Assembly (NCBI GenBank): GCA_019313725.1
Contig: JAFDAT010000001.1
Coordinates: 1-41,520, forward strand
Source: Deltaproteobacteria bacterium
GTDB taxonomy: Bacteria > Desulfobacterota > Desulfobacteria > Desulfobacterales > B30-G6
Direction: 5' to 3'
Length of the DNA stretch: 41,520 nucleotides
Made by a program: the position numbers and the translations under genes. Within the stretch, counting starts at the first letter, position 1. The number at the start of each line of letters is the position of its first letter. This document shows, in pieces, positions 1 to 41,520 of the stretch. The notes under the pieces are model-generated. The model saw only the letters and a program-made list of their open reading frames with translations. It was not told where the DNA came from and did no database searches.

Positions 1-130
1 GGGCATCCGCCTGTTTCTCTCTGTTTTCATTTTTTTTGTCGCCGGCACAGCAACGAATTGTATATGTGCTGACCATTTCTAATGTGTAATCATTCATATC
101 CGGTATATTTTAAAAATGCCCCGGCTCAAC

Positions 131-142
131 TTGTATATACAA
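131..142. promoter_or_regulatory. Candidate HutC/GntR operator (perfect palindrome TTGTATATACAA)
   Basis: Exact 12-bp palindrome, identical to 1034-1045. The flanks also match in inverted orientation (caggTTGTATATACAAg-tg). It contains the TGTA-N2-TACA core recalled for HutC sites. It lies ~100 nt upstream of a minus-strand ATG at nt 30 (MKTERNRRMP...) that runs off the left edge. Confidence 0.5.
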
Positions 143-187
143 CCTGTAAGGGTGTATAAAACAGGAATTTATCCCCTGTCAACCCCA

Positions 188-913
188 TTAAAAAAAATCC
201 GCCGGATCAAACTGTGGTGAAAAGGTGTCGCGGAAGGCCATTTCCCCGCGCATGTGATACTCAACATAGGTAACCGGATCTTCAAACGAGTAGGTCATGC
301 GTTTGATATGAAAAACCGGATAACCCGGAGTCGCGTTGAAAAGCGGGGCGATCTCCTCTGATAGAACGATGGCCTCCATGCTCTGGCTGATCCGGGTCAG
401 AGACAGCTTGTACTTGTTGATCAGAATGCTGTGAATAGATGCATTGCTGAGGTCCTCCCACAGGATCCCGGCACAGATGTCCGGGCGAAGATAGCGTATT
501 TCATAACGTACCGGCTTTTGATCGAAATACCAGAGGCGGCGGATGATGATCACCTGGCCGGCGGTTTCCAGTTTTTTGGCAACATGTGCGGGCGGGTCGA
601 CCACCTGCGCCTCCAGGACTTCGGTGGTCAGTTCCACCTTGAGATCGTCAGCCCACTTCTGAAAAGGCCTCACGCGAAAAAATCCGGTGGTGTAGTGCTG
701 CTTTTTTTTCACGAACGTGCCTTTGCCCGGTATGCGCGCTACAAATCCGTCCCGCTCGATGGCGTCAATGGCTTTGCGTGCGGTCATGCGGCTGACGCCG
801 AACTTCTGCGCCAGCTGGTTTTCGGACGGTACGGCATGGGTGAAATTCCGGGCCTTGATGCCCTGGATCACATAATCCCTGATCTTTTCATATTTCGGGT
901 ACCTTTTTTTCAT
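188..913 (-). CDS. hutC: GntR-family transcriptional regulator, HutC/FarR subfamily (winged HTH + UTRA-type effector domain)
   Basis: 241-aa ORF with an N-terminal GntR wHTH signature (SENQLAQKFGVSRMTARKAIDAIERDGFVARIPGKGTFV). Divergent from hutU-hutH, with a palindromic operator in the shared intergenic region. TAA stop. Confidence 0.8.
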   Translation of the reverse strand: MKKRYPKYEKIRDYVIQGIKARNFTHAVPSENQLAQKFGVSRMTARKAIDAIERDGFVARIPGKGTFVKKKQHYTTGFFRVRPFQKWADDLKVELTTEVLEAQVVDPPAHVAKKLETAGQVIIIRRLWYFDQKPVRYEIRYLRPDICAGILWEDLSNASIHSILINKYKLSLTRISQSMEAIVLSEEIAPLFNATPGYPVFHIKRMTYSFEDPVTYVEYHMRGEMAFRDTFSPQFDPADFF

Positions 914-1033
914 CTAACCATCCTGTTCCCCAATCTGTTCATCGCGTTGAATCCGGTGCTGTTGCAACCACACCAGGGTTAATGACAAATTCTCCTTGAC
1001 AAATTCAGAGATATGATCAAAAAAATAGCCAGG

Positions 1034-1045
1034 TTGTATATACAA
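1034..1045. promoter_or_regulatory. Candidate HutC operator in the hutC/hutU divergent promoter region
   Basis: Second exact copy of TTGTATATACAA, located between the hutC start (913) and the hutU start (1207). Confidence 0.55.
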
Positions 1046-1206
1046 GATGCGGTCCTCCGTGGTCAAGGGCATTTTTTACCTGTGGTGAGCGATCCAAATA
1101 TTTGCAAGCTGATGGAAATTTATAAAAATAATTGTCGCTTATGTCCATACCGGCTGCTAAAGTTTAATGGATAGTTGTAATATCCTATGCTAATGAAGGA
1201 GTTTCC

Positions 1207-3234
1207 ATGACACCCCAACCATCAGAAAACCGTAGCCCCAGGTTAGAGCTCGACGACAGTCTCCCTGATCTCCCTGAATTTGTTAAAGGTATTCGCAGGG
1301 CACCTGACCGCGGGTTTCGCCTGACATCGAGCCAGACGGAAACCGCGCTGAAAAACGCTCTGCGCTATATCCCCGTAGAACTGCATGCGGCCCTGGCATT
1401 GGAATTTCTGAACGAACTGACCACCCGGGGCAGGGTCTATGGTTATCGCTACAGGCCCGCCGAAGCCATCAAGGCCAAACCCGTTCACGAATACAAGGGC
1501 AGATGCCTGGCCGGCAAGGCCTTCCAGGTGATGATCGATAACAATCTCGATTTTGACGTGGCCCTCTACCCCTACGAACTGGTGACCTACGGCGAAACCG
1601 GCAGTGTCTGCCAGAACTGGATGCAGTATCGCCTGATAAAAAAATACCTGGAAATACTGACCGAGGACCAGACGCTGGTTGTCGCTTCGGGACACCCCCT
1701 GGGCCTTTTTGAATCGAGGCCCTCGAACCCGCGGGTCATCATCACCAATGGTCTCATGATCGGCAGATACGACAACCTCGACGACTGGGAGGTTGCCGCC
1801 CAGATGGGAGTGGCCAGCTACGGACAGATGACGGCCGGCGGATGGATGTACATCGGCCCCCAGGGAATTGTCCACGGGACCTACAACACCCTCCTGAATG
1901 CCGGCAGAATCCGATTCGGCCTGGGCCACAAGGCCGACCTTAAAGGACGGCTGTTTGTCAGTTCCGGACTTGGCGGCATGAGCGGTGCCCAACCCAAAGC
2001 CGCCGAGATCGCCGGAGCGGTTTCCATCGTTGCCGAGGTGGATGATTCGAGAATTGCAACCCGGCACGCTCAGGGCTGGGTGAACCGCACCTCCGCCGAT
2101 CTCGCTGAAACCTTTGCCATGGCCGATGAAGCCATGCAGGCGGGTAATCCGCTCTCCATCGCCTTTCACGGCAACATTGTCGATCTGCTGGAATACGCGG
2201 TTGATCAGGACAAAAAGATCGACCTGCTGTCGGATCAGACATCCTGCCACGTGGCCTACACCGGGGGCTACTGCCCCCAGGGCATCACCTTCGAAGAAAG
2301 AACCCGGCTGTTGACGGAAAATCGGGAGGAATTCTGCAAACGGGTGGACAAAAGCCTGCGGCGCCATTTTGAGCTGATCAAAACGCTTGTGTCCAGGGAC
2401 GTATATTTTTTCGACTACGGCAATGCTTTTCTGAAAGCTGTCTTCGATGCCGGTGTAACCGAGGTTTCCCGGAACGGTGTCGATGACAAAGACGGGTTCA
2501 TCTTTCCATCCTATTTCGAAGACATTATGGGACCTCATATTTTCGATTTTGGCTACGGTCCCTTTCGCTGGATCTGCCTTAGCGGCGAGCATGGCGACCT
2601 GGTCAAAACCGACAAAGCCGCCATGGACTGCATCGACCCCGACCGCAGGTTCCAGGACCGGGACAACTGGACCTGGATCAGGGATGCGGAAAAAAACAAC
2701 CTCGTGGTGGGAACCCAGGCCCGGATCCTGTACCAGGATGCCGCCGGCAGGATTAAAATCGCCTTGAAATTCAATGAGATGGTAAGGAAAGGGGCTGTGG
2801 ACCCGATCATGATCGGCAGAGACCACCACGACCCGGGTGGTACGGATGCCCCTTTCCGGGAAACGGCCAATATAAAGGACGGAAGCAATGTCATGGCCGA
2901 TATGGCCACCCACTGCTTTGGCGGCAACTGTGCCAGGGGGATGTCCATGGTCACCCTTCACAACGGCGGCGGCACCGGCATCGGCAATGCTATAAACGGC
3001 GGTTTCGGATTGGTTCTGGATGGCAGCCAGAGCGTTGACGACACCATCCGATGCGCCATCTCATGGGATGTAATGGGCGGCGTGGCCAGGCGCAACTGGG
3101 CCAGGAACACCAACGCCATGGAAGTGTGCCGTTCCTTCAATCAATCGAATCAGGGTGTGGGCCACGTCACCATCCCTTTTGTTGCAAAAGAAGAACTGGT
3201 TAAAAAATTAGTAGCAGAAAAAATACAAAAATGA
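1207..3234 (+). CDS. hutU: Urocanate hydratase, long (~675 aa) form
   Basis: 675-aa ORF with urocanase-typical blocks (MTAGGWMYIGPQGIVHGT, GLGGMSGAQPKAA, HNGGGTGIG). SD AAGGAG sits 5 nt before the ATG. Adjacent to hutH and hutC. Confidence 0.9.
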   Translation: MTPQPSENRSPRLELDDSLPDLPEFVKGIRRAPDRGFRLTSSQTETALKNALRYIPVELHAALALEFLNELTTRGRVYGYRYRPAEAIKAKPVHEYKGRCLAGKAFQVMIDNNLDFDVALYPYELVTYGETGSVCQNWMQYRLIKKYLEILTEDQTLVVASGHPLGLFESRPSNPRVIITNGLMIGRYDNLDDWEVAAQMGVASYGQMTAGGWMYIGPQGIVHGTYNTLLNAGRIRFGLGHKADLKGRLFVSSGLGGMSGAQPKAAEIAGAVSIVAEVDDSRIATRHAQGWVNRTSADLAETFAMADEAMQAGNPLSIAFHGNIVDLLEYAVDQDKKIDLLSDQTSCHVAYTGGYCPQGITFEERTRLLTENREEFCKRVDKSLRRHFELIKTLVSRDVYFFDYGNAFLKAVFDAGVTEVSRNGVDDKDGFIFPSYFEDIMGPHIFDFGYGPFRWICLSGEHGDLVKTDKAAMDCIDPDRRFQDRDNWTWIRDAEKNNLVVGTQARILYQDAAGRIKIALKFNEMVRKGAVDPIMIGRDHHDPGGTDAPFRETANIKDGSNVMADMATHCFGGNCARGMSMVTLHNGGGTGIGNAINGGFGLVLDGSQSVDDTIRCAISWDVMGGVARRNWARNTNAMEVCRSFNQSNQGVGHVTIPFVAKEELVKKLVAEKIQK

Positions 3235-3264
3235 TGAACATCGAACATTGAAAAAAAGCGAATG

Positions 3265-3397
3265 CCCAATGTTCAATAACGAATAATCAATGTCCAAGGT
3301 AGGGCGATCGGCATAAGGTGCACAACTGGCAGGGATAAATCCCTGTGCTACATCGCTGTCGGCTTTATGCCATGTAGCCCAGGGCTTCAGCCCTGCT
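3265..3397. repeat. Structured intergenic repeat, copy 1 (133-bp core)
   Basis: Near-identical to 3569-3701 (about 9 mismatches by my count). Internal hairpins cagggaTAAAtccctg and cagggcTTCAgccctg. Flanking 16-nt inverted arms at 3282-3297 and 3417-3432 are 15/16 complementary. Confidence 0.85.
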
Positions 3398-3568
3398 ATA
3401 ACTTGATAATTGGGCGTTGGATATTGATTATTGGACATTTGAAGAAACGCATCATCGATACCGCTGGTAGCTGTTCAACATTCGAGGTTGGATGTTCGAT
3501 GTTAAATAATTTTGATTTGAACCCTTATCTCCAATCCTTTGAAGAAGAACCATAAAAAAGAGCGAGTA

Positions 3569-3701
3569 CCCAATGTTCAATAACGAATAATCAATGTCCA
3601 AGGTAGGGCGATCGGCATAAGGTGCACAACTTCCAGGGATAAATCCCTGCGCTACGAAGCAGTTGGCTTTATGCTATGTAGCCCAGGGCTTCAGCCCTGC
3701 T
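3569..3701. repeat. Structured intergenic repeat, copy 2 (133-bp core)
   Basis: Direct repeat of 3265-3397, 304 bp downstream. Same two internal hairpins. Ends 50 nt before the hutH ATG. Confidence 0.85.
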
Positions 3702-3751
3702 CGCATTTGACTATTCGATTTAAATAGTTTTTACAATTTTGAGGTCCAGAT

Positions 3752-5296
3752 ATGAAATCAATCCAGATCGACAAGGAAAAACTGACCATCGAGGATGTGG
3801 TGTCCGTCGCCCGGAACGGCGCTCCGGTGGAGGCCTCCCGTGAAGGTGGGCAGCGCGTCGAACGAACCCGGCAGCTCATCGAAGAATGGATTCAGGAAAA
3901 ACAGGTGATCTACGGTATCACCACCGGGTTCGGTGCTTTGTGCAATGTTCCCATTTCGGAATCCGATACCCGCCGACTGCAGCACAAAATCATCATGAGC
4001 CACGCCGCGGGTATAGGCGCGCCGCTGCCCGGGGATGTTGTGCGGGCGGTCATGGCTGTCCGTCTGCATGACCTGTTCATGGGGTACTCCGGTTGCTCGT
4101 TGAAAACATTGCAGTATCTGATGGCCTTTCTCAATCAGGAGCTGACACCGGTGGTGCCGGAAAAAGGCTCCGTCGGCGCCAGTGGAGATCTAGCCCCCAT
4201 GGCCCACCTGGGGCTGGTCCTGCTCGGCAAAGGCGAGGCCTTTTACAAACAAGAGCGTATCAGCGGCGCCGCGGCACTGTCCAAAATCGGCCTGGAACCC
4301 CTCGAACTGGCAGCCGGTGAAGGCCTCGCCCTGATCAACGGCACCCAGGTGATGACCGGCATCGCTGCGCTGGTTGTTCACGATGCTATTCGACTGGCCA
4401 AACTGGCCGACATCGCCTGCGCCATGAGCCTGGAAGTGCTCATGGGCAGCAATTCCGAATTTGACCCCAGAATTCATCAGATCCGCCCACATCCGGGCCA
4501 GATCGCCTCTGCCGACAACATGCTGCGCCTGACCGGCGACAGCGGAATTCTCCTTTCTCATGAAGGATGTGCACGCGTCCAGGATGCCTACACCCTGCGC
4601 TGTTCACCCCAGATACATGGTGCCAGCAAGGATGCCGTCGTGCACGCCCGCAATGTCCTCAACATCGAAATCAATGCCACCACCACCAATCCATTGATTT
4701 TTGCGGATACCCGGGAAATCCGCCTCGGAGGCAATTTTCACGGTCAGCCCATTGCCATGGCGGCCGACTATCTTTCCATGGGGATTGCCGAACTGGGCAA
4801 CGTGTCCGAGCGCCGTATCGAACGGATGGTCAACCCTCAGCTGAGTGAACTGCCGGCCTTTCTGGTGAAAAACGGCGGGCTCAACTCCGGTTTCATGATC
4901 GCGCAGTACACTGCGGCAGCCCTTGTCTCTGAAAACAAGGTGCTGGCGCATCCCGCTTGTGTGGATTCCATCCCCACATCCGCCAACAAGGAAGACCACG
5001 TCAGCATGGGAACCATCGCCATCCGTCAGTGCCGTGAAATACTGGACAACGTGGAGCATGTTCTTGCAGTGGAATTGCTGTGCGCCGCCCAGGCCTATGA
5101 CCTTCTGACCGAAGATACGAAGATAGCCTGGGGCAGAGGCACCCGGGAGGCATACCGGGTAATCCGGAAACACGTTACCTACCTTGAAAAAGATCGGGAA
5201 CTGGGCAAAGACATTGAAAACATGGTTGCCCTGATCCAGACCGGCAGCATAATCGATGCGGCGGAAAAGGCTATTGGTGAGCTTAACCTCCTTTAA
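3752..5296 (+). CDS. hutH: Histidine ammonia-lyase (MIO-dependent aromatic amino-acid lyase family)
   Basis: 514-aa ORF with GSVGASGDLAPMAHL (Ala-Ser-Gly MIO-forming triad), YGITTGFG and MSHAAGIG blocks. Downstream of hutU. Confidence 0.88.
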   Translation: MKSIQIDKEKLTIEDVVSVARNGAPVEASREGGQRVERTRQLIEEWIQEKQVIYGITTGFGALCNVPISESDTRRLQHKIIMSHAAGIGAPLPGDVVRAVMAVRLHDLFMGYSGCSLKTLQYLMAFLNQELTPVVPEKGSVGASGDLAPMAHLGLVLLGKGEAFYKQERISGAAALSKIGLEPLELAAGEGLALINGTQVMTGIAALVVHDAIRLAKLADIACAMSLEVLMGSNSEFDPRIHQIRPHPGQIASADNMLRLTGDSGILLSHEGCARVQDAYTLRCSPQIHGASKDAVVHARNVLNIEINATTTNPLIFADTREIRLGGNFHGQPIAMAADYLSMGIAELGNVSERRIERMVNPQLSELPAFLVKNGGLNSGFMIAQYTAAALVSENKVLAHPACVDSIPTSANKEDHVSMGTIAIRQCREILDNVEHVLAVELLCAAQAYDLLTEDTKIAWGRGTREAYRVIRKHVTYLEKDRELGKDIENMVALIQTGSIIDAAEKAIGELNLL

Positions 5297-5388
5297 ATTT
5301 TCATGCTTGACCATATACGATGAAGTATGAAACAAAAGCCTATATTTCAACGCTATATCGATCTTCTGAATGTAACGCATGAAAATTT

Positions 5389-7893
5389 ATGGATATTGTC
5401 TACGTAGAACTCGACCGGTGTATTGCCTGTCTGAATTGTGAACGCGCCTGTCTGTTTCACAGATTCGAACGCCGCATTGGCAGCACCGCCAACATATTTG
5501 TGACCGTTGATATGGACCGTCGGCAGATTTTTGCGGGCACATGCCGGCAGTGCGAAACCGCCCCCTGCATGACAGTGTGCCCGGTTGAAGCCATCACCCG
5601 CGACCCGCTCACGGAGGCCGTCATCGTCGACAAGGAAACCTGTATCGGGTGCAGCATGTGCATTGTCGCCTGCCCCTTTGGATACATGGTTCTGGATGAA
5701 TCCTCACGCAGGGCCACCAAGTGCGACCTGTGTGGCGGCAACCCCAGGTGTGTGCAGATGTGCATGGCCGGGGCCCTCCATTTTGGCAGCATCGATTCAC
5801 TTGCGGAACGCAAACGTAAGCATCCTGATCTGGGTCTTTGCGCAGTTTCCGACCGTGGGGACCTTATGATGACCGCAAGAACTGTTGTTGAAAACGGCGT
5901 TGTCCCCACCCTGTGCAGAATGTGCAGCAACCGCTGCAGTATCGGCATCCATATCGCGGATGGCAACATGGTTGACATCGCACCTCTTGAAGGCAATCCG
6001 GTCAACCTGGGCAAGATGTGTCCTCGGGGAAGGGCCGCCCTGGACACGTTCTATCATCCAAACCGTATCTGCACACCCCTGAAGCGGAAGCCTGACGGAT
6101 CTTACGTTGAAATCAGCCGTAACCGGGCCCTGGATGAAATCGCCGAAAAAATGCTGGACATAAAAAGCCGTTTCGGCGCACGCTCCATGGGCCTGTGGAA
6201 GGGTGAAGCCATCGGTTTTCTGCAGCAGGAGGAATATCCCCGGCGGTTCGCCCACGCATTCGGGACACCCAACTATTTTTCAAATGATTCGGCCTGCTAC
6301 CCTTTCCCTTACTATGCCCAGGCGGACCTGATTCTGCTGTTCGGTACCAACCCGCCGGTATGCCATCCCCCTTTTATGGCTGAATTTGCCGATGCCAAGG
6401 CTAATGGGGCCAACCTGGTTGTGATTGACCCACGGCTCAACCCCATCGCCTGCTATGCCGACATATTTGCCCAACCCCTGCCCGGCACCGATGGTGCCCT
6501 GGCCTGGGGCCTGATTCGGTATCTCGTGAATGCCGGCGAGTATGACCACGAGCTGGTAGAACGCTACAGTATAGGGTTTGAGGCCATCGCCGCCTATGCC
6601 CAGAAATTCACCCCGGAATTTGTTGAAAAAGAAACCGGTGTGTTCGCCGATGTCCTCGTCAGCGTCGCCCAGCTGATCATCGAGAACCGCCCCAAGGTCA
6701 GCTTTTACATGGGGGCCGGGCTGGAACACCACGACAACGGCGTTGACAACGTACGCGCCCTGGTCGTTCTGTCCTGCCTTACGGGGGGGCTGGACATCGC
6801 CTGCGGACTCACCTGGCCGGAGAACATGCCCCGGAACAAACTGACCCTCTACGACGAGCTGCCTCTCGAAAATGAGGAACCCATTGGTGCGGATCGCTTT
6901 CCCGTGCTTTACGAGCTTCGCAAAGAGTGCCATTCCATGACGGCCATGGATTTCATGCTGGGCAACGGTGATTACCCCTTGAAAGGGCTCATCATCACGG
7001 CAGCCAACCCGGCGGTGACCAATCCCAACACTGAAAAGGTGGAAAAGGCTCTCAGCAGCCTGGACCTTCTGGTGGTCAACGAACTGTTCATGACCCGAAC
7101 GGCGCAGCTGGCAGATTATATCCTGCCGGCGGCCACTTTTCTAGAACGGTCCGAGATCCACACCGATCCTAAATTTCAAAGGGTCTATCTCACCAACAAG
7201 GTAGCCGAGATATCCGGAATCAAAGATGAATACATGCTCTGGCATGACCTCGCCCATCGTTTGGGATTCGGTGAAACGTATTTCCCCTGGGAAAATGAGG
7301 ACCAGGTCAACCACTTTATTATGGAACCTTCCGGCATTACCGTCGAACAGCTCAGGGAACACCCGCAAGGCATTGCCTACCTGCCCCTGACATTTCAAAA
7401 ATATCTGTCCCGTCCCCTGCCCACAGGTTCGGGCAAGATCGAGTTTACCTCGCCATATCTGGAAAAACTCGGGTTTAAAGCTGTACCGGAATACGTACCG
7501 CCCCATCACCTTAGAAAAAAATCGGATGCGTATCCGTTTCTTCTCACCACCGGGGCACGCAAAACCCTTTTGTATCACTCCCGGCACCAGAACCTGAAAC
7601 ATTTTCGAAAATTGCACCCCAAGGCAGAGCTTGAAATTCATCCTGACGATGCTGCCGGACTGGGCATCAGCCACAGGGAACCGGTTCGTATCGTTTCAGA
7701 AATCGGGGAACTGGTGGTGGAAGCTAAAATCGTGCACAAAGCCGAACTTCGCCAGGGTGTTGTGGAGATGTACCACGGGTGGGAAGAGTGGCGCATCAAT
7801 TTCACGACGTTTGACAATATCAACGACCCCATCAGCGGATTTCCCCTTTTGAAGGGTGTGCCGGTGAGGATTGAAAAAATTCAGGATACTTGA
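5389..7893 (+). CDS. Fusion protein: N-terminal multi-[4Fe-4S] ferredoxin domain + molybdopterin (Mo/W-bisPGD, DMSO-reductase family) oxidoreductase catalytic domain; cytoplasmic
   Basis: 834-aa ORF. Residues 1-~150 carry four Cys clusters (CIACLNCERAC, CRQCETAPC..CP, CIGCSMCIVACP, CDLCGG..CVQMC). The CRMCSNRC...CPRG N-terminal cluster motif of Mo-bisPGD enzymes follows, along with family blocks (LILLFGTNP, VVIDPR, LPGTDGA, TAANPAVTNP). No twin-arginine leader. Confidence 0.75.
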   Translation: MDIVYVELDRCIACLNCERACLFHRFERRIGSTANIFVTVDMDRRQIFAGTCRQCETAPCMTVCPVEAITRDPLTEAVIVDKETCIGCSMCIVACPFGYMVLDESSRRATKCDLCGGNPRCVQMCMAGALHFGSIDSLAERKRKHPDLGLCAVSDRGDLMMTARTVVENGVVPTLCRMCSNRCSIGIHIADGNMVDIAPLEGNPVNLGKMCPRGRAALDTFYHPNRICTPLKRKPDGSYVEISRNRALDEIAEKMLDIKSRFGARSMGLWKGEAIGFLQQEEYPRRFAHAFGTPNYFSNDSACYPFPYYAQADLILLFGTNPPVCHPPFMAEFADAKANGANLVVIDPRLNPIACYADIFAQPLPGTDGALAWGLIRYLVNAGEYDHELVERYSIGFEAIAAYAQKFTPEFVEKETGVFADVLVSVAQLIIENRPKVSFYMGAGLEHHDNGVDNVRALVVLSCLTGGLDIACGLTWPENMPRNKLTLYDELPLENEEPIGADRFPVLYELRKECHSMTAMDFMLGNGDYPLKGLIITAANPAVTNPNTEKVEKALSSLDLLVVNELFMTRTAQLADYILPAATFLERSEIHTDPKFQRVYLTNKVAEISGIKDEYMLWHDLAHRLGFGETYFPWENEDQVNHFIMEPSGITVEQLREHPQGIAYLPLTFQKYLSRPLPTGSGKIEFTSPYLEKLGFKAVPEYVPPHHLRKKSDAYPFLLTTGARKTLLYHSRHQNLKHFRKLHPKAELEIHPDDAAGLGISHREPVRIVSEIGELVVEAKIVHKAELRQGVVEMYHGWEEWRINFTTFDNINDPISGFPLLKGVPVRIEKIQDT

Positions 7894-7976
7894 TGCTGGT
7901 TTGTGGATCCTGGATGCTGAAAGGATCAAGCGACCAGCGTCCAGTATCAAGTTTCGAGGATCAAGCATCCAGCATC
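7892..7976. repeat. Palindromic/low-complexity intergenic element with competing stems
   Basis: gatgctgg (7892-7899) pairs with ccagcatc (7969-7976). ctggatgct (7910-7918) pairs with agcatccag (7964-7972). ggatcaagc occurs twice in direct orientation. The element starts inside the stop codon of the Mo-enzyme gene. Confidence 0.6.
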
Positions 7977-8033
7977 TTAACTGTTATTATTGCTTACAGA
8001 GTTTATACATTCGATCTTAGGAGATAATCTAAC

Positions 8034-10052
8034 ATGCAGTCAAAGTCATCCATGGTCATTTTTCAACCATCGGGGCGGCGCGGCCGGGTTCCCCTGGGAA
8101 CTTCCATCGTGGAAACATCCCGTCTTCTGGGTGTGGACATCGAAGCACCCTGTGGTGAAAAACAGGTTTGCGGCAAGTGCAAGATTCGCATCGAACAGGG
8201 AAATTTTAAAAAATTCGGTATCACTTCCGAGCCCGGGCATGCCGGCCCCTGGCAGTCCGCAGAAGAAAAACACATCTCCCCCGAAGAAAAGGAACAGGGA
8301 TATCGTCTGGGATGTGTGGCCACCGTCCAGGGCGACCTGCTCATCTACGTCCCCGAAGCTTCGCGCGCCGGCAAGCAGGTCGTCAGCAAAGCAGCCCGAC
8401 CCATAAACATCACCATCGATCCCGCAGTGAAGCAGTACTACGTTGAACTGGAACCGCCCACACTCCAAGATCCGACCGGTAATTTCGAACGGCTCTGTGC
8501 TGCCCTGGAACACCAGCACCACCTCGAATCTTTGAGCATCGACATCACCGTACTGCGCGGGCTCCAAGCCACTTTAGAAGCCGGTGAATGGAAGGTCAGC
8601 GTTGCGGTCTGGCTGGACAGGGAAATCATCCATGTCCAGCCCGGATCAGGGACGGGAATATTCGGACTCGCCATCGACGTGGGCACCACCACCGTGGCCG
8701 CCTATCTGTGCGACCTGGTTTCCGGAGAGGTAGTCGACACCTTGTCCATGATGAACCCCCAGGTCAAGTATGGTGAAGACGTGGTCTCGCGAATCTCCTT
8801 CCACATGGAAAACCCGGATGGACTGAAACGCATGAGCACAGACCTCGTGGACGGTCTGAACAACCTGGTCATGCAAGCCTCAAAACGCGACTATACCCAT
8901 TCTGCCACATCTGGAAACAGCCCATCCGCAGAGGATGAAACGTTTCGTATCCAACCTGCCGACATTCTGGATGTCAGCATTGCCGGCAATACGGCCATGC
9001 ACCACATCCTGCTGCAGCTGGATCCCGAACCGCTGGGGGTGATTCCGTTCACACCGGATGTTCATCACAGTCTGGACATCACAGCCCGGGAACTCGGTCT
9101 GAAAATCAATCCCGCGGCCCGCGTATTCATGCTACCCATTGAAGCCGGCTTTGTGGGCGGCGACAACGTCGGCGTCATCCTGGCCGAAGAACCGCATCGG
9201 CAGGATCGTATACAACTGATCATCGACATCGGCACCAATGGTGAACTCGTACTGGGCAACAAGAACCGCCTGGTATGTTCATCCTGCGCCACGGGCCCGG
9301 CCCTGGAAGGTGCCCAGATCGAATTCGGCATGCGCGCAGCCCCCGGCGCCATCGAAAGGCTGACCATCGACCCCGAAACTAAAGCAGTCGACTACAAGGT
9401 CATCGGCAGGGATGTCTGGCAAAGCTTTTCCAAACCCGAGAAGATGCAGACCAAGGGCATCTGCGGGTCGGGCATTCTGGATGCGGTGGCCCAGCTCTTT
9501 CTGGCCGGTGTCGTTGAAAAAAGCGGTGCCTTCGCCAAGCAACAGGATTCAGACCGGTTTCGAATATGCCCTGAAACCGGTATAAAAGAATTTGTCCTGG
9601 CATGGGCCCAGGAAACCAGCATCGGCAAAGATATTGTCGTGACCCAGCAGGACATCCGCCATATCCAGCTGGCCAAAGCCTCCATCTATACGGGATGCAA
9701 ACTCATGATGCGCAGATTGGGGGTTGACCGGGTCGACAGCGTCAAGGTTGCGGGCGCTTTCGGTTCCCACATCGATTGCAAACTGGCGCTTGTGATCGGC
9801 ATGTTTCCCGATTGTGCCATCGACAAGATCGTCTCCGTGGGCAATGCCGCCGGGGACGGTTGCCGGATCGCCCTCCTAAACAGGGACAAGCGCCGGGAGG
9901 CGGATTGGGTGGCCCGGCACGTGGAGTACATGGAGTTGACCCTGGAAGAGAACTTCCAGTGGCAGCTCATGGAGGCGATCCAGTTCCCCCACATGACCGA
10001 CACGTTCGAACATCTGTCGGGTGTGGTGCCCGAACACATACTTAACCAATAA
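8034..10052 (+). CDS. RACo-type reductive activator of corrinoid proteins ([2Fe-2S] ferredoxin + ASKHA/DUF4445 ATPase)
   Basis: 672-aa ORF. N-terminal plant-type [2Fe-2S] motif CGEKQVCGKCKI. ASKHA phosphate-binding blocks (LAIDVGTTT, IIDIGTNGE, GICGSGI). Confidence 0.75.
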   Translation: MQSKSSMVIFQPSGRRGRVPLGTSIVETSRLLGVDIEAPCGEKQVCGKCKIRIEQGNFKKFGITSEPGHAGPWQSAEEKHISPEEKEQGYRLGCVATVQGDLLIYVPEASRAGKQVVSKAARPINITIDPAVKQYYVELEPPTLQDPTGNFERLCAALEHQHHLESLSIDITVLRGLQATLEAGEWKVSVAVWLDREIIHVQPGSGTGIFGLAIDVGTTTVAAYLCDLVSGEVVDTLSMMNPQVKYGEDVVSRISFHMENPDGLKRMSTDLVDGLNNLVMQASKRDYTHSATSGNSPSAEDETFRIQPADILDVSIAGNTAMHHILLQLDPEPLGVIPFTPDVHHSLDITARELGLKINPAARVFMLPIEAGFVGGDNVGVILAEEPHRQDRIQLIIDIGTNGELVLGNKNRLVCSSCATGPALEGAQIEFGMRAAPGAIERLTIDPETKAVDYKVIGRDVWQSFSKPEKMQTKGICGSGILDAVAQLFLAGVVEKSGAFAKQQDSDRFRICPETGIKEFVLAWAQETSIGKDIVVTQQDIRHIQLAKASIYTGCKLMMRRLGVDRVDSVKVAGAFGSHIDCKLALVIGMFPDCAIDKIVSVGNAAGDGCRIALLNRDKRREADWVARHVEYMELTLEENFQWQLMEAIQFPHMTDTFEHLSGVVPEHILNQ

Positions 10053-10100
10053 AAGGCGATGTAATTCTATGATTACAACGGGTTAACAGTGAATCACGCC

Positions 10101-10598
10101 TTATTCCACTTTGGTAAATGCTCTTGATTTTGCATTGCAGATAGGACAGGATTCAGGGGCTTCATTTTCCACCGTATTGCCGCACACAGAACATACGTAG
10201 TAACAATCAACATCCCGAGACCTATCAATATTATCCAATGCTTTCTGATATAATTCTGCATGGATTTTTTCAACTTAGTTAGCAAAACGAAAGCTGCGTT
10301 CAGCCACTTTATCTTCGTCTGCAATCGCCGTTTCTATCATTTTGGGATACATATTTTCAAATTCATATGTTTCACCGGTAATGGCTGCCTTCAAGTTATT
10401 CACAGTGTCCCCGACACCATTACAAGCCTTTAAGTGTGCATGGGCATGTACGGTCTCGGCTTCTGCAGCGGCTCTAAATAACATGGCAATCTTTACAAAT
10501 CCTTCGCTATCCGCTTTTTTGGCAAACGCCAGATATTTTCTATTGGCTTGAGACTCTCCAGCAAAGGCATCCATCAAATTTTCTTTAGTATCGCTCAT
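10101..10598 (-). pseudogene. Rubrerythrin (diiron domain + C-terminal rubredoxin-like CxxC..CxxC) interrupted by one in-frame TAA
   Basis: The ORF 10275..10598 (MSDTKENLMDAFAGESQANRKY...AEAETVHAH...RSFRFAN) stops at TAA 10275-10277. The same frame continues as VEKIHAELYQKALDNIDRSRDVDCYYVCSVCGNTVENEAPESCPICNAKSRAFTKVE to TAA 10101-10103. That extension supplies the second ExxH motif and the rubredoxin-like domain. SD GGAAGGT precedes the ATG at 10598. Confidence 0.7.
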
Positions 10599-10611
10599 AT
10601 TTACCTTCCAT

Positions 10612-11058
10612 TCATGAGGCCAGTTTTTCGCAAAGCCCTTTTGCATATTGATGACACGCTTGCATACCCGCATCTGTTTCCATTAATGCTTCGGTCAGGT
10701 TCAACGGCCCCAGATCGACAACATCCATTTTATATACATGCTGCATGGTTTCGAAAACCATGGGAGCCGCCTCACCACTATGGGTATGGGATCCGAACGC
10801 ACCGCCAATCTTCCCTAAAAGGTTCGCTTGTTCAGCTACAAAAAGGAATTGTTTCATACCCCCGGTCATATCTTTATGATATGTGGGACACCCAAAAAGA
10901 TAACCATCGAATCCTGACAGCTGCTCCGCCTTTTTCAACGTAGCTATCTTTTCAACGTGGGCTTCATTTCCTGCCATTCTAACGCCTTCAGCTAAATAGT
11001 TTGCCATTTTTTCAGTGGTACCCGCTCTGCTAATGAATGCAATCAATACTTTTTTCAT
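10612..11058 (-). CDS. Flavodoxin-family protein
   Basis: 148-aa ORF with an N-terminal FMN-phosphate loop (MKKVLIAFISRAGTTEKMA) and a flavodoxin-like alternating pattern. Lies 13 nt upstream of the rubrerythrin start on the same strand. Confidence 0.7.
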   Translation of the reverse strand: MKKVLIAFISRAGTTEKMANYLAEGVRMAGNEAHVEKIATLKKAEQLSGFDGYLFGCPTYHKDMTGGMKQFLFVAEQANLLGKIGGAFGSHTHSGEAAPMVFETMQHVYKMDVVDLGPLNLTEALMETDAGMQACHQYAKGLCEKLAS

Positions 11059-11384
11059 ACGCTCCCCCTCATAAAATTTTTAGTTACAACGTTAATATGA
11101 TGCTGAACAACTTCTGGGTTCTCTTCCAACAGTGCGATCTGTACGGAAATCATCTTTTTCTCACTGTAATAGCAACAGGCATGCCAAAACCTATGACCAC
11201 TATAACTACTTAAAATTTTAGAATATATTATAATTTCGTATGTCTCATTAACCTTTAAGCGAGACAAATTCGTATCGTGTATGATCTTTGTGACACATAC
11301 CCAACAAGAGTGTTGAGTAAACGCCAACATTGGGGTTAACATGGGGTTGAGACAGGACTGAGCATATGTTATTATGCCTGCATT

Positions 11385-12110
11385 ATGAAAGAGATACTGG
11401 TGCTTGGAGATGTTCACGCGAATTATCCCGCCTTGAAAGCTATCGGCGACTACCTTCAGATGGACCGGTTCAACCGGATAATCAACACCGGTGACCTCAC
11501 CGTTTACAGCACCTTTCCCAACGAAAGCATCCAATGGTTTAGGAACCTCGGCGACAAAGCGATCTGTATATTGGGCAATACCGATAAACGAATTTTAAAA
11601 ATCCTGAAAGGCAAAAAATTAAAAAAACCGAAAAAAAAGGACAAGCAGGTCATGTATTTCTGGACATCTGAAAACTTGTCCCAGGAAAACATCGCCTACT
11701 TAAAATCACTATCCAAAAAGAGTGATTTTAACATTGATGGGTTACGCATCGGTCTATTCCACGGCAGCTTAGACGATCCAAACGCCCAGTTGTTCCCCTC
11801 CACCCCGGACAGTCGATTCATCAAGCTGGCAAAAAATTCCCCCTATGGTGTACATATCATGGGACATTCGCATGTTCCTTTTTATAAAGTCATCGTGGGG
11901 GTACATTTCATCAACCCGGGCAGTGTGGGAAGAATGTTTGACGGGGATCCGCGGGCATCCTTTGCCATTCTTAAAGTGAGTTCAAGAAAAATCGGCGTGG
12001 AACATTTTCGCATACCCTACCCGGTAACAGATGTAATCAAGGGGTTGAAAAAATATAAATTACCTGATATCTATTGCAGAATGTTTCAAGCCGGAAAAAA
12101 GCTAAACTAG
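11385..12110 (+). CDS. Metallophosphoesterase (calcineurin-like / YfcE-MJ0936-type) with a Lys-rich insertion
   Basis: 241-aa ORF with MPE motifs (LGDVHAN, NTGDL, GNTD, GHSH). Insertion ILKGKKLKKPKKKDKQ at ~11592-11650. TAG stop. Confidence 0.75.
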   Translation: MKEILVLGDVHANYPALKAIGDYLQMDRFNRIINTGDLTVYSTFPNESIQWFRNLGDKAICILGNTDKRILKILKGKKLKKPKKKDKQVMYFWTSENLSQENIAYLKSLSKKSDFNIDGLRIGLFHGSLDDPNAQLFPSTPDSRFIKLAKNSPYGVHIMGHSHVPFYKVIVGVHFINPGSVGRMFDGDPRASFAILKVSSRKIGVEHFRIPYPVTDVIKGLKKYKLPDIYCRMFQAGKKLN

Positions 12111-12202
12111 CGTTCCCAACCTACATTCTCTATTACTGCTCCAGCTTTTGATAACAAGTCGTTCATAACGCGTAACGCTGCGCATACATGGCGGGCTACT
12201 AT

Positions 12203-12243
12203 ACCCTAAGGTTGCTTAAACAACATGGCAACGTATAGATAAT
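12203..12243. repeat. Solo copy of a dispersed ~40-bp element (core TAAACAACATGGCAA at 12217-12231)
   Basis: accctaaggttgcttaaacaacatggcaacgtatagataat matches 24914-24954 (accctatggttgcataaacaacatggcaaataatagataat). Lies upstream of ppk2. Confidence 0.7.
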
Positions 12244-12325
12244 TCACGGATTTTATCTCGGATCCCGCCAGGGTAATTTCAAAAGAATCGGGATTTTCAT
12301 ATCATCTTAAAGAAACGGGGGGAAA

Positions 12326-13327
12326 ATGAGTAAAAAGAATACACACAAAGCAAAATCCAAAGAGGCAAACAACAAGGCAAAAAAAAAGGCGCCCCTAAAG
12401 AACAATGTCATCAAGCTGGAAAAGACGTCCAAAAAAAAGGCCAAAAAAAAAGATAAAAAGATAAAAATGAAATTATCAGAGCACACGGCCTATAAAAATA
12501 AAGAGAAAGAAAAAGCAAAGAAACGAAAGGCTGTTTGGGTAAAAGAATTTACCCTGTATTACGAGGAGGAACTCCACAAACTCCAGATCGAACTATTAAA
12601 ATTGCAGCGGCAGGTAAGGCGCAAAGGGCTGCGGTTTTTAATGCTGTTTGAAGGACGCGATGCCGCCGGTAAAGGCGGCACGATCAAAAGAATTACAGAA
12701 CATCTGAATCCTCGCGGTACACGCGTCGTGGCGCTGCTTACACCAAGCGACACGGAGAAGACGCAATGGTATTTTCAGAGATACATGCAGCATCTTCCCT
12801 CGGCCGGTGAGATTGTACTGTTCGATCGCAGCTGGTACAACCGGGCCATGGTTGAACCGGTTATGGATTTCTGCACCGATGAACAAAACAAACGTTTTTT
12901 AAAAGATGTCCCTATGTTGGAAGAGATGTTGGTGAAGGATGGCATCAAACTGTTCAAATTCTTTTTTTCAGTTTCAAAGGATGAACAACTTCGCAGATTT
13001 GACTCCAGAGAAACAGACCCCCTGAAGCAGTATAAGATTTCCCCCGTTGATAAAATGGCCCAGGAAATGTGGGACGATTATACCGTCAGAAAGTTCCAGA
13101 TGTTGAATGAAACCAACCGAACCCTCTCCCCCTGGACCATCATTCGGTCCGACAATAAAAAATTGGCCCGTTTGAACTGCATCAAACATTTGTTGTCCCA
13201 AATCGATTATAAAGATAAAATTCCGCTGGAAGAACTCCAGACCGATCCAAATGTTCTTATTTCAGGTATCGATGAAATTAGATTCATGGAAGATAATCTG
13301 TTGACACAAATCGAACTGCCTGGGTAA
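12326..13327 (+). CDS. ppk2: Polyphosphate kinase 2 (single-domain PPK2) with a ~70-aa Lys-rich N-terminal extension
   Basis: 333-aa ORF with the PPK2 Walker A FEGRDAAGKGGTIKR and the FDRSWYNR block. Residues 1-~70 are poly-basic (KAKSKEANNKAKKKAP...KKKAKKKDKKIKMK...KEKEKAKKRK). Confidence 0.85.
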   Translation: MSKKNTHKAKSKEANNKAKKKAPLKNNVIKLEKTSKKKAKKKDKKIKMKLSEHTAYKNKEKEKAKKRKAVWVKEFTLYYEEELHKLQIELLKLQRQVRRKGLRFLMLFEGRDAAGKGGTIKRITEHLNPRGTRVVALLTPSDTEKTQWYFQRYMQHLPSAGEIVLFDRSWYNRAMVEPVMDFCTDEQNKRFLKDVPMLEEMLVKDGIKLFKFFFSVSKDEQLRRFDSRETDPLKQYKISPVDKMAQEMWDDYTVRKFQMLNETNRTLSPWTIIRSDNKKLARLNCIKHLLSQIDYKDKIPLEELQTDPNVLISGIDEIRFMEDNLLTQIELPG

Positions 13328-13393
13328 CCGATAATGTTCAGAAGCGTTGGCAAGTTTACAATATCTCTCAACCTATATACAAAGGAGGAGAAG

Positions 13394-13687
13394 ATGCCAG
13401 TTCAAGTAATCATCAAAAGAAAATTGATCATTGATAAGCCGAAAGAGATTTTTCCGCTTTTTTCAAAATTGCGTTCACGAGCGAAGGAACAGCCGGGTTA
13501 CATCGACAGCACAACGTTGAGAAGTGTTGATAATCCAGAAGCGTACATGGTCATCAGCACATGGGAAACGGCGGATGACTGGAAATCATGGTTCCAAAGC
13601 AAAGAACGGAGAGAAATTCAAGGTCGCGTGGATTCACTGATTGGAGAAAGGACCTTTTACACCATCTATGAAACCGTGAACCATTGA
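13394..13687 (+). CDS. ABM (antibiotic biosynthesis monooxygenase-like, ferredoxin-fold) domain protein
   Basis: The ORF-track entry starts at 13334. The ATG at 13394 has the strong SD AGGAGGAG just upstream. The ~97-aa product has the ABM-like pattern (GYIDSTTLRS...YMVISTWETADDWKSW). Confidence 0.55.
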   Translation: MPVQVIIKRKLIIDKPKEIFPLFSKLRSRAKEQPGYIDSTTLRSVDNPEAYMVISTWETADDWKSWFQSKERREIQGRVDSLIGERTFYTIYETVNH

Positions 13688-13728
13688 TACATTGGCGTAA
13701 AGATTATCAAGAAAGGTGTTAAATACCT

Positions 13729-14103
13729 ATGCACGTTAAACAACTATTAGAATCCAAGGGAAGTGAGGTATATACGATCTCTCCCGATGAAACGGTTTAC
13801 CAAGCCTTGCAGGTAATGGCTAAAAAAGAGATCGGTGTCCTGGTTGTCGTTGAAAACGCCAAAATGGTAGGGATTCTTTCCGAGCGGGACTATGCCCGCA
13901 AAGTGATCCTCAAAGGGAAGCACTCCCAAAAAACCCTGGTGAAAGAAATCATGACAACCCATGTGATTCACACAAACCCGGATCAAAAGGTGCAAACAAG
14001 TCTGGCATTGATGACCAAAAATCGTTTTCGCCATTTGCCGGTACTGAAAGATGATCAGTTGGTCGGCATCATTTCCATCGAAGACGTGCGACGCATGGTT
14101 TAA
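13729..14103 (+). CDS. CBS-domain pair protein
   Basis: 124-aa ORF with two CBS-like repeats (GVLVVVENAKMVGILSERD; HLPVLKDDQLVGIISIEDV). Confidence 0.75.
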   Translation: MHVKQLLESKGSEVYTISPDETVYQALQVMAKKEIGVLVVVENAKMVGILSERDYARKVILKGKHSQKTLVKEIMTTHVIHTNPDQKVQTSLALMTKNRFRHLPVLKDDQLVGIISIEDVRRMV

Positions 14104-14129
14104 TTTCCCCCATAGGGGTGATTATTGAC

Positions 14130-15926
14130 TCATGCGGCATCCAAAGCCTTTTTCTCTTCCAATTCAACGACTGTTTTAGCCATGTGTTTGCTGTGATCAT
14201 ATATCCTTTTCAGCTTTTCAATGATCTCCATCTCTATACTATAGGCCTCAAATTTACCTGAATCCTCGGAGACAAGCCTTTGGGTCTGATGCAAATTGGC
14301 CTGTTCGATAAGACGGTTCATATCGGCCTTCATAGAAACGACTCGCTTTGCATAAGCTTGGTCTTCTTCCACGACAGCTCTCAAAGCGGCTTTCAGCGCA
14401 TCGGCAACCACCACATGGAGTGTAAGTAAAACCTTCTGGGTGGCTTCACTTATCTTTACCCCTTTCTTGCGCCGTTGTTCTCCAATATTCACCATATTCA
14501 CTTCTATTACATCTCCGATACATTCCAGATCGTTGACAGTACCCATGAGTTTCAGCATTTTTTGGTTTTGGTAATCATTGAGTTTGAGCTTGCTGACGTT
14601 CCCCAGATAATTGACAATGTGTTTGTATAAAACATCGACCTCTTCATCCATATCCCGAACCGCCATCAAAGCTTCCTTATTACCCGTCATTACGGCCGGC
14701 ATCATGGCAACATGCATTAAGTCAACCCGCTTTCCCATCCGTTTGATTTCATACCGTGCCGCATCCAGCGCCAGACTGGGTGTATGAAACAACATTTCGT
14801 TCAGATATTTGGGCTGGAGCTCTTCGACTTCGGGAAGGGGTTTGTCTGGAACCAGGCGATACACGATCCTGGCAAAATAAGAAATAAACGGAAGAAAAAC
14901 AAGGGCACAGGTGACATTAAATATCGTGTGGGCATTGGCGACCTGCCTCGGCAATACAGAAGCGGCAGCCTGAAGGCCGGTAAGCCCTTCTCCTGCTGAT
15001 GGAGAAATGGCAACAACAAGCTTAACAAACGGGCCGATAAAGGGTAAAAACAGGAGTACGCCCGTAACGTTAAATAACACATGTACGACCGAAACCCGGA
15101 CCGCCTCACGGGGTTTGCCGATGGAGGCCAGAAATGCCGTCACACAAGTTCCGATATTTGCACCGAATGACAATGCGATGCCAGCCTGCAAGGAGATCAA
15201 TCCCTGCATGGCCAATACAAGGATGACCCCTGTAGTAGCAGAACTGGATTGAATCAAGGCGGTAAAAAGAGCTGCCACAAGGATGCCCAAAATCGGGTTG
15301 GACATCTGGGTCATCAGGTCAAGAAAAGGCTGGTAGCTCCTCAAAGGGCGCATAGCATCACTCATCACGCCCATGCCAAAAAAGATCATTCCCAGGCCCA
15401 TGATCATATATCCGTATTGTTGTATCTTTTCCTTTTTGGATATAAACAGAAGTCCGAAACCCACCGCCACCAGCAACAATGCATACTTGGTAACTTTAAA
15501 CGCTACAATTTGAGCCGTGATGGTGGTACCGATGTTTGATCCCATAACAATACCAATGGTTTGTGAAAGCGACATCAAACCTGCACTTACAAAACCGACC
15601 AGCATAACGGTGGTTACCGAACTGGACTGAATCACCGCCGTTACGATGGCGCCGGTGATCAATCCCATGATGCGGTTGCTCGACAACATGCCCAGAATGT
15701 CTTTCATTTTTTCACCGGCCACATTCTTCAAAGCATCGCTCATTCTTTCCATCCCGTAGAGGAACAAAGACAGGCCGCCCAACAATCCGATTCCTAAGAA
15801 AAACCAACTGGGGTTACCATTTTCCGCTGCACTTCCTGCTTGGACAACCATAGGTGAGAATAAAAAATATATGCACAATCCGATTAAACCCAGTTCCAGC
15901 ATGCGGCGAGAATATATTGGTTTCAT
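14130..15926 (-). CDS. Na+/phosphate cotransporter family protein (NptA-type repeats + C-terminal PhoU-like domain)
   Basis: Large polytopic ORF with duplicated QSSSxTT motifs (VIQSSSVTTVM, LIQSSSATTGV) and a helical PhoU-like C-terminus. The start is placed at ATG 15926, with SD AGGAGG 7 nt upstream. The ORF track extends to 15959. Confidence 0.8.
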   Translation of the reverse strand: MKPIYSRRMLELGLIGLCIYFLFSPMVVQAGSAAENGNPSWFFLGIGLLGGLSLFLYGMERMSDALKNVAGEKMKDILGMLSSNRIMGLITGAIVTAVIQSSSVTTVMLVGFVSAGLMSLSQTIGIVMGSNIGTTITAQIVAFKVTKYALLLVAVGFGLLFISKKEKIQQYGYMIMGLGMIFFGMGVMSDAMRPLRSYQPFLDLMTQMSNPILGILVAALFTALIQSSSATTGVILVLAMQGLISLQAGIALSFGANIGTCVTAFLASIGKPREAVRVSVVHVLFNVTGVLLFLPFIGPFVKLVVAISPSAGEGLTGLQAAASVLPRQVANAHTIFNVTCALVFLPFISYFARIVYRLVPDKPLPEVEELQPKYLNEMLFHTPSLALDAARYEIKRMGKRVDLMHVAMMPAVMTGNKEALMAVRDMDEEVDVLYKHIVNYLGNVSKLKLNDYQNQKMLKLMGTVNDLECIGDVIEVNMVNIGEQRRKKGVKISEATQKVLLTLHVVVADALKAALRAVVEEDQAYAKRVVSMKADMNRLIEQANLHQTQRLVSEDSGKFEAYSIEMEIIEKLKRIYDHSKHMAKTVVELEEKKALDAA

Positions 15927-15986
15927 ATAGTACCTCCTGAACAAACCCCATAGTTGCAACGATAGGGTAATATCGTATGGCCTGCT

Positions 15987-16466
15987 TTACGTTTTCTTGG
16001 ATGGTTTGATGACGATTACAGGAATGGGAGATAATCGCACCAGTCGTTCCGCTTTTGAGCCTATCAATACATGCGACAATCCGGTCCGTCCATGACTTCC
16101 AACGATAATCATGCTGACCTGTTTTTTTTCCCCAATTTCTATGATTCTCGTCACCGGTGTCCCTGAAACCAAAAGGGGTACGGCTTGCTGTATTGGCGTC
16201 TGGTCGGGGCAGGTTTTTTTCATCTTTTGTAGAAACTCCTCCATCATCTCATGGGCAGCCTCTTCCATACTCCGAAGGAACATTTCCTTTTGCATTTTCT
16301 GATTGTAAAAACCCGGCGCTTCAGCAGGATCATGGATAACATGTAGCACTAAAATCTGGGCCTGAAGTTTATTGGCCAGCTTACCGGCAAAGATCAGCGC
16401 TTCTTCCGAAAACAATGTAAAATCGACCGCAACCAATAAAGTTTCTTTTTCCTTTTTTGGGGCCAT
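15987..16466 (-). CDS. Universal stress protein (UspA family)
   Basis: The USP fold signature lies in the C-terminal 159 aa (TLLVAVDFT..., MIIVGSHGRTGLSHVLIGSKAERLV). ATG 16466 is preceded by GGAGGA (16473-16478). The Arg-rich upstream part of ORF 15987..16940 is an alternate frame of the neighbouring repeat. Confidence 0.8.
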   Translation of the reverse strand: MAPKKEKETLLVAVDFTLFSEEALIFAGKLANKLQAQILVLHVIHDPAEAPGFYNQKMQKEMFLRSMEEAAHEMMEEFLQKMKKTCPDQTPIQQAVPLLVSGTPVTRIIEIGEKKQVSMIIVGSHGRTGLSHVLIGSKAERLVRLSPIPVIVIKPSKKT

Positions 16467-16542
16467 ATGCATTCCTCCTAAAAAACAAGGCAATCCAACT
16501 TTATAGACTGGATTGCCTTGACCGTCTTTGCAACATTGGGGG

Positions 16543-17001
16543 CTATTTCTTCCCTTTCTTCTTTGCTTTCTTTGGTTTTGCTTTCTTGGCCTTTGCTTTC
16601 TTTGGTTTTGCTTTCTTGGCCTTTTCTTTCTTTGGTTTTTCCTTCTTGGCCTTTGCCTTCTTGGCTTTCTCCTTCTTGGCTTTCTCTTTCTTGGCCTTGG
16701 CCTTCTTGGCTTTCTCTTTCTTGGCCTTGGCCTTCTTGGCTTTCTCTTTCTTGGCCTTGGCCTTCTTGGCTTTCTCTTTCTTGGCTTTCTCTTTCTTGGC
16801 CTTCTCTTTCTTGGCCTTCTCTTTCTTGGCCTTCTCCTTCTTGGCCTTCTCTTTCTTGGCCTTCTCCTTCTCGGCCTTTTCTTTCTCGTTCTTCTTCTCA
16901 GGCGCTTTCTTTTCGCCTTCTGCGGTTTTCGTCCCCGCATCGTCAGCTTTTACCTTGACCTCTTCCTCGACTTTTTTCTGATCCTCTTTTTCATTTACCA
17001 T
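16543..17001 (-). CDS. Lysine-rich low-complexity protein: acidic N-terminus + ~110 aa of KEKAKK/KAKAKK repeats (histone-H1-like)
   Basis: 152-aa ORF. Strong SD GAGGAGG (17007-17013) lies 5 nt before ATG 17001. Only this frame of the repeat has a ribosome-binding site and fits the operon spacing (15 nt after the sixA-like stop). TAG stop. Confidence 0.7.
16556..16895. repeat. Coding tandem-repeat tract (15- and 30-bp periods)
   Basis: Includes three perfect 30-bp units, tttctctttcttggccttggccttcttggc, at 16681-16770. Runs of cttctctttcttggc units follow at ~16800-16860. Confidence 0.9.
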
Positions 17002-17016
17002 CTTGTCCTCCTCTTG

Positions 17017-17511
17017 TTATCCATGTTTTTTGGGGAATTCAAAATTTTTCAATTTCCCGGGGTTTTCATCAATCCCTGACCATGAAGTGATCTCCAAGAC
17101 AACACAACAGACCCCGCTGGTGGGTATGTTACTGATCGGGTAATTGCCGATGGTGTTGGCGAGTTGAGTTAATGCCGGATTATGGCCGATTAACATGACT
17201 TTATTTACCTGATCCTCTATGTTCTTTAAAAGATGCATCAGGTTCATCTCACTTGATTCGTAGATCGATTCAACGTATCGAATCCCCTCAAGAGGATAGC
17301 CGATCTCATGTGCTAAAATCCTGGCAGTCATTGCAGCCCGCGTTGCCGGGCTTGAGATGATGAGGTCCGGGTCAACGCTCAGTTCATGAATAATTTTTCC
17401 CATGAACGGTGCATTCTTGCGACCACGTTTATTCAATGGCCGTTCAAAATCATCTAATTTAGGATATTTCCAACTGGATTTGGCATGTCTAACCAGACAG
17501 AGTTCTTTCAT
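17017..17511 (-). CDS. SixA-type histidine phosphatase superfamily protein
   Basis: LCLVRHAKSSW (RHA/G catalytic motif), ...LIGHNP... About 164 aa from ATG 17511 (SD GAAGG). The ORF track extends to 17601, but that would overlap the upstream small gene. Confidence 0.75.
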   Translation of the reverse strand: MKELCLVRHAKSSWKYPKLDDFERPLNKRGRKNAPFMGKIIHELSVDPDLIISSPATRAAMTARILAHEIGYPLEGIRYVESIYESSEMNLMHLLKNIEDQVNKVMLIGHNPALTQLANTIGNYPISNIPTSGVCCVVLEITSWSGIDENPGKLKNFEFPKKHG

Positions 17512-17570
17512 AGACCTTCGCAATCGTGTATTGAAGTTCGTTTCACCCATGGTCGAGTCTTGCTGAAAAT

Positions 17571-17735
17571 TTATTCCAATGCAACAGGTTTGTGTAACCA
17601 CTTTTTTTTATTTGCCACTCTGCCGCATTTTTTACAGACATATCGTGGCACTTTTACAATATCTTTGAACGCATCGAAATTATCGCCGATGGCTGCTTCT
17701 TTCCACTTACAGAGTCGTTTTTCTTTTTTTGCCAT
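17571..17735 (-). CDS. Small (54 aa) basic protein, unknown function
   Basis: MAKKEKRLCKWKEAAIGDNFDAFKDIVKVPRYVCKKCGRVANKKKWLHKPVALE. ATG 17735 has SD AAGGTGG 5 nt upstream and lies 20 nt after the ParA-like stop. The ORF-track start at 17795 would overlap the ParA-like gene. Confidence 0.5.
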   Translation of the reverse strand: MAKKEKRLCKWKEAAIGDNFDAFKDIVKVPRYVCKKCGRVANKKKWLHKPVALE

Positions 17736-17755
17736 TATCGCCACCTTTTCGAATT

Positions 17756-18508
17756 TCAATGCCTGGAAAATAGGGTGTCTTGAATGTTTTCCCACAGTTG
17801 CTGATATGCTCGGGATGCCGTCGAACCAGGAGAAAACGCCGTCACCGGTTCCCGGTAAACACCCATTTTTTCGATCATCGACAGATAAGGAATGTCACTT
17901 TGTAAAACGTTGCTAAATGTTTTTGATATCGTTGCCATTAACACTTTATGCAGTTTTTTTCGTCGATCGACCATGGAAAAAAACGTGTATATCCTACCCG
18001 GGTCGATTTTTTCCTTTTTACAAAAAGATAACAATTGCTTATACGTTCGAATCGAAAGTGTCGTCGGAATCAAGGGGACGAGCGTACAGTCGACAGTGTT
18101 GAACACATTCTCCGCGAGGACGCTGATACTTGCCGGGCAGTCAAGGATGATGACATCATATTCATCCTTAAACGGTTTTAAAATTTGATGGAGACGATTT
18201 TTTGAACGCTTGAGTTTGTTAAAAGTAATGTCCAGTCTGCGGTGAGAAAAGTCCGCCGGCAGCAGATCGAGGTTTTCATAATCCGTTCCCTTGGCACTCT
18301 TGTATACCTTTTTGCCGCCTTTTAGAAATCCCTTTGCGCCCGACTTCAGTTTCGGCTTTACTCTAAAGTAATAGGTTGCAGAGCTTTGAGGGTCTAAATC
18401 ACAGATCAGGGTTCTGGCACCTGCCCGGGCAGACAGATAGGATAAATTAACCGCCGCGGCAGTCTTACCGACACCGCCTTTATTACTGTAGAGTGCGATC
18501 GTCGTCAT
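17756..18508 (-). CDS. Orphan ParA/MinD-family P-loop ATPase (no ParB, no N-terminal HTH)
   Basis: 250-aa ORF with the deviant Walker A including the signature lysine (YSNKGGVGKTAAAVNLS), A-prime ICDLDPQ and Walker B VIILDCP. SD AAGGTG before the ATG. Lies 12 nt after the CHAD gene stop. Confidence 0.85.
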   Translation of the reverse strand: MTTIALYSNKGGVGKTAAAVNLSYLSARAGARTLICDLDPQSSATYYFRVKPKLKSGAKGFLKGGKKVYKSAKGTDYENLDLLPADFSHRRLDITFNKLKRSKNRLHQILKPFKDEYDVIILDCPASISVLAENVFNTVDCTLVPLIPTTLSIRTYKQLLSFCKKEKIDPGRIYTFFSMVDRRKKLHKVLMATISKTFSNVLQSDIPYLSMIEKMGVYREPVTAFSPGSTASRAYQQLWENIQDTLFSRH

Positions 18509-18520
18509 GCAAACACCTTT

Positions 18521-20068
18521 TTATGGTTTTCGGGCAAAGAGTTCTCGAAATAACATCTGATTTTGCGATGATGAAAAGCGGGTAAAAGTTTGGTCGAAAG
18601 ATTCCTTTTCCAACTGCCGCTTCGTGTCCAACTTATCGATCAGGCTGCCAATGGCAACGAGTGTTTTCTTCACTTGGGAACGATTCGAAGGCAATTTTTC
18701 GGCAACGACATACAGATATTTCACCTGGACACTGAGATCGTTATAGTCCCCGAGCCTGTCTTGTAGCTTTTTCAGTTGCTCAACCAAAATGTTGATTTTT
18801 TTTAGCGGAAAAAGATTGGAAAAAAACTGGATTAAATACCGCAATTTTTTACATTGAATTCTGAGCTTATGCAGCATGTCATCATCGCCGTTTTCAAGAA
18901 TCAGATTCCCTGCTTTGATAACATTTTTATACTGCTTGTAGATTCTCTTTCGAGCCAAATCAAATACAGAACTGTCGGCGTCGGATTCCGCGCCAAGGTC
19001 CTCTTGCGGTTCATTCAGAAAAGTTTCCCAGTCCTGCATGATTTTCCTGTATTTTTTAGATTTCATGCTTCTGACGACTTTTCGGAATGACGTTGATCGT
19101 TGTTTATTTAAATAGGCAAACAAGGGGTCGATGTCATCCCGTAGAACAGGAGGCAGCATCGCCTTGTATGTGGCCTGATTCAGCAGATAAACATCCAGAT
19201 CGCGTAGCGCGCTCGATATTTTGCCAATATAAGAAAAATTTTTTGCAAACCGAGCGATCGTCTTCTTGGGAAAAATATTTTTATTCCAAACCAAAGCGGA
19301 TCTAGTCCTTCGAACGGCAACCCGGTAATCGTGAAGAAATTCCGTATCGAGGTCCTGTTCAATATTGGCCGCATTGATCTTTATGACTTGAAACAGAAAT
19401 CGCAGGATGATTTTTGTGGCCTCGTCGGAGCGCATCTCAGGATGGAGTTGTATATTTAATTTTGTAGAATAACGGTTCGGATCCTGCCCTGTCTCCCGCA
19501 TCGCCTGAAAGAATATATCTTCGTCTCCGCTTGAGGTAAGTCCTAAATCTTCAAGTTGATTATTAATTTTTCTCGAATACTTAGGATATCCTCTGACAGG
19601 CTTTACCCACAATTGCATGGCTATGGTCCTGGAATCTTTCCTGCCGGGCTGTCGAACGGTTTCAAAGAAAAGTCTTGCCACGGTTTTTTCGTCCTGGTTT
19701 AAAATCCGATACGGGGTCGCCCGGGAAACTAAATCCGCACGTTTTAAGAGTCTTCTCATTTTTATGACAGGTTCCAGGTACCTTTTAAAATCGCCTTCCG
19801 GAAAATCCCATATGAAACAGGGTGCCGGTTTGATGTCATGACTGTAAATAATTCGATCTTGGCCCAGTTTACGTAACATCAGTCTGCCTTGGGAAGAAAA
19901 CAGGACCAGTGATTTGTTAAAAAAACGCCAGTCAAATGTGTCGTAGATGGTCAGTCGCCCGGTAATCGGCGATTCTTTTTTTATGGTATGGCGTGTAGCC
20001 AATTGACGGCTGATTTGGCGTTCGTCATCATCGCCGGCGAGATCGAATTTAACAATATTTGGCATCAT
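18521..20068 (-). CDS. CHAD-domain protein with N-terminal CYTH-like region
   Basis: CHAD signature HDYRVAVRRTRSAL plus later helical repeats (LHKLRIQCKKLRY). The N-terminal YDTFDWRF.. pattern is CYTH-like, but I do not see an ExExK motif. The ATG at 20068 overlaps the ppk1 TGA (TGATG), consistent with translational coupling. Confidence 0.75.
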   Translation of the reverse strand: MMPNIVKFDLAGDDDERQISRQLATRHTIKKESPITGRLTIYDTFDWRFFNKSLVLFSSQGRLMLRKLGQDRIIYSHDIKPAPCFIWDFPEGDFKRYLEPVIKMRRLLKRADLVSRATPYRILNQDEKTVARLFFETVRQPGRKDSRTIAMQLWVKPVRGYPKYSRKINNQLEDLGLTSSGDEDIFFQAMRETGQDPNRYSTKLNIQLHPEMRSDEATKIILRFLFQVIKINAANIEQDLDTEFLHDYRVAVRRTRSALVWNKNIFPKKTIARFAKNFSYIGKISSALRDLDVYLLNQATYKAMLPPVLRDDIDPLFAYLNKQRSTSFRKVVRSMKSKKYRKIMQDWETFLNEPQEDLGAESDADSSVFDLARKRIYKQYKNVIKAGNLILENGDDDMLHKLRIQCKKLRYLIQFFSNLFPLKKINILVEQLKKLQDRLGDYNDLSVQVKYLYVVAEKLPSNRSQVKKTLVAIGSLIDKLDTKRQLEKESFDQTFTRFSSSQNQMLFRELFARKP

Positions 20069-22236
20069 CACTCTCGTTTCACGTCGTGATTATCAGGAAC
20101 ATGATTTTTCATGGTTCTCGATTGCCTGCCGATGAGATCAATCAGTGCCTCCTGGGCAGGTCTGGGCTTTTCACCTTTTTGGGGTCGTCGTCTGGAATAG
20201 CTGCCATCGGGCTGCATATCCCAGGCAGAGCAGTTGTCATTCTCGTAAATCTGCAGTTTTTGCACAAGCTCCTTTTTGAGTTTGGGATCGGTGACGGGTG
20301 TGACGGACTCCATGCGACGGTCAAGGTTTCGCCGCATCCAATCTGCCGAACCAATAAAAAATTCAGGATCACCGGCGTTTTCAAAGCAATACATTCTGCT
20401 GTGCTCTAAAAAACGACCGAGTGTACAGAATACCCGAATGTTCTCGGACAGCCCGGGAACCCCCGCGCGCAGGCAGCACAGGCCCCTTATGTTCAAACTG
20501 ATGGGCACACCCGCTTGGCCGGCGCGATAAAGCTCCTGTATAATACGCGTATCCTGAAGCTGATTCATCTTCACGTTTATACCACACGGTTTTCCTTTTC
20601 GTTTGTGCTCCGCCTCACGGCGGATCAGCTCAGTAATCCGCTCACGAAGGTTGTGGGGAGCAACCAGCAATTTATCATAATTCGGATACGGGTTCGCACT
20701 GGTCAATTCATTAAACAGCGCGGCAACGTTAGCACCTAGCTCTGGATCACAGCTTAAAATTCCCATGTCTTCGTAGATTCGCGCGGTGTCCGTGTGATAG
20801 TTCCCTGTTCCTATATGGACGTAGCGATGAATACCATCCTCTTCTTCACGGACGACAAGTGCCAATTTGACGTGAGTTTTCAACCGCTCTACGCCATAAG
20901 AAACATGTACCCCTTCCCGTTCCAAAAGTCTCCCCCATGCTATGTTGGGCGCCTCATCGAACCGGGCGGTGATCTCCACCAGCACCGCGACCTGCTTGCC
21001 TTTCCGTATCGCAAACTGAAGTGCTTGAATAATAGGGGAATCGCTGCTTGTACGATAGATGGTAAGCTTAATGGCCAGCACTTTTGGATCCATTGCCGCG
21101 CACTGAAGGAAGTTGAGTACGGAAGTATCAAAACTATGGTAGGGGTGGTGAAGCAGGATATCGGCTCGGCGGATTTCGGCAAACATCTGTTTGGGATCGT
21201 TTTGATATATTCCTGAAAGGCGGGGATGGGTTACGGGCTTATGCGGAGGATCACGCAGTTCCGGGCGATTCTTGACAGGAAACTTCATCAGATCCGCGAG
21301 CCCCATCAGACCCTTGACACTTTCGACATCTTCTGAATCGACGTCTAACTGTTCGGCTAACCAGCACATCAAGTCTTTGGGCATGTCGGCACTAACCTCC
21401 AGCCGAACCACACCGGCAAATTTTCGTGCGGTTAATTCGTGGGTCACCATACTGATGAAGAATCCGGGGGTGGAATCGGCATCAAAATCGTCAAGCTCGG
21501 TTTGTTCCCAGGGGTCATCCTTGGCTACTCGGGTAACGCGAAAAAAATAGCAGAATAGTTTTTCCGCTTTGGGAAACAACTGTTCGAGATTGGCTGCGAT
21601 CACCTGCTCCAAGGGAACAAATCCGCTGTCGTCCGCCAAAGGCACCCAACGGGGTCGGTTCGCCGGAACCTTGATCCGTACGAAACGATAGCGCTTTTTT
21701 TTCTTTTCCTTCACCTCGATGGCCAGATTCAGCCCCAAATTACTGATAAAAGGAAATGGATGCGACATATCCACGGCTAAAGGCGTCAGAATCGGTTCCA
21801 CTGATTCCGTAAAATATGCGGACATCTGTGTACGCTGGTTTTTTTTCAGTACCTTGTATTCCAGAATGGGAATTGCCTCTTTTGCCAGAGCAGGACGAAG
21901 TTTTTTTTGCACGAGGCGGGATACCAGGGCTGACTGGGCATGCAATTCAGCGCGGCACGCCCTCAGTTGCTCATCGGGAGCGAGGCCGTCACGGGATGGC
22001 TTTTGTTTTTTTTTCTGAATTTTCCGCTTGAGTCCACCCATTCGCTTCATCGCGAACTCATCGTAAAGCATACCCATAATGCCCGCAAATTTTACCCGTT
22101 CGAGCAACGGCAGCTCAGGGTCTTGTGCCAGGGAGAGCACCCGGCGTGCAAAACTGAGCCAGCTTAATTCCCGGTTGATAAATGCATCCGAGGAATCGAT
22201 TTCAATGGCTTGAGGTTTTTTTTTCATAGATGTCAT
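20068..22236 (-). CDS. ppk: Polyphosphate kinase 1
   Basis: 722-aa ORF with FINRELSWLSFARRVLSLAQDP..PLLERVKF at the N-terminus, LLHHPYHSFD, and RLKTHVKLALVVR (phosphohistidine region). Confidence 0.9.
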   Translation of the reverse strand: MTSMKKKPQAIEIDSSDAFINRELSWLSFARRVLSLAQDPELPLLERVKFAGIMGMLYDEFAMKRMGGLKRKIQKKKQKPSRDGLAPDEQLRACRAELHAQSALVSRLVQKKLRPALAKEAIPILEYKVLKKNQRTQMSAYFTESVEPILTPLAVDMSHPFPFISNLGLNLAIEVKEKKKKRYRFVRIKVPANRPRWVPLADDSGFVPLEQVIAANLEQLFPKAEKLFCYFFRVTRVAKDDPWEQTELDDFDADSTPGFFISMVTHELTARKFAGVVRLEVSADMPKDLMCWLAEQLDVDSEDVESVKGLMGLADLMKFPVKNRPELRDPPHKPVTHPRLSGIYQNDPKQMFAEIRRADILLHHPYHSFDTSVLNFLQCAAMDPKVLAIKLTIYRTSSDSPIIQALQFAIRKGKQVAVLVEITARFDEAPNIAWGRLLEREGVHVSYGVERLKTHVKLALVVREEEDGIHRYVHIGTGNYHTDTARIYEDMGILSCDPELGANVAALFNELTSANPYPNYDKLLVAPHNLRERITELIRREAEHKRKGKPCGINVKMNQLQDTRIIQELYRAGQAGVPISLNIRGLCCLRAGVPGLSENIRVFCTLGRFLEHSRMYCFENAGDPEFFIGSADWMRRNLDRRMESVTPVTDPKLKKELVQKLQIYENDNCSAWDMQPDGSYSRRRPQKGEKPRPAQEALIDLIGRQSRTMKNHVPDNHDVKRE

Positions 22237-23004
22237 CTATATCAACATATCAAAAGCTGTCTCGCACCGGCCACACGAATAGACCGAGGGCCTGTTCTTT
22301 GTGGTGCTGAACGCCGTAATACAAATGCAAGCAATCATTACCAAAACCCAAATCGTTTTTTGCTGTATTTTTATTTTTCGTGCTCCTTGGTTTTGCGGAT
22401 GGAGTTATCCGTTTGCTTTTCAGAACAACTATTTTTCTATATTTCTTCGATCAAATTGTGAATATAGTCTAACCGGCGGACGTCATCAACAAAAATATTG
22501 ATGCGCTATTGGAAATGGGTATTTTTGATCGTTCGATCATTCGTGAAGTCATTCGTACCAAAAAATCTCATATGGTCATCAATAAACTTAAAAACGGAAA
22601 ACAACTACTCAGGGTTGCCAATCCCATTTTTAATCAATAATTCAAATCCCTTTTTCTTTATCGTCACTTAATGCATAGCGTCTGGAATGCACTAATTTTG
22701 CCGACAAGTTGTCGTCCACCCGGCTGACCCGTCATATTTGTTTCGCACTTTTGTGTTTTCGTGTTTGTTTAGATCCTTTTAACTCCGTCTGCGCCGTCGC
22801 CAGTTTTAACGTGCTGTTCAACAACATTCTTTTTCAATAATCAGTGCGGTGAGTCCGTGGGGTACTGTGCCTGACAGCGGAAGACAAAATTCAAATCGTT
22901 ACTGATGGCAGGTCTGAGGAACTTTCTCGCGATTCGATGAGGGGGTCTTTTCGAGTCGGATCAATGACGAGGAAATGATAACAGATGACATCAGACCGGC
23001 ATTC

Positions 23005-23361
23005 TCAAGCCAGAGAACCTTCAAAGAGAAACTCCATCACGCCGGCAAAAGTGTCCCCCTCATAAGATGGAACATTCACGATGGTGAGTTTTCCGTCCGG
23101 AGTGTCCAGGGTGTAGTAATATAGATTTCTCTTCTTTTCCTTGTATTCTGCAAAGAGCTTTTCGAGTTTTTTCATGGTCTCGGGCTTATGGCAATCACGC
23201 ATGTGGCTTCCCACAAAACCTTCCACCCCCATGCTGGCCTTAAACATTTGTTTACATTTTTCGTTGGCATAGGTCACCTTGAAATCAGCATCACACGCTA
23301 CGACCGCCGTATTCAAACTCTCCAACATTTCCTTTACATCGCCCATGGTGTGCTCTTTCAT
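23005..23361 (-). CDS. Small stand-alone PAS-domain protein
   Basis: 118-aa ORF with a PAS-like pattern (LNTAVVACDADFKVTYANEKCKQMF...GKLTIVNVP). Confidence 0.55.
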   Translation of the reverse strand: MKEHTMGDVKEMLESLNTAVVACDADFKVTYANEKCKQMFKASMGVEGFVGSHMRDCHKPETMKKLEKLFAEYKEKKRNLYYYTLDTPDGKLTIVNVPSYEGDTFAGVMEFLFEGSLA

Positions 23362-23544
23362 TTAGATGAATTGATGAGACATGACTCTTCAGAAGAACGA
23401 GTATGGATAAATTGACCCCACATGTCAAAGGAAATAGCGTCTAAATATGTCAGGGTTTTATGCCATGCTGCAAAAGCTGTATTCCAGGCAATATATGCCT
23501 GAATGAGGACGAAAAATGTTCTGATTAAACCAAGGCCGCCTGTT

Positions 23545-24684
23545 TCATACGTTTTTTTTGATTTTAATTATCTGAACAGCCATCAAGGAAATCAGGCTGA
23601 AGACAGCACCGCACACGAATGGAATTCGATAATCAATCATCCACAGTACACCGCCTATCGCCGGGAGAACGACAGCCGCGATATGATTTATGGTAAAACT
23701 CACCGAGATGCTGGATGCTATATCACCGGGGTCCGCGATCTTTTGGAAATAGGTCTGGATGGCGATGTGGAAATTATAAAAAACCTGATCCAAAACATAT
23801 AAAAGTGCCACAACCATTTTCGAGTGCACCGTTGCATATGCAAGGAAAATAACGATCAGGCTGGCATATTCCAGGGACAGCACTTTTCTTTCACCGAATC
23901 TGATGATACTCCTGCCGATCAGAGGATATAGGAAAAAAATCAGCGCATTGTTGATCACAAAAAGGATGGTGATTTCCCGAACCGAGAAGTCAAAATTTCT
24001 TACCAAAAGAAAAACAGCAAATGCCATGAATATCTGGCGGCGGGCACCGGCCATGAACGTGAGAAAATAGAACAACCAATACTTTTTCCTTAAAACCATT
24101 TTTTTACGCTGGGGAGGCAAATTGGTGCTGGCCGGGTTTTGGGTCATCCCCCAGATACCTGCCATCGTGATCATGCCGCCAATGAGCAGGTAAAGCTGTG
24201 CATAACTCAAAAAAGGGGAGAAACTGAATATCAGAACACCGACGCCGATATTGGTTAAAGACGCCAGGCTGCCTAATTTCCCGAATACCCATGGTGATTG
24301 CTCCTCGGCAAAATACTGAAGTGTCAGGGAGTCGCAGGTCGTATCGAAGTAGTGAAACCCGAAACTCATGATCAATGTGGAAAAAATAAGCCCTGAAAAG
24401 GATGGCAGCAACCCGGTAACTGCCATCCCGAGTCCTAAAACGATAATAGCCAATGCGGATAGACGGTGCTCCTTTACCACCAGCAGAAAATATACAACCA
24501 GAAAGGCCAGAAAGCCGGGAATTTCCCTCACAGATTGGATTAATCCGACATGATTACCTTTCAATGCAACGACTTCGACGGCAAAGTTGTTGAACAGCGT
24601 CAACCAGGATTCCAATCCCAGGGTTGATGCGATGGTGAGGACCACCAGATAGCGGTACATTTTACGTTGTTCTGCACGGATCAT
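23545..24684 (-). CDS. MFS-type transporter (about 12 predicted TM segments)
   Basis: 379-aa highly hydrophobic ORF with a central basic loop (PPQRKKMVLRKK) between two 6-TM halves. Confidence 0.65.
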   Translation of the reverse strand: MIRAEQRKMYRYLVVLTIASTLGLESWLTLFNNFAVEVVALKGNHVGLIQSVREIPGFLAFLVVYFLLVVKEHRLSALAIIVLGLGMAVTGLLPSFSGLIFSTLIMSFGFHYFDTTCDSLTLQYFAEEQSPWVFGKLGSLASLTNIGVGVLIFSFSPFLSYAQLYLLIGGMITMAGIWGMTQNPASTNLPPQRKKMVLRKKYWLFYFLTFMAGARRQIFMAFAVFLLVRNFDFSVREITILFVINNALIFFLYPLIGRSIIRFGERKVLSLEYASLIVIFLAYATVHSKMVVALLYVLDQVFYNFHIAIQTYFQKIADPGDIASSISVSFTINHIAAVVLPAIGGVLWMIDYRIPFVCGAVFSLISLMAVQIIKIKKNV

Positions 24685-24913
24685 GTTTTATTTTCAATAG
24701 TTTGAGATGAATTTAGAGGTCTAACACCATTATTGCCAAATCCGGAACCATGTCAGCCGGTTTCAGATTATCGATAACTGCCTTACTTGATAACATTGAA
24801 CTACCCGCTTACTTGTTAGGATTTCGCATCATCTCCAAAATGTCAAACCCGGAGTGCTGCGCCGATACAATCTGGATATTACTTTTGAATCATACTGTGA
24901 AGCAGCACGGTTC

Positions 24914-25078
24914 ACCCTATGGTTGCATAAACAACATGGCAAATAATAGATAATACATTGTTATTATACCCAATATCATAGCGATAGCGCAATTTCTTGG
25001 ATGCCCCTCCTGGTGAATTCGAAGGATGGCATCTATTTTGCCATGTTGTTTACCCTTCGGCAACGTTAGGGTTCACCC
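24914..25078. repeat. MITE-like imperfect inverted repeat (arms 24914-24954 and 25033-25078)
   Basis: The 15-nt core TAAACAACATGGCAA at 24928-24942 recurs as its reverse complement at 25038-25052. Both arms start with ACCCTAnnGTTGC. A related solo copy lies at 12203-12243. Confidence 0.65.
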
Positions 25079-25183
25079 ATCAGCATGTTGAGTTGAAATT
25101 CACTCATATGGTAATTTCAATAAATAGTTGGCAATATTATTTTTTATTGGTAGCATCTCGCTGAAAGTGTAAGGGAGGACATC

Positions 25184-26587
25184 GTGGCAGAATGGTACAC
25201 AAAAAAGCTTGCCGAGTATGCGGTCAACTCGCAGTTCGAAGACTATCCTGCCGAGGTCGTCGAGCGGGCAAAGGTTCTCATTCTCGACCTGATCGGCTGT
25301 ATGTTCGGGGGGTGTCAGACAGGACTGGGAAAAGCCATCGTCAAACCCTTGACATCCATGGGGGGCCAGCCGGAAGCCACCATTGTCGGCGGTGGGGCCA
25401 AGGTGCCGACTATCCAGGCTGCATTTGCCAACGGAACGACAGCCAATGCCCTCGATTATGATGACACCCTGCTGGGCATCGGTCATCCCGGTGCATCGGT
25501 CATTCCGGCGGCGTTGGCAATCGGTGAGTGGAAACACGCCTCAGGCAAAGATGTCCTCAACGCCATTCTGGTGGGTTATGATGTCGGGGATCGAATTGGT
25601 TTGGCTATTCAGCCCAGTTATGAGCGGCTTCAGAACGTCTGGGGTGTCGGCACCTGGCAGACCCTGGGAGCGGCAGCAGCAGCGGCCAGGGTTCTCAATA
25701 TGGATTTAGACAAGACCTTGAACACCTACGGGGTAGCCGGGGCGACGGCACCGCTGCCGAATACCCAGAAATGGGGCTGGGATCTGTCCGAACGCCCGAT
25801 CCATTGGGTCAAGGAACCCACAGGATGGCCTTGCTGGACCGGTACGACGGCAGCCGTTCTTGCAGAAAACGGCTTCATCGGCAACCGCTTTATCCTGGAT
25901 GGTAAAAATGGTTTCTGGATCATGGCCGGATCCGATCAGTGCGATTATGAAAAAATGACCAAGGGCCTGGGAAACGAATATGAAGTAATCGACAATATTG
26001 CCATCAAACCCTATTCATCCTGCCGCTGGCAGCATGCCACACTGGATTGTGTCCAGGAATTGAAGCACGAACACCATCTTTCGCCGGAGTCCATAGAGGC
26101 TGTTGCCGTACACTCTTTCGCATGGGTAAAGACGCATGAAGTTTACAACCCGGCGGACATGGTGGATGCACAATTCTCGATACCCTATACCGTATCCATG
26201 GTGCTTTTAGGTGAACACCCGGGACCTGCCTGGTATACACCGGAAAACATGCAAAGCGATATTGTTGCCCGGATCATGAAAAAAGTGACCGTGGAGACCG
26301 ATTCCGGCATCGATCGGGCCTATTTTGATGAAGACAAGATTTCGGCTCGCGTGAAGATCTCTACGAACAGCGGGGATGCGTTCGAAAAATTCGTCGGAAT
26401 TCCATACGGTGACCCCCGACACCCTATCAGCCAGAGCGATATTGAAGATAAATTTAGAAACCAGGCGTTGTATGTGCTGGGTTCTGAGGATGTTGATAGG
26501 GTCATGGAAGAGATATATGCGTTCGAAAAACTGGAAGATATTTCCGATCTCATGTCGCTTCTCATGGGAAATCCATTGGTAAAATAG
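25184..26587 (+). CDS. MmgE/PrpD-family protein (2-methylcitrate dehydratase-like fold; substrate unknown)
   Basis: 467-aa ORF with a GTG start and SD AGGGAGG. MmgE/PrpD-like N-terminus (YAVNSQFEDYPAEVVERAKVLILDLIGCMFGG...ANGTTANALDYDDT). TAG stop 16 nt before the mttB ATG. Confidence 0.75.
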   Translation: MAEWYTKKLAEYAVNSQFEDYPAEVVERAKVLILDLIGCMFGGCQTGLGKAIVKPLTSMGGQPEATIVGGGAKVPTIQAAFANGTTANALDYDDTLLGIGHPGASVIPAALAIGEWKHASGKDVLNAILVGYDVGDRIGLAIQPSYERLQNVWGVGTWQTLGAAAAAARVLNMDLDKTLNTYGVAGATAPLPNTQKWGWDLSERPIHWVKEPTGWPCWTGTTAAVLAENGFIGNRFILDGKNGFWIMAGSDQCDYEKMTKGLGNEYEVIDNIAIKPYSSCRWQHATLDCVQELKHEHHLSPESIEAVAVHSFAWVKTHEVYNPADMVDAQFSIPYTVSMVLLGEHPGPAWYTPENMQSDIVARIMKKVTVETDSGIDRAYFDEDKISARVKISTNSGDAFEKFVGIPYGDPRHPISQSDIEDKFRNQALYVLGSEDVDRVMEEIYAFEKLEDISDLMSLLMGNPLVK

Positions 26588-26603
26588 ATAGGAGGTAAAA
26601 TTC

Positions 26604-28091
26604 ATGAAACGCAGATTGAAAGCTGGTAAAAACCGCAATTCAGGCTTCAGCCTGAACGTCATGACCGATGATGAGGTTCATGAAGTTCACATGGGCACCC
26701 TGGAAGTGTTGAAGGATGTGGGTATCTTCGTGGAAAGCACGGAAGCCCTAGAGCGTTTTGATGCTGGGGGGTGCGAGGTCGATAAAAAGAACAAGGTGGT
26801 CAAATTCCCCCACTGGGTGGTCGAGGATGCCATTAACGCCGCCCCCGGCGCATATCATGCCTGCGGGCGCAGACCCGAAGACGATGTGCTTCTGGAGGAC
26901 AATCGGGTGACCTTTACCAATTTCGGCGAAGGCATCATGTTCGTGGACCCCTACACCGGGGAACACAGGGAGACAACCAAAGATGATATCGTTAAGGCGT
27001 CCAGAATTATCGATTCCCTGGAAAATATCGAAACCTACGAGCGGGCCATGTGCTCCCACGACAAACCGCCGGAATCCCAGGCCCTGCACAATGCCGAAGC
27101 ATCGCTGACCAACACAACCAAACACCACTGGTTGTGCCCGGTGGACCGTTTTCAGGCCAAGAAAATAACGGAGATGTGCGCCGCCATCGTCGGGGGCAGA
27201 GACGTACTCAAAAAAAGACCGTTGCTCTCTTTTACCACCTGTCCCATCAGCCCCTTGAAACTCCCGGCCCACCATTGCGAAATCGTTATGGAGGCGGCTG
27301 AGAGCTACATGGGGCTCAATGTGGTCGGCATGGCCATGTCGGCGGGCTCCGGCCCGGTACACCTGGCCGGCACGGTGATCATCCAGAATTGCGAGGTTTT
27401 GTCGAGCCTGGTCCTGGCGCAGTTGACCCGCAAGGGAGCACAATTCATCTACGGCAGCTCCACGTGTCCTTTGGATCTGCGCATGGCCACGGCCAGTGTG
27501 GGATCACCCGAGACCGGCATGATCAGCGCGGCGGTAGCACGGCTGGCCCGTTACTACAGCCTGCCCTGCTTCGTCGCCGGTGGGTAGGGCGACAGCAAGC
27601 TGACCGATGCCCAGGCGGGTTTCGAAAAAACCATGACCGGCATGCTTCCCGCATTGGCAGGCGCCAATGTCATCTACGGATTGGGAATGCTGGAAATGGG
27701 CATCACCTTCGACCTGGCACAGCTGGTGTGGGATCACGAAATCGCTGAGATGATTCTGTACGCCATGAAAGGGGTTCCGGTAAACGATACCACCCTTGCC
27801 GTCGATGTCATCAAGGAGATGGGCATCGGCAAGGATTATCTGTCGCATCCCACCACCTTCGAGCACATGCGCTCTCAGTCCCAGGCCCGGCTGATCGACC
27901 GCAGAATGCGCGAAGACTGGGAGGCTGCCGGCAGCACGGATGCCTACAAGCGCTCCCACGACAAGATGATCGACATTCTGGAAACCTATGAACCGCCCAA
28001 GCTTCCGGACGATGTCTTGAAGAACGTCCGTTCCATCGTAGTTGAGGCTGAGAAGGAGTTGGGTGTATATAGCGAAGATAATGAGGAATAA
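26604..28091 (+). CDS. mttB: Trimethylamine:corrinoid methyltransferase (MttB) with one in-frame TAG at codon 328 (candidate pyrrolysine)
   Basis: ORFs 26604..27587 and 27633..28091 are in the same frame and are separated only by TAG 27585-27587. Homology to the two MttB paralogs in this window runs straight across the TAG. The joined length is 495 codons. Strong SD AGGAGGT before ATG 26604. Confidence 0.8.
27585..27587 (+). other. In-frame UAG codon, candidate pyrrolysine recoding site
   Basis: GCC GGT GGG TAG GGC GAC AGC AAG reads A G G * G D S K. The TAG aligns with Ala (AGATDAK) and Cys (GGCTDAK) in the paralogs at 33385..34821 and 36161..37597. Confidence 0.7.
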
Positions 28092-28104
28092 GCAGATAAT
28101 GACA

Positions 28105-28133
28105 TTGACATTTTCACAGGGGCATTGTAAAAA
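28105..28133 (+). promoter_or_regulatory. Putative sigma70-type promoter for the ABC transporter operon
   Basis: TTGACA (28105-28110), 17-nt spacer, TAAAAA (28128-28133). Lies ~130 nt upstream of ATG 28266. Confidence 0.35.
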
Positions 28134-28265
28134 TTTTACTTCATCCCCAGAAACAATTATTCACGTCCTGAGGAATTAACTGCTTCATCAGGAAATGGTG
28201 AATAGTTCGGGTAAAAACCAGTTACATCATCAACTTACATACTCACAAACAGCAAGGAGGAAATC

Positions 28266-30425
28266 ATGCGGGCAAAAAAATTAAACCTATGTGTAGCCAT
28301 TGCAGTTTCACTGATCTTTCTTTTTTCCACGGGCGCACTCGCGGCATCAACGCTTAAACTCGGCGTCATGGGTCCCTTCACCGGTCCATCGGCAAAAACC
28401 GGCGCTGAATTCAAGGGGTCTGTCAAAATGGCCATGGAAAACATCGATTACAAAATCGGTGATTACAAGATAGAACTCGTCTGGATTGACTCCCAGTCAG
28501 ATCCCGCAAAGGCTACAAGCGCCTATGCAGAGGCGGTGGAATCAAAAGGTGTCCAGGTTGCCATGCTGAACTGGCACAGTTCGGTCGCAGCGGCGGTAAT
28601 GGATATAGCGGCCCAGTACAAGGTGCAGCATGTGTTCGGAATGGGCGCGGCTGAGATCGTCAACGAAAAGTACAAATCAGACCCTGAAAAGTACAGTTAC
28701 TGGGCTGCCAAGGGATGGCCAATTCCCGGCGACCTTATCCCGGGTTATGTGGAGAGTGTCAACGCAGCCGTTGCCAGCGGTAAATTCAAACCTGGAAAAA
28801 AAGTAGTCGCCATTTACGGCGAAGAGACCGACTGGGGCCGAAGCGTGGGAGCAGCATTCAAAAAGGGTTTCGAGGCTACCGGATGGAAGATTCTTTCCGA
28901 AGACTACTTCCCCTTCACCCAGACCGATCACTATTCTCTTCTGAGCAAATACAAGAAAGGCGGGGCTGCCGTTCTGGCCGGAACATCCACATCCGCACCT
29001 TCCATCTCGGGTTTTATTAAACAGGCCGATGAGATTGGACTTAAAGCCGTAATCGTTGCCGACGGTCTGGGCTGGAATGCCGACTGGTACAAGATGACCG
29101 GCAATGCTTCAAACCACGTGTTGGACATGATCCCCCGGCTTACCACAAAGGCCGCCCAGGATTGGGCCAAAGCGATAAAGGCTAAATTCGGATACAACCC
29201 GAGTCCTTCGGCATCCGGCCTGTCATACGATTACGCCAATTTCTTCATCAAACTTGCCAAAAGAGCCCTTGAAAAACATGGGAAACTCGACAAGGATTCC
29301 ATCCACGAGGTCGTCATTAGCGAACTCAATACCGGCAAACTGACCTACGGCAAGGCGGACGGCGCCCTTATCATGAATGAGTACAGATATTCAGCGAAAT
29401 CCATACCCGATCCCGTCATTGCCGCGGACGGTTACTTCTTTCCCGTTCTTCAATACATGAACGGAGACAGCAACATCATCTATCCTGATGACTGGAAAAC
29501 AGCCAATTTTTCGGCTAAAGAAAGACGGTATCATTTAGTAAAAACGGTGAGGTCGACCGTAGTCGGCCTCACAGTCAACCATCCCGAAGGAATAAATAAC
29601 CAGCGGTTAAGCGCACGTGTCAACGCCTGGGAACAGATGCGATTATCTTTTCCTATCGGAAAACACAACACACCAAATCACCAAACGGACAGGTGGTTCC
29701 AAATGACTGTAGTGTTAGAAACCAACGAAGTGACCAAACGGTTCGGGGGACTGGTGGCGGTCAACGCTGTCTCCATGCGGGTCAGACAGGGCGAGATCGT
29801 CGGACTGATCGGGCCCAATGGGGCTGGGAAGACAACCCTTCTCAACGCCATAGCAGGTCTCAATCCACCAACATCCGGAACAGTCCGGATGTTCGATGAG
29901 GATACAACCGGCCTGCCGCCGGAAAAAATGTGCCGGAGGGGACTTTCAAGGACCTTCCAGATCCCGCGACCCTTTCCGAAAATGTCGGTTCTTGAAAATA
30001 TCATGACAGCGGCCACCTTCGGCAATAAAAAAAAGCTGCCCGACATTACCGGACACTGCAGGGAACTGATGGAATTTGTGGAATTCCCTCTGGCGGAAAC
30101 CGTCATTTCGGAAAACCTCAACACGGTACAACTGAAACGGCTCGACCTTGCAAGAGCCCTGGCAAGTTCTCCGAAACTACTGTTTCTCGATGAACTTGCG
30201 GCTGGCTTAACTGAGGGTGAGCTGAACGATATCATCAAAATAATAAAAAAAATTCATGACAGGGACATCTCCATTTTGATGGTCGAGCACATTATGCACC
30301 TTATCATGAGTGTATGCGATCGGCTCGTCTGCATCCAGTTTGGAATAAAAATCGCCGAGGGGCCCACCCAGGAGGTGGCAAACGACCCCAAGGTGTCCGA
30401 GGCCTATCTAGGCTCGAGCCATTGA
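28266..30425 (+). CDS. Uninterrupted 719-codon frame: LivJ/K-type periplasmic binding protein module (aa 1-~420, signal peptide) reading through a ~60-aa linker into a LivG-type ATPase
   Basis: Signal peptide MRAKKLNLCVAIAVSLIFLFSTGALA. LivJ-like block LKLGVMGPFTGPSAKTGAEF...IELVWIDSQSDPAKA. There is no in-frame stop before 30423. Both other frames stop at 29516-29518 and 29536-29538, just before a hairpin at 29547-29572, so a probable 1-nt indel has removed the real stop. Confidence 0.6.
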   Translation: MRAKKLNLCVAIAVSLIFLFSTGALAASTLKLGVMGPFTGPSAKTGAEFKGSVKMAMENIDYKIGDYKIELVWIDSQSDPAKATSAYAEAVESKGVQVAMLNWHSSVAAAVMDIAAQYKVQHVFGMGAAEIVNEKYKSDPEKYSYWAAKGWPIPGDLIPGYVESVNAAVASGKFKPGKKVVAIYGEETDWGRSVGAAFKKGFEATGWKILSEDYFPFTQTDHYSLLSKYKKGGAAVLAGTSTSAPSISGFIKQADEIGLKAVIVADGLGWNADWYKMTGNASNHVLDMIPRLTTKAAQDWAKAIKAKFGYNPSPSASGLSYDYANFFIKLAKRALEKHGKLDKDSIHEVVISELNTGKLTYGKADGALIMNEYRYSAKSIPDPVIAADGYFFPVLQYMNGDSNIIYPDDWKTANFSAKERRYHLVKTVRSTVVGLTVNHPEGINNQRLSARVNAWEQMRLSFPIGKHNTPNHQTDRWFQMTVVLETNEVTKRFGGLVAVNAVSMRVRQGEIVGLIGPNGAGKTTLLNAIAGLNPPTSGTVRMFDEDTTGLPPEKMCRRGLSRTFQIPRPFPKMSVLENIMTAATFGNKKKLPDITGHCRELMEFVEFPLAETVISENLNTVQLKRLDLARALASSPKLLFLDELAAGLTEGELNDIIKIIKKIHDRDISILMVEHIMHLIMSVCDRLVCIQFGIKIAEGPTQEVANDPKVSEAYLGSSH
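29703..30425 (+). CDS. Branched-chain-amino-acid-type (HAAT) ABC transporter ATP-binding protein, LivG-like
   Basis: The internal ATG at 29703 has its own SD AGGTGG (29691-29696). Walker A GPNGAGKTT, signature/Walker B region LLFLDELAAGL. Confidence 0.8.
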   Translation: MTVVLETNEVTKRFGGLVAVNAVSMRVRQGEIVGLIGPNGAGKTTLLNAIAGLNPPTSGTVRMFDEDTTGLPPEKMCRRGLSRTFQIPRPFPKMSVLENIMTAATFGNKKKLPDITGHCRELMEFVEFPLAETVISENLNTVQLKRLDLARALASSPKLLFLDELAAGLTEGELNDIIKIIKKIHDRDISILMVEHIMHLIMSVCDRLVCIQFGIKIAEGPTQEVANDPKVSEAYLGSSH

Positions 30426-30485
30426 AATGTATGATAGGTGCAGGGAGTATACTCCCTTATCATCCTTTATCATCCGGAGGATAGA

Positions 30486-31193
30486 ATGCTGCTGGAAGTA
30501 AAAAATATCAACGCCGGCTACGGATTTCTGCAGATCTTAAGAGATGTATCGTTCAATATCGACCAGGGCGAATACGCCTGTGTAATAGGGCCGAACGGTG
30601 CCGGAAAAAGCACAACAATGAAAACCATAGCAGGACTTTTGAGCCCCATGAGCGGCGAGATAATTTTCAACGGTAAAAACATTGCCGGGCTACCGGGCAA
30701 CCAGGTCGCCCGGCTAGGGATAGGCTACATTTCAGAAGATATGAATCTCTTTACCAACATGACCGTTCAAGAAAACCTTTACATGGGCGCGTATGTGATC
30801 AAAGAGAAGGCTCTTAAGAACGACAGGCTCGATTTCGTATACAACCTCTTTACCCGGCTGAAAAATCGCAAAGACCAGTTAGCCGGAACAATGAGCGGCG
30901 GAGAGCGCAAGATGCTGGCCATCGGCAGGGGTCTTATGGCAAACCCGAAACTCCTTCTGGTAGACGAACCGTCATTCGGACTGGCACCACAGCTGATGGA
31001 AAACGTTTTTGACAATCTCGACATTTTAAAAGAGGCTGGTGTTACCATTCTCCTGGTGGAGCAGAATGTGACCAAAGCGCTGCAGGTTACCACGAGGGGT
31101 TATGTGATGGAAAACGGGAAAATCTTCATGAAGGGGCTGAGTTCGGATCTTGCAGATGACCCCCATGTAAGAAAAGTTTTTCTAGGGGTTTAA
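30486..31193 (+). CDS. HAAT ABC transporter ATP-binding protein, LivF-like
   Basis: ATG 30486 is preceded by GGAGG. Walker A GPNGAGKST, signature MSGGERKM, Walker B LLLVDEPS. The ORF-track start at 30438 lacks an RBS. Confidence 0.8.
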   Translation: MLLEVKNINAGYGFLQILRDVSFNIDQGEYACVIGPNGAGKSTTMKTIAGLLSPMSGEIIFNGKNIAGLPGNQVARLGIGYISEDMNLFTNMTVQENLYMGAYVIKEKALKNDRLDFVYNLFTRLKNRKDQLAGTMSGGERKMLAIGRGLMANPKLLLVDEPSFGLAPQLMENVFDNLDILKEAGVTILLVEQNVTKALQVTTRGYVMENGKIFMKGLSSDLADDPHVRKVFLGV

Positions 31194-31218
31194 GAAAAAT
31201 GGCGGAGGGCTTTTTGTT

Positions 31219-32247
31219 ATGACAGAGTCGAAAACCGGGACCGTTATTGTATGGATGAAATCAGCCGGAGGAATAACGGTCACCCTATCAATCTTAATTG
31301 CGATCATCGCCGGCATAGACAGCGGACCGTACATCATCGTCAACACGATCGTAACCGGTGGCATGCTTGCCCTGGTAGCCTTGGGGCTGGCGTTGATATT
31401 CGGTGTTATGAATATTCCCATGTTCGCCCATGGCGAATTTTTTATGATCGGATCATTGACGGCATACTATATATTTACACCTTTGGCTGAATATTTAAAC
31501 ACCAGTCCCAACAGTCTCCTGGCGGCAACCGCACCGCTTATTGCTATTTTGGGTGCAATGATTGTGGGGGCCGTGGCAGGACTTTTGTGTGAACTGCTTA
31601 TCTTTTCCCAGCTTCGCAAAAGGAGCCGTGAAAACTGGGTAATGAATTCATTTCTGCTCACCGTGGGTCTATCGGTTGTTCTGATCAACGCCCACCAGCT
31701 CCTTTTCGGAACGGAGTTCAAGGGGATTGTCCGGTACTGGGGGGGCAGACCCACGGAAATAATGGGGGCATTTGTATCCCGGGACAGAATACTGGTCTTT
31801 GTGCTTGCCATGGTTGTTGTCGGTGTTTTCTGGCTATTTATGAAATACACCAGTACCGGGCGGGCAATTCGAGCAGTATCTCAGGATCAAACAGGTGCGC
31901 TGATGGTAGGAATAAACATAAACGGCATCCTCCTGCTCACCATGGCTTTGGGATGCGCACTCTCCGCCATTGCCGGAGCAGGCCTTCTCTTTCTTTACCC
32001 CTCTTACCCCGCCGTGGGGCTGGAGCCGCTATATCTGGCCTGGTTTGTGGTCATCCTGGTGGGGCTCGGGAACACGGCATTTGCCCTTGTGGGAGGATTC
32101 ATCGTTGCCCTTATAAAAGCGCTGACTGTTGAATATATCGGCGCCGGATGGGATTTCGTGATTCCATCGCTCTTGATTACCGTTGTCCTGGTCTTCAAAC
32201 CGAGCGGACTTTTCGGTTCTGAAGTCAGAGGTGTTCTTGATTTATAG
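31219..32247 (+). CDS. HAAT ABC transporter permease, LivH-like
   Basis: 342-aa polytopic ORF with the LivH-type block IFGVMNIPMFAHGEFFMIGS. TAG stop. Confidence 0.75.
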   Translation: MTESKTGTVIVWMKSAGGITVTLSILIAIIAGIDSGPYIIVNTIVTGGMLALVALGLALIFGVMNIPMFAHGEFFMIGSLTAYYIFTPLAEYLNTSPNSLLAATAPLIAILGAMIVGAVAGLLCELLIFSQLRKRSRENWVMNSFLLTVGLSVVLINAHQLLFGTEFKGIVRYWGGRPTEIMGAFVSRDRILVFVLAMVVVGVFWLFMKYTSTGRAIRAVSQDQTGALMVGININGILLLTMALGCALSAIAGAGLLFLYPSYPAVGLEPLYLAWFVVILVGLGNTAFALVGGFIVALIKALTVEYIGAGWDFVIPSLLITVVLVFKPSGLFGSEVRGVLDL

Positions 32248-32267
32248 GTCTCTCTAAGGATGGTTAA

Positions 32268-33299
32268 ATGAAAACAAACGACTCTAATATGGAATCAGGA
32301 TTGGCAGACAGGATCATGGACAGGCTTTGTCTCACACCGGCAGCGGTTGCCGGAATTATTTTGCTGTTTGTCATTCCTTTTATCCCGCCCTTCAACCAGC
32401 AATACATGATCCGGTGGCTGGTCGCCGCTGCTCTCATAGGCGCCAATGCAATTGCATTTGACTTTACCATCGGCTTTATCAACATTGTAAATTTCGGATA
32501 CTACGCCTTTCTCGGCTTCGGTGGTTACACTTCGGCTATCCTTGCGGTAAACCTGGGACTGTCGCCATGGATCGGCATGATTATCGGTGCCCTCTTTTCA
32601 GGCGTCCTTGGATTGCTGACCGGATTGCTGACCCTGCGCCTCAGAGGGATATTCGCCGCCTGTATGACGTGGTTTCTGGGCCTGGCCATGATGGGGTTGA
32701 TCACAAAAATGGTGTGGCTCACACGCGGCCCACTGGGACTGCGGTGCCCCCAGTTATTCGAAACGTCATCCAATCTCCCGTACTACTACCTGATTTTGTC
32801 CCTGTTAATTGTCATCTATATCTCTACCAAGTGGGTGACAAGATCCAACATGGGTCTGGCTTTCAAGGCTATCGGGCAGAACATGGAGGCCGCCAGAACA
32901 TCGGGAATCAATCCTGTTTTCTACAGAATTGTCAACTTTACACTCTCCTGCACCATCGCGGGGTTGCTGGGAGGATTCTATGCCCACTACTACGGGGTTT
33001 TGACCCCTGAACTGCTGCACACTACCAAAACGGTAGAAGTTCTGGCCGTGGCCTATATCGGTGGACGGGGGAGCCTCTGGGGAGGTGCTTTTATTGCCTT
33101 TCCGTTCATTATTACAATGGAGCTCATACGTTCTTCTCTGTCTGAACTACCAGGACTCAACCTGATCATCTACGGTCTCATGCTGATGTTGGTCATGATT
33201 TACTATCCAGGTGGTTTTGCTGAGTTTTTCAACACCTATCTTGCAAAACCAAAAAACCGGTTCCTGCGTTACTTTTTAAGCGGCATCAAGGATTCTTGA
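32268..33299 (+). CDS. HAAT ABC transporter permease, LivM-like
   Basis: 343-aa polytopic ORF with the LivM-type block LLTLRLRGIFAACMTWFLG. Confidence 0.75.
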   Translation: MKTNDSNMESGLADRIMDRLCLTPAAVAGIILLFVIPFIPPFNQQYMIRWLVAAALIGANAIAFDFTIGFINIVNFGYYAFLGFGGYTSAILAVNLGLSPWIGMIIGALFSGVLGLLTGLLTLRLRGIFAACMTWFLGLAMMGLITKMVWLTRGPLGLRCPQLFETSSNLPYYYLILSLLIVIYISTKWVTRSNMGLAFKAIGQNMEAARTSGINPVFYRIVNFTLSCTIAGLLGGFYAHYYGVLTPELLHTTKTVEVLAVAYIGGRGSLWGGAFIAFPFIITMELIRSSLSELPGLNLIIYGLMLMLVMIYYPGGFAEFFNTYLAKPKNRFLRYFLSGIKDS

Positions 33300-33384
33300 T
33301 ACCCGCAAGCATAACGGACAATTTAAAAAAATATTCCCGGGACATCGGGATCTATTATCAATGATTCAGCCAAAGGAGTACAAT

Positions 33385-34821
33385 ATGGGTATTACCACCG
33401 ATGAACTTTACTTCAAGCCGAAACTCCGGATACTCAGCGATGATCAACTCAAAAAGATCGAAATGGCCGTTTTTGAAGTGCTCGAACGCACCGGCGTTAA
33501 ACTCACCCATCCCAAGGCACGGGATATCCTCAGCGGGGCCGGTGCAAAAGTGGAGGGTGATCGGATTCGGATACCGGGATGGATGGTGGAAGAGGCTATC
33601 CGCAAGACGCCTTCGCGCCTGGTTCTGGGAAACCGTAAAGGCGAACGTGCCGTGGTTCTGGAAGGCGACAAGAGCTGGTTCGGCCCTAGTCTTGACTGCA
33701 TCGATTACCTGGATCCCGTAACCAACGAACGCATGCGCTTTACCAGCGACCATTGCCGTATTTCGGCCACAGTGGCCGATTACTGCGACAATTTTGACTG
33801 GGTAATGACCATCGGCATGGCTGATGACCAACCTGCCGACATTGCCGACCGGGTCGTTGCCCGTCAGACCATGACCTATTGTGAAAAGCCGCTGGTCGTC
33901 TGCTGCAAGGACACCAACAGCATGCGCGACATCTATGAAATGGCGCTTACCATCTGCGGCGGCAAGGAAAAGTTTGACCAGGCCCCCATCGTGGCCCACT
34001 ATTCTGAACCTATTTCTCCGCTCCTCTACTACGATCCGGCTGTGGACAAGATGATCTATTCCGTGGAAAACGACATCCCCCTGATCAATTTTCCGTGTGT
34101 TCAGTCCAGCGGCACGGCACCAGCCACCCTGGCAGGCGCCATCATTCAGGGGGCGGCCGAATCCATCAGCGGTGCCGTCCTGGCCCAGGCCATCAAGCCT
34201 GGAGCACCCTTTGTTTTCGGTGCTTTTGTGACCGTCATGGACATGAAAACCACCGTGTTTTCCTACGGCGCCAGCGAAATGAGCATCATGGTCGGGGCCC
34301 TGGCCCAATTGGCCCAGCATTGGAACATACCATTCTATGGTACTGCCGGTGCTACGGATGCCAAGTTTCCAGATGCCCAGGCAGCTGCCGAGGCCACCCA
34401 GCAGATCATGACCGCCGCCACCGTCGGATCAGGTCTGGTTCACGACTGCAGCAGCTGGATCGATCACGGCTCGGTGGTTTCGCCGGGTTTTATGGTGCTG
34501 GTCAATGAAATTCTCGGAAACGTCAAGCAGTTTATGAATGGCATGCCGGTAACCGACGACAGCATGGCTCTGGATATCATCGATTCCGTCGGGCCGGGAG
34601 GCAATTACCTGATGGAGCAGCACACCCTGGACAATTTCCGCAATGTTCGCTACTCCACCCTGTTTGAGCGCCAGATCCGGCAGGAATGGGAAGATGCCGG
34701 CTCTCAAACTTTTGAAGACCGGTTAAGGGAGCACACCGAAAAAGCCATGGCCCACACACCGGCACCATTGCCGGATGATGTGGTAAAAGAGCTGGATACC
34801 ATGCAGAAGCACTGGAAATAA
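33385..34821 (+). CDS. Non-pyrrolysine MttB-superfamily methyltransferase, paralog A (probable quaternary-amine:corrinoid methyltransferase)
   Basis: 478 aa from ATG 33385 (SD AAGGAG). Collinear, without gaps by eye, with the 478-aa paralog at 36161..37597. Ala occupies the column of the mttB TAG. Confidence 0.75.
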   Translation: MGITTDELYFKPKLRILSDDQLKKIEMAVFEVLERTGVKLTHPKARDILSGAGAKVEGDRIRIPGWMVEEAIRKTPSRLVLGNRKGERAVVLEGDKSWFGPSLDCIDYLDPVTNERMRFTSDHCRISATVADYCDNFDWVMTIGMADDQPADIADRVVARQTMTYCEKPLVVCCKDTNSMRDIYEMALTICGGKEKFDQAPIVAHYSEPISPLLYYDPAVDKMIYSVENDIPLINFPCVQSSGTAPATLAGAIIQGAAESISGAVLAQAIKPGAPFVFGAFVTVMDMKTTVFSYGASEMSIMVGALAQLAQHWNIPFYGTAGATDAKFPDAQAAAEATQQIMTAATVGSGLVHDCSSWIDHGSVVSPGFMVLVNEILGNVKQFMNGMPVTDDSMALDIIDSVGPGGNYLMEQHTLDNFRNVRYSTLFERQIRQEWEDAGSQTFEDRLREHTEKAMAHTPAPLPDDVVKELDTMQKHWK

Positions 34822-34822
34822 T

Positions 34823-34856
34823 AAAAAAGGCCGGGCCACAGGCCCGGCCTTTTTTA
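34823..34856 (+). terminator. Rho-independent terminator (bidirectional-looking)
   Basis: aaaaaaGGCCGGGCCacaGGCCCGGCCtttttt immediately after the paralog A stop. Confidence 0.8.
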
Positions 34857-34875
34857 TTATGGAGGGAGTGGTCGG

Positions 34876-36060
34876 ATGAAAATTACGGCTGTGCGGGCAA
34901 CACCGGTCAACATTCCTTTGGAGGCACCTTTTTACTGGTCGGTGGGAATCTATCCGGGCACCTCCAAGACAATTATTGAAGTCGAAACGGATGAAGGTCT
35001 TGTGGGGCTGGGGGAGTCCCCGTCCTGGGACTGCGCCGAGGTGATCAACCGCCATATGGGCCCCCTGTTGATCGGATGTGACCCCTTTGATATCGTCGGT
35101 TGTGAAAGAAAATGTGTGCCAGAATGGTGCGTAGTCCAGAACACCGACGATGCCTCTGTCGTCAAAGCGTTTGGTGGTATTGAAATAGCGCTTTGGGATA
35201 TTCGTGGCAAGGCCTGGAACAAGCCCTTGTATGCATTGCTCGGGGGAGCCGTGCGCAAGGATATTCCGTTTACGGAATATTTTTGCTACAGGCTCGAAAA
35301 AGACGGGTGCGGGGGTGAAATGACCGCTGAAGCTGTGGCCGATTACTGCCAAAACATGCAGGAGCAACACGGCTCCACCATGTTTGAAGGCAAGTTGAGC
35401 CTCGGTGATCCCTTCCTGGAAACGGCCACGGTCAAACTGCTGCGCGAAAGGCTCGGCGATAAGGCGATGATCCGCCTGGATGCCAATATGTCCTGGTCTC
35501 TATCCACCGCGCGGCAGATTCTTCGGGAAATTGAACCCTATAATATCCGCAACTATGAAGACCCGGTCGCTACTTTTGAGGAAATGGCCCAACTTCGCCG
35601 GCATTCGGCTATCCCCTTTTCAACACACATTCCTGATCTGCGCAGGGCGGTTGCCCTGGGAACGCCCGACAGCATTGTTACCAACTTTGCGGTGCTCGGG
35701 GGAATCCGCCGAACAATACGATTTATCGGCGCATGCGAAACCATGGGTGTCGGATTCTGGTGTTACAGTGGAGATGCCGGGATCTGTACGGCTGCCTATC
35801 TGCACATGGTTGCCACCACCGAATGGATGCACGAGCCCAGCCAGGCCCTCTTGCGCTGGCAGGTCGATGATGTCATCGAGGAGGGTCCGTTCAAACCGGT
35901 CAATAACCATGTTCCGGTGCCTGAAGGACCAGGTTTGGGTGTCACCCTGGCCCCCAAGGCCTTAAAACGCTGTCATGAACGTTTTGTCAACGACGGACCC
36001 ATTAATCACTTTTATGATCCCAATCATCCCGGGCGTATGCGTCGATTGCCCCTTGACTGA
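34876..36060 (+). CDS. Enolase-superfamily protein (mandelate racemase / muconate lactonizing enzyme type)
   Basis: 394-aa ORF with an MR/MLE N-terminal capping domain (MKITAVRATPVNIPLEAPFYWS...IIEVETDEGLVGLGES) and barrel blocks (IRLDANMSWS, YEDPV). SD GGAGGGAG. Confidence 0.75.
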   Translation: MKITAVRATPVNIPLEAPFYWSVGIYPGTSKTIIEVETDEGLVGLGESPSWDCAEVINRHMGPLLIGCDPFDIVGCERKCVPEWCVVQNTDDASVVKAFGGIEIALWDIRGKAWNKPLYALLGGAVRKDIPFTEYFCYRLEKDGCGGEMTAEAVADYCQNMQEQHGSTMFEGKLSLGDPFLETATVKLLRERLGDKAMIRLDANMSWSLSTARQILREIEPYNIRNYEDPVATFEEMAQLRRHSAIPFSTHIPDLRRAVALGTPDSIVTNFAVLGGIRRTIRFIGACETMGVGFWCYSGDAGICTAAYLHMVATTEWMHEPSQALLRWQVDDVIEEGPFKPVNNHVPVPEGPGLGVTLAPKALKRCHERFVNDGPINHFYDPNHPGRMRRLPLD

Positions 36061-36160
36061 TACTTAGACCAAAAACACACAAAGGACACGAAGATTTTTT
36101 CTTAACGTCTTTGTAGTTGTTTTTTTTCATTGACATGCCCCAATAAGGGAGGACAACACC

Positions 36161-37597
36161 ATGGATATCCAGCTGCCCGAAATAAATTTCAAGCCCCGGC
36201 TGAATGTAATTAATGCGGAACAGATCAAACAGATCCATACAGCAAGCCTGGAGGTCCTCGAACGGATCGGCGTTAAGATGACGCATCCACGGGCTGTGGA
36301 ACTGTTGGAGAGTGCCGGTGCCAATGTGGATGGAGACAGGGTCCGTATTCCTTCATGGATGGTTGAAGATGCCATCCGCAAGGCCCCTTCCCGGGTGGTG
36401 CTGGGAAAACGGAATGGTGAGCGGTCGGTGTTTATAGAGGCGGGTAAAACCTGGTTTGGGCCCAGCCTGGATTGTATTGACTATCTGGACCCGATGACCG
36501 ATGAACGCAAACGCTTTACCAGCGAACACTGCCGGGTCAGCGCGACCATCGCCGATGCCATGCCCAACTTCGACTGGTCCATGATCATCGGCATGGCCGA
36601 CGATCAACCGCCTGACATCGCCGATCGGGTGATTGTTCGTCAGGCCCTGACCTACTGCGAAAAACCGCTGGTTTTTTGCTGCAAAGATACCAATAGCGAG
36701 CGTGATATCTACGAAATGGCTCTGTTGATCTGCGGCGGCAAGGAGAACTTTGAAAAGGCACCGACCATCGTCCAGTACTCCGAACCGATTTCACCTCTGG
36801 AATATTATGACCCGGCCGTGGACAAGATGCTCTTTTCGGTCGAACATGGTATTCCCCTGATAAATTTTCCCGCGCCCCAGGCCTGTGGCTCGGCTCCGGC
36901 AACGCTTGCCGGAACCATCGTGCAGGGCAGTGCGGAATCTTTAAGCGGACTGGTACTGGCTCAGGCTGCCCGGCCGGGTGCTGCTTTTATCTACGGGGCC
37001 TTCACCACCATAATGGACATGAAAACATCCGTTTTTTCATACGGGGCGTCTGAAATGAGTCTGATGGTCGCTGCCATGGCCCAGATGGCGGAACATTACA
37101 ATCTGCCTTTTTTCGGCACCGGCGGTTGTACGGATGCCAAATTCTGTGACCCTCAGGCCGCCGTCGAAGCGACCTTTCAATGTTTTAGCTCCGCCGCCGT
37201 TGGAACCGGTCTGATACATGACTGCAGCAGCTGGATGGATCACGGCTCTTTAGTGTCGCCGGCCTTCATGGTGCTGGTCAACGAAATTTTGCACAACGTA
37301 AAACAATATATGAACGGTATACCGGTTAGCGCAGAGACACTGGCTATAGATGTCATCGAGCGTGTCGGGCCGGGTGGACACTATCTGCAGGATGAGCATA
37401 CCTTGGCGAATTTTAACAAGGTGCGTTATTCCGAGCTGTTTGAACGCACGATCCGCCAGGAATGGGAAGCCGACGGTTCCAAAAGCTTTGAAGACCGGCT
37501 GCGGCAAATGACGGTAAAGGCCATGGCTCACGAACCGGCGGCCTTGCCGGATGATATCGTTAAAGAAATTGATACGATGCAGCAGCACTGGAAATAA
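36161..37597 (+). CDS. Non-pyrrolysine MttB-superfamily methyltransferase, paralog B
   Basis: 478-aa ORF with SD AGGGAGG. Roughly two-thirds to three-quarters identical to paralog A by eye. Cys occupies the column of the mttB TAG. Confidence 0.75.
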   Translation: MDIQLPEINFKPRLNVINAEQIKQIHTASLEVLERIGVKMTHPRAVELLESAGANVDGDRVRIPSWMVEDAIRKAPSRVVLGKRNGERSVFIEAGKTWFGPSLDCIDYLDPMTDERKRFTSEHCRVSATIADAMPNFDWSMIIGMADDQPPDIADRVIVRQALTYCEKPLVFCCKDTNSERDIYEMALLICGGKENFEKAPTIVQYSEPISPLEYYDPAVDKMLFSVEHGIPLINFPAPQACGSAPATLAGTIVQGSAESLSGLVLAQAARPGAAFIYGAFTTIMDMKTSVFSYGASEMSLMVAAMAQMAEHYNLPFFGTGGCTDAKFCDPQAAVEATFQCFSSAAVGTGLIHDCSSWMDHGSLVSPAFMVLVNEILHNVKQYMNGIPVSAETLAIDVIERVGPGGHYLQDEHTLANFNKVRYSELFERTIRQEWEADGSKSFEDRLRQMTVKAMAHEPAALPDDIVKEIDTMQQHWK

Positions 37598-37637
37598 ATT
37601 CACTTACAGTGAATTTATGCAATGCGACTTCGTCGCT

Positions 37638-37680
37638 AAAAGCCTACTATCTGCATGGCTGCAGCTAGTAGGTTTTAATA
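37638..37680 (+). terminator. Rho-independent terminator closing the methyltransferase cluster
   Basis: Stem cctacta (37643-37649) pairs with tagtagg (37666-37672). An inner ctgca/tgcag stem is present, followed by TTTT. A second hairpin, aaattcac-ttaca-gtgaattt, overlaps the stop codon. Confidence 0.65.
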
Positions 37681-37710
37681 TTTTCAAATGCCAAAAGGCC
37701 AATATAAATT

Positions 37711-37797
37711 GACAATCCATGGGTGTAAGATTTTCTTGACCTTACAGCCACAAATCATGGTATCTGCAATTTTGTAAGACTGGTGAGCGTCTCCATG
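37711..37797. repeat. 87-bp direct repeat, copy 1 (left boundary of the AT-rich island)
   Basis: 86/87 identical to 41434-41520; the only mismatch is 37765 T versus 41488 A. Contains TGTAAG/CTTACA/TGTAAG alternating inverted motifs. Covered by a 57-codon minus-strand ORF (37684..37857). Confidence 0.9.
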
Positions 37798-38030
37798 TAT
37801 CAGTACTTTTGCTATACCCGCCAGGATATAATTATGTCCCTCATAGATTTTGAGCATTTCTCGGTTCCAAAGGCATATTTTTACTTAGTTCGACCCCGAC
37901 TTGAGTATTAACAAGAATCGATTTAATACATATGTTAGGCGCAATAGCTTTGCTAAATTTTGTCTATGACGGTTTTCTTGCCATCCATGGCACGAAAAAG
38001 CTTTGAATAGTCAGAATGTAGGAGGATCTT

Positions 38031-38228
38031 ATGACAGATAAAAACCCCAAAAAACAGCTTCCCGGAATATTACGTTTCTTAATTAAGCTTTTTCAAATCA
38101 TCCTTTATATACCGATTCAAATAATCTTCATTCCTTTTGCTATTATTGGACTAATAGATGCAATTTACAAGGAAATGAGAAAAAGCAAGAAACTTGGTGT
38201 CTCCTTCTCGGCAATTAAAGCGCTTTAA
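38031..38228 (+). CDS. 65-aa membrane protein or N-terminal gene remnant
   Basis: Strong SD AGGAGGA before the ATG. One long hydrophobic stretch (LRFLIKLFQIILYIPIQIIFIPFAIIGLI). Confidence 0.4.
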   Translation: MTDKNPKKQLPGILRFLIKLFQIILYIPIQIIFIPFAIIGLIDAIYKEMRKSKKLGVSFSAIKAL

Positions 38229-38233
38229 TATAG

Positions 38234-38569
38234 GTGGATGATGCATTAGCATTCATGTTAGGTGAAATTTCAAAAACAGCTAAAAGATATATGAGGATAA
38301 TAGAAAAAATGGGAGAGCCTTCGACATTTGGAATAGATATGTCAAATGATCCTAAAGCAGCAATTTCAAAAACAGCTAAAAGATATATGAGGATAATAGA
38401 AAAAATGGGAGAGCCTTCGACATTTGGAATAGATATGTCAAATGATCCTAAAGCAGCAGTTGAATTATTTTTTAAAGGATGTGGATTAAAAATAACAAAA
38501 TATACTCAATTCGGTGAAAAACTAGATATCGAACCATTTTACTGTATTGTTGAGGCTGAAAAACTGTAA
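38234..38569 (+). CDS. 111-aa hypothetical protein containing an exact 32-aa tandem duplication; possibly the C-terminal remnant of a larger gene
   Basis: GTG start 5 nt after the previous stop. ISKTAKRYMRIIEKMGEPSTFGIDMSNDPKAA is repeated twice without change. Confidence 0.35.
   Translation: MDDALAFMLGEISKTAKRYMRIIEKMGEPSTFGIDMSNDPKAAISKTAKRYMRIIEKMGEPSTFGIDMSNDPKAAVELFFKGCGLKITKYTQFGEKLDIEPFYCIVEAEKL
38266..38457. repeat. Perfect 96-bp tandem duplication (2 units: 38266-38361, 38362-38457)
   Basis: Read directly: both units are identical at every position I compared. The period is a multiple of 3, so the frame is preserved. Confidence 0.9.
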
Positions 38570-38593
38570 GTTCTATGTTCCGACCTTTGAAGA

Positions 38594-38615
38594 CTCCTAC
38601 AAATCGGTAGATATC
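38594..38615. repeat. 22-nt direct repeat, copy 1 (ctcctacaaatcggtagatatc)
   Basis: 21/22 identical to 40283-40304. Lies 70 nt upstream of the GT2 gene start. Confidence 0.8.
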
Positions 38616-38685
38616 AGGGTTATGGAAGCCCCAGTTGAATTAATAGCATTCAATATACTTGATGCCCTAATTTTGAAGGAAAATA

Positions 38686-40080
38686 TTGATGGATGTATCT
38701 GCAAAACAACTTGTTAGTTTATTTAAAAAAGCAATAAACTTTCCACAACCAAACACACTAGACGGAAGTGTGGAAAGCATAAGAAATTACTATAAAATGA
38801 TTCAGCAATTTGCCACTATGGTTGATATATATCAGGACCTGATACCAGAAAAATATGATGATTTATCTATTTTGGAACTTGCAGACTTTATTTTAGAATT
38901 GAAGCTTGAAGATTTTCAAAAGATAGCGAATAACCTACCATTCTTACTGAGTGGGATTATTTTGCAAGATAAGACAACATCCTATCCAGAAGCAGATGTT
39001 GACCCTTCATGGGGGCCTACTATAGCTATGCTTTCTAAATATCTCCCAGATAAAATAGACCTGACCGACAGCAGTCAGGATAATCTATTTTTTCAAGCAG
39101 CCACTTACTTATTGGACAAATACTCAGAGACTTCTGCTCTTCAAAATCTTGACAGATGGATAACTTCCAGTCCAGAGAAGTATAAAAATGCAATTCTTCT
39201 GGTTTCAAAGCAGGCTCTTTCAAAAATGTACGTGAAGCAAACAGATTATCCTCTCCATGTATCACTGGTACTTGCCATGTATAATGAACACAATCGTATT
39301 CGTCCAAAAAGCAATGATAACCCCAATGGTGAAGATTTTGTTCGACGCAAAATGAAACAAATGGAGTGGCTATTGAAAGATTCACCTCTTAATTTCAACA
39401 TGATTCTTGTTGATGATGGCTGTCCAAAACAGAGTGGAGAAAAAGCACAGGAAATTATTGAAAAAGAAGGGTACAAAAATGTTAAAGTACTTTATCTTGA
39501 CGATGGTATCAAAAGACAGTCAGAAGTTATTAAAGGATTAAAATCCACAAGCGGCAGTCGAAAAGGAGGATCTATTCAATATGGTATGTGGCAAGCATTG
39601 GAAAATTATTCAGAAAGTGATAAGCCGCATATAGTTGTCTTTACTGATGCTGATATGGCAGCACCTGTTAATGAAATCGGACTTTTATTAGGAAAACAAG
39701 ACGATAAAACCATGCTCACTATTGCGTCACGTTATGACGAGGGGAGTATTTATCGTGGCCCATCGGGGAAGAACGGGGAAGTTCAAGGGTTGACTGAGTT
39801 CCATCGTCGAATGATCGGTCTGCGGGGGTTTGTGTTTTCAAGGCTGTTTCCGCAAACAGGGAAAATCACAGATACTCAATGTGGTCTCAAGGCTTTTAAT
39901 GCAAAACTTTTAAGACAAATACTTTTGAAAACAAAAGTAAGGACATTCTCGTTTGATATCGAATTGCTGGTGCTTGCAGCATCTACGGATACAGCCATAG
40001 CTATTGCTCCAATTTATTGGCATGACAGCTTTGCTGAATCTAGTTTTTGGGGAAGTGCGGCTGAGAAAACAAAATTATGA
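38686..40080 (+). CDS. Family-2 glycosyltransferase (ALG5 / dolichyl-phosphate-glucose-synthase-like) with a ~190-aa N-terminal domain of unknown function
   Basis: 464-aa ORF. GT2 blocks from ~aa 190: VSLVLAMYNEHNRI, ILVDDGCP, RKGGSIQYG, VVFTDADMAAP (DxD), TDTQCGLKAF. TTG/ATG start at 38686/38689. Confidence 0.7.
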   Translation: MMDVSAKQLVSLFKKAINFPQPNTLDGSVESIRNYYKMIQQFATMVDIYQDLIPEKYDDLSILELADFILELKLEDFQKIANNLPFLLSGIILQDKTTSYPEADVDPSWGPTIAMLSKYLPDKIDLTDSSQDNLFFQAATYLLDKYSETSALQNLDRWITSSPEKYKNAILLVSKQALSKMYVKQTDYPLHVSLVLAMYNEHNRIRPKSNDNPNGEDFVRRKMKQMEWLLKDSPLNFNMILVDDGCPKQSGEKAQEIIEKEGYKNVKVLYLDDGIKRQSEVIKGLKSTSGSRKGGSIQYGMWQALENYSESDKPHIVVFTDADMAAPVNEIGLLLGKQDDKTMLTIASRYDEGSIYRGPSGKNGEVQGLTEFHRRMIGLRGFVFSRLFPQTGKITDTQCGLKAFNAKLLRQILLKTKVRTFSFDIELLVLAASTDTAIAIAPIYWHDSFAESSFWGSAAEKTKL

Positions 40081-40282
40081 TAGTTAATAGTTTCCCCTGC
40101 TGTATTCTTCCAACAATCGGCACTGTTGATACCTAATAAGCGTTCTATCCATAGTCCCGCCAAACAAAAGGCTGAAAGCTTTGTCAAAGCCACTGCAATG
40201 CCTCGAATAAGCTACCGCGTAAGCGGTTTCGTACATCTGGCATATATCTCAGTCTTTTTGAGGCGTTAGAAACCTGATATAC

Positions 40283-40304
40283 CTCCTACAAAACGGTAGA
40301 TATC
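40283..40304. repeat. 22-nt direct repeat, copy 2 (ctcctacaaaacggtagatatc)
   Basis: Lies 203 nt downstream of the GT2 stop, in the same orientation as copy 1. Confidence 0.8.
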
Positions 40305-40478
40305 TGCCCTCTGAAAAACTACCGGTGTGCGATTATTATCACCACCGACCATATCTTGCATTAATAGAGACTTCCGTGGTACCGTGGGGACGTCCAAATG
40401 GTATCGACAATATTATCTGTATTTCCAGTTGGTAAGATACTCTCAATATATCTCATTTTTTGTGAAATGAGATAATAC

Positions 40479-41147
40479 ATGTTAAGGATTTATTTGACTA
40501 TGCAAATTAATAGATACTGGCAAAAAAGATTGTCAAATTGCAAAATTTCTTTGGAGAAGAACAATTTTGATGCCTATATAGCGGAAACCCCGTCTGATGC
40601 AAAAACAATCGTAGTAGATAAAATTCTACCCCTAATCGATATAAAAAGTGTATCATGGGGAGATTCTTTGACCCTCTATTCTACAGAAATACTGGAATAC
40701 TTTAGAAGCAAATCTGGGATAAAATTAATTGAAACCTTTGCTGAAAATATTTCCCGTGAAAAAAGAATGGAGCGTCGAAGAAAGGCGATTCTTACTGATC
40801 TGTTTTTTACAGGTACGAATGCAGTCGTAGACTCTGGTATGTTAGTGAATTTAGACATGATAGGAAACCGTGTTGGCGGAATTACTTTCGGTCCTAAATA
40901 TGTTGTCATAATGGTTGGTCGCAATAAGATCGTCCAAAATCTTGATGAGGCAATGAAACGGATAAAAAATATCGCTGCCCCCCAAAATGCACTTCGGCAC
41001 TCAATAAAAACACCATGCGTAAAGACTTCTTATTGCATGGACTGTAAAAGCCCTGATAGGATCTGTAATATATGGACAATTCACGAAAAATCTTATCCCA
41101 AGGGCAGAATAAAAGTTATATTAATTAACCAAGATCTTGGATTATAG
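40479..41147 (+). CDS. LUD-domain (DUF162 / LutC-YkgG-like lactate-utilisation family) protein
   Basis: 222-aa ORF with the family-typical pattern (ILTDLFFTGTNAVVDSGMLVNLDMIGNRVGGITFGPKYVVIMVGRNKIV...CMDC). An alternative start lies at 40500. A 10-bp AT-rich hairpin (40449-40474) sits just upstream. TAG stop. Confidence 0.6.
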   Translation: MLRIYLTMQINRYWQKRLSNCKISLEKNNFDAYIAETPSDAKTIVVDKILPLIDIKSVSWGDSLTLYSTEILEYFRSKSGIKLIETFAENISREKRMERRRKAILTDLFFTGTNAVVDSGMLVNLDMIGNRVGGITFGPKYVVIMVGRNKIVQNLDEAMKRIKNIAAPQNALRHSIKTPCVKTSYCMDCKSPDRICNIWTIHEKSYPKGRIKVILINQDLGL

Positions 41148-41199
41148 AAAACGCAGATGACTATGATTATGTAGATGTCAGGTACCTGAAAAACTTACG

Positions 41200-41451
41200 A
41201 TGCTCGATTATATCACATTTTTCTTAAAAGATAAAATGATGAAAATTTGGATCGTAATTTTTCTGTCGATCAGTTTCGCTATTACCGTTAATGCTTTTGC
41301 AGAAGAAAAGGAAGAGTTGTGGGACATTGGTGCAGGGCTGCGGTTTAATTACCTTCGCCTTACCGGTGGTATTTCAGGCTATGATGCTGAAACCGGCAAT
41401 AGATTCGATATAGATTACAGCGCAATAGGAATGGACAATCCATGGGTGTAA
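41200..41451 (+). pseudogene. 5' fragment of an exported (outer-membrane-type?) protein, cut off at the 87-bp repeat boundary
   Basis: Signal-peptide-like MMKIWIVIFLSISFAITVNAFA followed by beta-strand-like alternation. Only ~70 mature residues remain. The frame stops 15 nt after repeat copy 2 begins at 41434. Confidence 0.5.
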
Positions 41452-41520
41452 GATTTTCTTGACCTTACAGCCACAAATCATGGTATCAGCAATTTTGTAA
41501 GACTGGTGAGCGTCTCCATG
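41434..41520. repeat. 87-bp direct repeat, copy 2 (runs to the window edge and may continue)
   Basis: 86/87 identical to 37711-37797, offset exactly 3723 bp. Confidence 0.9.

Follow-up and report, generated by a model that had tools for sequence, protein, structure and literature searches.

What does a ParA-like ATPase do in a gene cluster for polyphosphate (polyP) that encodes no ParB? ParA-family members with the signature lysine are positioning ATPases that work with one cargo-bound partner. The window analyzed here, a 41,520-nt stretch of a Deltaproteobacteria contig (JAFDAT010000001.1), carries such a gene behind ppk1 and a CHAD gene. The first-pass annotation had proposed that this ParA, partnered by a 54-aa basic protein and/or a poly-lysine protein, spaces or segregates polyP granules on the nucleoid.

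The eight packed minus-strand genes described there, from ppk1 to the Na/Pi cotransporter, are all present (Table 1). With the starts listed, CHAD overlaps ppk1 by 1 nt (TGATG), and the following gaps are 12, 20, 59, 15, 76 and 60 nt. The CHAD gene has an alternative GTG start 3 nt upstream, and the SixA-like gene has an alternative, earlier ATG start at 17550. A hairpin with a 14-bp stem and a T6 tract, the top-scoring site of the terminator scan, separates the K-rich gene from the USP gene; the operon is therefore probably two transcription units, ppk1 to the K-rich gene and USP-NaPi. The conserved island is also bigger than first described, as the plus-strand MPE, PPK2, ABM and CBS genes recur with it in related loci. 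The absence of ParB, replication and plasmid genes extends across the whole window, and that of parS-like repeats also holds (at 3 mismatches, 2 matches were found and 1.2 expected).

Table 1. Features of the polyP island in the window
Feature	Coordinates	Strand	Evidence
ppk1, polyphosphate kinase 1, 722 aa	20068..22236	-	four PPK1 Pfam domains
CHAD protein, YgiF-like; divergent CYTH/TTM-fold N-domain (aa 1-200) and CHAD (aa ~205-511)	18521..20068	-	
ParA/MinD-family ATPase, 250 aa	17756..18508	-	AAA_31/CbiA Pfam
54-aa basic protein, lineage-specific accessory	17571..17735	-	no Pfam/NCBIfam family
SixA-like histidine phosphatase, 164 aa	17017..17511	-	His_Phos_1
Poly-lysine (KEKAK x20) histone-H1/AlgP-like protein, 152 aa	16543..17001	-	no family match
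Terminator-like hairpin and T6, K-rich/USP intergenic	16486..16520	-	hairpin scan
Universal stress protein (USP)	15987..16466	-	Pfam Usp
Na/Pi cotransporter with C-terminal PhoU domains	14130..15926	-	Na_Pi_cotrans and PhoU
CBS-pair protein, recurrent island member	13729..14103	+	clear NCBIfam match
ABM-like protein, recurrent island member	13334..13687	+	weak NCBIfam match
PPK2 with lysine-rich N-terminal tail	12326..13327	+	Pfam PPK2 3.8e-97
Calcineurin-like metallophosphoesterase (MPE), recurrent island member	11385..12110	+	Metallophos_2 3.2e-20

ParA (Pfam AAA_31/CbiA, 8.9e-34) has the deviant Walker A motif SNKGGVGKT with the signature lysine. Residues K10, K15, D37, D39 and D123 of the Walker A, A' and B motifs are invariant across the clade. 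The protein is only 250 aa long and therefore has no HTH; nor does it or its locus show a membrane helix or MinC/E. The C-terminus is not conserved and shows no amphipathic helix. In profile comparison with the PDB, ParA 8RAY (1e-41) and Soj (5e-33) come far ahead of MinD (1e-19) and McdA (6e-18). The AF2 model (pLDDT 95) matches Soj/ParA in Foldseek with TM 0.86-0.90, at 23-27% identity over the structural alignments, while BcsQ and FleN (TM 0.78-0.79) and MinD and FlhG (TM 0.76-0.79) are further off. Whether the protein clusters with Soj or plasmid ParA had been raised earlier; it belongs to no curated Soj or plasmid ParA equivalog and scores under every NCBIfam cut-off, the best match (ParA_partition) reaching 82.7 bits against 180. 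At the position of Soj R189/HpSoj K227 the close ParA clade invariably has Tyr and wider relatives vary, and the K230 position is non-basic. Since these canonical DNA-binding positions are non-basic, nucleoid binding cannot be assumed, and the earlier placement on the nucleoid finds no support in the sequence. A clade-specific segment, YYFRVKPKLK...FLKGGKKVYK, is conserved. The window ParA is strongly basic (net +18, pI 9.8; TtSoj about -3), the median of its branch is +16, and all island proteins are also highly basic, as would fit binding to a polyanion. In the Chlorobi ParAs the net charge is near zero (-2 to +7), and basicity is therefore not a family trait.

The gene before ParA had been described as encoding a CYTH/CHAD protein. 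The CHAD assignment stands (Pfam CHAD, 5.6e-50). The protein matches CtCHAD (PDB 3E0S/6QV7) with an E-value of 2.5e-55, and the polyP contacts His253, Arg256, Arg260 and Arg296 of CtCHAD are H246, R249, R253 and R289 here, all invariant. Binding of polyP by CtCHAD has been shown biochemically and crystallographically (PMC6537752); that work covers residues ~201-518 only, and its text does not mention the adjacent ParA. The CYTH assignment finds support at the level of fold, but not of family. The AF2 model (pLDDT 88) matches 6QV7 (TMt 0.93) and, in a full-length alignment, YgiF (5A60, E 7e-10) in Foldseek, and its N-domain matches YgiF and ThTPase/TTM folds, but Pfam, NCBIfam and hhalign give no support for CYTH in the N-terminal 200 aa. 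Because the catalytic ExExK motif is missing from this TTM-like domain, it is probably not a triphosphatase.

In 68 of 69 species-level loci (one genome per species, flank of at least 1.6 kb required), ParA directly follows a CHAD gene (~515 aa); the ParAs of these loci are 57-82% identical. These loci span five phyla, Desulfobacterota, Chloroflexota, Poribacteria, Zixibacteria and Pseudomonadota, and altogether dozens of genomes, representing six phyla, have ParA behind CHAD. The linkage of the clade to ppk1/CHAD, suggested earlier as a subject for comparative genomics, is thus conserved, with ppk1/ppk2 also often present across phyla; ppk1 is upstream of the pair in about 25 related loci and in C. 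tepidum. In the window PPK1, the four Pfam domains are matched with E-values of 4e-29 to 7e-68. The modal gap from CHAD to ParA in related loci is about 11-12 nt with a Shine-Dalgarno-like motif; in the window, 12 nt follow the CHAD stop and an AAAGGTG site precedes ParA. The two genes are apparently translationally coupled. Pairwise identities of ParA and CHAD co-vary with r = 0.91. In C. tepidum TLS, ParA (Q8KE10, AAM72118) adjoins CtCHAD itself (Q8KE09, AAM72119), the crystallized polyP binder. ParA is found in 6/8 sampled Chlorobiaceae CHAD loci and the other two have the same flanks without it, so that some close relatives can do without ParA. Some members lie on Paracoccus plasmids/chromids; on the Paracoccus replicon ParA is part of a CHAD-ParA-CYTH-NUDIX operon, not a partition locus. 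A stand-alone CYTH gene directly follows ParA there and in type-B Desulfobacterales loci, and at least 6 representatives of 50%-identity clusters are ParA-CYTH fusions with intact ExExK. One such fusion directly follows a 513-aa CHAD gene inside a PPK2/NaPi/His_Phos island. A ParA relative with 36% identity lies beside PPK2 and PPK1. The pair has no neighbouring CYTH or kinase gene in many Chloroflexota and Poribacteria loci, nor, apart from ppk1 upstream of CHAD, in the window.

The remaining island genes vary more. The 54-aa protein, which matches no Pfam/NCBIfam family, has 37 homologues in Desulfobacterales loci at varying positions relative to ParA. Its pattern C.W...IV..P...C.KCG.V..KK..LHKP includes invariant C9, W11, C34-x2-C37 and H48, of which C9, C34, C37 and H48 form a probable Zn-binding CCCH site. 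The K-rich gene consists of 20.4 copies of a 15-nt unit, and its product (51% Lys, net +51) has no Pfam/NCBIfam match; among 27 K-rich ORFs in related loci most are positional counterparts of 51-196 aa, after the SixA or 54-aa gene. The SixA-like protein (His_Phos_1 1.6e-9; TIGR00249 sixA 50.9 bits, under the 74.5 cut-off) recurs in 47 loci: some have a copy 65-76% identical behind ParA, others a paralogue (43-48%) whose gene immediately precedes CHAD. USP (Pfam Usp 7.7e-26) is paired with NaPi (Na_Pi_cotrans 1.5e-65, PhoU 1.5e-15, NF037997 1.2e-72) in at least 12 related loci. PPK2, whose first 75 aa carry a net charge of +24, has 75-87% identical copies within this island at 27 loci. MPE is found in 21 related loci, and ABM and CBS recur beside PPK2 or NaPi. 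By genomic association, the conserved partner of ParA is the CHAD protein. The 54-aa and poly-lysine proteins are instead accessories confined to Desulfobacterales, as far as tblastn at E 1e-5 shows.

We consider ParA and CHAD to be a candidate two-protein ParA/adaptor module for ATP-driven spatial organization of polyP granules, with a probability of roughly 0.55. This reading draws support from the CHAD linkage and co-variation, from recurrence in independent branches (Chlorobi, Paracoccus, Acidithiobacillus), from a partner whose homologue binds polyP through residues invariant here, from ParA relatives fused to CYTH, and from a Soj-like fold with intact ATPase motifs at a locus free of ParB, parS, HTH, MinC/E and membrane helix. 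The CHAD protein would coat the granule and serve ParA as cargo adaptor as well as ATPase partner, as ParB or McdB do elsewhere. ParA-ATP dimers would bind a polyanionic matrix and be released upon hydrolysis, so as to promote granule spacing, anti-coalescence and inheritance. If this holds, the matrix is somewhat more likely the nucleoid; the polyP surface itself is a tentative second choice. In Desulfobacterales, the island of PPK1, PPK2, SixA-like, poly-Lys, CCCH mini-protein, USP and Na/Pi genes adds synthesis, uptake and probably polyP-DNA bridging. From gene context and conservation we infer ParA-CHAD contact, granule localization and an effect on granule position. Counted against the module are the non-basic DNA-binding positions, the near-neutral Chlorobi ParAs and the two Chlorobiaceae loci missing ParA.

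A metabolic or regulatory ATPase is the less likely but most substantial alternative. Here an ATP-dependent ParA dimer would regulate or recruit polyP enzymes on the granule (CYTH/TTM triphosphatase, PPK1/PPK2, SixA-like phosphatase) without positioning, coupling polyP turnover to ATP level much like BcsQ/FleN. The fusions to catalytically intact CYTH suit such a role no less well than they suit a ratchet, in which ParA must release its cargo. The stand-alone CYTH genes after ParA, the missing DNA-binding residues, the gain and loss of ParA among close Chlorobiaceae and the structural proximity of BcsQ and FleN point the same way. However, partition ParAs (Soj) are nearer than BcsQ/FleN in both sequence and fold, what invariably adjoins ParA is not an enzyme but a non-catalytic, polyP-binding protein whose TTM domain is degenerate, and the loci without an adjoining CYTH or kinase gene also argue against it.

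The first-pass version, in which the 54-aa and/or poly-Lys protein are McdB-like partners and CHAD a mere granule marker, now seems improbable. Both proteins are small, highly basic and conserved within Desulfobacterales islands, and the Lys/Arg-rich N-terminus of the former (MAKKEKR) resembles known ParA-activating peptides. However, tblastn at E 1e-5 detects neither in the CHAD-ParA loci of Chloroflexota, Poribacteria, Zixibacteria, Chlorobi and Paracoccus, although such a search is weak for proteins that are only 54 aa long or of low complexity. In type-B loci their genes lie beside PPK2 on the other strand, 5-7 kb away from ParA. They track each other, not ParA. Still less likely is a MinD/FlhG-like ATPase that localizes PPK1/CHAD to a membrane or polar site. 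Some bacteria do have polar polyP granules (review PMC13052382), and MinD and FlhG are structural neighbours. The unconserved C-terminus without amphipathic helix, the absence of minC/minE or flagellar neighbours and a MinD profile match some 14 orders of magnitude behind that of Soj all oppose it. An ordinary DNA-partition ParA, a chromosomal orphan or plasmid remnant beside ppk1 by chance, is hardly credible. Soj is the closest solved structure and some members reside on Paracoccus plasmids/chromids, but there the gene sits in the operon noted above, the window has no ParB, parS or replication genes, and the protein is under all ParA equivalog cut-offs. The 68/69 CHAD linkage across phyla effectively refutes this explanation.

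The literature searched describes no dedicated ParA system for polyP granules, of which the first-pass annotation was also unaware; only an Acidithiobacillus ppk-parA-CHAD cluster was noted in 2024, in passing and without interpretation (PMC10892726). In reviews from 2025-2026 the mechanism is still given as unknown. S. elongatus achieves granule spacing with no dedicated ParA (PMC13556221), and such a system is therefore not general. The conserved CHAD-ParA pair offers a concrete, testable candidate for energy-driven organization of polyP granules.

Among known systems, McdA/McdB of carboxysomes is similar in design, with a small ParA-type ATPase without HTH encoded beside a cargo-bound partner and serving, without ParB/parS, a metabolic body that is neither DNA nor enclosed by a membrane; for the window, the granule role is proposed from the genes. 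McdA is, however, distant from the window ParA in profile comparison, McdB is small and disordered whereas the window partner is a folded 515-aa TTM-like/CHAD binder of an inorganic polymer, and the window ParA lacks the canonical DNA-binding residues. ParABS (Soj/Spo0J) is closest in sequence and fold and shares the deviant Walker A, signature lysine and catalytic Asp. It differs by parB and parS, by the ParA_partition cut-off, which the window protein does not reach, and by the Tyr substitution, charge (+18 against about -3) and clade-specific segment of the latter. The CHAD 'phosins' and YgiF (CtCHAD, PptA, E. coli YgiF TTM-CHAD) resemble the window partner, a true CHAD protein that keeps the polyP-contact residues and aligns to YgiF over its full-length model, though its TTM-like domain lacks ExExK. 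To date, an effect on polyP granule spacing has been shown for a single protein, the histone-H1-like AlgP of P. aeruginosa (PMC9239181). The 152-aa KEKAK-repeat protein of this polyP island is its analogue in composition; AlgP has KPAA repeats and works without a known ATPase, and the K-rich protein of the window type is confined to Desulfobacterales, while many phyla have the ParA-CHAD pair.

The ParA-like ATPase is linked to the CHAD protein well beyond the window. A scan of GTDB with one genome per species gives 292 ParA relatives, and the best 80 of 292 (57–82% identical) were fetched with 10-kb flanks. These come from Desulfobacterales, Poribacteria, several Chloroflexota classes, Zixibacteria and Pseudomonadota. 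The count covers the 69 of these loci in which ParA has an upstream flank of at least 1.6 kb. Linkage of the ParA clade to CHAD had been named as the decisive point in the first-pass annotation; a gene for a CHAD protein of ~515 aa lies directly upstream of ParA on the same strand in 68 of the 69 loci, and in the sole exception (L066) PPK1 takes this position. The gap between the two genes has a mode of ~11–12 nt, and an AGAGG/AAGG motif lies 6–10 nt before the ATG of ParA. Across pairs of loci, ParA identity tracks CHAD identity (r = 0.91). In Chloroflexota and Poribacteria the CHAD-ParA pair frequently has only unrelated genes around it, which argues that the pair, not the eight-gene array of the window, is the unit.

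The array is summarized in the table below. Its eight minus-strand genes and their spacing are as first described: a 1-nt overlap (TGATG), followed by gaps of 12, 20, 59, 15, 76 and 60 nt. The K-rich gene consists of a 15-nt unit in 20.4 copies, and a 14-bp hairpin followed by T6 separates it from USP. The hairpin makes two transcription units more likely than one. The SixA-like protein scores 50.9 bits against a TIGR00249 cut-off of 74.5, and its N-terminal His_Phos_1 half with LVRHAKS is present.

Genes of the polyP array in the window
Feature	Position	Strand	Annotation source
PPK1	20068-22236	-	Pfam/NCBIfam
CHAD protein, 515 aa	18521-20068	-	Pfam/NCBIfam
ParA-like ATPase, 250 aa	17756-18508	-	Pfam/NCBIfam
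Basic protein, 54 aa	17571-17735	-	no Pfam/NCBIfam family
SixA-like histidine phosphatase	17017-17511	-	Pfam/NCBIfam
Poly-lysine (K-rich) protein, 152 aa	16543-17001	-	no Pfam/NCBIfam family
USP	15987-16466	-	Pfam/NCBIfam
Na/Pi cotransporter with PhoU domains	14130-15926	-	Pfam/NCBIfam

Mapping onto related loci extends the recurrent island to plus-strand genes for a calcineurin-like metallophosphoesterase (MPE), lysine-tailed PPK2, ABM and CBS, and the island proteins in the window are all basic. The PPK2 tail is an N-terminal lysine-rich stretch of 75 aa (12326-12550, plus strand; net +24) before the catalytic domain. In loci of Chloroflexia and Zixibacteria (L072, L074), PPK2 genes close to CHAD-ParA have comparable short K-rich heads, and the tail may target the enzyme to granules or to DNA. 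The G+C content of the island (~10000-25000) is 0.42–0.47, with ppk1 at 0.51, and that of the flanks (1-10 kb and 25-37 kb) is 0.50–0.57. ParA is 60–69% identical across Desulfobacterales, Poribacteria and Chloroflexota; together with the low G+C this suggests that the module has spread horizontally. The ~770 nt (22237-23004) that separate ppk1 from a small PAS-domain gene (23005-23361) contain no convincing ORF and no Rfam family; the polyP locus likewise has no Rfam match.

Genes of ordinary chromosomal metabolism make up the remainder of the window: hut genes, a molybdopterin oxidoreductase, RACo, MttB methyltransferases and ABC transporters. As noted earlier from the sequence, ParB and replication genes are absent from the 41.5-kb window, and parS matches occur only at chance level. 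PADLOC gives no defence-system match apart from one P-loop match. Outside the island, a homologue of the trimethylamine methyltransferase MttB (26604-28091, plus strand) is split by an in-frame amber codon TAG at 27585-27587. A PYLIS_3 element follows the amber codon (Rfam 76.8 bits, gathering score 38), and the gene is an mttB that encodes pyrrolysine, here in a MAG of Desulfobacterota. Two more MttB-family genes (33361-34821 and 36161-37597) have no internal stop, and the RACo activase lies at 8034-10052.

The CHAD protein scores 170.9 bits with Pfam CHAD (gathering cut-off 25.6), and its CHAD domain matches the Chlorobaculum tepidum protein (PDB entries 3E0S/6QV7) at E 2.5e-55. For the latter protein, polyP binding has been measured, the structure crystallised and residues His253, Arg256, Arg260 and Arg296 mutated (PMC6537752). 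The equivalent residues of the window protein are H246, R249, R253 and R289, and they are invariant in a 57-sequence alignment. The AF2 model (pLDDT 88, pTM 0.81) superposes on 6QV7 with a Foldseek TMt of 0.93, and the full chain aligns with E. coli YgiF at E 7e-10. The protein had been labelled CYTH/CHAD; the CYTH part of this label has its support in the fold, not in sequence profiles. Its N-terminal 200 aa have no CYTH match in Pfam or NCBIfam, and an hhalign comparison with stand-alone CYTH genes from related loci yields a probability of 0.6%. The ExExK motif is missing, strand 1 reading IVKFDL. Foldseek matches the N-domain to ThTPase, AtTTM3 and SaTTM with E of 1e-5 to 1e-3, a weak likeness of TMt 0.5–0.6. 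Judged from the model, this N-domain appears to be a degenerate TTM-like domain.

ParA has a deviant Walker A motif, S8-N-K10-GGVGK15-T16, which includes the signature lysine. K10 and K15 are unchanged across 72 diverse clade members, and the Walker A' and Walker B aspartates D37, D39 and D123 are invariant in the clade. With these five residues invariant, ParA of the window is expected to bind and hydrolyse ATP. Its AF2 model (pLDDT 95) superposes best with Soj/ParA proteins (Foldseek TM 0.86–0.90); the TM is lower for McdA (~0.85) and for BcsQ, FleN and MinD (~0.77–0.79). The clade profile ranks PDB structures similarly, with ParA 8RAY (1e-41), HpSoj (5e-33) and TtSoj (3e-31) ahead of the weaker MinD (1e-19), McdA (6NON, 6e-18) and FleN (1e-14). 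ParA is under the cut-off in all 30 NCBIfam matches, the best being NF041546 with 82.7 bits vs 180. It lacks an HTH as well as a conserved C-terminal amphipathic helix; the last 10 residues are unconserved and non-amphipathic.

The DNA-binding residues, which we take to be R189 in Soj and K227/K230 in HpSoj, can be compared with ParA by alignment. IPK227-SV-K230-L of HpSoj is aligned with IPY208-LS-M211-I, so both positions are non-basic in ParA. Within the close clade Tyr208 is conserved at a level of at least 80%; wider relatives vary at this position. A clade-specific conserved basic segment, YYFRVKPKLK...FLKGGKKVYK, follows DLDPQ. ParAs of the Desulfobacterota/Chloroflexota/Poribacteria branch have a median net charge of +16 and pI of 9.7, and two unlinked relatives have −4 and 0 vs the median of +16 in CHAD-linked proteins. 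We dropped strong positive charge as a mark of every CHAD-linked ParA, because Chlorobi ParAs are near neutral; it is a branch-specific trait only.

A ParA search over 1.84 billion cluster representatives gives 360 proteins at E <= 1e-30. Among the best 150 of 360, at least six are Pfam-confirmed ParA-CYTH fusions with ExExK intact. In locus L096 a 513-aa CHAD gene immediately precedes the ParA-CYTH fusion, and the same island contains PPK2, a Na/Pi transporter and a His_Phos_1 gene. The fusions are a link, separate from gene order, between the ParA clade and domains that bind (poly)phosphate. One relative, P0269, is ParA fused to a sucrose-6F-phosphate-phosphatase-like HAD domain. A possible CHAD-ParA fusion (P0401, 710 aa) was left uncounted as doubtful, its middle looking out-of-frame with only half a CHAD domain, and the Arg/Pro-rich tails of the long ParAs P0266, P0270 and P0289 look like gene-calling artefacts.

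The pair is also found in independent branches. In C. tepidum, full-length CHAD (Q8KE09, AAM72119; 520 aa) has the same architecture as the window protein and adjoins a 'ParA family' ATPase (Q8KE10, AAM72118) 48.6% identical to the window ParA; the cluster order is PPK1, a 265-aa protein, CHAD and ParA. Of eight Chlorobiaceae CHAD loci sampled, six have ParA directly downstream and two have identical flanks without it, so that ParA is an accessory which is gained and lost. With or without ParA, a 243–387-aa protein always lies immediately upstream of CHAD in Chlorobiaceae (L085:7183-7980, L086:6866-7972, L087:3803-4966); it has repeated 'CSGN.LTSLEG.P' units and no Pfam family. Paracoccus chromids have an RHH-like 62-aa gene, then CHAD, ParA (45% identical), CYTH and NUDIX. 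The 62-aa protein (L081:6299-6487, Paracoccus aestuarii p296221) overlaps the CHAD start and has a basic N-terminal tail and, by eye, a ribbon-helix-helix-like core; its architecture is like that of a small ParG-type partner or of an operon repressor. In Acidithiobacillus the gene cluster was noted once, in passing: a 2024 paper places 'folD, ppk, parA and CHAD' together in all species, with the sole comment that ParA partitions E. coli plasmids (PMC10892726).

Distant ParA relatives without a CHAD neighbour occur in Pontibacter (43%) and Marinobacter (39%); a 36% relative adjoins PPK2 and PPK1, and a 38% relative adjoins a metallophosphoesterase only. The Marinobacter protein (L084:6001-6747, M. 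nauticus VT8 pMAQU02) lies near pyruvate kinase, acetyl-CoA transferase and phbB of PHB synthesis, and may be another storage-related orphan ParA.

Desulfobacterales have two paralogous arrangements, both present in some MAGs. Type A is PPK1-CHAD-ParA-(GuK-like, CYTH)-54aa-SixA-Krich-USP-NaPi, and the window holds its compact form. Type B is SixA-CHAD-ParA-CYTH-HhH/basic protein, then MPE, ABM, two PPK2 genes, the 54-aa gene and the K-rich gene. A metagenome scan with the CHAD protein gives two near-identical loci, both CHAD-ParA-54aa-SixA. In type B (L056:10802-11964, L059:2923-4066 and 14 others), ParA is followed by a 153-aa CYTH protein with an intact EIERKF motif and then by a conserved 191-aa protein, a candidate DNA tether with a by-eye N-terminal helix-hairpin-helix and a basic C-terminal half with KKPKKKKY. 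By tblastn, the 191-aa protein has no counterpart in the window.

The 54-aa family (the window gene and 37 loci) has an invariant C-x-W...IV..P...C-x-K-C-G...LHKP pattern, from which a CCCH zinc mini-protein with a predicted zinc site is probable. The family is unannotated; every occurrence lies in a Desulfobacterales polyP island, with the poly-lysine gene close by. As for the K-rich protein, it would act as an AlgP/H1-like polyanion bridge.

We propose that CHAD and ParA are a two-protein ParA/adaptor module organising polyP granules, with a probability of about 0.55. The CHAD protein would bind the granule, as its homology to a characterised binder supports, and would engage ParA, to which the invariant adjacency, apparent translational coupling and co-variation point. 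ParA-ATP dimers would bind a polyanionic matrix and cycle via hydrolysis, as in the ParA family. The nucleoid may be this matrix, in line with the paradigm of the family, or the matrix may be the polyP surface, which would suit the lack of the DNA-binding residues, the extreme charge and the CYTH fusions. A bolder version, in which ParA binds, in an ATP-dependent way, to the polyP granule rather than to DNA or membrane, the degenerate-TTM/CHAD protein is the activator, and the pair determines in many phyla how many granules form, how large they are and how they are inherited, is in our view unlikely. If true, polyP granules would have their first organiser that consumes energy, and ParA/MinD proteins a third kind of matrix, with an inorganic polyanion as the patterning matrix.

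The main rival is that ParA is a regulatory ATPase controlling TTM or PPK activity on granules. The ParA-CYTH fusions and the patchy presence of ParA speak for it; we regard the regulatory role as less likely than the module. The first-pass annotation instead had the 54-aa or K-rich protein as the ParA partner. We consider this quite improbable, since both proteins are confined to Desulfobacterales and track each other rather than ParA; they are better read as accessories. A DNA-partition ParA that lies beside polyP genes by chance is effectively excluded.

PolyP granules are general in bacteria and are regularly spaced in several species. To our knowledge, AlgP of Pseudomonas is the sole granule positioning factor known. 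C. tepidum, a cultured carrier of the module together with Paracoccus and Acidithiobacillus, is genetically tractable. These carriers and the crystallised polyP domain of the adaptor make granule localisation directly testable with a specific ATPase and adaptor candidate pair, and the module is relevant to polyphosphate-accumulating organisms used in phosphorus removal. AlgP is also the only factor named in a 2025 polyP-chromatin review. A 2025 review of organelle positioning states that energy use in polyP granule localisation 'remains to be seen' and lists ATP dependence as unknown (PMC13052382), and a study of August 2026 describes the S. elongatus mechanism as 'yet-to-be-discovered' (PMC13556221). 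PolyP is absent as a cargo from a 2024 ParA/MinD review, the text of the C. tepidum CHAD paper does not mention ParA (PMC6537752), and a ParA system dedicated to polyP granules is not described in the literature searched in full text.

The module differs from the ParABS, MinD and McdA systems. ParABS has parB, parS, an equivalog score and the presumed basic DNA-binding residues, features absent from the window ParA locus. MinD has a membrane-targeting C-terminal helix and minC/minE neighbours, whereas this helix is absent from ParA and no min genes are in the window. McdA acts with carboxysome genes, which are not in the window, and the ParA profile is weaker to McdA (6e-18) than to Soj (5e-33). 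The module would be a ParA/MinD positioning system that is not categorically new; if true, it would extend the family by a new cargo and by an adaptor of a new class.

What the first reader, a model, noticed from the sequence alone, without database searches (positions are those of the whole stretch)
25184..37597. MttB x3 + enolase-superfamily racemase-like gene + PrpD-family gene + Liv-type ABC importer: candidate anaerobic betaine racemisation/demethylation locus
Seen in sequence, one same-strand 12.4-kb block contains:
- a PrpD/MmgE-family protein
- Pyl-type mttB
- a five-component HAAT (LivJGFHM-like) ABC importer
- non-Pyl MttB paralog A, followed by a terminator
- an MR/MLE enolase-superfamily protein
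- non-Pyl MttB paralog B, followed by a terminator

Established knowledge:
- Characterised non-Pyl MttB members demethylate glycine betaine (MtgB), proline betaine (MtpB), carnitine (MtcB) and gamma-butyrobetaine (MtyB).
- In aerobes, the enolase-superfamily enzyme HpbD racemises or epimerises proline betaine and 4-hydroxyproline betaine before oxygenase-dependent demethylation.
- The MmgE/PrpD family includes dehydratases, decarboxylases and an epimerase.

Inference:
- The MR/MLE gene sandwiched between two corrinoid-dependent methyltransferase genes suggests an O2-independent counterpart. The substrate would be a chiral quaternary amine (proline-betaine-like or another betaine) that is stereo-inverted and demethylated.
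- Uptake appears to use an amino-acid-type importer rather than a ProU/Opu-type importer.
- I do not know of a described MR/MLE-MttB pairing.
Basis: partly seen in the sequence, partly recalled or inferred. Interest (0 to 1): 0.75.

Follow-up and report, generated by a model that had tools for sequence, protein, structure and literature searches.

The report
Methyl-betaine breakdown genes with odd enolase
A sulfate-reducer-type gene block joins vitamin-B12-type methyl-removing enzymes to an uncharacterised enolase-family enzyme, and this pairing recurs in hundreds of genomes, where it appears to replace the oxygen-dependent first steps of proline-betaine breakdown.

Summary
All nine genes lie on the + strand at 25184-37597. 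They include a pyrrolysine-type mttB with an in-frame TAG and a PYLIS element.

The MR/MLE-MttB linkage is real and conserved. In 80 species-level genomes carrying this MR/MLE clade, an MttB gene is directly adjacent in 38 and within 3 kb in 48. An N-demethylase-family gene lies within 3 kb in 57. These genomes include Desulfobacterota, Chloroflexota and aerobic Alpha- and Gammaproteobacteria.

In Proteobacteria the operon is LysR | MttB - MR/MLE - N-demethylase. That demethylase is often about 74% identical to genes annotated HpbA/StcD (N-methyl-L-proline demethylase). The non-Pyl MttB clade of the window also sits next to ornithine-cyclodeaminase-family genes, and once next to a Cys/Cys proline-racemase-family gene. 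A proline-betaine-type substrate is therefore the best reading.

The MR/MLE is not HpbD-like. Its invariant active-site set is E-x-K, D, E, H, N, Y. Racemase is favoured over dehydratase but unproven. The MR/MLE is accessory: only 6 of 43 loci of the window's MttB clade carry it.

PrpD-like plus Pyl-MttB forms a separate recurrent module. I found no literature on either pairing.

The parts
25184..26587 (+). MmgE/PrpD-family protein of unknown function. It is the first gene of the block and belongs to a clade that recurs next to MttB/MtmB genes.
   Evidence: It has Pfam MmgE_PrpD_N and MmgE_PrpD_C domains. It is far below the PrpD equivalog cutoffs. The best PDB relatives are IDS epimerase and cis-aconitate decarboxylase at about 96 bits. 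In 5 of 5 examined contexts it lies adjacent to MttB or MtmB genes.
26604..28091 (+). Pyrrolysine-type trimethylamine:corrinoid methyltransferase MttB, with an in-frame UAG at 27585-27587.
   Evidence: TIGR02369 scores 684 bits against a cutoff of 525. The in-frame TAG is shown. It is 90% identical to the Pyl-MttB in the PrpD-like locus L086.
27585..27684 (+). PYLIS element (pyrrolysine insertion sequence of mttB), starting at the UAG.
   Evidence: Rfam RF02510 matches at 76.8 bits against a gathering score of 38, E = 4e-14.
28266..29520 (+). Periplasmic substrate-binding protein (Peripla_BP_6, LivJ-like) of the importer. It has no stop codon and reads through into livG.
   Evidence: Pfam result. 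It is 87% identical to the SBP beside the MR/MLE module of Desulfobacula (L010), and only 50% identical to the SBP of the PrpD-like module (L086). The stop codon of relative L017 is absent. No informative solved relative was found.
29704..30425 (+). LivG-type ABC ATPase, in the same ORF as the binding protein (28266-30425).
   Evidence: ABC_tran and BCA_ABC_TP_C domains; LivG is the best NCBIfam hit.
30438..31193 (+). LivF-type ABC ATPase.
   Evidence: NCBIfam LivF is the best hit at 237 bits.
31219..32247 (+). LivH/UrtB-type permease.
   Evidence: Pfam BPD_transp_2.
32268..33299 (+). LivM/UrtC-type permease.
   Evidence: Pfam BPD_transp_2.
33385..34821 (+). Non-Pyl MttB paralog A ('class D' clade). 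The ORF opens at 33361, but the likely start is 33385. It is a lineage-specific extra copy.
   Evidence: PF06253 scores 309 bits; TIGR02369 scores 354 bits, below the 525 cutoff. It is 69% identical to paralog B. The gene is called from Met9 in contig L001. It is absent between livM and the MR/MLE gene in close relatives L017 and L092. It lacks Tyr97 and Arg312 of MtgB.
34826..34856 (.). G+C-rich 9-bp-stem hairpin flanked by an A-run and a T-run. It is a bidirectional intrinsic-terminator-like element between MttB_A and the MR/MLE gene.
   Evidence: The sequence AAAAAAGGCCGGGCCACAGGCCCGGCCTTTTTT is shown. It is also listed by the scan.
34876..36060 (+). Enolase-superfamily (MR/MLE) enzyme of an uncharacterised, highly conserved clade. 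Its active-site set is E171-x-K173, D202, E228, H251, N270, Y297.
   Evidence: Pfam result. The set is invariant in 199-201 of 201 sequences. The residues lie at or directly after the C-terminal ends of predicted barrel strands. The nearest structures are uncharacterised EFI targets.
36161..37597 (+). Non-Pyl MttB paralog B ('class D' clade). It is the ancestral partner downstream of the MR/MLE gene.
   Evidence: PF06253 scores 315 bits; TIGR02369 scores 371 bits, below the 525 cutoff. The MR-MttB_B order is kept in L092, L093, L105 and L111.
8034..10052 (+). AcsV/RamA-like corrinoid reductive activase. It lies outside the finding but is the only corrinoid-system accessory gene in the window.
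   Evidence: NCBIfam corr_regen_AcsV scores 448 bits, below its cutoff of 800; RamA subfamily scores 100 bits.

Best explanation
The block is a composite locus for O2-independent catabolism of N-methylated amines. It was assembled from two recurrent modules.

**Module M (28266-37597).**
- A Liv-type ABC importer takes up an N,N-dimethylated cyclic amino-acid betaine of the proline-betaine or hydroxyproline-betaine type.
- Two paralogous non-Pyl MttB-family methyltransferases ('class D') pass its N-methyl group(s) to a corrinoid protein encoded elsewhere. The AcsV/RamA-like activase upstream would keep that corrinoid protein reduced.
- The enolase-superfamily enzyme between the two MttB genes binds the substrate carboxylate on a divalent metal held by D202, E228 and H251.
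- It removes the C2 proton with Lys173.
- It then most likely returns a proton from the opposite face through Tyr297, oriented by Asn270. This interconverts 2-epimers or enantiomers of the betaine or its N-methyl product, so that stereospecific demethylases can use both.
- It is an accessory, substrate-range-widening enzyme. It is functionally analogous to HpbD of the aerobic pathway but not a member of that group.

**Module P (25184-28091).** A PrpD-like enzyme plus pyrrolysine-type MttB is a separate, also recurrent pairing. It acts on another methylated amine or on trimethylamine.

**What is shown and what is inferred.**
- Shown: gene identities, the in-frame UAG and PYLIS element, the conserved linkages, and the active-site residues.
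- Inferred: the substrate class, the direction of flow, the Lys/Tyr proton transfer, and the use of a distal corrinoid protein.
For: **Linkage.** Among 80 GTDB species genomes with this MR/MLE clade, an MttB gene is directly adjacent on the same strand in 38 and within 3 kb in 48. MttB, a DMGDH-like or a StcD-like gene is adjacent in 49. Some N-demethylase family member is within 3 kb in 57. This holds across Desulfobacterota, Chloroflexota, Alpha- and Gammaproteobacteria.

**Three different MttB clades pair with one conserved MR/MLE.**
- The MR/MLE is 65-90% identical across these genomes.
- The MttB partners are class D plus two alphaproteobacterial MtgB-paralog types.
- The MR/MLE substrate is therefore the constant element.

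**Proline signature.**
- The StcD-like gene directly after the MR/MLE gene in L082 is about 74% identical to genes annotated stcD or hpbA, N-methyl-L-proline demethylase; the StcD-like genes at that position in the other loci score 900-1224 bits against it, self-score 1555.
- In Roseivivax such a gene sits in the canonical operon with a Rieske oxygenase and its reductase.
- hpbA is genetically required for growth on N-methyl-L-proline (PMC3950512).
- Class D MttB has an OCD/mu-crystallin-family gene directly upstream in 11 loci. In L147 it has a Cys/Cys Pro_racemase-family gene (406 bits) directly downstream, the position the MR/MLE holds elsewhere.
- The Pontibacterium locus has a Rieske oxygenase, a BCCT transporter, DAO, RidA, a P5C-reductase-like gene and a StcD-like gene around the MR/MLE.
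- Most loci carry two N-demethylase genes of whatever family, as expected for a dimethyl quaternary nitrogen.

**Accessory role.**
- Only 6 of 43 class D loci with at least 1.5 kb on both sides carry the MR/MLE.
- L136 and L142 match the Desulfobacula-type cluster exactly, minus the MR/MLE.
- This parallels hpbD, which is needed only for D-proline betaine.

**Aerobes.** Aerobic roseobacters are proposed to use a split MtgBCD cobalamin methyltransferase, with MtgC and MtgD shown to be essential and encoded away from mtgB in R. pomeroyi. This explains the absence of a corrinoid gene in these operons (PMC12478193).

**Active site.** K173, D202, E228, H251, N270 and Y297 are invariant. They lie at or directly after the C-terminal ends of predicted barrel strands. 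Tyr297 occupies the position of the R-face base His297 of mandelate racemase. A Lys/Tyr two-base pair is the known solution in alanine racemase (my own knowledge).
Against: - No biochemical data exist for any member of this MR/MLE clade, of class D MttB, or of the PrpD-like clade.
- The canonical second base is missing: there is no beta6 Lys and no beta7 His / beta6 Asp dyad. This is more typical of one-base eliminases.
- A sister clade (56-59% identical, same E-x-K, His and Tyr) is coupled to Ldh_2-family and OCD-family oxidoreductases. That pattern suggests an imino- or keto-acid product, meaning dehydration.
- The nearest structures are GlucD-like. The best NCBIfam hit, though weak, is cis-3-hydroxy-L-proline dehydratase.
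- Class D MttB lacks Tyr97 and Arg312. Arg312 is conserved in all characterised acidic-betaine methyltransferases (PMC13080624).
- The window itself has no HpbA/StcD, OCD, DAO or corrinoid gene.
- A strong terminator separates MttB_A from the MR/MLE gene.
- Some contexts point to glycine or threonine metabolism instead: Tdh-Kbl beside the MR/MLE, and gcvTHP plus sdaA in Paracoccus.
Confidence: 0.45

Rival explanations
1. The substrate class is the same (hydroxylated proline-type or another beta-hydroxy alpha-amino acid, N-methylated or not), but the MR/MLE is a one-base beta-eliminase (dehydratase). Lys173 removes the alpha-proton, and Tyr297/Asn270 protonate a beta-hydroxyl leaving group. The product is a 2-enamine or 2-imino acid such as delta1-pyrroline-2-carboxylate. 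OCD-, Ldh_2- or P5CR-type reductases then reduce it, or RidA hydrolyses it. This feeds a hydroxylated analogue into the core demethylation pathway.
For: - Only one canonical base is retained.
- The sister clade is operonic with Ldh_2-family and OCD-family oxidoreductases.
- RidA and a P5C-reductase-like gene follow the MR/MLE gene in Pontibacterium.
- An OCD-family gene lies close to the MR/MLE in L035, L058 and L063.
- The best NCBIfam hit is cis-3-hydroxy-L-proline dehydratase at 87.5 bits.
- 4mgg is among the structural neighbours.
- An accessory distribution also fits a side-entry enzyme.
Against: - The NCBIfam score is far below the cutoff of 500.
- The commonest operon (MttB - MR/MLE - HpbA/DMGDH-like) contains no imine reductase.
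- In L147 a Cys/Cys (racemase/epimerase-type) proline-racemase-family gene takes the MR/MLE's place.
- OCD is linked to class D MttB even where the MR/MLE is absent.
- A quaternary betaine cannot tautomerise to an imine after dehydration.
Confidence: 0.25
2. The MR/MLE (and likewise the PrpD-like enzyme) acts on a beta-hydroxy or beta-ammonio carboxylate betaine of the carnitine type. It eliminates water or a methylated amine. The resulting aldehyde is oxidised by aldehyde:ferredoxin oxidoreductase, and the released or retained methylamine is demethylated by the MttB enzymes.
For: - AFOR and a 4Fe-4S protein lie in the Desulfobacterota MR/MLE clusters.
- PrpD-like clusters carry Fe-ADH, AFOR or Aldedh, BCCT and, once, a BKACE gene.
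- A Pyl-type TMA methyltransferase is present in the window.
- Class D MttB lacks the carboxylate-binding Arg312.
Against: - Nothing in the proteobacterial operons points to carnitine.
- The demethylase after the MR/MLE gene is HpbA/StcD-like.
- The OCD and proline-racemase neighbours do not fit this reading.
- A Pyl-MttB is adjacent to the MR/MLE module only in this lineage.
Confidence: 0.08
3. The MR/MLE is a sugar-acid or other acid dehydratase, or a catalytically degenerate GlucDRP-like protein. Its position next to MttB genes then has no pathway meaning.
For: - The nearest solved relatives are GlucD-like proteins co-crystallised with tartrate or other acids.
- JGI annotates homologs as glucarate dehydratase.
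- The canonical KxK motif and His/Asp dyad are lost.
- A TRAP transporter lies next to it in one genome.
Against: - Adjacency to N-demethylase genes of three unrelated families is seen in 49 of 80 genomes from several phyla.
- No sugar-acid genes are among the recurrent neighbour gene families.
- Conservation of 65-90% identity with an invariant active-site set argues for a selected catalytic function.
Confidence: 0.05

Closest known systems
Hpb pathway of Pelagibaca bermudensis, Paracoccus denitrificans and Rhodobacter sphaeroides. HpbD is an enolase-superfamily 4-hydroxyproline-betaine 2-epimerase / proline-betaine racemase. [quoted passage not shown]
   Same: - The operon logic is the same: a LysR regulator, a first demethylase, an enolase-superfamily enzyme and a second demethylase.
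- An HpbA/StcD-type gene (74% identical to annotated hpbA/stcD) follows the MR/MLE gene in many proteobacterial loci.
- The racemase has an accessory character in both systems.
   Different: - The first demethylase is a cobalamin-type MttB-family enzyme rather than an O2-dependent Rieske oxygenase.
- The MR/MLE is a different clade. It has E-x-K, D, E, H, N, Y in place of the two catalytic Lys (beta2 and beta6) and D/E/D. No HpbD structure that I could recognise appears among the top 60 sequence hits or the top 50 structural hits.
- The window uses a Liv-type importer, not a ProU-type importer.
MtpB/MtqC/MtqA proline-betaine:corrinoid methyltransferase system of Eubacterium limosum, and MtgB/MtgC/MtgA of Desulfitobacterium hafniense (the MttB superfamily; PMC13080624, PMC8604678).
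   Same: They are non-Pyl PF06253 methyltransferases in anaerobes. Related class D loci carry a corrinoid protein and a pterin-binding methyltransferase next to the MttB gene.
   Different: - Class D lacks MtgB Tyr97 and Arg312. Arg312 is reported to be conserved in all characterised members.
- It is only about 27% identical to D. hafniense MtgB.
- No enolase-superfamily partner is described for these systems.
- I could not compare class D directly with the MtpB sequence.
Split MtgBCD glycine-betaine methyltransferase of aerobic roseobacters and Sinorhizobium meliloti (PMC12478193).
   Same: The alphaproteobacterial MttB next to the MR/MLE is a 45-60% identical paralog. It keeps Tyr97, Arg312 and His348 and likewise has no adjacent corrinoid gene.
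   Different: - The motif around the carboxylate-binding Arg is LPLRC rather than LPFRT.
- The gene is operonic with the MR/MLE and an N-methyl-amino-acid demethylase rather than with MtgC/MtgD/MetF.
cis-3-Hydroxy-L-proline dehydratase of Labrenzia aggregata (enolase superfamily; probably PDB 4MGG), together with the uncharacterised EFI targets 4DYE/2OQH, 3VDG/3VFC, 4IT1 and 3VC5.
   Same: The fold is the same. They are the nearest sequence and structure neighbours, with TM-scores of 0.84-0.87 for 4dye, 3vfc and 3vc5 and 0.73-0.76 for 4mgg. Genome context likewise points to proline-type substrates.
   Different: Identity is at most 31%. 4dye keeps KxK, Asn, Asp and His, whereas the window's clade has E-x-K, His, Asn and Tyr.
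Pyrrolysine-dependent MttB/MttC trimethylamine methyltransferase of Methanosarcina and of Pyl-decoding Deltaproteobacteria.
   Same: The gene at 26604-28091 meets the equivalog cutoff, has the UAG at the conserved position, and has a PYLIS element.
   Different: No mttC, pylT or pylSBCD gene is present in the window. The gene is preceded by a PrpD-like gene, a pairing also seen in L086.

Membership tests
Enolase superfamily (MR/MLE) | An N-terminal capping domain plus a C-terminal barrel domain (Pfam MR_MLE_N and MR_MLE_C). | tested here: met
   PF02746 scores 56 bits and PF13378 scores 121 bits. The AF2 model has pTM 0.80, and the top Foldseek hits are all enolase-superfamily members.
Enolase superfamily (MR/MLE) | Metal ligands at the ends of barrel strands 3, 4 and 5 (Asp, Glu, and Asp/Glu/Asn). 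| tested here: inconclusive
   D202 and E228 are present and invariant. The third position is His251 (200 of 201 sequences), which to my knowledge is unusual for the superfamily.
HpbD-type betaine racemase/epimerase (MLE subgroup) | A two-Lys acid/base pair: KxK at the end of strand 2 and Lys at the end of strand 6. | tested here: not met
   The clade has E171-x-K173. Asn270 occupies the position of MLE Lys273. This is invariant in 201 sequences.
HpbD-type betaine racemase/epimerase (MLE subgroup) | Sequence or structure clustering with HpbD. | tested here: not met
   The top PDB sequence and Foldseek hits are 4dye, 2oqh, 3vdg, 4it1 and 3vc5. No entry that I recognise as HpbD (2PMQ, 4H2H, from memory) is among the best 60 or best 50. 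No direct alignment to HpbD was possible.
HpbD-type betaine racemase/epimerase (MLE subgroup) | Racemase or 2-epimerase activity on proline betaine or hydroxyproline betaine. | not testable with these tools
   This needs an enzyme assay.
Mandelate racemase / glucarate dehydratase subgroups | A His (strand 7) / Asp (strand 6) dyad as the second base. | tested here: not met
   Tyr297 and Asn270 occupy these positions.
MttB superfamily, non-Pyl quaternary-amine methyltransferases (MtgB, MtpB, MtcB, MtyB, MthB) | A PF06253 domain without an in-frame UAG. | tested here: met
   MttB_A scores 309 bits and MttB_B 315 bits. Both ORFs are uninterrupted, with Ala or Cys at the Pyl position.
MttB superfamily, non-Pyl quaternary-amine methyltransferases (MtgB, MtpB, MtcB, MtyB, MthB) | The substrate-binding motif of MtgB: aromatic Tyr97 and Phe356, with Arg312 and His348 for the carboxylate. 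Arg312 is conserved in all characterised members (PMC13080624). | tested here: not met
   In class D, Tyr97 is replaced by Leu, Arg312 by Phe or Tyr, and Phe356 by Gly. Only the His is kept (HD motif). This rests on an alignment, not a structure.
MttB superfamily, non-Pyl quaternary-amine methyltransferases (MtgB, MtpB, MtcB, MtyB, MthB) | A cognate corrinoid protein and a methyl-corrinoid:THF methyltransferase encoded nearby. | tested here: not met
   None is present in the 41.5-kb window. They are present beside class D genes in about 20 related loci.
Pyrrolysine-type trimethylamine methyltransferase MttB | Equivalog-level similarity, an in-frame UAG at the conserved site, and a PYLIS element. 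| tested here: met
   TIGR02369 scores 684 bits against a cutoff of 525. The TAG lies at 27585-27587. PYLIS_3 scores 76.8 bits.
Pyrrolysine-type trimethylamine methyltransferase MttB | The Pyl decoding machinery (pylT, pylS, pylBCD) is present in the organism. | not testable with these tools
   No tRNA gene is found in the window, and the rest of the genome is not available.
MmgE/PrpD family | Both MmgE/PrpD domains are present. | tested here: met
   PF03972 scores 186 bits and PF19305 scores 110 bits.
MmgE/PrpD family | The protein is a 2-methylcitrate dehydratase (PrpD equivalog). | tested here: not met
   The best equivalog score is 45 bits against a cutoff of 950. The contexts are methylamine methyltransferase loci, not prp operons.
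HAAT (Liv-type) ABC importer | A Peripla_BP_6 binding protein, two BPD_transp_2 permeases, and LivG- and LivF-type ATPases. | tested here: met
   All five components are present. The binding protein and LivG are fused in one ORF.
Proline-betaine catabolic cluster (Hpb/Stc type) | An HpbA/StcD N-methyl-L-proline demethylase lies in the same cluster. | tested here: inconclusive
   None is present in the window. One is present directly after the MR/MLE gene in 11 of 80 related loci, and within 3 kb in 15. The L082 copy is about 74% identical to annotated hpbA/stcD genes.

The most novel reading that the evidence does not exclude
This MR/MLE clade would be a previously unrecognised kind of enolase-superfamily 1,1-proton-transfer enzyme. 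It would use a Lys/Tyr base pair and a His-containing metal site.

Together with cobalamin-dependent MttB paralogs, it would form an oxygen-independent route from (hydroxy)proline betaine to (hydroxy)proline. That route would replace the Rieske oxygenase step in strict anaerobes and also in many aerobic marine and rhizosphere Proteobacteria.

The two class D MttB paralogs, which lack both pyrrolysine and the canonical carboxylate-binding Arg, would carry out both demethylations. This would include demethylation of the tertiary amine N-methylproline, a reaction type so far thought to need pyrrolysine or a flavoenzyme.

The PrpD-like/MttB pairing would be a second, independent example of a proton-abstracting enzyme recruited to a corrinoid-dependent demethylation pathway.
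Probability: 0.18. Interest if true: 0.8.

Novelty: new variant of a known kind. Interest (0 to 1): 0.66.

Why it matters
- **Carbon, nitrogen and methane cycling.** Quaternary-amine osmolytes are major carbon, nitrogen and methyl sources in sediments, oceans, guts and rhizospheres. Their fate determines trimethylamine and methane production.
- **Gaps in current knowledge.** The known MttB-superfamily substrates cover only a few of the many clades. The only known betaine racemase (HpbD) belongs to an oxygen-dependent pathway.
- **What this locus offers.** The locus and its relatives in at least 264 species genomes give a concrete, testable candidate for an O2-independent proline-betaine-type pathway.
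  - It assigns a context-based function to a large, highly conserved enolase-superfamily clade with an unprecedented active-site set.
  - It defines a new MttB clade with a different substrate-binding motif.
  - It shows that aerobic Proteobacteria may use a cobalamin enzyme where textbooks place a Rieske oxygenase.
- **A second target.** It also flags a PrpD-like clade tied to methylamine methyltransferases as a further unexplored enzyme.

Tried and rejected
1. **Ergothioneine/hercynine idea.** I considered that the upstream HAL-like and urocanase-like genes release TMA for the Pyl-MttB. I rejected this. They pass the HutH and HutU equivalog cutoffs, score far below the thiourocanate-hydratase models, and come with a HutC-like GntR-family regulator (below its cutoff), so they are ordinary histidine utilisation genes.
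2. **Inferring the ligand from solved binding proteins.** The best hit is only 50 bits, which is uninformative.
3. **NCBIfam naming of neighbour families.** I scanned AP_endonuc_2, DAO, OCD, DMGDH-like, StcD-like, AFOR and P5CR-like proteins. None reaches an equivalog cutoff.
4. **F356-to-Gly change as a substrate marker.** I considered this change in MR-adjacent alphaproteobacterial MttB as a marker. I rejected it because bona fide alphaproteobacterial MtgB also has Gly there.
5. **Class D MttB as an obligate partner of the MR/MLE.** The reciprocal metagenome scan rejects this (6 of 43 loci).
6. **Extending the contig beyond the window.** Exact-protein look-up returned only short contigs.
7. 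**Literature searches for MttB together with mandelate racemase or enolase superfamily.** No papers were found. Broader searches found nothing on the pairing.
8. **Direct comparison with HpbD and MtpB.** This was not possible because neither sequence could be obtained with the tools.
9. I accepted them only because all published catalytic residue numbers were reproduced.
10. **Riboswitch or tRNA-Pyl in the window.** None was found.

Full report
**1. What is in the window**

- A MmgE/PrpD-family protein lies at 25184-26587.
- An mttB lies at 26604-28091.
  - It has one in-frame TAG at 27585-27587 within the motif VAGG*GDSK.
  - It passes the NCBIfam equivalog cutoff for trimethylamine:corrinoid methyltransferase (684 against 525 bits).
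  - A PYLIS element starts exactly at the TAG (RF02510, 76.8 against 38 bits).
- A five-component Liv-type ABC importer spans 28266-33299.
- Two non-Pyl MttB paralogs lie at 33385-34821 and 36161-37597. They are 69% identical. Both fall below the TMA-methyltransferase cutoff.
- An MR_MLE_N/MR_MLE_C protein lies between them at 34876-36060.

- The binding protein has lost its stop codon and runs in frame into livG, giving a 719-aa ORF.
- A 9-bp G+C stem with flanking A- and T-runs sits between MttB_A and the MR/MLE gene, 20 nt before its start.
- No corrinoid protein, no methyl-corrinoid:THF methyltransferase and no tRNA is encoded in the window.
- An AcsV/RamA-like activase lies at 8034-10052.

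By nearest relatives, the organism is a member of the Desulfobacteraceae.

**2. The MR/MLE enzyme itself**

It belongs to a large and unusually conserved clade.
- The best 120 database clusters are 68-90% identical.
- 264 stretches in the GTDB species-representative genomes encode it.
- The nearest solved structures are uncharacterised structural-genomics targets of the GlucD-like group (4dye/2oqh, 3vdg/3vfc, 4it1, 3vc5). Sequence E-values are 1e-40 to 1e-31, identity is 26-31%, and TM-scores are 0.84-0.87.
- No NCBIfam model comes near its cutoff. The best is cis-3-hydroxy-L-proline dehydratase at 87 against 500 bits.

I aligned 20 family members with 4dye and with mandelate racemase, muconate-lactonizing enzyme and glucarate dehydratase.
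- They reproduce all published catalytic residue numbers, which is why I accepted them.

The family has these residues:

| Family residue | Equivalent position in reference enzymes |
|---|---|
| E171-x-K173 | the KxK motif |
| D202 and E228 | the first two metal ligands |
| His251 | the third ligand (GlucD Asn289) |
| Asn270 | MR Asp270 / MLE Lys273 / GlucD Asp313 |
| Tyr297 | MR His297 / GlucD His339 |

- These residues are invariant in 199-201 of 201 sequences.
- In an AF2 model (pLDDT 77, pTM 0.80) each lies at or directly after the C-terminal end of a predicted barrel strand.
- The enzyme is therefore a true enolase-superfamily member with one canonical base (Lys173).
- It has neither the Lys/Lys pair of HpbD-type racemases nor the His/Asp dyad of the MR and GlucD types.

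**3. Is the MR/MLE-MttB linkage conserved?**

Yes. I fetched 80 species-level loci with up to 10-kb flanks. I searched their six-frame ORFs with the window's proteins and with neighbour families.

| Neighbour of the MR/MLE gene | Loci (of 80) |
|---|---|
| MttB-family ORF directly adjacent, same strand | 38 |
| MttB-family ORF within 3 kb | 48 |
| MttB, DMGDH-like or StcD-like gene adjacent | 49 |
| Some N-demethylase family within 3 kb | 57 |

Several of the remaining loci are truncated contigs, or have such genes 4-5 kb away.

The taxa are 32 Desulfobacterota, 6 Chloroflexota, 30 Alphaproteobacteria (Ruegeria, Leisingera, Shimia, Mesorhizobium, Tistlia and others), 3 Gammaproteobacteria, and others.

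RefSeq-annotated plasmids show the same operon: LysR | 'trimethylamine methyltransferase family protein' - MR/MLE - 'FAD-dependent oxidoreductase' - GlxA regulator.

Three very different MttB clades are involved.
- One is the window's 'class D' clade, with motifs GPSLDC, LPFFGTAG, HDCS and DHGS.
- The other two are alphaproteobacterial types. They are 45-60% identical paralogs of the bona fide glycine-betaine MtgB loci of S. meliloti and P. methylovorus. They carry LPLRC instead of LPFRT around the carboxylate-binding Arg.

The conserved element is the MR/MLE, and the demethylases vary. [quoted passage not shown] The lack of a corrinoid gene in these aerobic operons is therefore expected.

**4. 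The reciprocal test**

I scanned metagenome contigs with an alignment of class D MttB proteins.
- Only 6 of 43 loci with at least 1.5 kb on both sides carry the MR/MLE.
- Two loci (L136, L142) match the Desulfobacula-type cluster (MtgB-like MttB - AP_endonuc_2 - [MR/MLE] - class D MttB - AFOR - DAO) with the MR/MLE cleanly absent.

The MR/MLE therefore depends on demethylase contexts, but not the other way round. It is an accessory enzyme.

**5. What substrate?**

Several independent lines point to proline-type betaines.
- (a) StcD-like genes follow the MR/MLE gene in 11-15 loci.
  - The L082 copy is about 74% identical to genes annotated stcD or hpbA, N-methyl-L-proline demethylase; the copies in the other loci score 900-1224 bits against it.
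  - In Roseivivax a 78%-identical gene sits in the canonical aerobic operon with a Rieske oxygenase and its reductase.
  - hpbA is genetically required for growth on N-methyl-L-proline and proline betaine (PMC3950512).
- (b) Class D MttB has proline-type neighbours.
  - An ornithine-cyclodeaminase/mu-crystallin-family gene lies directly upstream in 11 loci.
  - DAO-family genes lie next to it in several others.
  - In L147 a Pro_racemase-family gene with both catalytic Cys motifs (MCGH, SPCGT) lies directly downstream, where the MR/MLE sits elsewhere.
- (c) In Pontibacterium the MR/MLE is flanked by DAO, a TRAP transporter, RidA and a P5C-reductase-like gene. A Stc2-like Rieske oxygenase, a BCCT transporter and a StcD-like gene lie nearby.
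- (d) Most loci carry two N-demethylases of whatever family. This fits a dimethyl quaternary ring nitrogen better than a trimethylammonium group.
- (e) The architecture LysR + demethylase 1 + enolase-superfamily enzyme + HpbA mirrors the Hpb cluster.

Evidence against:
- Class D lacks MtgB Tyr97 and Arg312. Arg312 is conserved in MtgB, MtcB, MtyB, MtpB and MthB (PMC13080624).
- A few contexts suggest glycine or threonine metabolism: Tdh-Kbl next to the MR/MLE in one group of related MAGs, and gcvTHP plus sdaA in Paracoccus.

**6. Which reaction?**

For racemase/2-epimerase:
- The Hpb analogy.
- The accessory distribution. hpbD is needed only for the D-isomer.
- The replacement by a Cys/Cys proline-racemase-family gene in L147.
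- Tyr297 stands where the second base of MR stands. Alanine racemase is a precedent for a Lys/Tyr pair (my own knowledge).

For dehydratase:
- Only one canonical base is present.
- A sister clade (56-59% identical, same E-x-K, His and Tyr) is operonic with Ldh_2-family and OCD-family oxidoreductases and peptide/opine-type ABC transporters.
- RidA and reductases appear in some loci.
- The nearest solved relatives are GlucD-like rather than known racemases.

I put epimerase/racemase on a proline-type N-methyl substrate at about 0.45. I put beta-elimination on a hydroxylated analogue at about 0.25. The rest is split among carnitine-type chemistry, unrelated function, and the unknown.

**7. The PrpD-like gene and the Pyl-MttB are a second module**

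Homologs of the PrpD-like protein (56-99% identical; Anaerolineae, Desulfobacula, Desulfobacter, Bacillota) lie next to MttB or MtmB genes in all five contexts examined.
- DMGDH - PrpD-like - Liv ABC - Pyl-MttB - ETF (L086).
- MttB - AFOR - PrpD-like - Fe-ADH (L087/L088).
- MttB ... PrpD-like - MtmB - corrinoid protein - MtmB (the P0142 contig).
- Aldedh - MttB - PrpD-like - Fe-ADH - BCCT (L089).
- MttB - PrpD-like - Fe-ADH - AFOR (L090).

The window's binding protein is 87% identical to the one beside the Desulfobacula MR/MLE module. It is only 50% identical to the one in L086. The importer therefore belongs to the MR/MLE module, and the window fuses two modules. MttB_A is a lineage-specific extra copy, since close relatives have livM followed directly by the MR/MLE gene (L017, L092).

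**8. Comparison with what is known, and novelty**

The locus is a member of the known kind 'corrinoid-dependent methylated-amine demethylation locus'. It works like the Hpb/Stc proline-betaine pathway, with the O2-dependent step replaced.
- It is not an HpbD system, because defining catalytic residues were tested and not met.
- The non-Pyl paralogs are not demonstrably MtpB- or MtgB-like.
- Searches of 8 million papers and preprints found no description of an MttB-MR/MLE or MttB-PrpD pairing.

I rate it a new variant of a known kind, with interest of about 0.66. A conserved, uncharacterised enzyme clade with an unusual active site is tied to an ecologically important process, and it is directly testable. 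However, the substrate and the reaction remain inferred.

Noticed in passing
window 28266-30425: The periplasmic binding protein and the LivG ATPase form one uninterrupted 719-aa ORF. The TAA that ends the binding protein in the 89%-identical relative L017 is absent. About 65 codons of former intergenic sequence, including a stem-loop around 29544-29575, are read through. This could be a real fusion, a programmed event or an assembly error.
   Followed up: partly
window 25184-26587, and loci L086-L090: The PrpD-like clade is adjacent to MttB or MtmB methyltransferase genes in 5 of 5 contexts. It is often followed by an Fe-alcohol dehydrogenase and an aldehyde-oxidising enzyme, with a BCCT transporter and, once, a BKACE gene. 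This is a second undescribed pairing of a proton-abstracting enzyme with corrinoid methyltransferases. The substrate may be carnitine- or choline-like.
   Followed up: partly
window 34826-34856: A perfect 9-bp GGCCGGGCC/GGCCCGGCC hairpin with an A-run upstream and a T-run downstream lies immediately after MttB_A, 20 nt before the MR/MLE start. It could split the block into two transcripts or act as an attenuator.
   Followed up: partly
window 188-10052: This stretch holds a histidine utilisation set: a HutC-like GntR-family regulator (123 bits, below its 220 cutoff), HutU (675 aa, long N-terminus) and HutH, the last two above equivalog cutoffs. It is followed by a fused 4Fe-4S/molybdopterin oxidoreductase of unclear specificity (5389-7893) and an AcsV/RamA-like corrinoid activase (8034-10052).
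   Followed up: partly
window 10000-25000: This stretch has lower G+C (42-47% against 50-57% in the flanks). It carries polyphosphate-related genes: PPK2 (12326-13327), a Na/Pi-cotransporter-like protein (14130-15959, not profile-scanned), a CHAD-domain protein (18521-20071) and a PPK1-like protein (20068-22236, not profile-scanned). It also has a ParA-like ATPase and a histidine-phosphatase-like gene (17017-17601, not profile-scanned).
   Followed up: no
window 15987-16940 (- strand); repeat at 16581-16886: A universal-stress-protein domain is preceded by about 160 residues of extremely basic Arg/Lys/Pro repeats ([10 protein letters not shown]...). They are encoded by a 15-nt tandem repeat with 20 copies and 82% matches. 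Other frames of the same DNA give Lys/Glu/Ala or Phe/Leu repeats.
   Followed up: partly
L147 7329-8480 (and the L143 fragment): A Cys/Cys proline-racemase-family gene lies directly downstream of a class D MttB gene. This is the position the enolase-superfamily gene holds in other loci, and it looks like a non-orthologous replacement.
   Followed up: partly
L173, L174, L175 (Terrarubrum, Phyllobacterium and Fuscovulum plasmids): A sister clade of the MR/MLE (47-59% identical) is operonic with Ldh_2-family oxidoreductase, ornithine-cyclodeaminase-family protein, a PhnD/SsuA-like binding protein and peptide/opine-type ABC transporters. The two members I aligned (56-59% identical) keep E-x-K, His and Tyr. 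No demethylase is present. In Phyllobacterium a second, unrelated MR/MLE gene precedes it.
   Followed up: partly
L078 (Anaerolineales MAG), whole 20-kb locus: Eight MttB-family genes, three corrinoid-protein genes and one MtgA-like gene surround the MR/MLE gene. This is a dense methyltransferase island.
   Followed up: no
L084/L085 16588-19422 and L011 16216-19041: A 942-aa fusion of DUF1638 with hydantoinase-A/ASKHA domains lies at the end of the Desulfobacula MR/MLE cluster. DUF1638 also sits beside B12-binding proteins in the alphaproteobacterial MtgB loci (L176, L178). It may be an alternative corrinoid reactivation factor.
   Followed up: no

Follow-up and report, generated by a model that had tools for sequence, protein, structure and literature searches.

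A probable pyrrolysine codon in the mttB gene of an uncultured Desulfobacterales-type bacterium, and a candidate RNA hairpin downstream of it

Pyrrolysine (Pyl)-dependent trimethylamine (TMA) methyltransferases have been described in both archaea and bacteria. The archaeal representative, MttB of Methanosarcina barkeri (7XCL/7XCM/7XCN; Li et al. 2023, PMC9842639), passes the methyl group on to coenzyme M for methanogenesis, and the structural work on this enzyme names its catalytic residues, among them Gly110 and Tyr364, which activate Pyl and are reported to be 100% conserved in Pyl-MttB (PMC9842639). Among bacteria, Pyl proteins were found earlier in a deltaproteobacterial worm symbiont (PMC1976440), and a TMA methyltransferase with an amber codon was reported from marine Desulfobacterales ('Deltaproteobacteria-bbl') by Kivenson et al. 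2021 (PMC8318568), in genomes that also contain nearby non-Pyl paralogues and a pyl cassette and for which metatranscriptomic expression was documented (PMC8318568). The mis-annotation of Pyl genes has already been recognised as well, in gut bacteria (PMC7593587) and in marine bacteria (PMC8318568). In M. acetivorans, UAG acts both as a stop and as a Pyl codon, a cis-element is not essential for its decoding, and pyl expression is tuned to demand (PMC12626013).

The gene considered here lies in a stretch of 41,520 nucleotides (41.5 kb; hereafter the window, meaning the whole stretch analysed), and its features are listed in Table 1. As in the Desulfobacterales of Kivenson et al., which belong to the same order-level lineage, non-Pyl MttB paralogues are located near the TAG-containing gene, and the position of the amber codon is closely similar (327/485 there, 328/495 in the window). 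The surroundings are unlike: in those genomes, the cognate corrinoid protein is encoded at most 10 genes from mttB, with Pyl synthesis and methylamine genes nearby, whereas mttB of the window has a PrpD-like gene on one side and an ABC transporter on the other, in 41.5 kb without mttC or pyl genes.

Table 1. Positions of the mttB gene, its TAG codon and the associated features within the window
Feature	Coordinates	Strand	Basis and remarks
RACo/AcsV-type corrinoid reductive activator	8034..10052	+	Pfam RACo_C_ter, Raco_middle, RACo_linker; ~16.5 kb upstream of mttB
Shine-Dalgarno sequence AGGAGG	26590..26595	+	8 nt 5' of the mttB ATG at 26604; read from sequence
Full-length mttB	26604..28091	+	495 codons including one UAG, TAA end; Pfam MTTB, TIGR02369 and 7XCL match
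Lowest synonymous variation, codons 323-358	27570..27677	+	contains all 14 lowest 9-codon windows of the 495-codon scan
In-frame TAG, pyrrolysine codon 328 (probable)	27585..27587	+	aligns with X334 of 7xcl_A; 77/77 TAG-type homologues; 5 assemblies
Rfam RF02510 (PYLIS_3) match	27585..27684	+	76.8 bits vs gathering score 38; starts at the UAG
Spurious 152-aa ORF, called as a separate MTTB fragment	27633..28091	+	JGI gene calls; ATG not conserved
Candidate RNA hairpin GCAUUGG-CAGGCG-CCAAUGU	27651..27670	+	RNAalifold; starts 66 nt 3' of the U of the UAG (+66 to +85)
Codon of Tyr358, the counterpart of catalytic Tyr364 in M. barkeri MttB	27675..27677	+	7XCL alignment; role per PMC9842639
Branched-chain-amino-acid-type ABC transporter	28266..33299	+	directly 3' of mttB; Pfam: binding protein, two ATPases, two permeases
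Non-Pyl MttB paralogue A	33361..34821	+	Pfam MTTB; Ala at Pyl column, His at Tyr364 column
Non-Pyl MttB paralogue C	36161..37597	+	Pfam MTTB; Cys at Pyl column, His at Tyr364 column

The original prediction, made from the sequence of the window, held that a single mttB frame is interrupted by one TAG and that gene callers would mis-annotate it, and both statements are borne out. Translation of the complete gene meets one internal stop only, the TAG at codon 328; the ORFs on its two sides (26604..27587, 327 aa, and 27633..28091, 152 aa) lie in a common frame, and the Pfam MTTB profile (PF06253) runs on from the first part to the second, matching with its positions 30-337 and then 341-499. Public gene calls record a 327-aa and a 152-aa MTTB fragment in place of one enzyme. 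The second fragment is called from an ATG at 27633 (codon 344) that has no Shine-Dalgarno sequence before it. This ATG is not a conserved start, since 55 of 59 orthologues have ATC, ATT or ATA in its place.

TAG also ends other genes of the window. Of the five additional TAG-terminated coding sequences originally proposed, four have family support (ends 12110, 26587, 32247 and 41147), whereas no family hit was obtained for the fifth (16543-17001, minus strand), which overlaps the Usp gene. Stop codons among the 28 genes of the window are distributed as 12 TGA, 12 TAA and 4 TAG, and read-through of the four TAG-terminated genes would append just 7-32 codons to them. No other gene interrupted by a TAG turned up when the window was scanned for such cases.

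When the joined protein was compared with the sequences of the PDB, the best match was M. barkeri MttB (7XCL/7XCM; 386 bits, residues 3-485), compared with 238 bits for MtgB, a non-Pyl glycine betaine enzyme. In this full-length alignment, residue 328 falls on X334 (Pyl) of 7xcl_A and on K334 of the 7xcm_A variant, so that the TAG matches Pyl334 exactly, as expected if it occupies the pyrrolysine column. The other catalytic positions are largely retained, with Gly110, Met249 and Gly372 of M. barkeri conserved as G108, M243 and G366, respectively, and Thr111 replaced by glutamate (E109). The position of Tyr364 is taken by Tyr358, and tyrosine is the majority residue of this column among 59 orthologues (TAC in 39, TAT in 20); non-Pyl paralogues carry histidine (window) or phenylalanine (neighbouring paralogues of relatives) at the same column. 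Furthermore, the joined protein scores 684.3 bits against TIGR02369, the NCBIfam equivalog of Pyl-MttB, well above the cutoff of 525.

The same model assigns 354 and 371 bits to paralogues A and C of the window, both below its cutoff. Non-Pyl enzymes of the MttB superfamily act on quaternary amines. They share the TIM-barrel and PF06253 with the TAG-containing gene (examples are MtgB of Desulfitobacterium hafniense, PDB 2QNE/9YCE, and MtpB) and differ from it in having a sense codon at the Pyl column and a TIGR02369 score below the cutoff. Such a sense codon is present in both window paralogues and absent from the gene at 26604-28091, and judging by their sequences, paralogues A and C belong to the non-Pyl superfamily. 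The alignments with which the TAG had originally been placed are correct, namely LPFFGTGG-C(TGT)-TDAKF in paralogue C and IPFYGTAG-A-TDAKFPDAQA in paralogue A. The length of 478 aa given for paralogue A agrees with the public gene calls, whereas counting from its first ATG yields 486 aa.

Conservation of the TAG was followed at two evolutionary depths. At the level of the population, it is common to five independent JGI metagenome assemblies with contigs 99.7-99.9% identical to the window, in each of which the gene is called as two pieces, an MTTB fragment of 327 aa and then another, whose length is 152 aa on complete contigs. At the level of species, a scan with one genome per species gave 68 loci, all from Desulfobacterales or Thermodesulfobacteriota, with MttB identities of 61-91%; two of the organisms represented among these loci are in culture, Desulfocicer vacuolatum DSM 3385 and Desulforhopalus singaporensis DSM 12130. 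TAG occupies the Pyl column in 77 of 77 TAG-type gene copies from approximately 60 genomes, a set made up of every orthologue together with a second paralogue group, and the adjoining non-Pyl paralogues in these relatives have Ala or Gly codons there. In nearly all orthologues, 160-171 codons follow the TAG before the frame closes. In comparisons with the eight closest relatives (L002-L009), Nei-Gojobori dN/dS was 0.036-0.055 before the TAG and 0.052-0.095 after it, much the same on both sides, and judged by this purifying selection, the frame downstream of the UAG is probably translated. A tyrosine codon at the Pyl column of one locus (L034) was considered as a natural Pyl-free variant and rejected, the copy being a 5'-truncated remnant of 210 codons.

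The machinery for Pyl synthesis and decoding is encoded in several of these relatives. One of them (L040, 69% MttB identity) has pylB, pylC, pylD, pylT and pylSn beside three TAG-type mttB genes and a TAG-interrupted mtbB, and another (L043, 67%) has pylT, pylB and pylSn. In a third (L015, 78%), a single locus comprises mttB with its TAG, a corrinoid protein, EtfBA, a methyl-THF:corrinoid methyltransferase, pylSn, pylD, pylC and pylB. The full set of pylT, pylSc, a thioesterase gene, pylB, pylC, pylD and pylSn occurs in the metagenome-assembled genome L012 (GCA_964418755.1, 80% MttB identity), on contig CAYQNS010000001.1, and its mttB is on a separate contig, CAYQNS010000051.1. Neither tRNA genes nor pyl genes were found within the window, and given the arrangement in L012, their absence from 41 kb around mttB is uninformative.

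The window is a metagenome contig, and the other contigs of its organism were not located. A search for its cassette through PylC homologues returned 2,576 clusters, among which the long-contig candidates looked up led to the L012 genome as their sole connection and not to the window population. One metagenome scan with PylC of the L012 clade gave no match from the sample series of the window (Ga03668xx), and three JGI PylC clusters were traced to another series (3300035388-90). Neither a cognate corrinoid protein (MttC) nor a second methyltransferase was detected in the window by phmmer --max; MttC-like genes come after mttB in L002, L010 and L015, and in the closest relatives mttC is immediately 3' of it. 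The gene order of the window (PrpD-like gene, mttB, ABC transporter) is partly common to L002 and L009, in which homologous transporter genes sit upstream of mttB.

Taken with the integrity of the gene, the place of its TAG in the Pyl column, the conservation of that codon with purifying selection downstream, and the Pyl machinery of relatives, which are established here, the in-frame TAG is very probably a functional Pyl codon. By the same sequence evidence, the region 26604-28091 should with high confidence be regarded as one intact Pyl-dependent trimethylamine:corrinoid methyltransferase gene of an uncultured Desulfobacterales-type bacterium. The glutamate at the Thr111 position counts against this assignment, as do the negative searches of the window for pyl genes, mttC and a second methyltransferase; what keeps it short of full confidence is mainly the possibility that the window population has lost its pyl genes. 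The gene would then be a relic, truncated by the TAG and heading for decay, a reading in accord with 41.5 kb devoid of pyl genes, mttC or a second methyltransferase and with a local gene context unlike that of relatives. We consider it quite improbable, because the codons after the TAG show dN/dS of 0.05-0.10 relative to the closest relatives, with no frameshift and no additional stop, because the frame is intact in all five population variants, and because the L012 genome, too, has its cassette and mttB on different contigs, so that the absence from the window says little. The same downstream dN/dS, together with the five assemblies and 77 copies, sustains the original view that the TAG is neither an error nor a fresh pseudogene. 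That the TAG reflects faulty sequencing or assembly, or a nonsense mutation newly arisen in one clone, has nothing but general possibility in its favour, and is effectively refuted by the identical TAG in five separate assemblies and in 77 homologous copies from other species.

The 327-aa and 152-aa ORFs might be translated separately and assemble as a Pyl-free enzyme, as could be read from gene calls in which both ORFs appear and match MTTB; this is very improbable, given that the ATG at 27633 lacks a Shine-Dalgarno sequence and varies among orthologues, and that the 15 codons from the TAG to this ATG are conserved as protein and correspond in the alignment to the active-site part of M. barkeri MttB. 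Thus, the independent assemblies, the conserved TAG, the open frame, the dN/dS values and the variable ATG jointly rule out a split gene as well as a sequencing error or a newly acquired nonsense mutation. Similarly small is the chance that a standard near-cognate or suppressor tRNA reads the UAG and inserts Gln, Tyr or Lys in place of pyrrolysine. No pylT was found for the window organism, as such a reading would have it, yet by its TIGR02369 score the gene is of the Pyl-MttB type, the Tyr and Gly residues that activate Pyl are retained, dedicated Pyl machinery exists in relatives, and the sole copy with a Tyr codon (L034) is a truncated remnant.

Under the preferred interpretation of a Pyl-dependent MttB, the UAG at codon 328 would be decoded by Pyl-tRNA(CUA). 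PylBCD would supply the pyrrolysine and a split PylSn/PylSc synthetase would load it onto the tRNA, and the genes for all these components presumably lie elsewhere in the genome. For the window organism itself, we infer the presence of this machinery, the actual read-through and the substrate. Decoding by Pyl-tRNA would compete with release factor 1 at codon 328, and as a result of this competition, the 495-residue enzyme would be made only when the pyl genes are expressed, and a 327-residue product otherwise; UAG would remain an ordinary stop codon in other genes. The partial or conditional read-through proposed in the original prediction agrees in this respect with the dual use of UAG in M. 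acetivorans (PMC12626013). In the completed enzyme, Pyl328, Tyr358 and Gly108 would together activate trimethylamine, and a methyl group would be handed to a corrinoid protein, from which tetrahydrofolate would receive it; the genes of the two partner proteins probably lie outside the window. This fate of the methyl group, along with the glutamate in place of Thr111, would set the enzyme apart from its archaeal counterpart.

In view of the published Desulfobacterales cases, mttB of the window represents a further instance of a known phenomenon. It adds one more Desulfobacterales population that possibly competes with methanogens for trimethylamine. Moreover, the enzyme is split in the gene calls of all assemblies examined, which means that the TMA-consuming capacity of sulfate-reducer-type bacteria is under-counted unless the TAG is taken as Pyl. 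Only the RNA hairpin and the synonymous constraint downstream of the TAG may be new here.

PYLIS elements (RF01982 for mtmB, RF02510 for mttB) are placed directly 3' of the Pyl UAG, and the gene has a high-scoring match to the second of these families (Table 1). Across 42 orthologues, however, the consensus pairs of RF02510 form in 70.4% of cells, compared with a shuffle mean of 71.8%, and covariation of these pairs in the same 42 orthologues is no better than in shuffles. The PYLIS_3 structure was therefore rejected as a functional element, and the match is attributed to conservation of the coding sequence. This result is consistent with the work of Have et al. 2013 (PMC3639795), in which no common structure was reported for mttB.

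The hairpin predicted by RNAalifold is different, smaller and located further downstream. It consists of 7 bp (alignment columns 67-73 / 80-86) that pair in 98.3% of cells, a level reached in none of 500 shuffles and well above the 26-56% of slid controls, and it forms the most stable consensus fold among 96 mttB windows (-4.76 kcal/mol; mean -0.34, sd 0.93). The partners of one of its pairs, 69/84, are the third codon positions of Ala350 and Asn355, both of them synonymous sites. According to a neighbour-joining tree, this pair changed from G-C to A-U or back no fewer than 3-4 times, and a G-U intermediate occurs in one sequence. Synonymous variation is suppressed around the hairpin, where normalised synonymous entropy drops to its minimum of 0.437, compared with a gene mean of 0.785. 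Taken alone, the hairpin sequence of the window is not significantly stable (z = -1.2).

The distribution of the motif follows that of the TAG. The ALAGAN peptide is also encoded by neighbouring non-Pyl paralogues, but the codons used there vary and most of these genes can form only 2-5 of the 7 pairs, and the divergent second TAG-type group retains the hairpin motif. Within 1.35 Mb scanned, TTG[GT]CAGGN[GT][GC]CAA occurs 79 times, in 78 cases at a distance of exactly 69 nt from an in-frame TAG before it and once in a decayed copy. In these comparisons, which cover loci of Desulfobacterales and Thermodesulfobacteriota, TAG-type mttB alone shows the hairpin and the synonymous constraint. In the archaeal mttB consensus of Rfam, the +66 hairpin cannot form (3/7 pairs). 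More divergent mttB genes suitable for the same comparison were sought in the other loci retrieved from relatives, and none were found there. An extended stem of 70 nt around the hairpin was also evaluated, in which 87% of cells pair; most of its columns are protein-constrained, 18 of the 50 sequences leave its only covarying pair open, and no claim is made for it.

The alignment thus points to a candidate element that may comprise a covarying hairpin of 7-8 bp at +66 to +85, its loop marked by a conserved CAGG, within approximately 100 nt of suppressed synonymous variation. That Desulfobacterota Pyl-type mttB genes carry in it a lineage-specific cis-acting RNA element, which influences the outcome at the UAG, is a tentative proposal that we consider rather doubtful; the hairpin is small and too far 3' to contact a ribosome with the UAG in its A site. 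If the proposal were true, the element may raise the efficiency of read-through, or stabilise or protect the mRNA upon termination at the UAG, and bacteria would then have their own equivalent of the debated PYLIS, in a gene without a previously found common structure. If functional, the hairpin and the constraint would bear on whether Pyl decoding uses any cis-element.

A last observation concerns the corrinoid activator encoded upstream of mttB. Its RACo-type domains are recognised by Pfam, its protein scores 447 bits against the NCBIfam model AcsV, below the cutoff of 800, and an activator of this type may serve the MttB-family enzymes.

The TAG-interrupted mttB of the window contains a predicted, covarying hairpin that starts 66 nt 3′ of the UAG, and this structure lies inside codons 323-358 (window 27570-27677), the part of the gene with the lowest synonymous variation. 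Across 1.35 Mb of DNA searched, the hairpin motif was located 69 nt 3′ of an in-frame TAG in 78 of its 79 occurrences, and it is specific to TAG-type mttB.

In one Desulfobacterales clade, the layout of the pyl cassette is conserved, in the order pylT, pylSc, a 4HBT thioesterase, pylB, pylC, pylD, pylSn, and a pterin-binding methyltransferase, with HU and NrdD further along. The thioesterase, placed between pylSc and pylB, is not known as a standard pyl gene. Additionally, a TAG-interrupted mtbB and extra TAG-type mttB paralogues adjoin the mttB orthologues in many relatives; at L040, a locus whose MttB is 69% identical to that of the window, three TAG-type mttB genes and mtbB are neighbours of the pyl genes. 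A Pyl-type copy with a sense codon at the pyrrolysine column was found at L034, the locus of another relative, and might be taken to encode a Tyr-substituted enzyme. This candidate was ruled out, since the copy comprises only 210 codons, is truncated at its 5′ end, and shares 93% identity with an intact TAG copy at the same locus, features by which it is recognized as a decayed duplicate of mttB.

Coordinates of the features described
Feature	Location	Strand	Details
Predicted hairpin in mttB	window 27651-27670	+	7 bp, CAGG loop; covariation
Apparent fusion of binding protein and ABC ATPase	window 28266-30425	+	719 aa; attributed to stop-loss variant
mttB cluster	window 25184-37597		PrpD/MmgE-family gene, ABC transporter, two non-Pyl MttB paralogues, enolase-superfamily gene
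Phosphate/polyphosphate genes, dense group	window 12326-22236		PPK2, Na/Pi cotransporter with PhoU domains, Usp, histidine phosphatase, ParA-like ATPase, CHAD-domain protein, PPK1
Pyl-type mttB copy	L034:15114-15743		TAT (Tyr) at Pyl column
mtbB (dimethylamine methyltransferase)	L040:5371-6417	-	TAG-interrupted
pyl cassette	L076:5342-11325; also L077, L078, L080-L082, L103, L105		

The gene cluster around the window mttB may represent an island of catabolic genes acting on quaternary amines or betaines; its enolase-superfamily gene weakly matches cis-3-hydroxy-L-proline dehydratase, and no corrinoid protein gene was found anywhere in the window. Within this cluster, codon 29520-29522 is GAA, whereas the near-identical contig L070 has TAA and encodes the binding protein and the ABC ATPase as separate genes (418 and 240 aa), a comparison that identifies the stop-loss as the source of the apparent fusion.

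The original prediction counted five other TAG-terminated coding sequences in the window, and the one at 16543-17001 (minus strand) is doubtful: this ORF overlaps the Usp gene (15987-16940) in a different frame, a search for a family match found none, and it is probably no real gene. Elsewhere, a repeat of ~98 nt, detected as a secondary BLAST match of sequence L001, occurs in two intergenic copies (window 37700-37797 and 41423-41520) with 96% identity.
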